Notes: generated by a model not told the origin, from the letters alone. A stretch of DNA of 37,606 bases from Candidatus Bathyarchaeia archaeon (GCA_049512935.1 JBEKWR010000018.1:1-37606), one strand, 5' to 3'. Positions 1 through 37,606 are shown, numbered from the stretch's first letter. Translations and numbers: made by a program.

Positions 1-1
1 A

Positions 2-562
2 ACCTTAAGCTACTCGGTTGACCGAGACACTGCTTGGGTAGGCTACAGCTTAGACGGCAAAAGAAACGTCACGGTAAGCGGAACCACCGAACTGTTTAAC
101 CTGACTCAGGGCAAACACAGCATAATTCTGTACGGCAACGACAGCGCAGGCAACATGGGCGCCTCTAACGAGGTTTTCTTCTCGGTGAATTCGCTGCCTC
201 CCGACATCATCATGGTTATGCCGCTCAACCAGTCTTACGGCGCAACGGACATACAGTTGATTTTCACCCTGGATGAGAACGCGACTAAACTGGCTTACAG
301 TTTAGACGGAGCGGCAAACGTGACCATACTTGGAAACGTAACCCTGCCTGCCCTCTCCAACGGTTCACACCGCATAACCGTTTACGCTACTGACGCGTAC
401 GGAGTCGAAGGTTCAAAGACAGTTTACTTTATGATTGCGCCGTTCCCGACGCTTACGATTGTGGGAATCACGGCTTCAGTGATCATAGTTTTAGCGTCCG
501 GATACCTGCTTATACCGCGAAAACCAAAACCACCGAGCAACAAGCGAAAACTGCCCGTGTAA
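2..562 (+). CDS. 5'-truncated membrane-anchored surface protein with tandem Ig-like repeats
   Basis: The frame of ORF 155..562 is open back to the window edge (TLSYSVDRDTAWVGYSLDGKRNVTVSG...HSIILYGNDSAGNMGAS). It has two YSLDG..NVT...L..G.H...YA/GND repeats, then a C-terminal TM helix and basic tail. Confidence 0.8.
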   Translation, partial: TLSYSVDRDTAWVGYSLDGKRNVTVSGTTELFNLTQGKHSIILYGNDSAGNMGASNEVFFSVNSLPPDIIMVMPLNQSYGATDIQLIFTLDENATKLAYSLDGAANVTILGNVTLPALSNGSHRITVYATDAYGVEGSKTVYFMIAPFPTLTIVGITASVIIVLASGYLLIPRKPKPPSNKRKLPV

Positions 563-742
563 ACGCTGTCCATTCAAGTGCTTAACATAGCCCAAGAATC
601 CAAAAGAAGGGCGGCGGCGCATCCAATAGGATGATTCCTCTTTTTGGGCAAATTTTCGCTAGTATTGAGCTCAAAATCAGTTTAGCTAACGACCAAAAGA
701 AAAATCGAAGCAAACAGGCGACAACCGATGCGCACTGACGCT

Positions 743-1846
743 TCACTGCTTGTTTGTGGCGAGCGACTTGACCCACTCACGTTTTTCCCACAGCGCGCAA
801 CCATGGATTTCTTTGAGTTCCGCGTGGTTCTCCCGAATCGTCTTTAGCATTTTGGACTGCAGTGCTTCCCGAAGCGGGATGTCCTTGAGGTTAGTGTCTG
901 AATAGGCTATGAACGGGCACGGCTCCACGTTTCCCTCTGCGCTTACATGCACAAAGCCCCGTCCAGCCGAGAGGCACCCGCCAATCTCGTCTTCGTCCCA
1001 AGGCAGGGCAATAAAAAGGGCTTTGTACTTTTTGCGGAAGCCGTTTCGGATGGGGACAACCGCAGCTTTCTGCTCCGCCGTCAGAACCCAATCTTCGGTT
1101 CCAGCCGTCACAGGCGTGTACTCGACACACATGAAGAATTTGCATCCCGCATCGACAAGCTGCCCGATGAAGGCGTCGTCGGTTACCTCGTCGAAGTTGG
1201 TTCTGGTCATGGTCAGGGTGGCTCCCCAGAAAAGCCCCGAGCTTTTCAGTTTGCCCATGGACTTGAGCAGCTGATTGTAGACTCCGCTGCCGCGTCTGCC
1301 GTCCGTGTCAATCTGGTAGCCTTCAAGGCTCAGTAGCGGAACAATGTTCTTGTTCTGCGCCATCTGCTCCAGCACACTGTCGTTCAAGAGAAGCCCGTTT
1401 GTGAACATCAAAAACATGATTTCAGGCGTTTTCTTGCTTATGCTCAGCACGTTGGGGCGCATAAGGGGTTCGCCGCCTGCAAGCACGATAAAAGAGATGC
1501 CGAGCTCCTTCGCTTCGTCGACAAGCCGCTCGATGCGTTCGTCACTCATCTCCGCGTCGGTCTTCGCCCTCAGCGCCTGGTGGTAGCAGCCTTCACAGTG
1601 CAAGTTGCACTTGCTCGTTACGCTGATGACCAGAATCGGCGGCACATGAAGCCCCTCAAGCTCCAGCCTCTGCCGCAGCTTCGCGGCTTGGTTTTGCCAA
1701 CGCAGCGTTCGCAAAAAGAAAACGGACTGTGATGGGCTGGTGAGGGCGATTCGCACGGCGTCTTTGAAGAAGACTTTTAACGCGTCATTGACGATTTTGT
1801 TAACGTTAAAGTTCAAGTTGTCTTCTGACTGCTCGGTTTTGCTCAT
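743..1846 (-). CDS. Radical SAM protein with SPASM/twitch-type C-terminal domain
   Basis: CNLHCEGC (CxxxCxxC), GGEP, FTNG and the C-terminal GCLSAG...GNVEPCPF motif. Confidence 0.9.
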   Translation of the reverse strand: MSKTEQSEDNLNFNVNKIVNDALKVFFKDAVRIALTSPSQSVFFLRTLRWQNQAAKLRQRLELEGLHVPPILVISVTSKCNLHCEGCYHQALRAKTDAEMSDERIERLVDEAKELGISFIVLAGGEPLMRPNVLSISKKTPEIMFLMFTNGLLLNDSVLEQMAQNKNIVPLLSLEGYQIDTDGRRGSGVYNQLLKSMGKLKSSGLFWGATLTMTRTNFDEVTDDAFIGQLVDAGCKFFMCVEYTPVTAGTEDWVLTAEQKAAVVPIRNGFRKKYKALFIALPWDEDEIGGCLSAGRGFVHVSAEGNVEPCPFIAYSDTNLKDIPLREALQSKMLKTIRENHAELKEIHGCALWEKREWVKSLATNKQ

Positions 1847-2072
1847 GCCTCATCGCTTTGAAAGCTGGGTAAGGCAGCCTATTAACCTATGCGTTTGTAA
1901 CTATTTAGAAAAAAGCTTAGCTATATATTTTTTGAAGAAAAAAAGGAGACTGCAGAGTTTTAGCGTAAACGCGAGGATGCTTGTTTTGCGGGGGATTAAT
2001 CTAATACGGTCCATTTAAACCGTCTCAACCCCTGTACCCGAAACCGTGGAAAAAGCAAAAATGCACGCTTAT

Positions 2073-2141
2073 TTATTGCTTGCCCGTTTTTGCTTCATGC
2101 TTCGCTTTTTTGTTGGCATTCTTCTTTTTTAAAGATGGCAT
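2073..2141 (-). CDS. Possible 22-aa Lys-rich small protein (MPSLKKKNANKKAKHEAKTGKQ)
   Basis: ATG to TAA frame read manually, below the ORF-track cutoff. No homology recognised. Confidence 0.25.
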   Translation of the reverse strand: MPSLKKKNANKKAKHEAKTGKQ

Positions 2142-2224
2142 ACTGCCTAAGTGTGCAGAAGAAGCTAAAAAGACTTTTCACCAAAACCACTGTTTTGCGT
2201 TGGGTTGGATTGGTTTGAAATTTT

Positions 2225-2260
2225 TTGTGAGACCTTTGGCGTGCCGTAAGTTGAGACTTT
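2225..2260 (-). repeat. Pair of AAAGTCKCAAC-like motifs
   Basis: 2248-2260 reverse-complements to AAAGTCTCAACTT, a 12/13 match to AAAGTCGCAACTT at 30898-30910. A weaker copy (AAAGGTCTCACAA) lies about 24 bp away. Confidence 0.4.
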
Positions 2261-2324
2261 TGTGTTTTGGATTAGGTTATTTGCTAAGCCCTCGAAATTT
2301 CACTCTTCAAGAAGCTGGTTTTTC

Positions 2325-2354
2325 AAATTTATAAGGTGAGTTTTGCATTCTTAT
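2325..2354 (+). promoter_or_regulatory. Putative TATA box and short inverted repeat upstream of relB
   Basis: TTTATAAG lies about 40 bp upstream of the ATG at 2371, with an ATAAG...CTTAT inverted repeat at 2331-2354. Confidence 0.4.
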
Positions 2355-2370
2355 GCTGTAGTGGTCTTTA

Positions 2371-2589
2371 ATGGCTAAGACTGTTCATTTGGATGAGGAA
2401 GATCGTAAGCTTCTCGTTGAAACCAAGCAAAAGCTTGATGAAGCTACCAAGCTTATGGGGGAACTGATGGAAACCTTCGAGATTTTAAGCGACCCCGAAA
2501 TGGTAAAGGCTATCAAGGAAGGGCAAGAGGACATTAAAGCGGGAAGAGTAAAAGAGTTGCGCACGCTTCTGAAGGAAGAAGCCCGTTGA
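2371..2589 (+). CDS. relB: RelB/Phd-like antitoxin
   Basis: The C-terminal LMETFEILSDPEMVKAIKEGQEDIKAGRV is a typical antitoxin tail. It overlaps the relE start by 4 nt. Confidence 0.75.
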   Translation: MAKTVHLDEEDRKLLVETKQKLDEATKLMGELMETFEILSDPEMVKAIKEGQEDIKAGRVKELRTLLKEEAR

Positions 2590-2848
2590 AACCCAAGTAC
2601 AAGGTTGTTTTATCAGGACAGGCAGAGCATTTCTATAGGAAGTTAGAGGAAAAAGTCAAAGGTCAAGTTCGAGAGTGCTTTATCAGTTTAGAAGAAGATG
2701 CTTACAGTGGAAAACGGCTACATGGAGACTTAAAAGGAAAACAGTTTACGCGTGGGAAAGAACCTGCGCATAATCTATAAGGTCTCTGAGAAAAACAAAA
2801 TTGTTCATGTTGCAGCCCATAGGCCCAAGACGAAATGTCTACGAGTAA
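2586..2848 (+). pseudogene. relE: RelE/ParE-family toxin with two frameshifts
   Basis: YKVVLS...GKRLHGDLKGK, then a shift near 2740 gives SLRVGKNLRIIYKVSEKNKIVHVAA. A second shift near 2817 gives IGPRRNVYE* (TAA 2846-2848), a canonical RelE C-terminus. Confidence 0.85.
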
Positions 2849-2971
2849 TTCTTGCACCAAAACATTTTAACCGTTAATTCTATGCCAGTTGTTGATGATG
2901 ATGGAGTATTTTCTTTCTTTTCCCAAAACAAAACGTCTAGCAGAAAAATCAGGCAAAACTGAAGAAAAAAC

Positions 2972-3020
2972 CAAGAAAAGCGAATTGCCGCGGTTTATTC
3001 GAGTATTATTCTTGCGTTGA
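2972..3020 (-). repeat. Displaced copy of the acdB 3' end and downstream sequence (direct repeat of 3951-4001)
   Basis: CAAGAAAAGC-GAATTGCCGC-GGTTTATTCGAGTATTATTCTTGCGTTGA versus CAAGAAAAGCCGATTTGGCGCGGGTTTATTCAAGTATTATTCTTGCGTCGA. Both encode ARIILE* on the minus strand. Confidence 0.85.
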
Positions 3021-3065
3021 AGACAAGTGCCGACATCTTGAATTTTGAAAAAATCCTGTTGGTTA

Positions 3066-3509
3066 TCATTTGTTTTCTATGATTTGAAGAAATGCATTCA
3101 CTGAAACTAGCTGCGTTTTTTTGTAGCAAACTACTTTGAGGAGATGCTTGTCGCCGCTAACAATGTAATCTGCTCCTGCAGCTTGGGCGCATTCAATGAA
3201 CTTATTATCTGCTGGATGTTCCACAATAAAATTAATCCTTTTTGTAACTTTGACGAATTTCGCAATTTTCAGCACCGCCTCAATTAAATCTTCAATCTGT
3301 AGTCCTTCAGCTTCGCAGATATTCGTAAACTTGGGGTAAGCCAAAACCTGACTGATTTCTGCAACGATTTCTTCAGAGGTCAGGATGCTGACTTTGTTCC
3401 GTTCGGCTGCTTTTATGATTTCTGCAGGTTTGCCGCCCCAGAGCATTGCCGAGATCCAAACGTTTGTGTCAAGAACTACTTTTGGCTCTTGCTTGGTCGA
3501 TGAGGGCGT
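3066..3509 (-). CDS. vapC: PIN-domain (VapC-type) toxin; no canonical start codon upstream of the VVLDTN motif
   Basis: The frame extends upstream of the 3446 ATG as T(ACG)PSSTKQEPKVVLDTNVWISAMLWGG, up to a stop at 3510-3512. Later PIN motifs are DNKFIECA and DYIVSGDKHLL. Confidence 0.8.
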   Translation of the reverse strand, partial: TPSSTKQEPKVVLDTNVWISAMLWGGKPAEIIKAAERNKVSILTSEEIVAEISQVLAYPKFTNICEAEGLQIEDLIEAVLKIAKFVKVTKRINFIVEHPADNKFIECAQAAGADYIVSGDKHLLKVVCYKKTQLVSVNAFLQIIENK

Positions 3510-3729
3510 TTATGTCTTCCTCCGAAAGGCCCAACTGCCTAACTTTTGCCCAAACTGGCTTCATGGTTTCTTCAAAGGATTTATCAATTATTTTTTTTAG
3601 AACAACCATGTCATCAATGGCTATTGCCATAAGCTTCTCGCCTTTCTTGATGCTAGCTGCCTTGCGCACGTTCGCTGGGATAACCACCTGCCCTTTAGAG
3701 GAAACTTTAGTTGTGGACGCCTCCACCAT
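3469..3729 (-). CDS. vapB: AbrB/MazE/SpoVT-family antitoxin
   Basis: TTKVSSKGQVVIPANVRKAASIKKGEKL swapped-hairpin signature, a GGTGA SD upstream, and overlap with the PIN gene. Confidence 0.9.
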   Translation of the reverse strand: MVEASTTKVSSKGQVVIPANVRKAASIKKGEKLMAIAIDDMVVLKKIIDKSFEETMKPVWAKVRQLGLSEEDINALIDQARAKSSS

Positions 3730-3745
3730 GCTCTCACCGCGCTGT

Positions 3746-3768
3746 AGTAAGAATATTCTTACTTATAA
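3746..3768 (-). promoter_or_regulatory. Perfect 18-bp palindromic operator abutting the TATA box of the abrB-vapC operon
   Basis: AGTAAGAAT ATTCTTACT at 3746-3763; minus-strand TTATAAGT at 3768-3761. Confidence 0.75.
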
Positions 3769-3975
3769 CAATATTGCGAAAACAGCCTCGACTTAACAGG
3801 AAAACCCCTGAAAACGGGAGTTTGATTTCAGTCCAGTTTCCTTTCTACTTCAAAATACTTTTCCACATGACGCCTAGTAGACTCAAACGGGGCAGGGGGA
3901 ACTGCTGTTTTTTGATAAAAAAAACAGCGCAAAAATCGAAAACAAAAAAACAAGAAAAGCCGATTTGGCGCGGGT

Positions 3976-4680
3976 TTATTCAAGTATTATTCTTGCGTCG
4001 ACGGTTTTTGCGCCTTTCTGGTAAGCCAGGACCGGGTTGAGGTCTAACTCTTTGATTTCCGGGTTTTCCATCACGAGCCGCGAGGTGTTCAGCAGTATGG
4101 CGACTAGCGCGTCGATGTCTGCGGGGGGCGTGTTGCGGAACCCTTTCAGAAGCGGGTAAGCCTTAAGCTGCGTTATCATTTCCTTCGCGTCGTCAGCGGT
4201 TATGGGTGCGATGCGGAAGTTCACGTCTTTAAGCACTTCAACGAAGATTCCGCCCAAACCGAACATGATTGTCTGCCCAAACTGCGGGTCCTTAATCGCG
4301 CCGACGATGGTTTCCGTTGACTGCGGAGCCATTTCCTGAACGAGGATCCCGACGATTTTCGCGTTGGGATTGTAGTTTTTGACGTTTTCAAGGATTTTTT
4401 TGTAGGCACCCTCTACATCCTGGGGGGTCTGCAGGTTCACCATGACGCCGCCCGCGTCGGACTTGTGGATGACATCGGGAGAAACGATTTTCAAGACGAC
4501 GGGGTAACCGATTTCACTCGCGAACTGGGCCGCTTCAGCCTCGCTGGAGGCAACCTTGAACTTGGTAACTGGAATACCGTACTCGATGCAGACCTGCTTG
4601 GCTTCCGGCTCCAGAAGCGCGCGCCTGCCCTCTTTTTTCGCTTGACTTATGATTTTCTGAGACTCGTTCAAACTACACAT
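3976..4680 (-). CDS. acdB: Acetate/acyl-CoA ligase (ADP-forming) beta subunit, ATP-grasp
   Basis: IGYPVVLKIVSPDVIHKSDAGGV, DPQFG..IMFGLGGIFVE and ELDLNP...VDARI. The start is uncertain (4671 TTG, 4680 ATG or 4698). Confidence 0.92.
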   Translation of the reverse strand: MCSLNESQKIISQAKKEGRRALLEPEAKQVCIEYGIPVTKFKVASSEAEAAQFASEIGYPVVLKIVSPDVIHKSDAGGVMVNLQTPQDVEGAYKKILENVKNYNPNAKIVGILVQEMAPQSTETIVGAIKDPQFGQTIMFGLGGIFVEVLKDVNFRIAPITADDAKEMITQLKAYPLLKGFRNTPPADIDALVAILLNTSRLVMENPEIKELDLNPVLAYQKGAKTVDARIILE

Positions 4681-4870
4681 CTTCCATTTACAGCACAATC
4701 TTTTTGTGTAGTGACATAACTCATTGCTTTAAATCCGTTGCGATGCAACCACCGACTTTTCAAAAAACCGCCGCCCATATTGTGTAGTCGTGTTCAACAC
4801 CCCAACATTAGTGTTTATTGAGACATAATATTTAATAAGCGAACGGCATGAACCCTAATACAGACCCACC

Positions 4871-6601
4871 ATGCCAGAGCAAAACTTCAAAGAAAAACTC
4901 ACAGAAACATTCGCCAAGCTAAAGCCAAAGAAAAAAGCAACCAAACCAACAAAAGCAGCATCGGAAAACAAGAACACAGAGAAAAAAAAAGACGACGCTA
5001 AAAAAAGATTCAAATTTCCAAAAATAAGCCTAGGCCTCACAAAGAAAACGCTTGAACCAGAGCTCCCAACCGTAAATAAAGCCTTGCCCAAATCCTTGAA
5101 AATAGTTGACAAATACTCGCTCTACGAACCATTCGCGCAGGTTTTCATAGTCCAAGAACCCAAAACTGGCGAGTACAAGTACATTTTGGATGAGCTTCAA
5201 CTCGACAATTTTGAGCGGGGAATATACAACCGCGTCCTGGAAATATTGCTCGCCGAAATCGAGTCACCTAAAGAAGAAATCGCTGACCCCAGAAAGTTCT
5301 TCGCTCAAGAAGCTAAGAAAATCGTGGATAAATACCGCATTAGCCTCGGATGGCTGCCTGACGTTTCATGGTACAAGATCCTTTACCATGCAGAGCGGGA
5401 CCTTGTAGGCTTCGGCAAAATCGACCCTTTAATGCGCGACCCCAACATTGAAGACATCTCTTGCGACGGCGTTAACAAGTCAGTCTACATTTGGCACCGA
5501 ACCTTCGAAAGCATTGAAACCAACGTTCAGTTTGAGAACGACGAAATCCTCGATAACATGGTTGTAAAACTTGTCCACATGGCTGGGAAACACGTGAGTT
5601 CCGCCTTTCCAATAGTTGACGCATCGCTGCCAGGAAAACACCGTCTTGCTGTCTGTTACCGCCGAGAAATCACGCCCTTCGGCACAGCGTTTACCATCAG
5701 AAAATTCAGGGATGACCCGTACTCAATCATCGACTTAATCAACATCGGCACTTTCACCGAAGAACTCGCCGCTTACCTCTGGATTTGCCTTGAAAACCGC
5801 GCTTCAATCATGATTCTCGGCGGAACAGCTGCGGGGAAAACAACGGCGTTAAACGCGATGGCGTGCCTTATCAAGCCTGGAAGCAAAATCATCACCATTG
5901 AAGAAACTGCTGAGCTAAACTTATCCCATGAAAACTGGGTTTCACTTATTAGCCGTCAAAGCTATGGGTTGGGCGGAAACAGCGTTGGTGAAGTTCCCCT
6001 TTTTGACTTGGTAAAAGCGTCGATGAGACATCGCCCTGACATGTTGATTGTAGGTGAGGTCCGAGGACAAGAAGCGTACGTCCTATTCCAAGCCCTAGCG
6101 ACAGGTCACGGTGGCATGTGCACTATGCACGCTGAAAACTTGGATTCTGCCGTGAAGCGGTTAACTCAGAAACCCATGGAAATCTCTCCCGCTTACATTC
6201 CGTTAATGAACTTAGTCATCTCAGTTCAGCGTGTTCACTTGGTTAAATCCGGTGTGAAGAAGGCTTACCGACGTATTCTTTCTACTAATGAGATTGCAGG
6301 GTACGAAAACTACGTGAACATTTTCACTTGGGACCCGATTGCAGACGAGCAAGTATCCTTCTTAAGCAACAGCCCATTGTTTGCGTCTATTGCCAAAAAG
6401 ACCGGCATGACAACTGACGATCTGATTGAGGAATCGAAGAGACGAAGCGCAGTTCTACATTGGATGCGGCAACAAAAAATCCGAAGCTACAAAGAAGTAG
6501 CACACATAATCTCGGAGTATTACGCAAGGCCAAAGGAATTTTACCAAAAAATTCAAATGAGCAAGGAGGAAAACCCTGTTGCCGCTGTCCCAAAAGTTTG
6601 A
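4871..6601 (+). CDS. Type IV pilus/secretion assembly ATPase (PilB/FlaI/TadA-like)
   Basis: Walker A GGTAAGKTT, Asp box TIEETAEL, Walker B LIVGEVRG and His box TGHGGMCTMHA. It also has DPNIEDISCDG and a Lys-rich N-terminal extension. Confidence 0.95.
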   Translation: MPEQNFKEKLTETFAKLKPKKKATKPTKAASENKNTEKKKDDAKKRFKFPKISLGLTKKTLEPELPTVNKALPKSLKIVDKYSLYEPFAQVFIVQEPKTGEYKYILDELQLDNFERGIYNRVLEILLAEIESPKEEIADPRKFFAQEAKKIVDKYRISLGWLPDVSWYKILYHAERDLVGFGKIDPLMRDPNIEDISCDGVNKSVYIWHRTFESIETNVQFENDEILDNMVVKLVHMAGKHVSSAFPIVDASLPGKHRLAVCYRREITPFGTAFTIRKFRDDPYSIIDLINIGTFTEELAAYLWICLENRASIMILGGTAAGKTTALNAMACLIKPGSKIITIEETAELNLSHENWVSLISRQSYGLGGNSVGEVPLFDLVKASMRHRPDMLIVGEVRGQEAYVLFQALATGHGGMCTMHAENLDSAVKRLTQKPMEISPAYIPLMNLVISVQRVHLVKSGVKKAYRRILSTNEIAGYENYVNIFTWDPIADEQVSFLSNSPLFASIAKKTGMTTDDLIEESKRRSAVLHWMRQQKIRSYKEVAHIISEYYARPKEFYQKIQMSKEENPVAAVPKV

Positions 6602-8309
6602 GGCTTTCTCTTATCGTCTGTTCGGTCGGTTTGCTCCTTATTTTCAAGAACACGTTTACCCGATTAAGGGTTCCTTGGAGAAGGGACGGGTCAGAATTTT
6701 TCATGACGCTTACATTTCGATGATGTTCTTAGCTGTCCTACTTACTCTTCCTGTTTCAGTATTGGGTATAGTGCTTGTTTTGCTCACCCACGTTTTGCCC
6801 TTGCTGATTCTGGTTCCAATTCCCGCTTTTGTCGCTGTGGGATTCTTGTTCATGCCATCGTCCAGCGCCAGCGATAGAGCTACAGGCTTGGAGCGTGAGA
6901 TGCCTTTTGCGGCTGCTTACATTAGCGTCATGGCGTCAGGAGGCATTGCGCCGTACACGAGTTTTAAGCGTTTATCTGAAGTTGACTTGATGCCTGCTAT
7001 GCGTAGAGAGGCAAGGGACATAATGAAAGACGTGGAAGTTTTCGGTGTGGACCCTCTGTCAGCTCTTGAGCAGGCTGCAAAAAAGAATCCGCTTGACATA
7101 TTCAAAGACTTCTTGGGCGGCTATGCTTCAACCGTCGTTATTGGCGGTGACATCGGGCACTTTCTTGAACGCAAAGCAGAAGACATATTCAAGACCCGTG
7201 CATTGCGTGTCAAAGCGGCTGCTGAACGTCTCGGGATGCTGCTGGAAACTTTCATCATCGTCATGGTCATGATGTCGCTTTGCTTCTACATTCTTTTCGC
7301 TGTACAGCAGATTCAAGGCGGATCTGCCCAAACTAATACAAGCCTTTCAACTTTCTCAGGAATCCTCATGTACACTTACCTTTTCACGCCGCTGCTATCG
7401 GTAATGTTCATTTATATGGCCCACACCATGCAGCCGAAGACACCTGTGATTGAGATGAAGCCATACAAAATCTTCGCCGCTTCCTCTGTCGTAGGAATAT
7501 TCGTATTGCTGCTACTCACCAATTTCTTTGGCGCCGCACAGCTGCCCCTCTTCACCACTTTGATCAAATGGGGTCTTGACTTGCCAATAGCCATAGCTGC
7601 CGCCCTTTGCATCTCCGCGGCCCCAGCGGGAATCGTGCACATGAAAATGGCTAAGAAACAAGCGAGTTTAGAGGCGGGGGTCACTAGTTTTCTGCGTGAC
7701 CTAACAGAAGTTCGAAAAACGGGTCTTTCACCTGAAAAATGCATAGAAAGCTTGTCCAAACGCGACTACGGATCCTTCAGCAAAGAACTGCGAAAAATCA
7801 GCGCTGAAATTTCCTGGGGAATTCCTCTGAAGCGGGTTATGATGGATTTTCTGCATCGGACGAAAAGCTGGATGGTTCAGATAGTTATGTTTCTGCTGGT
7901 GGAAACTATTGACGTAGGCGGGGGAACCATCGCCATGATTGAATCGTTGGCCAACTTTAACAATTTAACTGATGAAGTGGAAAGAGAAAAGAAAATGTCG
8001 GTTCGCCCGTACATTATGATGCCGTATTTAGCTGCGATTCTTCTTGTCGCCACCACTACGATGATGTTGAGTTTCACAACTGGCTTCAACGCGACAGCGA
8101 CAACTGGTGTTTCAGCAACAAACGCAGCGGCAAGAGGCTTGGCGCAGACAATATTCCTTACTTCAGTGGTGTTCAACAGTTACCTCATCGGCATAGTCGC
8201 CGGAAAAATCAGCGAGGAATCTATCGCTGCCGGATTCAAACATGCCGCAATCCTCGTTGTCATCGCGGTAATTGCAGCAAAACTCATCCCCATGTTCATA
8301 AAGCTCTAA
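6579..8309 (+). CDS. Type IV pilus membrane platform protein (TadC/FlaJ-like, two T2SSF domains)
   Basis: Two repeats of a cytoplasmic domain (LEREMPFAAAY..VMASGG; SFLRDLTEVRKTGLS) followed by TM bundles. Overlaps the ATPase gene. Confidence 0.92.
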   Translation: MPLSQKFEAFSYRLFGRFAPYFQEHVYPIKGSLEKGRVRIFHDAYISMMFLAVLLTLPVSVLGIVLVLLTHVLPLLILVPIPAFVAVGFLFMPSSSASDRATGLEREMPFAAAYISVMASGGIAPYTSFKRLSEVDLMPAMRREARDIMKDVEVFGVDPLSALEQAAKKNPLDIFKDFLGGYASTVVIGGDIGHFLERKAEDIFKTRALRVKAAAERLGMLLETFIIVMVMMSLCFYILFAVQQIQGGSAQTNTSLSTFSGILMYTYLFTPLLSVMFIYMAHTMQPKTPVIEMKPYKIFAASSVVGIFVLLLLTNFFGAAQLPLFTTLIKWGLDLPIAIAAALCISAAPAGIVHMKMAKKQASLEAGVTSFLRDLTEVRKTGLSPEKCIESLSKRDYGSFSKELRKISAEISWGIPLKRVMMDFLHRTKSWMVQIVMFLLVETIDVGGGTIAMIESLANFNNLTDEVEREKKMSVRPYIMMPYLAAILLVATTTMMLSFTTGFNATATTGVSATNAAARGLAQTIFLTSVVFNSYLIGIVAGKISEESIAAGFKHAAILVVIAVIAAKLIPMFIKL

Positions 8310-8353
8310 TGGAGGACTAAAAAAAGCTGTTTAGCAAAGCTCAAAAAAGAACC

Positions 8354-9211
8354 TTGCGAAAAAATAAGCGCGCGGTTACTCCTGCAATTTCCACGATTAT
8401 CATAACCGCGGCTCTTGTTGTTTTAGTCCTTGTAACCGTAAGCTTTGCCGACAACGAATTGACCATTCAAATGGCTCAAGGAGAATTTAGCTCAAGCAAA
8501 AATTTCATGCAGTCAACAGGAACTCAGATAGACAACGTAGCGTGGACTATTGGGAGAACAGAAGCAGTTGATTACATCGCTAAATACGGGGATGTATCGT
8601 TCACACCTGGAGTCCTAAATTACACTTTCGAAGTCAGCTACAACGATGGAGCGTCATGGCAACTTATCTACAACTGTACAACCGGCATGATTATGTACAA
8701 CATGCCAGCAAGCGTCTACAGTATAGGGAATGATTGCTTCAGCAGGATAGTGCCCGCGAGCAGTGGTTCATTCTTGCAACAGGGCGTTTCAGCGCCTGTC
8801 TACCAAGTATTTGAAGTAGAAAACGCGGTTGCTTACGGAGCCTATGCGAGAATAGTAACTGTGCCCACTGTGAGAGTGATCAACTCGACCCTGCCAGGTG
8901 AAAGCTCCAGTGAAAGCTACTACGAGTTTTACGTGCCCTCTCTCGTGACTGCTTCAAGCCCGTATCTTTCGCAATCGCTCTCACTCACAGGAGCCGGGTT
9001 GAACATGGCGGCAGCCAGCAACAGCGCGCAGAGTAGCTATCAAGTACGAATAACGGCGACGATTCCCATGGGTGTAATTCCATCTGGTTTCAAAAGTTTC
9101 AGTAATTCATTCTTTAACTTTGACCATACCACAGAAACTTTGTCTGTTCCTGCTGGATCTTTTGTAGAAATTTACAACGGTAACGTAAGGGTTTCGATAG
9201 GATTAACTTAG
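8354..9211 (+). CDS. Pilin-like protein with class III signal peptide
   Basis: RKNKRA/VTPAISTIIITAALVVLVLV: basic leader, cleavage after Ala and a hydrophobic helix, then a Ser/Thr-rich beta domain. Confidence 0.8.
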   Translation: MRKNKRAVTPAISTIIITAALVVLVLVTVSFADNELTIQMAQGEFSSSKNFMQSTGTQIDNVAWTIGRTEAVDYIAKYGDVSFTPGVLNYTFEVSYNDGASWQLIYNCTTGMIMYNMPASVYSIGNDCFSRIVPASSGSFLQQGVSAPVYQVFEVENAVAYGAYARIVTVPTVRVINSTLPGESSSESYYEFYVPSLVTASSPYLSQSLSLTGAGLNMAAASNSAQSSYQVRITATIPMGVIPSGFKSFSNSFFNFDHTTETLSVPAGSFVEIYNGNVRVSIGLT

Positions 9212-9227
9212 CGAGAGGTGTGATGAA

Positions 9228-9710
9228 GTGGTCAACGTAACAATCGAGTATATGATTTTGATTCCGCTGTTGATTCTTCAGATATTCCTGCTTCCATTCG
9301 CTGCAAGTATGATGATGAATTATTGGTCGACTTCAAGCGAGACAATTGCGCTTCAGGACGCAGCTAGCCAACTTGGCAGTGCAATCCAGCAGCTGTATCT
9401 ATTCGTAAATAATCCAGCCTTGTCATCCGCCACGGTAACGAACGATCTTGGAATCCCAGCGTACATAAACGGCTACGCTTACACTGGCACTGCAACCTTA
9501 ACTTCCGTTTTTGGCTCCGGCTCAGAGCAAACTTTGAATTTGACTCTCTCGTTGACTAGAACTTCGGTTTCGGCTTCAGCAATCGTTGTTTTGGGACAAA
9601 ACGCCCAGTGGAACTCCAGTCTCAGGACTTTTACGAGTAACTCTGCTAGCACCAGTATTAACGCCCACAAATACAGCAACAGTATGATTCTGCTGTATTT
9701 TGCAACATAG
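9228..9710 (+). CDS. Small pilin-like protein
   Basis: N-terminal VTIEYMILIPLLILQIFLL pilin-type helix with Glu, a GAGGTG SD, and position within the pilus operon. Confidence 0.7.
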   Translation: MVNVTIEYMILIPLLILQIFLLPFAASMMMNYWSTSSETIALQDAASQLGSAIQQLYLFVNNPALSSATVTNDLGIPAYINGYAYTGTATLTSVFGSGSEQTLNLTLSLTRTSVSASAIVVLGQNAQWNSSLRTFTSNSASTSINAHKYSNSMILLYFAT

Positions 9711-9721
9711 GAGGACATGAC

Positions 9722-10933
9722 GTGTCAGGAGTATCTGTAGACCACGTGGTTTCGATTATAGTTTTATTAGCTGCAATCGTCCTCTTCGTGGGTCTATTCG
9801 ATCAAACGCTTTCTGTTGCAGTAGACTATCAGCGTAATACGACAACGGCGAAAGAGTGCGATGACCTTCTGGATGAAATTTTGTTGACTCCGTCGACTCC
9901 ATTAAGCGGCACTCCTACCTTGTTCGGAATGCAAGATTCAACGTTATCCACCTATAATCTTGATCCATTTTCGCTTATGCGTTTGGACTCTTCAGTTGGA
10001 ACCCCGGTAAGTTACCAAAAAACTGGTGAAACGTACAGCGCGGTAAAGACAAGCCCCAACAATTATTTACTGTACCCATACTCTGACATGATTAATTATT
10101 CCACAGCTTCCGCGCTGCTTGGATTGCAACGTACTTATGGATTTCAGCTTTCCTTTTCACCGACAGTTAATATTACTGTAACTCAGATCTCAACAAATCC
10201 TTTAACCTTGTCACTAACAGCTAGAGGAACGGGTTTTCCACTTGCAAATGCCACGGTAAACTACCTTCTGCTGCCGATTACGCTTAGCACGAACTATCCA
10301 GAGTTCGAAACGATTGTCAATCAAATGGGGAAAACTCAAACTAATCAGCTGGGCACAACTTCTGTGACGTTCTCAAACTTTTATCCGAATCCAAATCTTT
10401 CTTACGCCTTCGTCGCTTGTGCATATCTTGATGGAATCTCAGGAATAGGCTACTACGTGGATACTCCAGTGGGGAAAGAAAGCATTGTTCCGTTTCTTGA
10501 TCCACTCTCCACCCTGAATATAACTTTGGCGAACAGTAACGACGTTCCTGTTACTTCAGCAAACGCTGATTCCCTGTCTTACAATTCAACCTTCATTTTC
10601 GAGAGCGGAAATTACGCGTTTGAACAAACTTCCGTTGGAAGCTCAAACTCGTTCGGCTCAGTCAAGTCAGGCTCTGGCAACTTGCCAGTTTCAATTACTA
10701 TGAGCAGCTATGCGCCTGGAATTCTTGTAATAGCTTACAAAAATGCCGGCAATAGCGGTGTAGTTATGGTTCCATGGGGTTTTAGTTCACTGGGTTTTTC
10801 CTTGACCTTCGGGGAAACCTCCATCAATCAAGAATGGATCGCGACAGATCTGCGGCAAGTCGAAATCAACGGCGTTTCTTATCAAGCGACACTTTCACTT
10901 TGGAGCATACAAAGCGTTCAGGAGGTAGGTTAA
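9722..10933 (+). CDS. Pilin-like/pilus-associated protein
   Basis: MSG/VSVDHVVSIIVLL N-terminal helix, a GGAGG SD and a beta-rich body with many NxS/T sequons. Confidence 0.7.
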   Translation: MSGVSVDHVVSIIVLLAAIVLFVGLFDQTLSVAVDYQRNTTTAKECDDLLDEILLTPSTPLSGTPTLFGMQDSTLSTYNLDPFSLMRLDSSVGTPVSYQKTGETYSAVKTSPNNYLLYPYSDMINYSTASALLGLQRTYGFQLSFSPTVNITVTQISTNPLTLSLTARGTGFPLANATVNYLLLPITLSTNYPEFETIVNQMGKTQTNQLGTTSVTFSNFYPNPNLSYAFVACAYLDGISGIGYYVDTPVGKESIVPFLDPLSTLNITLANSNDVPVTSANADSLSYNSTFIFESGNYAFEQTSVGSSNSFGSVKSGSGNLPVSITMSSYAPGILVIAYKNAGNSGVVMVPWGFSSLGFSLTFGETSINQEWIATDLRQVEINGVSYQATLSLWSIQSVQEVG

Positions 10934-10934
10934 C

Positions 10935-12287
10935 ATGATGCGGACAGTTGAGGCTCTGCTAGTCATTATTCTTCTGGGAGGTGCCTATGTCGCGGCTTCA
11001 TCCTTGATTTCGCTTCCATCTCCAAGTCAAGTATCTCCCGTAAACTTGGACAGGCTTGCTTTAACTACACTTCAAGAACTGGACTCCCGTTATGATCTAA
11101 GCGCTGCAGCCTTTCAAACCGATAATCCCGCAGAATGGAGTCATCTTCAAATCGCACTTGCAGCATCATTGCCTGCAAACATAGTTTATAACATAACGGT
11201 CTATGACGCAAACGCCGCCTCAAACGGGGGGTCTCTGTACGTTCCTGTCGATTCGTTCTCAGACGCAACTAACATCGGAGTAGGCTCCGATGATTCCTCT
11301 TACTTAGTAGCCTCATCCAATGTAAGCTACGTTTCAACTCCGCAGCAGATCTCAACAGACGGAGCTCCCATAACTCTTTATATTTTGAACTGTAGCGACA
11401 CTGCTGGTTGGTGGATTACCGGTTACACACCTTGCAGTTTAGCTCAAGAGGTATACAACCTTCTGTCGCCTTACTTCAGAACCACAATCATGGTTCAAAA
11501 TACAAACCAATTAGCCAAGTTATTAGACGGTCATTCAATACAGAAAGAATCAATCAATAATGCGGTAATTATCAATACATGCGGCGAAGCAGTGCCGATA
11601 CCTACGGCTTTCAGCAGTTCTGGACTCAATTCTACTCAAGGCTACGACCCAAACACGGGTTCTTACGCTATGTACGACTACACGTTAGGCAAGGCTACAG
11701 AGCTATACAACTGGACCTGGGTCAGTATCGTAGGGTTCCCCTTTTACTATGTAACGAACACCGGTTTTCTCAACACAGCTCAAAACAGCTGGGGCATTTA
11801 CGGCATGGAAATGGTCGGTTCTAATGGGCTTAGCGCTTTTATGGAAGGATTAGACAACCAACCCTACCTCTACACGGGATCATCAACTGGGGACATAGGC
11901 GTCGTTTACTTATCTAGCCAAACGCTGAGTTTATGCAATTATTATGGGCTATACCCTGCCTCTTACCAAACATCTACACGGGCGTTGCCGACTTCGATTT
12001 TGGGTCAGTATGATTTGGTAGCAGCCACCAATCTTTTTAGCACTGCTAATGATGGTGGATACAATCCTGGAGCGGTTTACCGTCACTGGACCAAGGAGGT
12101 AAACGGCGTAAAGTCGGACTATCAGGGCGGATTTTTTGCGCTTGGAATGGCAAGAATTCCAGATATCAGGCTGGCGGCGCTTGGGATTTTATGTGATTAT
12201 CAACCCGTAAGGTACAGTGCTGCTTACGCAGCTTCAGGAAGCAACCGAGTTGTAGTATTGCAGCTGGGCATTGTCGGAGGCAGCTGA
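10935..12287 (+). CDS. Pilin-like/pilus-associated protein with a large inserted domain
   Basis: MRTVEALLVIILL pilin-type N-terminus and terminal strand RVVVLQLG; GGAGGT SD. Confidence 0.7.
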   Translation: MMRTVEALLVIILLGGAYVAASSLISLPSPSQVSPVNLDRLALTTLQELDSRYDLSAAAFQTDNPAEWSHLQIALAASLPANIVYNITVYDANAASNGGSLYVPVDSFSDATNIGVGSDDSSYLVASSNVSYVSTPQQISTDGAPITLYILNCSDTAGWWITGYTPCSLAQEVYNLLSPYFRTTIMVQNTNQLAKLLDGHSIQKESINNAVIINTCGEAVPIPTAFSSSGLNSTQGYDPNTGSYAMYDYTLGKATELYNWTWVSIVGFPFYYVTNTGFLNTAQNSWGIYGMEMVGSNGLSAFMEGLDNQPYLYTGSSTGDIGVVYLSSQTLSLCNYYGLYPASYQTSTRALPTSILGQYDLVAATNLFSTANDGGYNPGAVYRHWTKEVNGVKSDYQGGFFALGMARIPDIRLAALGILCDYQPVRYSAAYAASGSNRVVVLQLGIVGGS

Positions 12288-12288
12288 A

Positions 12289-15200
12289 ATGAATAATCGA
12301 GGGCAATTCTCGATAATTGCGGCTTTGCTTGTGGCAATAGTTCTGATAGGCACTATGATAGCAGTTTACGCCATGATCCGCTATGATTCAAGCCAAAATC
12401 AATCGCCTCAAGTATTAACTGCCACTGATGAAACAAACTCGGCAATTCTCAAAGCTTTAGGTTTTACTGTCGGTTATTACAGTTCGATTCTTCAAGTGAC
12501 AGGCAATCAAACATTCGCTTACACAAATGCCACAGCATACATGAATGATGCTTTGCAGTATATTGAAAGCATGAATCCCTCTTGGGGCGAATTGATCAGC
12601 ATGACGACGCTGAATCTACATAATAACTGGTTTTCGGATCCTAGTGTTAGCCAGGGTCAGCTTTCCGTAGTTTATGATCTAACCGACCTGGGCATTTACG
12701 GCATAAATTACACGACTTCCTGCAGTTTAGGTGTTCAAATCTTTAATTCGCCGAACAGCAATCAGGTCTGTTTAAATGTAACTCAAGACTTGACCGAACC
12801 TTTGACTGGTTTAGGACAACAGAACTTTGCCTTTTATTTCTATAATTATTCAACTAGCAACTGGCAAATGGTAAATCCAGCCTTAACCCCGATCATTTTC
12901 ACCAACGGTACCTATTTGATTAACACTCCTGCCGGAATAGGCAATTCTGCATTTATGGTTCAAGTCACGGATTCGCGGGGAATAATGGTTGAAGCATCTT
13001 CCTACAGCGGTTATAACCTGGGCTTTACATTTGGCAATCAATCAATCAATCAAAACAGCCCCGTCATAGTGGAATTACTGCAAAACGGCACGATGCAATG
13101 TTTTGGACAAGATTTGGTTAATACTACCCAAGCACGTCCGATTCCCCCCGTTCCCGTGAAGGCTCTGCATTTATGTCAAGCCGGCTCGACTTCGGATATT
13201 CCATTTCAAGTGGAAGATTGGGCGTCTCAGTACCAGATTCCGTTAGGTTTGACGAACAATTTTACGATATTTGGCAATAGTCAAATGATTGTTTTTGAAG
13301 TAAGTCCATCCGTTTCGCACCTGACATTGTGGTGGAATGGAAGCGACACGGCAGTCCAGCCGTCCGCAGCCTACGCAGATACTTATTTCAGTGCCGACAA
13401 CTCTGGAGCTGCAACTCTTTCAAATGGAAACATGACTCTACAATTTAGTTATCCAAACGGTGTTTTTCAGGTGACTGCAACCGTAGGACAAGTAACTAGC
13501 ACCGCAGATTTTATGCGCATCAACGCTGACCATCCCAGCATTGGATCAGGTTCGCCTGCATACATAATACAAAAAGGAGCTGTAAGAGATATCGTTCAGG
13601 AAGAATCCGAATGGGGCGGTGGAGTAACAAACTGTCCAAACGTTTACTCCCAAATGGTGATAACGCTCCCTGCGAACGCAACTTACTACACATACCAGCT
13701 TAGATTAATTTTCATAAACTCATCCATTTTTCGGTACATCAACGATATCAGTCCAATTCAACTGACAACTTCAGTAAGTCAGCCGCAAGCTATGACCGAG
13801 AACGGAACCATAAACGGAATTCCGAATGTTACAAACGGCACTGGACTCTTTTTTAACTACGGATTCTCGAACGGGACATGGACCGCGCATCATTGGAGCC
13901 AGCTTATAAACTCAGGATTGCAGGGGGCAGGAATAATGTTCACAGACTCTGCTAATCAGGAACTCTACACCTTTGATTTATTCGCGGGAACACCCACTGG
14001 CGCCCTAAATGTGAACAATAACGCTCCCTCCATCGAACTTGACCCAGTAACATCTCTGGGCTCAGTCGCCTTTAGCACACCGCTTGACGTGACTTGGTAC
14101 GGGGCTGTAGCGACTTTCTCGGGAACAAACCCAATATACTCGAACAGTGGAAACTCAGCAGGACTATGGCCGCTTGTCGAGCAGCCACCTACAATAACTG
14201 TCCTGCAGGGCAAATCAACTGGTTCTTCAATCACACTCTCTCCAAATATAGGTCGCGTTGGAACTCCAGTAACGGTGTCTGGATGCGGATTCAACCCTGA
14301 CTCACCAATAACAATCACCTACGATGGAAAAATCGTAGCCAAAACTGTTGCGAGCAGTTCAGGCATCATCCCGCCTGGAATCACATTCAACGTACCTGCT
14401 TCGGTAACTGGGTCATCTTACACAGTCAGCGCCACTGACATATTTGCAAATAGTGCCTCAGCGACGTTCACAGTTGGGCCCATAATCACGTTGACCCCAA
14501 ACAGGGGGATTGCCGGTTCAAATGTCGAAGTGACTGGCGCTGCCTTCGCCGCCAACTCTTCAATCGCAATAAGTTTTGATGGAGTTAACCTTAACACAAC
14601 ACCTGCAACAATTACTTCCTCAAGTGCTGGAGGGTTCAGCGCAACTTTCGTAGTTCCATTATCATCCAGCGTAGGCTTACACACGGTAGTTGCAACTGAC
14701 GGTACAAGCTATGTTAGCAAAACCTTTACTGTTATCCCAAGCAATTTCAGTAGTGCAGGCTATTCCTACGAAAGAATCATAACCGTTCAAAATAACGTGG
14801 GTTCAACGCTCAAGTCTGGCTACACTGCGCTTTTAACGATGGATACTTCAAGTCTGATTGCGTCAGGCAAAATGCTTCCTAATGAAAACGACCTTAGAAT
14901 TGTTTATCAAGACGGCTCCTCTCTTGTCGAATTGGATCGCGATGTTATAGGGATTAATACAGATTCGACTCAAATTTACTTCAAAACCCAAGCAGACATC
15001 CCCGCCAACGGTGCTGAAAGCAATTATATAATGTACTATGGTAATCCAACCGCAAGCACTCCGCCAGACAACAGGAGCAACGTTTACTTGTGGTTTGACG
15101 ATTTCAACAGACCAAATGAGGCGGACATTACTAAAGAAGCAGCTTATTCCGTCCAGACAGGAGGAGGTACGTGGTCCATTCAAAACAACACACTTGTGAA

Positions 15201-15723
15201 CGTTGGAGGATCAGGAGATCCAAACAAGCTAATTATCACTGCCCTTGGGAATGTTAACAGCCCCGTGGATATGCTTGCCCAAATTGACGTCACCTCTTTC
15301 GCCGGTGGCGATCAAAGCCGAATCGGGCTGTCTTGTTGCATAGATTCTCCAGATGGAGAAGGATACTGTGCTCTGTTCCATCAAGACACTAACAGCTTAG
15401 ATTTCTTAAACGATTTGCGAAGCTGGGGAACACATACGAGCTTTAGTTGGTCCACAAACACTTGGTATAACATGGAATTTGAAGTGCTTAATCCAGCGAG
15501 CGGACAAGGTCAGGTCAAGATATGGCCAGTTGGAACACCTGAACCAAACGCATGGACTGTTCAGGGCAATTTCGGAGGCGGCCAAGCGAGGAACTTCGGT
15601 GAATTAGGTTTCGGAGGATCGAGAAACTCAGACACCACGTACTTCAAGAATATTACAATTCGATACGTCACGAGTCAACCGCCTACGGTTTCACTTGGCT
15701 CGGAAAAGAATTTGGAAAGCTAA
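12289..15723 (+). CDS. Giant pilin-like adhesin: class III signal, core domain, two IPT/Ig-like repeats, DUF2341-like domain and ConA-like C-terminus
   Basis: MNNRG/QFSIIAALLVAIVLI with a GGAGG SD at 12276. Two ITL(S/T)PN.G..G..V.V(S/T)G..F repeats. DLRIVY...IYFK...IPAN....IMYYGNP.A...VYLWFDDF. A Trp-rich beta-sandwich ending TYFKNITIR. Confidence 0.8.
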   Translation: MNNRGQFSIIAALLVAIVLIGTMIAVYAMIRYDSSQNQSPQVLTATDETNSAILKALGFTVGYYSSILQVTGNQTFAYTNATAYMNDALQYIESMNPSWGELISMTTLNLHNNWFSDPSVSQGQLSVVYDLTDLGIYGINYTTSCSLGVQIFNSPNSNQVCLNVTQDLTEPLTGLGQQNFAFYFYNYSTSNWQMVNPALTPIIFTNGTYLINTPAGIGNSAFMVQVTDSRGIMVEASSYSGYNLGFTFGNQSINQNSPVIVELLQNGTMQCFGQDLVNTTQARPIPPVPVKALHLCQAGSTSDIPFQVEDWASQYQIPLGLTNNFTIFGNSQMIVFEVSPSVSHLTLWWNGSDTAVQPSAAYADTYFSADNSGAATLSNGNMTLQFSYPNGVFQVTATVGQVTSTADFMRINADHPSIGSGSPAYIIQKGAVRDIVQEESEWGGGVTNCPNVYSQMVITLPANATYYTYQLRLIFINSSIFRYINDISPIQLTTSVSQPQAMTENGTINGIPNVTNGTGLFFNYGFSNGTWTAHHWSQLINSGLQGAGIMFTDSANQELYTFDLFAGTPTGALNVNNNAPSIELDPVTSLGSVAFSTPLDVTWYGAVATFSGTNPIYSNSGNSAGLWPLVEQPPTITVLQGKSTGSSITLSPNIGRVGTPVTVSGCGFNPDSPITITYDGKIVAKTVASSSGIIPPGITFNVPASVTGSSYTVSATDIFANSASATFTVGPIITLTPNRGIAGSNVEVTGAAFAANSSIAISFDGVNLNTTPATITSSSAGGFSATFVVPLSSSVGLHTVVATDGTSYVSKTFTVIPSNFSSAGYSYERIITVQNNVGSTLKSGYTALLTMDTSSLIASGKMLPNENDLRIVYQDGSSLVELDRDVIGINTDSTQIYFKTQADIPANGAESNYIMYYGNPTASTPPDNRSNVYLWFDDFNRPNEADITKEAAYSVQTGGGTWSIQNNTLVNVGGSGDPNKLIITALGNVNSPVDMLAQIDVTSFAGGDQSRIGLSCCIDSPDGEGYCALFHQDTNSLDFLNDLRSWGTHTSFSWSTNTWYNMEFEVLNPASGQGQVKIWPVGTPEPNAWTVQGNFGGGQARNFGELGFGGSRNSDTTYFKNITIRYVTSQPPTVSLGSEKNLES

Positions 15724-15760
15724 CTGTAATGCCTACGCATGAATAGCTACTTTAGCATCT

Positions 15761-15990
15761 CATAACCAATTCTACGCCTTTGAAGCTCTTACTCCCGAAT
15801 TCACGGGGAGCACTAGAAGCCGACTCCTCAACTTAAACAACCTCAAAGACCCATTTGACATTAGCCTTGTTTCTTACCAAACCGCCTTGGATGTGGCATG
15901 GTATGGCGCGATGAACCTTTGATGGCTCCACTCCAAATTCTTTTGGTTTACACAATTGACACAGTCTGTTGGCTGATGTGAAGCCTAAGC
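15761..15990 (+). pseudogene. Decayed fragment homologous to the end of the core domain of the giant pilin (13957-14190)
   Basis: QFYAFE..., TGALEADSST, DPFDISLVSYQTALDVAWYGA and TFDGSTP across frameshifts, versus QELYTFD, TGALNVNNNA, DPVTSLGSVAFSTPLDVTWYGAVATFSGTNP. No start codon. Confidence 0.75.
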
Positions 15991-16119
15991 GTTTCGGAGC
16001 CCTGAAAATATGACCACTACGTCCCCTGTATCTGGAATAAGTATTTAATGTTCATATTTCATAAATACTAATCACAGATACTTTTAGCTAAATCGAAAGA
16101 AACACAGGAAGGGGCTAAA

Positions 16120-16938
16120 TTGAACTACCAATTATTTTTCGTCGGGTCACAGGTGGCGATTACCGCAGCCTTCCTTGTTTATTCGTCATGGAGCGACTTC
16201 AAAACCCGAGAAGTAAGCAACCGCGTCTGGGCAATCTACGCGCCAATAGCCCTCGCCCTTAGCTTGTCGGATTTCCTGCTCTTTGACCCTTCAAAGCTTC
16301 TCCTCTTCGGCATCAGCGCAGGCTTCACAGTCGGGTTAGCCTTTCTGCTGTTCTATTCAGGCGCGTTCGGCGGCGCTGACTCAAAAGCATTAATGTGCAT
16401 CGCTTTTTCCTTACCTTTCGCCCCCGTGGCACTGTTCACGCCCATCATAGCAAACAGCTTGTCGCCTGTCTCCCAAGTCATATTTCCCATAACCATCTTC
16501 AGCAACGGCGTCTTATTCGCAGCAGCCAGCGGCTTGTACATGATACTGCACAATTTTGTTTGGCACAAGAAAAATCGGAAAGAAATGTTCACCGGAACAC
16601 TCGCGCATGAATCAGCATGGAAAAAAATTCTCATCCTAATAACCGGTTACAAAGTTACCATTGGAAAGCTAAAAGAGAAATGGCACGTTTTCCCGATGGA
16701 AGACGTTGAGGCAGGCAACGAAAACAGTTTAAATCGGAAACTGGTGGTTGTTCCAAGCGAAGATGGAAGAGACGGAATCGTTGAACGGCTGTCTACCGCT
16801 GTTCAGTCTGGAAAAATCGACACTTACGTGTGGGCGACCCCAGGTTTGCCCATGCTTATCTTCATAACCGCAGGGTTAATCGTTGCGTTGCTGTGCGGAG
16901 ACATAGTTTGGTTGATAGTCAGGTCTATCCTCATCTAG
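16120..16938 (+). CDS. flaK: Prepilin/prearchaellin peptidase, A24 family (FlaK/PibD-like)
   Basis: Catalytic Asp motifs SWSDFKTREV and FGGADSKAL; C-terminal VWATPGLPM; multiple TM helices. Confidence 0.92.
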   Translation: MNYQLFFVGSQVAITAAFLVYSSWSDFKTREVSNRVWAIYAPIALALSLSDFLLFDPSKLLLFGISAGFTVGLAFLLFYSGAFGGADSKALMCIAFSLPFAPVALFTPIIANSLSPVSQVIFPITIFSNGVLFAAASGLYMILHNFVWHKKNRKEMFTGTLAHESAWKKILILITGYKVTIGKLKEKWHVFPMEDVEAGNENSLNRKLVVVPSEDGRDGIVERLSTAVQSGKIDTYVWATPGLPMLIFITAGLIVALLCGDIVWLIVRSILI

Positions 16939-16959
16939 ATGCTCAAGAAATCCCGAAAC

Positions 16960-17187
16960 TTAGGTTTCAACGTAAATGCTCTTGCCGCGTCTTGAATAAG
17001 AAACAAAAGCAACCAGCGTAAGAACAGAACCAAAAGCAACAAGCGCAAGGCTGAATCCTTGGTACGGATAAGCGAGAGTCAGCGCCACGTTGCTAGTTTG
17101 GTAAGAATAGAAGAACGCGCTTGCCACAAATAGTGAGAGAGCAAGCGAAAGAAGACAAACTTCCGTCTTAAACTTCAAATTCCCCAA
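16960..17187 (-). CDS. Small two-TM membrane protein
   Basis: Two hydrophobic helices, a GAGGGG SD and a TTG start. Confidence 0.6.
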   Translation of the reverse strand: MGNLKFKTEVCLLSLALSLFVASAFFYSYQTSNVALTLAYPYQGFSLALVAFGSVLTLVAFVSYSRRGKSIYVET

Positions 17188-17275
17188 CTTCTAATCCCCT
17201 CTACCCCGCGATGAAAACATTTTAATCGTCTGGTTATTTTAGCTTTGTGGAAAAACACCCCGAGGTCGCCTGGTT

Positions 17276-18355
17276 ATGTCCATCTCAGAATGCAAAAAAG
17301 AACTGGAAAACTTTGCCAAGCAAAAAAAGAAAGAGTGCAAAGTCGCAGTTTTACCCGATTTTTTCCTTGATCGACTCATAAACCTGAACTGGAACCCAGC
17401 TGAGTTTTCAAGTTTGGTCGCTGGCGTGGCAGATCGCAAAGGGGGCAGCCTTGATGGCATCCCTCAGACTGACATGCAGGGTGGAAACGCCATAAATGTC
17501 GCGTCAGCCCTCGCAAATCTAGACGCTGAGGTTACGCCGATTGTTTGCACGAGCCAGTATGGGCTGCAACAAATCAAGTATTATTTTCGGGAGACAGCGA
17601 TAGACACTTCCCACGTTAAAGTTCAAGGCAAGGCTTCAATAACGACCGCTCTTGAATTCAAAAACAAAAATGAGAAAGCAAACGTAATGATCCGCGACCT
17701 AGGAGCCTTAGCCGACTTTGGTCCCGAAGACTTGAACGAGAGCGACTACGCCGCCATAGAGGGCGCGGATTACGCGTGTCTTTTCAACTGGGCTGGCACA
17801 CTGAAAAAGGGCACAAGGCTTGCCCAAGCAGTTTTCGGGAGAGCAAAGAAAAACGGGACGTGCAAAACTTATTATGACACCGCCGACCCCACGCCTAACA
17901 GATGCGCCATCACCGATTTGATGGAAAAAGTCCTTCAATCCAGCTTAGTGGACGTTTTGAGCTTGAACGAAAATGAAGCCGTCGTTTACGCAAGCCTGCT
18001 TGACAAAACCATGCAGGAGAAAAAAGAGCACACGCCGCTCGCGGAGTTGGCGATGGAGGCGGCGAGGGTTCTGGCGAAAAACTTGCGGTCAAGAATCGAC
18101 TTGCACACCACAGCTTTCTCAGCCACGTTAAATGGCAAAACGGAGGTTGTCGTACCCACCTTCAAGGTCAAAGTTCTGCGGGCAACAGGCGCGGGCGACG
18201 CTTGGACGGCGGGAAACATCATCGGCGACCACAACGGTCTTTCAGACCAGTGCCGACTGACCTTGGCAAACGCGGTTGCAACCTGCTACCTCTCAAACCC
18301 AGAAGGCAAACACCCAACATGGACAACACTCTCCAGATTTCTCAGCAGAGCATAG
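17276..18355 (+). CDS. PfkB/ribokinase-family carbohydrate kinase
   Basis: GGNAINVASALANL, LSLNENEA and the anion-hole motif ATGAGDAW. Confidence 0.9.
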   Translation: MSISECKKELENFAKQKKKECKVAVLPDFFLDRLINLNWNPAEFSSLVAGVADRKGGSLDGIPQTDMQGGNAINVASALANLDAEVTPIVCTSQYGLQQIKYYFRETAIDTSHVKVQGKASITTALEFKNKNEKANVMIRDLGALADFGPEDLNESDYAAIEGADYACLFNWAGTLKKGTRLAQAVFGRAKKNGTCKTYYDTADPTPNRCAITDLMEKVLQSSLVDVLSLNENEAVVYASLLDKTMQEKKEHTPLAELAMEAARVLAKNLRSRIDLHTTAFSATLNGKTEVVVPTFKVKVLRATGAGDAWTAGNIIGDHNGLSDQCRLTLANAVATCYLSNPEGKHPTWTTLSRFLSRA

Positions 18356-18705
18356 CATACCAGTTTTTTTGAGCTGCCGGGTAAAGCGCAACCTATTTTT
18401 TTACGTTGAAGCAGGCAGGGTTTATGCGTTGAACAATTGCATCGGTTTAGCGGTGAGTGCAAAATCTTATTAGGGAACCAAACAATCAGTAATTGTTTGA
18501 GAAAACCTTGAGAGGAAACAACATCGAAACAAAGGTTTTTGGAAAAAAAATCTCGGTTAAACCATCAATCTGGGATGTTTATCCCTAAACTGTATGACGC
18601 CTTTTTAACGGGCTCTATTCCAAATCCTCTCTCCACATTGACGCCACACCAGACCCAAGCAAGGGATGGCAGGTTGGCTTCCACTAACAGTCGGACGTGA
18701 ACAGA

Positions 18706-19569
18706 ATGGGTGAAGAAAACGAAAATGATGAAAAGAAGAAGCAAGAAGAGAAACAACTTGAGAAAATAAAGACCTATGTAGGATCCTACCTTTTAGCGTC
18801 TTTGCTTGTGCTGATAGCAATCGCCGGCACCGTTTACCTTATGCACCTAAGCAGTGTACTCCTAAAAACGGTCTTGTACACGGGAGTTGCTGGGGGAATC
18901 GGCGGAGTATTCTACGGCATCAGAGGCTTCGTCTACCACAACGCCGAAGACGACTTCAAAACCGAGTGGGACTGGTGGTACATCTATCAACCAGTAACAG
19001 GATTCATAGTCGGCTTGTTCTCATACCTTTTGATCGTAGGCGGATTACTAACGTTAGGCACCGTTTCGACAGCGGATTACTCAAAAGGACTCGTGATCTA
19101 CCTTCCAATAGCATTCCTAGCAGGATTCGCCACGAAAAAATTCAACGAAAAACTCGACGAGTTAGCCTCAACTTTGTTTTCCGCAGGCCCCGATTCAGCC
19201 ACATCCAAAAGTCCAGCACCCGCCGTATCACTAGCCTTTTCTGACTTTCCAAATCCAGCTACCGCAGGCACCCCCGTTTCCTTCAAGGTTATTGCGAAGA
19301 ACGCCAAGAAAAAAACCGCGGCAGGCTACACTGGGACGGTTGCCTTTACATCGGATGATAAGCAGGCTGTTTTGCCGCCTAGCTACACGTTTGAAGCCAG
19401 CGAAAAGGGCGTTCACAAGTTTAAGCAAGCCGCCACTTTCAACTCCACAGGTTCCCACACGATCACCGTCACAGACTCAAAGGACAGCACAATCACGGGC
19501 TCACAAACGGTGACGGTTAACCCGCCGCCTACCCCGCCGCCAGCGACGCAAACACCGCCCACAAAATAA
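18706..19569 (+). CDS. Four-TM membrane protein with C-terminal Ig-like domain and Pro-rich tail
   Basis: TM motifs GGIGG, WDWWY..QP..G and AFLAGF. Ig-like TAG....F.V.A......GYTGTV.FTSDD.QA.LP..YTF. Confidence 0.7.
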   Translation: MGEENENDEKKKQEEKQLEKIKTYVGSYLLASLLVLIAIAGTVYLMHLSSVLLKTVLYTGVAGGIGGVFYGIRGFVYHNAEDDFKTEWDWWYIYQPVTGFIVGLFSYLLIVGGLLTLGTVSTADYSKGLVIYLPIAFLAGFATKKFNEKLDELASTLFSAGPDSATSKSPAPAVSLAFSDFPNPATAGTPVSFKVIAKNAKKKTAAGYTGTVAFTSDDKQAVLPPSYTFEASEKGVHKFKQAATFNSTGSHTITVTDSKDSTITGSQTVTVNPPPTPPPATQTPPTK

Positions 19570-19600
19570 ACAACCCGCAACAAAAGAAAAGCAGCCCCGC

Positions 19601-19680
19601 ACGCCTTTCCCCACCTTTTGGCATCTTTCCCAACCTTTCCGTATCTTTTCGTATCTTTTTAGACCTTCCCGCACCCTAAC
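19601..19680. repeat. Eight degenerate 10-bp tandem units (NNAYCTTTYY)
   Basis: acgcctttcc/ccaccttttg/gcatctttcc/caacctttcc/gtatcttttc/gtatcttttt/agaccttccc/gcaccctaac, with no indels between units. Confidence 0.7.
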
Positions 19681-19920
19681 CAGAACCAAATCGAAACCCC
19701 AAACCAAAAAAGCAACACAAAACACAAACACCCAAAAACCGAAGAGGACCTACTATTTACAACCAAAAGCCAACGCAAAAACATCCTAAAAAGCCAAGCG
19801 ACACCAACAAAACCCTCAGCGTCCATGGGCGGAAGTAGGAATCTTTTAACGGCGCGCAAAAGAATAATAACAAAAAGCAAACAGCATTAAATAGCACAGG
19901 CAAATTGAGGCTGAAATGAA

Positions 19921-21201
19921 ATGAAAGCTGTACTACTAGCGGCAGGCGAAGGCGTAAGGCTCCAACCGTTAACCGCAACCCGACCCAAACACCTAATCAG
20001 GGTAGGCGGCAAACCGATTCTCCAGTATTGCCTAGAAGCCGTCAAAAACGCAGGAATAGATGAGGCGCTCATCGTCACGCATTACATGGGCGACGCGATT
20101 CGCCAGTACTTTGGAGCAGGCGAAAAACTAGGCTTACACATCACCTACGCCGAGCAGAAAGCGGTGCTTGGAACTGGAAACGCCGCCAGCGTAGCCGAAC
20201 CGTACGTGAATGGCGACTTCGTCCTCGTTTACGGCGACTTATTGTTCGGGTTAGACGCAGTAAAAAATGTACTACAACAGTTTGAGCCTGGAAAAACAGC
20301 CGCAGTAGTCGCCGTGGTTCCCGTTGATAAGCCTGAAAACTATGGAATAATCGAATTGGACGAGAAAGCAAGAGTTAAACGCATAGTTGAGAAGCCTACC
20401 GCGGAAAAAGCGCCGTCAAACCTCGCAAACGCTGGAGTTTACGTGCTCTCACACGAAATTTTCGACAAAATACGGCAAACCAAAGCTTCCACCCGAGGAG
20501 AATGGGAACTAACTGAAGCTGTAACGCTACTTGCCAACGAAGGCAAACCTGTTTTGGCGGCGCAGCTTTCGAAAGATGACTGGTTTGACGTGGGCAGGCC
20601 ATGGGATCTGCTGGACGCTAACAATTGGGCGCTCAAACGCATGGAACACAAGGTTTTAGGCACCATTGAGCAGGGAGCGCACCTCATCGGTCCAGTCACA
20701 GTTGCAGAATCAGCCCGCATTCGTTCAGGCGCCTATATTGAAGGCCCCGTCTTCATCGACGAAGAATGCGACGTTGGACCAAACTGCTACATCCGCCCAA
20801 GCACAAGCCTCGGCAAAAAAGTCCGCGTTGGAAACGCCTGCGAAATCAAAAACAGCATCATCATGGCAAACACGCACATTGGGCACCTCTCGTACGTTGG
20901 CGACAGCATTCTTGGCGAACACTGCAACTTGGGCGCAGGCACCATAACGGCTAATTACCGACTTGACGCTGGCTCAATCAAAATGATGGTGAAAGACCAG
21001 CTGGTTAACACGGGAAGAAAAAAACTCGGCGCTGTTCTGGGCGACAACGTTAAGACAGGAATTAAATCGCTGCTTATGCCAGGCGTTAAGGTTGGCGCTA
21101 ACAGTTGGGTTGGACCAAACTTCATGGTGGAACGGGACCTGCCCGCTAACACAATGGCATTTCTAAAGCAAAACTGCGACATACAAGAAAAGAAAACCTA
21201 A
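19921..21201 (+). CDS. glmU: Bifunctional sugar-1-phosphate nucleotidylyltransferase/acetyltransferase (archaeal GlmU)
   Basis: LAAGEGVRLQPLT..RPK, LGTGNA and RGEWELT, followed by a hexapeptide left-handed beta-helix with HLSYVGDSILG..CNLGAGT. Confidence 0.93.
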   Translation: MKAVLLAAGEGVRLQPLTATRPKHLIRVGGKPILQYCLEAVKNAGIDEALIVTHYMGDAIRQYFGAGEKLGLHITYAEQKAVLGTGNAASVAEPYVNGDFVLVYGDLLFGLDAVKNVLQQFEPGKTAAVVAVVPVDKPENYGIIELDEKARVKRIVEKPTAEKAPSNLANAGVYVLSHEIFDKIRQTKASTRGEWELTEAVTLLANEGKPVLAAQLSKDDWFDVGRPWDLLDANNWALKRMEHKVLGTIEQGAHLIGPVTVAESARIRSGAYIEGPVFIDEECDVGPNCYIRPSTSLGKKVRVGNACEIKNSIIMANTHIGHLSYVGDSILGEHCNLGAGTITANYRLDAGSIKMMVKDQLVNTGRKKLGAVLGDNVKTGIKSLLMPGVKVGANSWVGPNFMVERDLPANTMAFLKQNCDIQEKKT

Positions 21202-21323
21202 AAAATCAAAGCAAGAATGAAGTAAGTTGAAAACATCAAGCCGCCAATCGTTTTCTTGTGTCACGAGTATATTAAAGATAAATAGTGGTAGTGCAATCTC
21301 GTATCCGTAAGGAGAAAATAAAC

Positions 21324-21746
21324 TTGTCCGTAGCGCAAAGAAAGTATTTCACTGAAGTCGCAGCGTTGGCAGATAAAAACGTGTGTGTAGTGACGACTAC
21401 TGGAAAAATATTCAACGGTACACTCATCGGTATTAACCAGGACAACATGAGTCTTTGCATAGCTGACGCTAAAGATGAAATTGGAACCTTGCTTCATCGA
21501 GTTTTCTTAAATGGGAACGTGGTTGCTCAAATTTCAAGCGCTGAAAAACCCTTCGACCTCAAAGCCTTAGCTAACAGACTTGAAAAAGTCTTCCCCACCA
21601 TGGTTAAACTTTATGACGACAAGGGTTTCATCTGGGTCATGGATAAAGTGAAACTAACCGAGAAAGGCGTCGTTGAAGGCTCAGGTCCAGCCGCCGACCG
21701 AGTGCAAAAAGTTTACGAGCAGTTCATGAGTGAAGTTAAACCCTAA
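21324..21746 (+). CDS. Sm-like protein with C-terminal extension (SmAP3-type Lsm)
   Basis: Sm1 motif V.V.TTTGKIFNGTLIG and Sm2 motif VFLNGNVVAQI, plus the C-terminal FDLKALA.RLEKVFP...VVEGSGPAA domain. TTG at 21324 follows an AAGGAG SD; the ORF track starts at 21285. Confidence 0.85.
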   Translation: MSVAQRKYFTEVAALADKNVCVVTTTGKIFNGTLIGINQDNMSLCIADAKDEIGTLLHRVFLNGNVVAQISSAEKPFDLKALANRLEKVFPTMVKLYDDKGFIWVMDKVKLTEKGVVEGSGPAADRVQKVYEQFMSEVKP

Positions 21747-22495
21747 ATAAACCAGCGCAGTTGCTCTTCCTCTTTCTTCTTTTCTTCTGTTATGCTTCTT
21801 ATGATGCCGAATGATTCTAAAATCTTCTTAATCTCCCCGCCGCTTTCCTCAATCGTTGACAGGTCCACGTTGAGATTCAAGTATTTTCCAAGAGTAATCA
21901 AGGCGTACCGTGCAGCGTTCACGTCAGGGTTCATGCCAGGCGTGTCGACAAGCAACGAGAAGCCCTTCATGTTTTTTATCCTTGCTAAACCAACAGATAA
22001 GCCAGCGATGCCGAAAACGTGCCCAACCATCACTTTTGTGCCTAAATCAAGCGCTTCCTGCATCGTTTCCAAATCCGTTGCGGTGCTGTAAATTCCCGGC
22101 ACTGGTTGAGCCTCGTCTTTCTTGAAGCCGCCGATTGAAATTACCAGTCGGCACCCGTACTGCTGAGCCAAATCAAGCACCTTGCCCACAAGCTCGTATT
22201 GCCCAACCGTCGTCAGCGCCTGAGTGTTACCGTACCAGATGATCAAGTCGCGTCCGCCATCCGCCCGCCTGGCGTAGTAGAGTTCGTTGATGGGTGAAAG
22301 AGCCCTGCCGTTTGCGGTTGTAACAGCGAAGTCCTGAAATGACGAGGAGAAGATTTGGACGAACCGCTTGGCTTTCAACTCTTTTATGAGGTGTAGCGCC
22401 GCGATGTTGGCTACGAATCCTATGCCTGGTAACCCTTCTATGAGGATCGGGTCGTTTAGTTGCGGTGTCTCGCTGATGTCTACTGCGCAAACCAT
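21743..22495 (-). CDS. PAC2-family proteasome assembly chaperone-like protein
   Basis: PILIEGLPGIGFVANIAA.HLI..L, ISIGG, GIAGL and PDVNAA. Confidence 0.88.
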   Translation of the reverse strand: MVCAVDISETPQLNDPILIEGLPGIGFVANIAALHLIKELKAKRFVQIFSSSFQDFAVTTANGRALSPINELYYARRADGGRDLIIWYGNTQALTTVGQYELVGKVLDLAQQYGCRLVISIGGFKKDEAQPVPGIYSTATDLETMQEALDLGTKVMVGHVFGIAGLSVGLARIKNMKGFSLLVDTPGMNPDVNAARYALITLGKYLNLNVDLSTIEESGGEIKKILESFGIIRSITEEKKKEEEQLRWFI

Positions 22496-22835
22496 GGTTT
22501 AACATCTCTTTTGCCAACTATAGACAAACATTGCGATATAAGGATGCTGACCACACCGCATTTGGCTGGGTCAGGCTTAAAGCTGCGAAAGAACCCCTGT
22601 CGGGCGGCAAAAAGAAGGAAAAAACTCGTATCATCAACAACAACATCAACAACAACTTTTGGGGTTTACGAAAAGGAAAGAAGGAAGCGGCGAACGTGGA
22701 AAACGGCTTTGCATGTCTGACGCAGCCCTTCAACGGCGCCTGCAAAAAGCAACGGTTGTTTTTCTTTGGTTGCAACATGCGGCAAATGCTAGAAAGGCAT
22801 ATAAGAGTTAAAAGTTAAACGGTAGGCGATCAACC

Positions 22836-24128
22836 ATGCGTTCACAAAAGACCAACGCTGCCCTCTTCGTTCTCTTAACGCTGATGCTTCTTGCAACTTT
22901 CGCGCCCTTTTTAGCTAACAAGGCGTACGCGCAGACCAGCGGGAACTACTGGATCACGGTGAAGCCGACAGGTGATTCCCAATTTTACACCACGATCGGA
23001 AGAAACTGGACGTTGTCGTTTGAGGCGGTGTGGAGCTACGGCAGCAGTTCAGGTCAACTCGTAAGCAACGCGATGGTTGCGATGCAGGTTTCAGGAGAAA
23101 AAGAAGGCGCGTTAGGCAGTCTTGATCTAAATTCGACGTCTGGCGAGTTCTCATTCAATTATTCTTCAACAACCGCCGACATCATAACCTTCACGCCATC
23201 AAAGGTGGTGACGCAAGATGGAACCCAATACAGTTCAGCCCTCATGAAAAACAGTGGAAATCAAACGTACGGTCTACTGGCGAAGTCAGTCACCGTTTGG
23301 TGGGACACATTCCAAGTTTCCCTCGTAAATTACAACACTGACGCAGCGGGTACCGTGTCGGTCACGGTGAACGTTACCTACCTGTTGCTTCCCGAGGCAG
23401 GCTTAACCCTCCCAGCGCAGGACACTTATTCAAACCAGACTTTTCTTCCCAAGATAGCTAGCCAAGCAAACGTAGCCATCAACGGCATAACAGCCCAAGA
23501 AACGTCGGTGCCTGGCGAGTATTCAGCGACGGTTTCCACGGCGTTCCCCACGGCATACGTGCTTGTAGCCGCCTCACAGAACGGTTGGACCACAACCCAC
23601 ACTGCCTTTGGCTTCACGCAGAAAGCAAACGAAACGCTCTGGGGTTACGGAGTAATTATCGGTTTAATCCTTGTGGCTATCTTGGCGTCGATATTTTTGG
23701 TTATGCGTAGAAAACCAGCGGAGCCTGCTGCCTTTGGGAGAAAAGGAAGGTTCCCCTTGATAGGCGGCGTTTTGCTGTTGCTTACTTCAGTTTTTAGCCT
23801 TTACTGGGGTGCCGTCGCGGTGGAGGCTACTTTACACGGGTTTAACTGGGCAATTATGGCGGTGGCGGGTTTGGGCGCCTTCGCCTTCGGTGTTTTAGGC
23901 GGCGTTCTGTCGCTGAAAAAGAAGAACGAAGCGCTGGTTATCTTTGCCGTGTGCACACTCTTGGTTGTTAACGTCGTTGTGCTCAAATACGCGTTTGACA
24001 CTTACGCGCTAACGGTTCCTTGGCTGTTTATCTTAGCAGCAACAGCCGTTTCTATAGTGAGCGGAGTTTTAATCACAAACTCAGACGAACAATTCTCCAA
24101 ACAAACAACCCACGACTCACCAGTCTAA
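22836..24128 (+). CDS. Secreted-domain membrane protein (signal peptide, beta-rich ectodomain, about five C-terminal TM helices)
   Basis: Signal peptide ending AYA, a Thr/Ser-rich ectodomain with NxS/T sequons and a hydrophobic C-terminal bundle. Confidence 0.7.
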   Translation: MRSQKTNAALFVLLTLMLLATFAPFLANKAYAQTSGNYWITVKPTGDSQFYTTIGRNWTLSFEAVWSYGSSSGQLVSNAMVAMQVSGEKEGALGSLDLNSTSGEFSFNYSSTTADIITFTPSKVVTQDGTQYSSALMKNSGNQTYGLLAKSVTVWWDTFQVSLVNYNTDAAGTVSVTVNVTYLLLPEAGLTLPAQDTYSNQTFLPKIASQANVAINGITAQETSVPGEYSATVSTAFPTAYVLVAASQNGWTTTHTAFGFTQKANETLWGYGVIIGLILVAILASIFLVMRRKPAEPAAFGRKGRFPLIGGVLLLLTSVFSLYWGAVAVEATLHGFNWAIMAVAGLGAFAFGVLGGVLSLKKKNEALVIFAVCTLLVVNVVVLKYAFDTYALTVPWLFILAATAVSIVSGVLITNSDEQFSKQTTHDSPV

Positions 24129-24267
24129 AAATCATGGCGCCCGACAGATTCCGCAGCAAGTACGCATCAGCAGAAAGCGTGCACTCATAGAAGCCATCAA
24201 AGAAACCCATCGACAACAAAAAGCGCCTGCCTAGCAAAGATCCAAGCGGAAAACGCCAAACTCAATC

Positions 24268-24579
24268 CTATGCAGTCATGGCTTTCTTCTTCAAGAAAAT
24301 TGCATCTACCAAGTATCTCTTATGACCTTTCTCTGTCTTACCTTCTACGTGCCTTTGACAAACAACTTCAACACTAGTTTGCTCTGCCGCCTTTCTTAAC
24401 TTCACCAACGCAGTGTTGAGGCTCACAGAAATATTCAGAACCAACTTTGCCGTGGAATTCTGGCTTTCCTCAAACTCATCCACTATCTCCTTCCAAGTCC
24501 CCTCTGGAACCGGTGAAGACTCCTTTTCTTCGGGCAATTTTGCTTCAAAATCGAATTCCCATGGTCTCTTATCCGCCAT
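24268..24579 (-). CDS. Small hypothetical protein (about 103 aa)
   Basis: Protein-like charged alpha/beta pattern from the ATG at 24579, with a TATA-like TTTTATATA upstream. No family recognised. Confidence 0.55.
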   Translation of the reverse strand: MADKRPWEFDFEAKLPEEKESSPVPEGTWKEIVDEFEESQNSTAKLVLNISVSLNTALVKLRKAAEQTSVEVVCQRHVEGKTEKGHKRYLVDAIFLKKKAMTA

Positions 24580-24834
24580 TTTCCATCTACTCCAAGTTAA
24601 CCCATTATGACTTCCAACAACCAACTATATAAAACATTTATGGCATGACATAAAAACCACTTAAAATCCCACAACCAATAATTCCATCTTCCTTAAAAGC
24701 AGCCGAGAAAACAATCAAAGGGCGTGAGGCTGCTCAATTCCCTTTTTGATGCATTTTATGCAAGAACTATTCTTGATAGTCGAGTAGGAAAATTCTTTAG
24801 GGTAGTGCTGCTCTTTTGGCTATTGAGATTGAAA

Positions 24835-24936
24835 ATGACCTTTGTTGTAAAGGTTACCCTGAAAGGTCAAGCAACCATTCTGTCAGACAATCCGCATTTT
24901 GACGTAATACCGGAAACCAAGAGAAGCTGGATCTGA
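24835..24936 (+). pseudogene. Collapsed abrB-vapC relic (antitoxin N-terminus fused to PIN C-terminus)
   Basis: MTFVVKVTLKGQATI (AbrB start) is joined directly to LSDNPHFDVIPETKRSWI*, which resembles the S.D.HFD.I...KR.W end of VapC proteins. Confidence 0.65.
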
Positions 24937-24970
24937 GAAAACCCCAGCCATCCCTCGATTTTTGAAATAA

Positions 24971-25028
24971 TGGTGCCGGGGGTGGGACTTGAACCCGTAA
25001 AGCACTGCGCCAGAAGATCTTGTCCTCC
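24971..25028 (-). pseudogene. tRNA-Leu 3' fragment, copy 1 (att-like remnant)
   Basis: The reverse complement reads GAGGAC--AAGATCTTCTGGCGCAGTGCTTTACGGGTTCAAGTCCCACCCCCGGCACCA. The anticodon loop lacks 2 nt and there is no 5' half. Confidence 0.8.
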
Positions 25029-25231
25029 TCTATCTTGGGTAACGGGTGGGTGTCTAAAGATTTAGTGCAAGCAGGACGTCATCGGTTGTTAAGGTTAATT
25101 CATTCGAATTCTCTAAATGCAAACAATGCCTTGGTTGTCTTTTTTTCTATAACAGCTTTTTTTGGCGAAACGGTTTGTTGTCGTGAAAATGTAAAAACTT
25201 TATTAAGATTTTTGTAGCAAATAAGCAACCA

Positions 25232-26341
25232 TTGCTTGAGGTAACCCATATTCAGAGTAGCGATAACTCAAAAAGTAGTGTCTTTCCACTCCCCGTAGAC
25301 CTAATCAGAACAGTCGCCATAATACTGGTCGTAACATATCATGTTGTTAACGAGTTCACGGGAGGAGTACCGCCGCTAAATTCTACAATGTACTTCGTTT
25401 ATTGGTCAGACCTCTTTCTGCCCTTCGTTGCGCTTGGTGTCCCTTTGTTTTTTATGTTAAGCGGCTCACTACTTCTTCAGCCATCTAAGGTCGACGAGCC
25501 AATCAGGGTGTTTCTTAAAAAAAGGTTAGCTCGCATTGGAACTGCTTTTGTTTTTTGGAGTGTCATCTACTTCATATGGGACTATTATGCGAATCATGTA
25601 GCGTTGACCCCTTATTCCATAACTCAATCGCTTTTGCAAGGAGGCGCCTATAACCAATTCTGGTTTATTTATGCAATCATGGGTCTATACCTGATAACGC
25701 CTGTCCTGCGAATGGTCGTTAAAACCGCCAACAGAAACATTCTGCGGTACATCATAATCCTATGGTTTATGGGGGCAATTGTTCCACCGTTTGTTCAGTT
25801 GGTAACAGGACTAAAAATTGATAATTCCCTGTTGCTGTTCGGTGGATACATCGGATACTTCGTTTTAGGCTTATATCTTATGGGCGTTAAAGTTAAAACT
25901 AAAATTCTTTTGGCGCTTCTGGCGGCAGGCTTAGCCTTAACTTTTGCTGGACTAATATTATTGGAGGTCCCTTTCAATAAATTAGGAGTCGTCTACGGAA
26001 ACAACTTTTTCTTCGATGGCTATAGCTCCGTGACTGTGGTTTTGTCTTCTGTTGCCGCTTTTCTGCTTCTAAGCAAGTTTCCAAGGAGCTGGCCTGGGAA
26101 CAGCAAACCTTGGTTTAGCAGACTGGTACGTTTTATAAGCGAAAACACTTTGGCAATCTTTTTCATGCATCAAATAGTTTTGCAGGTACTCAACAGTGGG
26201 ACATTAGGAATACGAATTAGCGTGCTAAATATTCCCTCACCAATCGAAATTCCAATAGCTACCGTATGCACTCTCTTTATCTGCTTAGGCTTAATTGCGG
26301 TCATAAAAAAAATTCCTATTGGCGGAAAATTAATTGGATAA
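25232..26341 (+). CDS. Acyltransferase-3 family membrane O-acyltransferase
   Basis: DLIRTVAIILVVTYH, GVPLFFMLSG.LLL, KKRLARI, FWFIY..MGLYLITP and I.F.H; about 10 TM helices. Confidence 0.9.
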   Translation: MLEVTHIQSSDNSKSSVFPLPVDLIRTVAIILVVTYHVVNEFTGGVPPLNSTMYFVYWSDLFLPFVALGVPLFFMLSGSLLLQPSKVDEPIRVFLKKRLARIGTAFVFWSVIYFIWDYYANHVALTPYSITQSLLQGGAYNQFWFIYAIMGLYLITPVLRMVVKTANRNILRYIIILWFMGAIVPPFVQLVTGLKIDNSLLLFGGYIGYFVLGLYLMGVKVKTKILLALLAAGLALTFAGLILLEVPFNKLGVVYGNNFFFDGYSSVTVVLSSVAAFLLLSKFPRSWPGNSKPWFSRLVRFISENTLAIFFMHQIVLQVLNSGTLGIRISVLNIPSPIEIPIATVCTLFICLGLIAVIKKIPIGGKLIG

Positions 26342-26390
26342 CTGTTTTTGCCAAAATCTAAATTAGGCTCATTGGAGAAAGCTACTTCAT

Positions 26391-27050
26391 ATGGCTCTAA
26401 GCAAGCGAAAAACTCTTCTTGCCGCAGTTGTCCTTATAGTCATATTGGCGTCCCTATCTATTTTTGAGTTTTACGAATTGCATGTTACTAGCCCTATACG
26501 AGTTGCCTGCATTGGAGACAGCATAACACGAGGTACAGAATACACGATTGATCTTTGGAAGTCACTTGGACAGAACTATATTGTATGCGATTTGGGTGTT
26601 GGCGGAGCCGCAGTGGCTCAGGTCACTGGCATGAGTTATGCCCGTCAGGCTGCTTTTGGAGTCGCATTGAATTTCAAACCAAACATAGTAATCATTATGT
26701 TGGGAACTAATGATGCAATAACTTCTCTAAACGAAACCAACGCTGCCTTTATCGCGGACTATTCGTCTCTTGTTCACAGTTTCCAATCACTTAGTACAAA
26801 ACCCACGGTTTGGCTTGTAGAGCCCCCTCCAATTTACGATAACACAATGTCTTATAGTAATGGCATTCTTATCAAAAACGTAATCCCAAACATCATACAA
26901 GTCGCCAACCAAACACATACTCACCTTATCGATGCTTATACGCCGCTCCTCAATCACCCAGAACTTTTTGTTGACGGCATACATCCCAGCGCCGACGGTG
27001 CCAAAATAATCGCCCAAGCAGTCTATACAGCATTGATTTCCCAAAAATAA
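26391..27050 (+). CDS. Membrane-anchored SGNH/GDSL hydrolase
   Basis: N-terminal TM helix; blocks GDSIT, GVGG, LGTND and DGIHP are intact. Confidence 0.9.
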   Translation: MALSKRKTLLAAVVLIVILASLSIFEFYELHVTSPIRVACIGDSITRGTEYTIDLWKSLGQNYIVCDLGVGGAAVAQVTGMSYARQAAFGVALNFKPNIVIIMLGTNDAITSLNETNAAFIADYSSLVHSFQSLSTKPTVWLVEPPPIYDNTMSYSNGILIKNVIPNIIQVANQTHTHLIDAYTPLLNHPELFVDGIHPSADGAKIIAQAVYTALISQK

Positions 27051-27108
27051 TTGTTGCGGTGGGGCTTAACGTCCCTCGTAAGCGTTACTATCGGGGGCAG
27101 TTGCTTTT

Positions 27109-27183
27109 TGGTGGCTGAGTGGGACTTGAAGACGGGTACTCAGCTTGCGAAACTGTTGTCCTACCGAACTATACTATAACCGC
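27109..27183 (-). pseudogene. Degenerate full-length tRNA-like sequence (tRNA-Gly-like 5' part)
   Basis: The reverse complement reads GCGGTTA TA GTAT AGTTCGGTA GGAC A ACAGT TTCGCAA GCTGA GTAC CCGTC TTCAAGT CCCAC TCAGCC A CCA. tRNA spacing, D-loop GG, T-loop and CCA are retained, but the T and acceptor stems do not pair. Confidence 0.6.
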
Positions 27184-27238
27184 GCTTTGCCGTTTTGTTA
27201 GAGTTGCGCCGACATATGGTTTTGTGGTATTTGTTATC

Positions 27239-28093
27239 TTACCTTAAAAGTCTCTCAGCATCAACCGTGTAGCCGCAGTTGGTGAGTTCACGTATGAGGG
27301 TAAGCTTCCAACTGTCGCGGTCATCTAGGGCTGTGAATTTAACGCCTTCAAAATCTATTGGAAAGGCAAAGTTTGAGCTTTCCCGATAGAAGGCAAGCAC
27401 CTTATCCTTCCCAAGTTTCCCCAATAAGAAGCCAAACATCAAAGTCACGTCTTGCTTTGGGATGCGTTCGCGTTTTGTAGCTTCTTCACCCTTCGGGTAA
27501 ACGTAAACGTCAGGCGAAAGCAACACCAAAGCAAAGCCCACATCGGCGTAGTCTGCGAAGCGGTCGACGATTTTTTTGCCCTGGACGGGTTCTTCACTCA
27601 TGACTATGGCGGCGAGACCGAGTTTTCTCAAAGCTCCAGTGATGGTTTGCTTCATTATTTCATCTGTTCCAGAAACAACGATTATTCGCCGCGGTATGCC
27701 ACTTGGGGTTAAAAATACGGGTTGAGCTTGTGTGGCTTGCGCCGATTTTTTTTGGGTAACAGCCACAAATTCCTCAGTGCATAGGTAAACGCCTTTGACT
27801 TTGCCTTTGAGGATGTTGTCGATGAGGTATTTTTTGTCTTTAGCTGCTATGAGGCTTTCATGGTTGGGTAAGTGCAGTTGGTCAGCTGTTTGGTAGGACC
27901 AAAAGATAACGATTTTGGCGACTTTGATTGGGTTGAGGAGACGTCCCATAAACCAGAAGGGTTCGCTGTTGGCAAATGGTTCTTGGATTTTCCCTATTAG
28001 TTCTGCGTGGGAAACGTTGAAGCGAAAGCCAGACTTGTCAGGCTCACTGTACTCGATGTAGATGTGATATTTGGGCGTCTGCACGTTAATCAA
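27239..28093 (-). CDS. TIR-like nucleotide-binding domain protein (CAP12/Pycsar-effector-type TIR) with an uncharacterised N-terminal domain
   Basis: RIIVVSGTDE...LRKLGL..I.M.E.P.QG..IVDRF...ADVGFALVLLSPD...GFLLGKLGK.KV...FP.DFEGV...WKL.L.REL...GY matches this TIR pattern. The start is uncertain (28084, 28093 or 28171). Confidence 0.8.
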   Translation of the reverse strand: MINVQTPKYHIYIEYSEPDKSGFRFNVSHAELIGKIQEPFANSEPFWFMGRLLNPIKVAKIVIFWSYQTADQLHLPNHESLIAAKDKKYLIDNILKGKVKGVYLCTEEFVAVTQKKSAQATQAQPVFLTPSGIPRRIIVVSGTDEIMKQTITGALRKLGLAAIVMSEEPVQGKKIVDRFADYADVGFALVLLSPDVYVYPKGEEATKRERIPKQDVTLMFGFLLGKLGKDKVLAFYRESSNFAFPIDFEGVKFTALDDRDSWKLTLIRELTNCGYTVDAERLLR

Positions 28094-28246
28094 GCGTAGT
28101 GTGGGTGGTCTAGGCACTAAAACGTTGCCCTGTGCCTTCTGCTTGTGGCAGTCTCCACAAACAGCCAGCAACTCTTAGCAATTCTAGGCTTAAATACAAG
28201 AACCTAGATGACATTCGCTATAAACTACTGAGGATGAATCGGGAAA

Positions 28247-29119
28247 ATGCTTGCTTTAGAACTGAGCAATGTTTCCTCTGGCTATAATAAGCAAGTTGTA
28301 TTGCATGATATAAGCTTTAAACTGCAAGAGCCATCAATCTACGTTGTTTTGGGGCCAAACGGCGTGGGCAAGACAACTCTTTTTAGGACAATCGCGGGTA
28401 TTCTGGAGCCATTTAGCGGCAATATTCTTCTTGACGGACAAAACATAACTAGCTCACGTGAAGCCCGTAAAAAGCTGAGTTTCTTCTCCCAAAACGCAAT
28501 GCCTGAAGAGATGACAGTGTACCAGGCACTCAAGTTCTATTCCAACTTGGAGGGAGGAGACCCAGACAAGGTACTTGAATTGCTCGACCTCAGCGAACTG
28601 AGGGATAAACGATTTTCAGATCTTTCTCAGGGACAAAAGAAGAGGGCGTCACTAGCGAAAGTGTTTTTGTGCGAAAGAGACCTCTACCTATTAGATGAAC
28701 CCACGGCAAATCTGGACCCAGTAGTTTCAAAAGAAATTCGTGATATTATATTAAAGCTAAGCAAGGACAAAATGATTCTGTACTCTTCGCATAATCTTTA
28801 TGAAGCAACCGACATCGGCACTTACCTGGTCCTAATCAAGAATGGCTCAGTTTCAACGTTTGATAGAATCTCAAACATCAAGCCCAAGAATTACCGTGTA
28901 GGCATCAAAACCCAAACGGACATAACAAAAATTGTCGATGCCAAACGCGAGGGCGACTACTACGTCTTAAGCGTATCCAGCCCTGAAGAAGCAGGACTTA
29001 CCCTCAAAAAACTCGTTGAAAAAGGCGTCTTAGTCACTGAAATGCGCCAATTAGATAATCCATTGCAGGAACTATTTGAATCACCCAGCACTCAAAACGC
29101 AGGGAGGCATGAGAAATGA
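28247..29119 (+). CDS. ABC transporter ATP-binding protein (ABC-2/multidrug type)
   Basis: GPNGVGKTT, LSQGQ, LLDEPTANLD and SSH. Confidence 0.93.
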   Translation: MLALELSNVSSGYNKQVVLHDISFKLQEPSIYVVLGPNGVGKTTLFRTIAGILEPFSGNILLDGQNITSSREARKKLSFFSQNAMPEEMTVYQALKFYSNLEGGDPDKVLELLDLSELRDKRFSDLSQGQKKRASLAKVFLCERDLYLLDEPTANLDPVVSKEIRDIILKLSKDKMILYSSHNLYEATDIGTYLVLIKNGSVSTFDRISNIKPKNYRVGIKTQTDITKIVDAKREGDYYVLSVSSPEEAGLTLKKLVEKGVLVTEMRQLDNPLQELFESPSTQNAGRHEK

Positions 29120-29796
29120 ACAATACGTTGGTTTTTGTAAAGCGTAGCCTCAACCTAAGTAAAATATTGACAGGAATGGGGATGGGTCTTGCAGGCCTTG
29201 GGATCTTTGTGATATTTGCCCTATCTCTTCTTGCAGGAAGTTCAAGTGCGGCGGTCTTTGTCCTTCCGGTCTCGTTTATGTCTCTTGGGCTTCTAATTTT
29301 TGCAACACCGGTTACACTTCTTTACGTTTATGATAAGAACAACGGTGTGTTGGAGTATTTGCTTTCTCTTGGTTGGAATCAAAGCGATATCTTCAAGCAA
29401 TACCTGAAAGCCGCTCTCTTCCTTGCCCTAATCCTCTTCATAGGCGAAGGCGCCGCGATTCTGATTGCAGGTGCTATTGCAGGGTTAATGGCGGTCTTTG
29501 CTTTGGATTTGTTGATGCTGTTTCTAACGGCATTTATGGGTTTTTCCGTGGTTTCGTTGGTTACTGTGGCTATGATGGCTTTTAGCTCGTTACAGAAGCA
29601 ACGAGTGGGCGCTAACACTCCTCTCGGCATGGCGATTGGCGTCCCGTTCATATTTCCGACCTTTTACCTTTCTTTCCTCGGATTCAGCCCAGAACTGATA
29701 ATTTACCTATTGCTTTGCACTTTAGCCGCTGCCCTGTCAGTTGCGTTGCTGCTTCTGTCAAGCAGGCTTATTAGAAGAGAAAAAATGCTACCATAA
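29116..29796 (+). CDS. ABC-2-type permease
   Basis: Six TM helices, the YDKNNGVLEYLLSL motif and an ATGA overlap with the ATPase gene. Confidence 0.8.
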   Translation: MNNTLVFVKRSLNLSKILTGMGMGLAGLGIFVIFALSLLAGSSSAAVFVLPVSFMSLGLLIFATPVTLLYVYDKNNGVLEYLLSLGWNQSDIFKQYLKAALFLALILFIGEGAAILIAGAIAGLMAVFALDLLMLFLTAFMGFSVVSLVTVAMMAFSSLQKQRVGANTPLGMAIGVPFIFPTFYLSFLGFSPELIIYLLLCTLAAALSVALLLLSSRLIRREKMLP

Positions 29797-30009
29797 CATA
29801 GAAAGAGTTGCCAACTCATCAAACAGCGGTCGTTTTTTAAGCAAGATGTTATATCTTCTGCGCTGAATTTGGCGGGGGAGCACATGCTCCAGGCTATTCT
29901 CTATCCGCCCCCCTCACCCAAAAGTTGGGAATGCGGTTTTCTAAATTGACCCATAAACGAGGCAGAAGAAACCTTAAAACTCACCTGTTGAGAAAACCCG
30001 GCTTTTTAG

Positions 30010-30068
30010 TGGTGCCGGGGGTGGGACATAGCCCACGAAGCCCTGCGCCAGAGGATCTTAAGTCCTCC
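30010..30068 (-). pseudogene. tRNA-Leu(TAA) 3' fragment, copy 2 (att-like remnant)
   Basis: The reverse complement reads GAGGA CTTAAGA TCCTC TGGCGCAGGGCTTC GTGGG CTATGT CCCAC CCCCGGC A CCA. It has an intact anticodon arm (TAA), a long variable arm and a damaged T loop, but no D arm or 5' acceptor strand. Confidence 0.85.
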
Positions 30069-30138
30069 TCCATCAAAATGTTGGAAGGTTATCAGGGAAA
30101 GGGAAAGCTTAAGAATTTCCAAGCTCATATGCAAACAT

Positions 30139-30342
30139 ATGCTCAGATATAGGGTTATAATTGAAAAGGATGAAGATGGCGTTCTTATCGCTAGAGTTCC
30201 CGACCTGCCTGGATGCGCTACCGAAGGGAACACAAAGCAAGAACTTATGAAAAACGTTAGGGAAGCAATACAGGCGTACCTTGAGGCGCTAAAGCAGCAC
30301 GGCGAGCCAGTTCCTATTGAAACGGTGCAAATCATTGTTTAG
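30139..30342 (+). CDS. hicB: HicB-family antitoxin (short form, no DNA-binding domain)
   Basis: YRVIIEKDEDG..IARVPDLPGCATEG.T..E...NVREAI..YLE. Confidence 0.93.
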   Translation: MLRYRVIIEKDEDGVLIARVPDLPGCATEGNTKQELMKNVREAIQAYLEALKQHGEPVPIETVQIIV

Positions 30343-30592
30343 ATTAACGCCTGTTAATTATGATAAAGTAGTCAAGGCTCTCGTAGGCATCGGCTACACA
30401 GTTAACAATCAGAAGGGCAGCCACATAGTTTTGCGACTTTCAGACAAAGAAAAATACATTTCATTGTTCGGTTGTAGAAAAAATGAGACCATGATAGTTG
30501 TTCCTGCACACAAACCGCTTGGGAAAGGAATGTTACGCACCATTATCATGGAAGCTGACCTTTCAGTTGAAGAATTCAATAAACTGCTTTGA
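30335..30592 (+). CDS. hicA: HicA-family mRNA interferase toxin
   Basis: VVKAL..IGY....QKGSHIVL...VVPAHKPLGKGMLRTII.EA.LSVEEF. The TTG at 30335 overlaps the hicB end; the ORF track starts at 30317. Confidence 0.9.
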   Translation: MFRLTPVNYDKVVKALVGIGYTVNNQKGSHIVLRLSDKEKYISLFGCRKNETMIVVPAHKPLGKGMLRTIIMEADLSVEEFNKLL

Positions 30593-30638
30593 AAACCAAG
30601 ACACTCCGTAGTTAGCATTTTTCTTTTTGAGTTTATAG

Positions 30639-30668
30639 TGGTGCCGGGGGTGGGACTTGAACCCACGA
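30639..30668 (-). pseudogene. tRNA 3' fragment, copy 3 (T arm, acceptor strand and CCA)
   Basis: The reverse complement reads TCGTGGGTTCAAGTCCCACCCCCGGCACCA, the same end as copies 1 and 2. Confidence 0.8.
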
Positions 30669-30736
30669 CGCATCAACCGCAAGAAGCATAAAACGCAAAG
30701 CCAAAAAATCAAACCTAGAAAACTAGCGACCCAAAA

Positions 30737-30910
30737 CCCGCCCATAACCGACAATAAGCTCAACATGGAGTCAACATGGAAAGTCGCATCCCGCCCATAC
30801 GAAAGTCGCAACAAGCAAACAGCTTCAAGCCCCAAACCAAAAAAGCAACAGGGAACGCAAACTGCCAAGGTGGAAAGTCGCAACTTTCCCGTAGCGGAAA
30901 GTCGCAACTT
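30737..30910 (+). repeat. Cluster of short direct and inverted repeats
   Basis: GAAAGTCGCA at 30779, 30801, 30873 and 30897; tandem TCAACATGGA at 30760 and 30771; CCCGCCCATA at 30737 and 30790; hairpin GGAAAGT-CGCA-ACTTTCC at 30872-30889. Confidence 0.8.
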
Positions 30911-31029
30911 AAAAATATCTAGAAAAAGAAAACCGAAAAACCTCCAAAAACCCAATCAGACCCGAAAACCGTCAATTATGGAATAAGCTTAAATTTTCAG
31001 GCTAACAGTGGGTATTCGGGTAAAAAAAC

Positions 31030-32478
31030 TTGCGGAAGCTTGCATGCGCAATCCTGATAACTGCACTAATCCTCATGGGACTTCTGTACGCGGAAAACGT
31101 CCACGCGGATTCGCTTGAAATCGGAACCATAAACACAAGCATGGCATGGACAAGCTCAGGAAGCCCATACACGCTCACGGGAAACGTATTTATCGAAAAC
31201 GGCGCGACATTAACCATTCAGCCAGGAGTAACCGTAAACCTGGAAAGCTACCAAATCCAAGTGTACGGCGTCTTAAACGCGCAAGGACAAAACGGCAACC
31301 CCATAGTTTTCCAAGGCAACAGCGGCAACTCCGCAAGCATAACCTTTAACACGGCATCTTCAGGCTCCACAATAAGCTACGCCAACATCTACTCAGTTTC
31401 AATCAGCATCACGCAGGGTTCACCGACAATAAGCAACAATTACTTCAGCGGAACCCAAACATCCCCAATAATCACCATAAACAACAACCAGTTTTCCACA
31501 ACTGCAATAACGGGCAACAGCTTAAACGTCGCTTCAACCGACGGAATCGACGTGGAAAGCGGCTCAGCTTCAATCACAGGAAACCTAATCGTAGGCCAAG
31601 ACTATACAGGCGTCTACGGAATCTACACCGCAGCCTCAACCAGCGTCGCCATATCAAGCAATAATATAACACACTGCTTCTCAGGCATCTGGACATTAGG
31701 CTCATCAAGCATAGAGCAGAACAACATCATGAACAACGATAACGACGGAGTCTGCAGCGGCCCAAACTCTGTTTCCACAATTGAATACAACGCGATCGCC
31801 GATAACATCTGCGGAGTCAGCGGTTCAGGAACTATCGAAGACAACACCATCACAGCAAACTCAGCGGGACTTTGGAGCCCTTCAGGAACCATAGAATACA
31901 ACAACATATTCAACAATTACAACTACACTGGCGGATACACCCAAAACATCCACTTAACTGATTCAAACAACCTATACGCTGCAAACAACTGGTGGGGATC
32001 AACCGACATACCAACAATTAACCAAACAATCTGGGACAGCAAAAACGACACAATCCACTTAGGCACAGTAACTTTCGAACCAGCTTTGAACGCGCCAAAC
32101 CCAAATGCACCAACAGTCCCATCTTTCATTTCTACCCCAACACCACTGCCAACGTCAACTCCCACAAGTACCCCGATCTACACAACACCATCTCCAACTC
32201 CATACGTCGAACCCACCTTATTCCCGACACCTATCCCAACTTCCCCGCTTCTGCAACAAGAGACACCACATGCAATAACAGGCAACCTCAACAATTCAAA
32301 CATAGACAGCATCCTCGTCATCGCGATTGCCTTCATTTTAGCCGCCTCAATAATTGTCGTCCTGAATATAAAATTCGGAAGAGCAAAAGCATCCCAGCCG
32401 ACCAAACGGCGAAAACGCAAACGCAAAAACGCCAAAGCGGGCTCAGCTAAGCCACCCGTCCAATCTTCTCAAGGCTAG
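31030..32478 (+). CDS. Cell-surface right-handed parallel beta-helix (NosD/CASH-like) protein with Pro/Thr linker and C-terminal anchor
   Basis: Signal peptide, WT..GSPY.LTGNV....GATLTI.PG, repeated I..N.I..N..G, ANNWWG, a PT-rich linker, a TM helix and a basic tail. Confidence 0.85.
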   Translation: MRKLACAILITALILMGLLYAENVHADSLEIGTINTSMAWTSSGSPYTLTGNVFIENGATLTIQPGVTVNLESYQIQVYGVLNAQGQNGNPIVFQGNSGNSASITFNTASSGSTISYANIYSVSISITQGSPTISNNYFSGTQTSPIITINNNQFSTTAITGNSLNVASTDGIDVESGSASITGNLIVGQDYTGVYGIYTAASTSVAISSNNITHCFSGIWTLGSSSIEQNNIMNNDNDGVCSGPNSVSTIEYNAIADNICGVSGSGTIEDNTITANSAGLWSPSGTIEYNNIFNNYNYTGGYTQNIHLTDSNNLYAANNWWGSTDIPTINQTIWDSKNDTIHLGTVTFEPALNAPNPNAPTVPSFISTPTPLPTSTPTSTPIYTTPSPTPYVEPTLFPTPIPTSPLLQQETPHAITGNLNNSNIDSILVIAIAFILAASIIVVLNIKFGRAKASQPTKRRKRKRKNAKAGSAKPPVQSSQG

Positions 32479-32521
32479 TGTTTTTTATAAGCGAGCTGTG
32501 ATTCTTGTTTAGGCTTCAGCT

Positions 32522-34150
32522 TTGAGTTCCTTTGAAATTAAACAGAAAGACCTGCTGGGCAGAATAGGCAAACTGAAAACGAAAAGTGGAACAGTGGAGA
32601 CTCCACTTCTTTATCCAGTAATCAACCCCAGCATCCAGCTTGTCACGCCTCGAAAGCTCAAGGAAACCTACGGGTTTGAAGCCATCATAACTAACTCGTA
32701 CATACTCAGAAACCGTTACGGCGACCGAGTCGTTAACGAAGGATTGCACAAGTTTCTAGGTTACGACGGCGCAGTCATGACGGATTCAGGAGCCTACCAG
32801 ATTCTTGTCTACGGCGAAGTTGAAGTCAGCCAGAAAGAAATCGTCGCTTACCAAGAAGGCATCGACAGCGACATCGCCACCATGCTTGACATCCCGACAG
32901 GATGGAAAATAACCAAAGAACAAGCGCAAATGACCGTAGATGAAACCCTAAGCAGGGCAAAAGACTTCTTCCAAACCAAGACGCGGGACGACATCCTATG
33001 GGTTGGACCCGTCCAGGGCGGAAGACACTTGGACCTCGTCGCAAAATCAGCGGTTGAAATGGGAAAACTCCCCTTCCAAATCCACGCACTCGGAAGCCCA
33101 ACAGAAGTGATGCAAAGCTACCGCTACGATGTCTTAGCAGACATGATTTTAACCGCAAAAAAAGGCTTACCCATTGAACGCCCGCTGCACCTTTTCGGCG
33201 CTGGACACCCATCCATGTTCTCTTTGGCTGTGGCGCTTGGCTGCGACCTTTTCGATTCAGCCGCATACGCACTGTACGCTCGCGAAGACCGTTACATGAC
33301 TGAGAACGGCACGTGGCGTCTTGGAGAGCTTGATTACTTCCCATGCTGTTGCCCTCGATGCTCATCGGAAACGCCGAAGGGCTTGGTGAAGGAGCCGAAG
33401 GAGGAACGGGAGGTTTTCTTGGCTGAGCACAACCTTTACGTCTGCATGGCTGAGATTAAACGCATCAAACAAGCCATAAGGGAAGGCAGGCTTTGGGAGC
33501 ACACGGAAATGCGGGTTCACGGTCACCCAGCGCTGCTTTCAGCCCTCAAGAAACTCCGCAATCACGGTGAACTCCTTGAAACATACAGTCCAACGGTGAA
33601 AAGCAGCGGATTCTTCTATTTTGACTCCGTAGGGCTTGTGCGTCCAGAAATCACCCGTTACCGTAAACGACTAGCCGAACGCTATGACCCGCCGAAAGAA
33701 GCCAAAGTCCTTTTCCTCGTGCCACAAACGAGAAATAAGCCGTTCCATAAAGCGCCAGAATTCAAGAAGATAAGGCAACTTTTCCGCAGTTTAGGGGACG
33801 AGTTGACGGGGAAAATTCATGTTTGTGTTTACGCTGCCCCGTTCGGAGTTGTCCCGTTGGAGCTTGACGAGGTTTACCCGCTTAGTCAGCATGAGGCTGC
33901 GGTGCCGCTTGACGTGGAAACCGTGGATTACGTGGCAAGCCAAGCGGCAGAGTACATCGAACGTTCGTCTTACACAGGCGTAGTTTTGCTGAATGACCCT
34001 AAACTCTGGCGTGACACCGTTGAATCTGCAGTTGCGACGGCTTGCGGCACTAAAGGTTTAGCGTTTGAATCGGTTGAAGCAGACGCGTCGAAGAGCAAAG
34101 AGATTTTAGTCGGTTTAAGCAACATTCTGCGAAAACAGTTGGGTGAGTAA
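32522..34150 (+). CDS. tgtA: tRNA-guanine(15) transglycosylase (archaeosine pathway)
   Basis: GRIGKL, ETP, MTDSGAYQ, PVQGG, HLFGAGHP, GCDLFDSAAY and the Zn site CCCPRC...EHNL. Confidence 0.95.
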   Translation: MSSFEIKQKDLLGRIGKLKTKSGTVETPLLYPVINPSIQLVTPRKLKETYGFEAIITNSYILRNRYGDRVVNEGLHKFLGYDGAVMTDSGAYQILVYGEVEVSQKEIVAYQEGIDSDIATMLDIPTGWKITKEQAQMTVDETLSRAKDFFQTKTRDDILWVGPVQGGRHLDLVAKSAVEMGKLPFQIHALGSPTEVMQSYRYDVLADMILTAKKGLPIERPLHLFGAGHPSMFSLAVALGCDLFDSAAYALYAREDRYMTENGTWRLGELDYFPCCCPRCSSETPKGLVKEPKEEREVFLAEHNLYVCMAEIKRIKQAIREGRLWEHTEMRVHGHPALLSALKKLRNHGELLETYSPTVKSSGFFYFDSVGLVRPEITRYRKRLAERYDPPKEAKVLFLVPQTRNKPFHKAPEFKKIRQLFRSLGDELTGKIHVCVYAAPFGVVPLELDEVYPLSQHEAAVPLDVETVDYVASQAAEYIERSSYTGVVLLNDPKLWRDTVESAVATACGTKGLAFESVEADASKSKEILVGLSNILRKQLGE

Positions 34151-34152
34151 AG

Positions 34153-34746
34153 TTGATTCAAGCCGACCTGCATATTCACACTGTTTACTCTTCTGATTCG
34201 CTTATTCAACCCAAAACGCTTGTTGACATGCTTTGTGCGCACAGTTTCATCAAGGTTGCAGCCGTAACTGACCATGACAGCGTCAGGGGCATTAAGGCTA
34301 CGGTTGAGTTGGCTTCTGCTTACCCTGACATCCTAATCGTTCCAGGTGTCGAGATTAGCACGGAGCTTGGTGACGTTCTGGTTTTAGGAACCGACGAGTT
34401 GCCGCCGAAACCTTGGACTCCCGAATCCGTGGTTTACTACGCCAGGGGCATCGGTGCTGTTACGGTTGTGGCGCATCCATTCCGCGAGTACGGCATGGGG
34501 GATCTGGCGAGAAACTACAAGTTTGACGCAGTTGAGGTTCTTAACGGAAATTCGTCGGCTAAGGCGAACAGCGAGGCTAAAGCTCTGGCGAAAAGCATGG
34601 GTTTGCCTGGCACCGCGGGCAGCGACGCTCATCAAGTGTCAGAGTTGTTCAGCGTCAACGCGAAGATTGATTGTTCGCTGAGCGTCGAAGGAGTTTTAAA
34701 GGCGATTAAGAAGGGTTCCGTGTCTGCTCAGGTGACAAAGGGATAA
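34153..34746 (+). CDS. PHP-domain metallophosphoesterase
   Basis: DLHIHT..S.D, VTDHD, PGVEIST, AHP and GSDAH. Confidence 0.9.
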   Translation: MIQADLHIHTVYSSDSLIQPKTLVDMLCAHSFIKVAAVTDHDSVRGIKATVELASAYPDILIVPGVEISTELGDVLVLGTDELPPKPWTPESVVYYARGIGAVTVVAHPFREYGMGDLARNYKFDAVEVLNGNSSAKANSEAKALAKSMGLPGTAGSDAHQVSELFSVNAKIDCSLSVEGVLKAIKKGSVSAQVTKG

Positions 34747-34827
34747 ATATGTTTTTAAAAGAGCAAAGTTTAATTTCTAAATGTTAAGGGGTAACTTAAA
34801 GACAGAACGACAGAGGATTGGTTCTAT

Positions 34828-36084
34828 TTGCAGATTGGATTTTTAGGCGGCGCAAGAGAAGTCGGCAGAATTGGCATAGCAGTTAAATCAGAGAAGACAC
34901 AGGTCGTGTTAGATTACGGCATTATGCTCGGCAATGAGCCTGGTTTCCCAATGCATGTCCCGCCCAAAGAAGTGGACGCATTAATCTTAACTCATAGTCA
35001 CCTGGACCATTCAGGCGCGCTGCCGATCTTCTATATCAACGACTCGAAGCCCCTGTACACGAACAGGCTTAACCTTGAGTTAACGCAGATTCTAATTGAG
35101 GATTTTATTCATTTGTCAAGTTACTATTTGCCGTTTGAGTATCTTGAGCTTAAAACGTTGATGCGAAGCAACCATCATCTGGATTTCGGCGTGGAGGAAA
35201 CCATCGGCGACATGAAGATTAAACTGTTTGATGCGGGGCACACGCCTGGAAGCGCACAGGTGCAGGTTGAAGCAGACGGCAAGAAGATTCTTTTCACCGG
35301 CGACTACAACATGGAAAATACTATGCTGCTAAAGGGCGCAACAATGGACTACGGCGATTTCGACGCGGTCATCACGGAGAGCACCTACGCGAATGAAGAC
35401 CACACGTTGCGGCCTGAACTTGAGAAGAGTTTTGCTGAGGCGGCAACCGACATCGTTGAGCGAGGCGGAACTGTTCTTGTGCCCGCGTTCGGCGTAGGAC
35501 GCGCACAGGAGATTGCGTGTGTGTTGGCGGCAAATCATTTTGAGTTTCCAGTGGTTCTAGACGGGATGGCTAGGGAAGCCAGCAGAATAATAATGGATCA
35601 CAAAGAGTTTCTTAGAGACCCGCGGCTTTTCACGAACGCTATGCATTCGCTTGACTGGGTTGACGGGTGGCGTGACCGCCGGAGGGCTTCGAAGGATCCA
35701 TGCGTTATCATTTCGCCTGCGGGTATGCTGAAGGGTGGTCCATCCCAGTTTTACGTTTCCAAGATAGCTAAGAAGGCGGGAAACGCTATTTTCTTGGTTA
35801 GCTATCAGATTCCTGGGACGCCTGGCAAACAGCTGCTTGATAAGGGTGTGACGACGATTGATGGGAAAGTGCGTAAGGTTAAGGCTCAGTACAGGCATTT
35901 TGATTTCTCATCTCACTGTGGAGCAAGCCAGCTTAAGGAGGGGTTAAGACGGCTCGGAGGCAAACCTAAGGTTTTTGCTGTGCACGGCGCTGAGGGCAAC
36001 TGTGAGTTGTTCGCGAACTGGGCGAAGTCCGAGTTGGGGTTGGATGCCGTGGCGCCGAGGACTGGAGAAACGTACCAGATTTAG
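34828..36084 (+). CDS. Metallo-beta-lactamase/beta-CASP ribonuclease (aCPSF-like, no KH domains)
   Basis: FLGGAREVGR, THSHLDHSG, AGHTPGS, TGD, ESTYA, PAFGVGRAQE, FSSH and VHG. Confidence 0.92.
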   Translation: MQIGFLGGAREVGRIGIAVKSEKTQVVLDYGIMLGNEPGFPMHVPPKEVDALILTHSHLDHSGALPIFYINDSKPLYTNRLNLELTQILIEDFIHLSSYYLPFEYLELKTLMRSNHHLDFGVEETIGDMKIKLFDAGHTPGSAQVQVEADGKKILFTGDYNMENTMLLKGATMDYGDFDAVITESTYANEDHTLRPELEKSFAEAATDIVERGGTVLVPAFGVGRAQEIACVLAANHFEFPVVLDGMAREASRIIMDHKEFLRDPRLFTNAMHSLDWVDGWRDRRRASKDPCVIISPAGMLKGGPSQFYVSKIAKKAGNAIFLVSYQIPGTPGKQLLDKGVTTIDGKVRKVKAQYRHFDFSSHCGASQLKEGLRRLGGKPKVFAVHGAEGNCELFANWAKSELGLDAVAPRTGETYQI

Positions 36085-36093
36085 GCTGTTGCT

Positions 36094-36651
36094 ATGAAGA
36101 TCGGTGTTTTGCCTGTTGGGCAGGTGCCGTCTGAGGTGCTGACCGGGTTAATTCAGGGGTTGCCCAGGGTTTTTCCCGACACTGATTGTTTAGCCGTTAA
36201 GGAGCCTTTGCCTGTGCCAGCCGATGCATTTGTCAAAGACCGTAACCAGTACAGTTCCAGCGTGATTCTTAGTCAAATCAGGCTTTTTGCGGCTTCCAAC
36301 GAGGCGTTTGATCGGGTTTTAGGGGTGGTTGACGTTGACGTTTTTGCGGTTGGGCTCAACTACGTTTTTGGTGAAGCGTACTCTCCTGGTAAGGCGGCGA
36401 TGATTTCTTTGTGGCGGCTTAAACCCAGTTTTTACGGTGAAACTGCTGGGTTGGACGTTCTGTTTTCGCGGGTTCAGAAGGAGGCTGTGCATGAGTTGGG
36501 GCACACTTTGGGTCTGCAGCACTGCGCAAAAGGGTCTTGCGTCATGCATTTTTCTAATTCTGTTTTTGACACGGATAAAAAGGAAAGCTTATTCTGTGGG
36601 CAAGACTATTTGCAGGCAATATTGGCGATTGACAGGTTAGGGTTGCATTAA
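36094..36651 (+). CDS. amzA: Archaemetzincin (M54 zinc metalloprotease)
   Basis: RNQY, LNYVFGEA, KEAVHELGHTLGLQHC and Met-turn CVMHFSNS. Confidence 0.93.
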   Translation: MKIGVLPVGQVPSEVLTGLIQGLPRVFPDTDCLAVKEPLPVPADAFVKDRNQYSSSVILSQIRLFAASNEAFDRVLGVVDVDVFAVGLNYVFGEAYSPGKAAMISLWRLKPSFYGETAGLDVLFSRVQKEAVHELGHTLGLQHCAKGSCVMHFSNSVFDTDKKESLFCGQDYLQAILAIDRLGLH

Positions 36652-37562
36652 TGGCTGAGAATCAGCAGACTGTGGAGCAGCAGAAAAGCAAAGAGCTGGA
36701 TCGTTTCAAGTTTGAAGTTGTTTATTTGCTTCCTGTACTGGCAAGCATCCTTTTCGGTTTAGGCTGCGCTTACCTTCTGCTGCCTCAACCTCAGTCGTCG
36801 GCTCCTCCAGTTACGCCTATAAGCGGCAACAGCCCGTCTGCGCCCGTTGGCAACGCGATTTACTTTGTCGTTCTCGTGGCGATCAGCGCAACCGTGTTTT
36901 ATCTTCTGCTTAAACGGCGAAGCAAAAACATCATCAAAGGCTTGATCTACGTCGCCATGACCGCGGCGTCCCTGCTGCTGTCGCTGTTCTACATAAACGC
37001 GCTTCTCGCCTATGTTCCCAGCTTGAACAGCCTTTTTGTGCTTGTGCCCTTGTCTTTGGTTGTTACGGTGCTGTTTGACGTTGCCGTCTTCCGCTTAGGC
37101 AGCCTGGCTCGAAACGTGGCTGTGGTCGGCATCGGCGGCGCGTTAGGCATCTTCTTCGGCTTCGCCATTCCGCTGTGGAGCGCCGTTTTGATTTTGGCGT
37201 TTTTGGCTGTGTACGATGTTTTCGCGGTTTATCGTGGTCCAGTGGGGAAGATCGCTGAGTCCTCTGGGGGGCTTGATCAGCTTCAGGGTTTAAGTTACTC
37301 GTTTAAGGATATTCAGATGGGGCTGGGTGACTTGGTGTTCTACAGCATGTTGACGGGTTCCATGTTCTTCTACTTCATCCACTCGTACGTTCCCTTCGGG
37401 GTTCTTCCATGCCTGGTTTCGGTGGTGGGCATCATGGCTGGCTCAGTCATTACGCTTTTCATGCTTGAACGCAAAGGAATCTTCCCAGGCTTACCGTTCC
37501 CAATCATGCTTGGCTTAGCCGGCGGCTTGATTACTGGGCTCGTGATCCTGCCGCTTCTCTAG
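36651..37562 (+). CDS. Presenilin-family (A22) intramembrane aspartyl protease
   Basis: About nine TM helices; AVYDVFAV (YD), MGLGDLVFYS (GxGD) and PGLP (PAL equivalent). TAATG-coupled to amzA. Confidence 0.9.
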   Translation: MAENQQTVEQQKSKELDRFKFEVVYLLPVLASILFGLGCAYLLLPQPQSSAPPVTPISGNSPSAPVGNAIYFVVLVAISATVFYLLLKRRSKNIIKGLIYVAMTAASLLLSLFYINALLAYVPSLNSLFVLVPLSLVVTVLFDVAVFRLGSLARNVAVVGIGGALGIFFGFAIPLWSAVLILAFLAVYDVFAVYRGPVGKIAESSGGLDQLQGLSYSFKDIQMGLGDLVFYSMLTGSMFFYFIHSYVPFGVLPCLVSVVGIMAGSVITLFMLERKGIFPGLPFPIMLGLAGGLITGLVILPLL

Positions 37563-37606
37563 GGCTTTTGGTTTCATTCGTGCTTTTTGTGTTGGTTTTC
37601 TTTCAC

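Follow-up and report, generated by a model that had tools for sequence, protein, structure and literature searches.

Toxin-antitoxin pairs between repeated tRNA and protein-gene 3' ends in a peat archaeon: candidate integrase-less mini-cassettes

The DNA analysed here, called the window throughout, is a stretch of 37,606 nt from an uncultured peat archaeon, Candidatus Bathyarchaeia, whose genome (G000) is a 49-contig MAG. The window carries four toxin-antitoxin (TA) loci: abrB-vapC, hicBA, a collapsed vapBC, and a relBE-like pair. Adjacent small genes with the family domains MazE/AbrB plus PIN_3 and HicB plus HicA scored above the Pfam cut-offs, and the pairs of the window are classed as predicted type II TA pairs. 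A preliminary description of the sequence had reported the four loci with their repeats and with spacings of 981 and 629, all of which our analysis confirmed.

The putative insertion target of the first locus is an acdB-like gene (3976–4698, minus strand; Pfam ATP-grasp_5, E 1.4e-89), whose orthologues were present in 40 of the 41 genomes searched, G000 included. Local alignment placed a repeat at 3941–4001 (minus strand) that comprises the true acdB 3' end, namely its last 23 nt and TAA, and a T-rich tail of about 35 nt; aligned to it is a distal copy (23 nt, TAA, and about 35 nt) at 2962–3020 on the same strand. The two copies (59–61 nt) share 53 identities with 2 indels at a spacing of 981, and the single difference in their coding part is a synonymous Leu codon, CTT in the proximal copy and CTC in the distal one, the latter being the codon found in the acdB of relatives. 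Between the copies, both on the minus strand, lie an 86-aa abrB/MazE-type antitoxin (3469–3729; MazE_antitoxin, E 4.7e-8) and a vapC toxin (3066–3446, or 3066–3509 with the ancestral start; PIN_3, E 1.4e-14) with an open frame of 147 aa. The vapC start codon (3507–3509) is ATG in G003 and ACG in both the window and G019, a change that is synonymous in the overlapping abrB frame.

Comparison of empty and filled acdB loci, proposed as a check in the preliminary description, disclosed both states. In 3 of the relatives' 29 loci (G003, G016, and G004) a radical-SAM gene follows acdB after approximately 110 nt, representing the empty site; the same gene lies 2.13 kb from acdB in the window, and one further locus (G019) has a different vapBC pair (PIN+RHH) at the same place behind acdB. 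The roughly 35 nt past the acdB stop in the repeat are absent from the relatives' empty sites. The comparison supports the reading of the units as insertions. Homologues of the abrB-vapC cassette in relatives had a flanking repeat of at least 18 nt in only 1 of 11 cases, so flanking repeats are no constant property of these cassettes.

A relBE-like pair on the plus strand adjoins the acdB repeat. Its 72-aa relB-like antitoxin (2371–2589) is DUF2683-like, with a Pfam match (E 8e-4) below the cut-off; the DUF2683 family also accompanies a ParE toxin in a cassette at tRNA-Thr (contig C5; E 8e-8). The relE/ParE-like toxin (2586–2877) is frameshifted: the frame from 2586 stops at 2780, and the C-terminus (RVGKNLRIIYKV...) goes on in another frame at 2743–2877. 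The 64-aa relE ORF gave no Pfam match, and the tail appears RelE-like from a reading of its motif. The pair had been described as stacked at the acdB repeat, which holds for its position, but no second repeat for the unit rose above shuffle level.

The remaining two loci are located in a strain-specific island of about 9.9 kb (22547–32480) that carries an orphan tRNA-Leu array between PAC2 (21743–22495) and arcTGT (32522–34150). Of the 30 relatives searched, 16 have these two genes within less than 1 kb of each other, and in nine of the 16 the gap is no more than 170 bp. The collapsed vapBC (24835–24936, plus strand) consists of AbrB codons 1–12 fused to the last 21 codons of PIN, as judged by its translation against the intact pair of the G004 locus L054, an AbrB of 76 aa and a PIN of 132 aa, and its region has DNA homology to the tRNA-Leu arrays of G004 and G019. 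Adjoining it is a degraded 3' fragment of tRNA-Leu(UAA) (24967–25040, minus strand; 84% over 74–76 nt to the copies on contig C3) whose anticodon loop has lost 2 nt. Next comes a repeat-bounded unit of 5 kb whose cargo is not TA (25046–30005; Pfam), including genes for an acyltransferase_3, a GDSL lipase, a TIR-domain protein, an ABC ATPase, and a membrane protein. The TIR gene shares 96% identity with that of G016 and 90% with that of G020, compared with about 80% for core genes.

A second tRNA-Leu(UAA) 3' fragment (30005–30080, minus strand; 94% over 70 nt to a C3 copy) reaches from the end of the D-loop intron to CCA and has a degraded T-loop, and a third (30635–30668, minus strand; 100% over 33 nt to C3) retains 33 nt of T-arm, acceptor strand, and CCA. 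They bracket, at a spacing of 629, the hicB antitoxin (30139–30342, plus strand; HicB_lk_antitox, E 2.7e-12) and an apparently intact hicA toxin with a TTG start (30317–30592, plus strand; HicA_toxin, E 4.5e-11), which has homologues of like length in G004, G013, and G063. The unit is tight, with 554 bp between the repeats and spacers of 42 and 58 nt.

Neither ARAGORN nor Rfam found a tRNA gene in the window, so the three pieces are fragments and not genes. In G004, the 3' end of an intact tRNA occupies the position equivalent to 30635–30668, and this fragment is the remainder of the array's tRNA; a copy of a dispersed repeat of about 200 bp (30734–30955, plus strand), which has at least 30 copies in G000 at 77–90% identity and no Rfam match, stands where the 5' two thirds of the tRNA would be. 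The intact tRNA-Leu(UAA), with its D-loop intron, is located on contig C3 together with three TA cassettes of its own. The tRNA ends of the window, which had been taken for a docking site at a tRNA gene, are thus an array without its tRNA at an ectopic place.

To place these loci in the whole genome, we surveyed TA genes for flanking direct repeats at a threshold of at least 34 bits, as the preliminary description had proposed. Such a repeat was present at 14 of 39 TA loci versus 10 of 500 random 650-bp control sites (Fisher p 1e-11), and at 9 of 33 loci in the subset derived from the PIN/AbrB family search alone. Both kinds of 3' end named earlier, tRNA and protein-coding, were seen in use across G000; cassettes are docked at tRNA-Cys, Leu(UAA), Leu(GAG), Thr, Gly(UCC), and a tRNA-Sec-like gene, and at the 3' ends of deoxyhypusine synthase (dhs) and two other protein genes. 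Among the pairs that they carry are PIN/AbrB, ParE/DUF2683, DUF4258/DUF2283, and MNT/HEPN, and one vapBC pair (72% nt identity) has tRNA-Cys repeats at one place and tRNA-Leu repeats at another. The TA units with repeats on both sides lack a recombination or transfer module.

The pattern was found again across the genus. Over 30008–30668 the hicBA module shares 93% identity with G063, and over 30036–30668 it shares 91% with G004; the flanking core genes are 79–83% identical, and the homology of the module stops at the repeats. Its three contexts all differ: an orphan array in the island of the window, another orphan in G063, and the intact tRNA-Leu(UAA) in G004. These comparisons support the view that repeat-to-repeat modules are common to several genomes at an identity above that of core genes. 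The same cassette (83%) occurs in G013 behind tRNA-Leu(UAG), where the 50-nt repeat is of the UAG type and its distal copy is one base off the resident tRNA; that base gives it a Leu(UAA)-type look, a difference left unexplained by a simple Campbell scheme. Among the relatives' loci fetched, TA units bounded by tRNA-Leu fragments were present in G004, G019, G057, G047, G063, and at three places in G051. Of seven further tRNA-Leu(UAA) loci read in relatives, six showed neither a second copy nor an integrase within about 3 kb, and the seventh, that of G016, has an integrase.

The repeats themselves are long and variable (17–175 nt), span stop codons, and bound units without a mobility gene. Those derived from tRNA genes all end at, or no more than 9 nt from, the tRNA 3' end and start in the T-arm (25–30 nt), in the anticodon stem or loop (39–53 nt), or in the D-loop intron (73 nt), start and end points that we take to be the usual att positions of integrases. 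In the dhs repeat, a copy of the last 45 codons, about 134 nt long and 78% identical, encloses a perfect 34-nt core, and six of the seven differences in a 105-nt hisC-like repeat fall at third codon positions; both are homeologous copies and not fresh duplicates. As regards the marks of Campbell-type integration, no integrase was found inside the element, empty target sites were found in relatives, and the direct repeats duplicate the 3' part of the target gene, as in the acdB repeat and the tRNA-Leu fragments. Two parents, an attP of the element and an attB of the host, are discernible in the homeologous dhs and hisC-like repeats and in the CTT/CTC difference of the acdB repeat. Together, the repeat anatomy and the homeologous coding repeats argue for Campbell-type (att x att) recombination and not for staggered-cut duplication.

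With moderate confidence, we favor the reading that the repeats are att-type junctions bounding CIME-like, integrase-less mini-cassettes, which are probably mobilized in trans. The resident 3' end of a tRNA or protein gene would recombine in Campbell fashion with a homologous copy on incoming DNA, and the segment between the junctions would usually carry one type II TA pair. Such cassettes may move between lineages of the genus as repeat-to-repeat modules and accumulate in tandem arrays. The recombinase might come in trans from tyrosine-integrase elements with the same att site, or homologous recombination by the host across the 25–175 nt repeats could take its place; TA addiction would hold the cassette where it is, and after arrival the pairs would decay. 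In favor of this reading, tyrosine integrases occur at two of the sites, tRNA-Leu(UAA) in G016 and tRNA-Gln in G000.

In Streptococcus, CIMEs arise in the site-specific accretion of ICEs and IMEs; they are att-flanked, have no recombination module, and are presumed to use the integrase of a neighbor. The units described here likewise lie between att repeats at the 3' ends of tRNA and protein genes, lack a recombination module, and form tandem arrays with integrase-bearing elements. Unlike Streptococcus CIMEs, they occur in an archaeal host, are much smaller at 0.4–1.5 kb, mostly hold a single TA pair, use many different att sites in one genome, include orphan arrays away from the target gene, and have no known conjugation context.

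Archaeal integrated elements target tRNA genes and the 3'-distal parts of protein genes and form arrays, and crenarchaeal att repeats measure 29–69 bp (PMC6563490). In this choice of target and in their arrays the units resemble elements with tyrosine integrases (SSV, pNOB8, pTN3, and SNJ2 types), but the TA units contain neither an integrase nor int(N) or int(C) fragments. PMC8371274 describes how an exogenous integrase can excise an element and how archaeal integrases recombine with low specificity, and the scattering of tRNA pieces by recombination is on record as well (PMC8371274; PMC3293823). In the portions of PMC6563490, PMC8371274, and PMC3293823 available to us, the integrated elements are larger than the TA units, and TA pairs as the dominant sole cargo are not described.

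For the spread of chromosomal TA systems, the usual explanation has been that plasmids, phages, integrons, or islands carry them. About one third of the TA loci of this archaeon bear a scar of site-specific insertion, yet the units are only the size of a TA pair. Should they be genuine mini-cassettes working with a borrowed integrase, no smaller integrative units would have been described in archaea, and TA mobility would gain a concrete route open to testing. The scatter of tRNA fragments and of small defense genes in archaea, such as the TIR gene here, would in addition find an explanation in orphan att arrays.

A serious rival, although we consider it rather unlikely, is that the units are immobile, static remnants of large integrase islands cut down by deletions, in which TA pairs survive because their loss is harmful. 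The loci had been called integrase-free, which is true of the window: family searches of the genome matched no tyrosine or serine recombinase, rve, or TnpB on its contig, PF00589 and PF16795 included, and the Pfam results for 39 window ORFs contained neither of the latter. It does not extend to the genus. In G016, a 438-aa tyrosine integrase sits directly at tRNA-Leu(UAA) in an island of more than 16 kb; in G000, a 511-aa integrase overlaps a tRNA-Gln repeat, with an integrase-less 4.6-kb unit between it and the tRNA, and an integrase C-terminal fragment lies beside tRNA-Val. These integrases leave erosion of integrase islands, which the preliminary description had named as the outcome that would refute it, standing as an explanation. 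The G019 array has mixed cargo and an apparent transposase fragment (read from motifs, with no Pfam hit), and arrays also contain pseudogenes and larger non-TA units; such mixed content and the G016 island fit the erosion of big islands. An established idea for archaea, moreover, is that genes are captured once a split integrase has been lost (She et al., as cited in the available text of PMC8371274).

Decay in the window points the same way. Three of the four toxins had been described as disabled, and the relE frameshift, the ATG-to-ACG change in vapC, and the collapsed third pair agree with this, although the G019 homologue also has the ACG start, so that a disabled vapC is not proven; a toxin lesion beside an intact antitoxin frame is seen in two of the four pairs. 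Against static remnants, the units are as tight as hicBA, the same module recurs in three contexts at 91–93% identity, above core genes, and one cassette family is found with different att types. Integrase fragments did not border any of the TA cassettes examined, except at tRNA-Val. Against the favored reading, the genome has only one full tyrosine integrase for at least 14 repeat-bounded cassettes, and none of the recombinases found was specific for acdB, dhs, or the other protein-gene sites. In addition, no empty allele or circle junction appeared in the contigs of four samples (Logan contigs, in which rare forms would not show). Should the units prove to be eroded islands only, they would show how strongly TA addiction shapes island survival.

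More tentatively, the mini-cassettes could belong to an integron-like archaeal system with no linked integrase, in which the 3' end of a host gene, above all the last 30–75 nt of tRNA-Leu, is a portable recombination site. A mini-cassette, being a TA pair plus one such piece, might enter any copy of the site, whether at a tRNA gene or an orphan elsewhere, so that arrays would be seeded at new places and cassettes shuffled across the genus; passing integrase elements would lend the enzyme, and the TA pair would be a retention device. As in integrons, the cassettes are small, promoter-poor, arrayed, provided with one recombination site each, and shuffled between genomes, and the TA cargo, frequent in chromosomal integrons as well, stabilizes the array. 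The differences from integrons are that a fragment of a host gene forms the repeat and that no integrase is linked. True integron cassettes were rejected: we found no IntI, attI, or attC-like hairpin and no inverted repeat of at least 18 nt at the cassette ends, and the borders are gene-end copies.

Long target duplication, in which a staggered break is filled in and both repeats are resident copies made with neither att site nor integrase, seems improbable. The length and variability of the repeats, their overlap with stop codons, and the missing mobility gene recall bacterial RM systems, whose repeats often span start or stop sites, no archaeal case having passed the filters in the accessible part of PMC2853133. 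As far as the available text of PMC2853133 goes, the units and the RM systems inserted with long target duplication (Nobusato 2000; Furuta 2010) share an addictive two-gene module, long repeats spanning a gene end, the absence of a mobility gene, and empty sites in relatives. They differ in that the archaeal units carry TA and not RM genes and have homeologous repeats placed at att positions of the integrase type. The repeats are not both copies of the resident target, since the post-stop part of the acdB repeat is absent from the empty sites of relatives and the distal dhs copy is 78% identical outside its perfect 34-nt core; the synonymous bias of the hisC-like repeat and the end points of the tRNA repeats speak against it as well.

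It is very improbable that the repeats are artefacts of assembly or binning. Short repeats can mislead assemblers, and the genome is a MAG in 49 contigs, but contigs from independent samples (X4 and X5) span both acdB repeats with 0 differences, X3 spans the distal one, and the same architectures recur in relatives, including the single-contig genomes G003, G014, and G057. The bridging contigs contradict, for the acdB locus, the artefact that the preliminary description had allowed for. Finally, that the three tRNA-Leu pieces are halves of a split tRNA gene joined in trans is hardly credible: all lack the 5' part and ARAGORN called no tRNA-Leu(UAA) in the whole genome, but no matching 5' half was found, the pieces are degraded (the 2-nt anticodon-loop loss, the broken T-loop, or only 33 nt left), and the gene on contig C3 is intact.

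All four toxin-antitoxin (TA) loci that the preliminary description placed in the window, together with their associated repeats, proved real by Pfam searches, alignment and translation. An acdB-like gene (3976 to 4698, minus strand) matched ATP-grasp_5 (E 1.4e-89), and the proximal repeat (3941 to 4001) covers its last 23 nt, the stop codon, and about 35 T-rich nt. The distal copy (2962 to 3020), at a spacing of 981 nt, shares 53 identities with the proximal one and differs by 2 indels. Pfam identified an AbrB/MazE antitoxin and a PIN_3 toxin between both copies (abrB-vapC, 3066 to 3729, minus strand), confirming that this pair is bounded by repeats of the acdB 3' end. The ancestral start codon of vapC is ACG in the window and in relative G019, and ATG in relative G003; read in the overlapping abrB frame, this difference is synonymous. 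Next to the acdB repeat, the relE-like toxin of relBE (2371 to 2877, plus strand) is frameshifted; its frame from 2586 stops at 2780, while the conserved C-terminus continues at 2743 to 2877. No third acdB repeat was detected past the relBE unit, the best local scores being 18 and 23 versus shuffle maxima of 27 and 26.

An assembly artefact as the source of the acdB repeat is contradicted, because contigs from independent samples bridge the repeats with 0 differences; those of X4 and X5 span both copies and that of X3 spans the distal copy only. Contigs of four runs covering window positions 1 to 7000 displayed no joint indicative of an empty allele or a circle, and such contigs are uninformative on rare forms. 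Contigs of other samples in the four runs part from the window sequence, as loose ends, ahead of about 2080 and to either side of about 2887 to 2922, which suggests that the relBE-side flank varies further among strains or contains a short shared element.

Forty relatives were searched and 29 acdB loci fetched for comparison. The site is empty in G003, G016, and G004, where a radical-SAM gene follows acdB after about 110 nt, compared with 2.13 kb in the window. G019 carries a different pair, PIN and RHH, after acdB, so the site occurs both empty and with other TA content, as the idea of units inserted behind acdB would have it. The acdB repeat was seen in none of the 29 fetched loci. Homologues of the abrB-vapC cassette core (window 3034 to 3794) are present in 11 relatives at 72–88% identity, all at other places, and a flanking repeat of ≥18 nt accompanies only one of these 11.

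The second TA region of the window lies between PAC2 and arcTGT. These two genes are 9.9 kb apart here (22547 to 32480), whereas the distance is <1 kb in 16 of 30 relatives searched, and ≤170 bp in 9 of those 16. Within this interval, the minus strand carries three partial copies of tRNA-Leu(UAA) that comprise its 3' portion and lack the 5' part (24967 to 25040, 30005 to 30080, and 30635 to 30668). They are degraded copies with a 2-nt loss in the anticodon loop, a broken T-loop, and a length of just 33 nt, respectively. Neither ARAGORN nor Rfam found a tRNA gene in the window. Because the gap is mostly small in relatives, we regard the fragments as an orphan array in a strain-specific island. 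Read in the tRNA direction, the array consists of a dispersed repeat of about 200 bp; the 33-nt tRNA tail; hicBA (30139 to 30592, plus strand), whose HicB and HicA (Pfam) fill the 554 bp between two fragments; the 75-nt tRNA-Leu fragment; a 5-kb unit encoding an acyltransferase, a GDSL lipase, a TIR-domain protein, and an ABC transporter; the 74-nt tRNA-Leu fragment; and a collapsed vapBC (24835 to 24936, plus strand). In the latter, which adjoins fragment 24967 to 25040 as had been described, the first 12 codons of AbrB are fused to the last 21 codons of PIN, as judged against the intact pair of G004. The proposal that tRNA 3' ends form cassette boundaries thus held in that fragments bracket hicBA, but the fragments are orphans in an island and not the ends of resident tRNA genes.

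An intact tRNA-Leu(UAA) with a D-loop intron is located on contig C3 of the source genome (about 145440 to 145563, minus strand). This gene rules out a split-tRNA reading of the window pieces, and a genome search for 5' halves with matching acceptor strands and for leader/trailer complements found no partners. Fragment 24967 was also considered as tRNA-Leu(CAA), but this reading was rejected, the fragment being a UAA copy that has lost 2 nt. The C3 gene was missed by both ARAGORN, which called 42 tRNAs in the source genome, and the Rfam tRNA model. Weak partial tRNA matches at C2:131292, C8:62626, and C4:46289 resemble additional tRNAs that contain non-canonical introns.

Two components of the array deserve separate mention. 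The TIR gene (27239 to 28171, minus strand) of the 5-kb repeat-bounded unit encodes a 310-aa protein with a CAP12/Pycsar-type TIR domain. Its DNA is 96% identical to that of G016 and 90% to that of G020, compared with about 80% for core genes, and on these identities it looks like a recently exchanged defence-like gene. The dispersed repeat (window 30734 to 30955; also C11:41920-42102, C8:62091-62315, C27:16122-16348, and others) is present in at least 30 copies in the source genome at 77–90% identity, with weaker copies in relatives. It contains four GAAAGTCGCAAC boxes, one of which forms a GGAAAGT-CGCA-ACTTTCC hairpin, and one of its strands is A/C-rich. Several copies lie antisense to and just upstream of tRNA genes. 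The element has no Rfam match, and it could be MITE-like or a shared regulatory module.

Comparison of hicBA with relatives disclosed a module shared from repeat to repeat. The G063 copy is 93% identical over window 30008 to 30668, exactly between the outer repeat ends, and is likewise an orphan in a different context. The G004 copy (91% over 30036 to 30668) lies behind an intact tRNA-Leu(UAA), and that of G013 (83%) behind tRNA-Leu(UAG), with a 50-nt repeat of that tRNA. Core genes are 79–83% identical to those of the window in a comparison that did not include G063. The comparisons drew on about 80 genomes of the genus. Among the relatives' loci fetched, G004, G019, G057, G047, and G063 have TA units delimited by tRNA-Leu fragments, and G051 has such units at three orphan places; their pairs are AbrB-PIN, RHH-PIN, HicAB, and MNT-HEPN, while a unit of this type in G042 holds non-TA cargo. 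A 40-nt tRNA-Leu(UAA) tail (≤3 mismatches) is found in 52 of 63 genus genomes, the source genome included, and at least twice in 9 of these. The arrays of G004, G019, G047, and G051 also encode a conserved winged-helix protein of 117–119 aa with weak HTH_7/HTH_54 matches (L054:4176-4535, L055:6423-6782, L087:873-1226, L089:1175-1528). It abuts a tRNA fragment in two cases, is missing from the window, and may regulate the cassettes or assist in their recombination.

The source genome was then compared with itself for same-strand repeats 150–6000 bp apart, followed by ORF reading and Pfam searches. At least four units are bounded by tRNA-Cys repeats, one with PIN and an 80-aa partner and another with a vapBC pair. 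Three units follow tRNA-Leu(UAA) on C3, the first repeat being 73 nt and the later ones shorter. Others contain DUF4258 and DUF2283 (tRNA-Leu(GAG)), ParE and DUF2683 (tRNA-Thr), AbrB and PIN (tRNA-Gly(UCC)), and a zinc-ribbon ORF (tRNA-Val, which is flanked on its opposite side by a C-terminal integrase fragment). On C6, two 175-nt copies (50303 to 50475 and 51341 to 51514; 90% identical), each with a tRNA-like gene of anticodon UCA called tRNA-SeC by ARAGORN, enclose AbrB and a PIN-like ORF without a significant Pfam PIN match. Protein-gene ends serve similarly: the deoxyhypusine synthase (dhs) 3' end bounds MNT and HEPN, a 92-nt repeat bounds AbrB and PIN_3, and a 105-nt repeat of a hisC-like gene end bounds a single 494-aa ORF. 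A vapBC pair occurs in two versions of 72% nucleotide identity, one enclosed by tRNA-Cys repeats and the other, elsewhere in the genome, by tRNA-Leu repeats. No common border motif was evident by eye across 15 units. The expected association of TA genes with flanking direct repeats extends genome-wide: the best repeat reached at least 34 bits at 14 of 39 TA loci versus 10 of 500 random sites (Fisher p 1e-11), and at 9 of 33 when the 6 loci originally found via repeats were excluded.

The preliminary interpretation, integrase-free TA mini-cassettes docked at duplicated gene 3' ends, is partly supported. The empty acdB sites, the genome-wide pattern, and the shared modules favour it; the orphan state of the tRNA ends and the presence of integrases in the genus do not. 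What is supported in part is a class of archaeal, TA-sized, integrase-less att-bounded cassettes, orphan arrays included, as a variant of known att-bounded elements. The literature searched gave no description of TA-only att-bounded cassettes. The chief competing explanation is that large islands eroded and left the TA pairs behind. Decayed genes, the integrase fragment beside tRNA-Val (the only such fragment in the source genome), an apparent transposase fragment in the G019 array (motif reading, no Pfam match), and a G016 island of >16 kb with a 438-aa tyrosine integrase directly at tRNA-Leu(UAA) are all compatible with erosion. It fits poorly, however, with tight repeat-to-repeat modules common to different contexts at above-core identity, and with a single cassette family that uses different att types.

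Family searches of the window contig gave no match to tyrosine or serine recombinases, rve, or TnpB, in agreement with the initial reading that no integrase or transposase is visible. The source genome has one full tyrosine integrase (511 aa), which at its 3' end overlaps a repeat of the last 25 nt of tRNA-Gln; an integrase-less unit of 4.6 kb lies between it and tRNA-Gln. Given this integrase and that of G016, both at tRNA sites, integrases for at least some such sites circulate in the genus. The distal att was not found within 18 kb for the G016 island or within about 29 kb for the tRNA-Gln element. Recombination of the cassettes would be carried out by integrases from elements in the genus using the same sites. 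A review describes how an exogenous integrase can excise archaeal elements, along with recombination of low specificity and the exchange of modules within tandem arrays (PMC8371274), and scattering of tRNA fragments by mobile elements has been proposed (PMC3293823). Host recombination over the 25–175 nt repeats, in place of an integrase, is an alternative; no recombinase was found for the protein-gene 3'-end sites. As for a viral helper, the 32-nt tRNA-Leu tail had 0 matches in viral contigs, and a 27-nt degenerate tail matched one unrelated high-GC phage-like contig with its own tRNA.

Three features of the repeats speak for a Campbell-type origin, in which the end of a resident gene recombined with a homologous copy carried by incoming DNA, and against staggered-cut duplication in situ. 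First, all tRNA repeats stop at, or ≤9 nt from, the tRNA 3' end, and they start in the T-arm (25–30 nt), in the anticodon stem or loop (39–53 nt), or where the intron ends (73 nt), as is usual for att sites of tyrosine integrases. Crenarchaeal att sites are reported to be 29–69 bp (PMC6563490). Secondly, the coding repeats evidently derive from two lineages, judging by their differences; the 34-nt perfect core of the dhs repeat is part of a copy of about 134 nt of the last 45 codons that is just 78% identical and frameshifted, and third codon positions hold 6 of 7 differences in the hisC-like repeat. Thirdly, the 35 nt past the acdB stop are common to both repeat copies and missing from the relatives' empty sites. 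Insertion with long target duplication, known from bacterial restriction-modification genes (PMC2853133), resembles the repeat-bounded units in anatomy, but the homeologous nature of the repeats contradicts it. Integron cassettes fail on IntI and attC.

The source genome is a 93%-complete archaeal MAG of 2.3 Mb in 49 contigs, of which the window is contig C18, and the runs containing window DNA are peat and wetland metagenomes. The gene content of the window is typical for archaea, with an archaeosine tRNA-guanine transglycosylase, PAC2, Lsm, and an archaeal type IV pilus/prepilin peptidase cluster. This pilus-like cluster (4871 to 16938), comprising a T2SSE ATPase, a T2SSF membrane protein, a 1150-aa protein, a prepilin peptidase, and several Pfam-less ORFs, sits between the two TA regions and is separate from the cassette finding.
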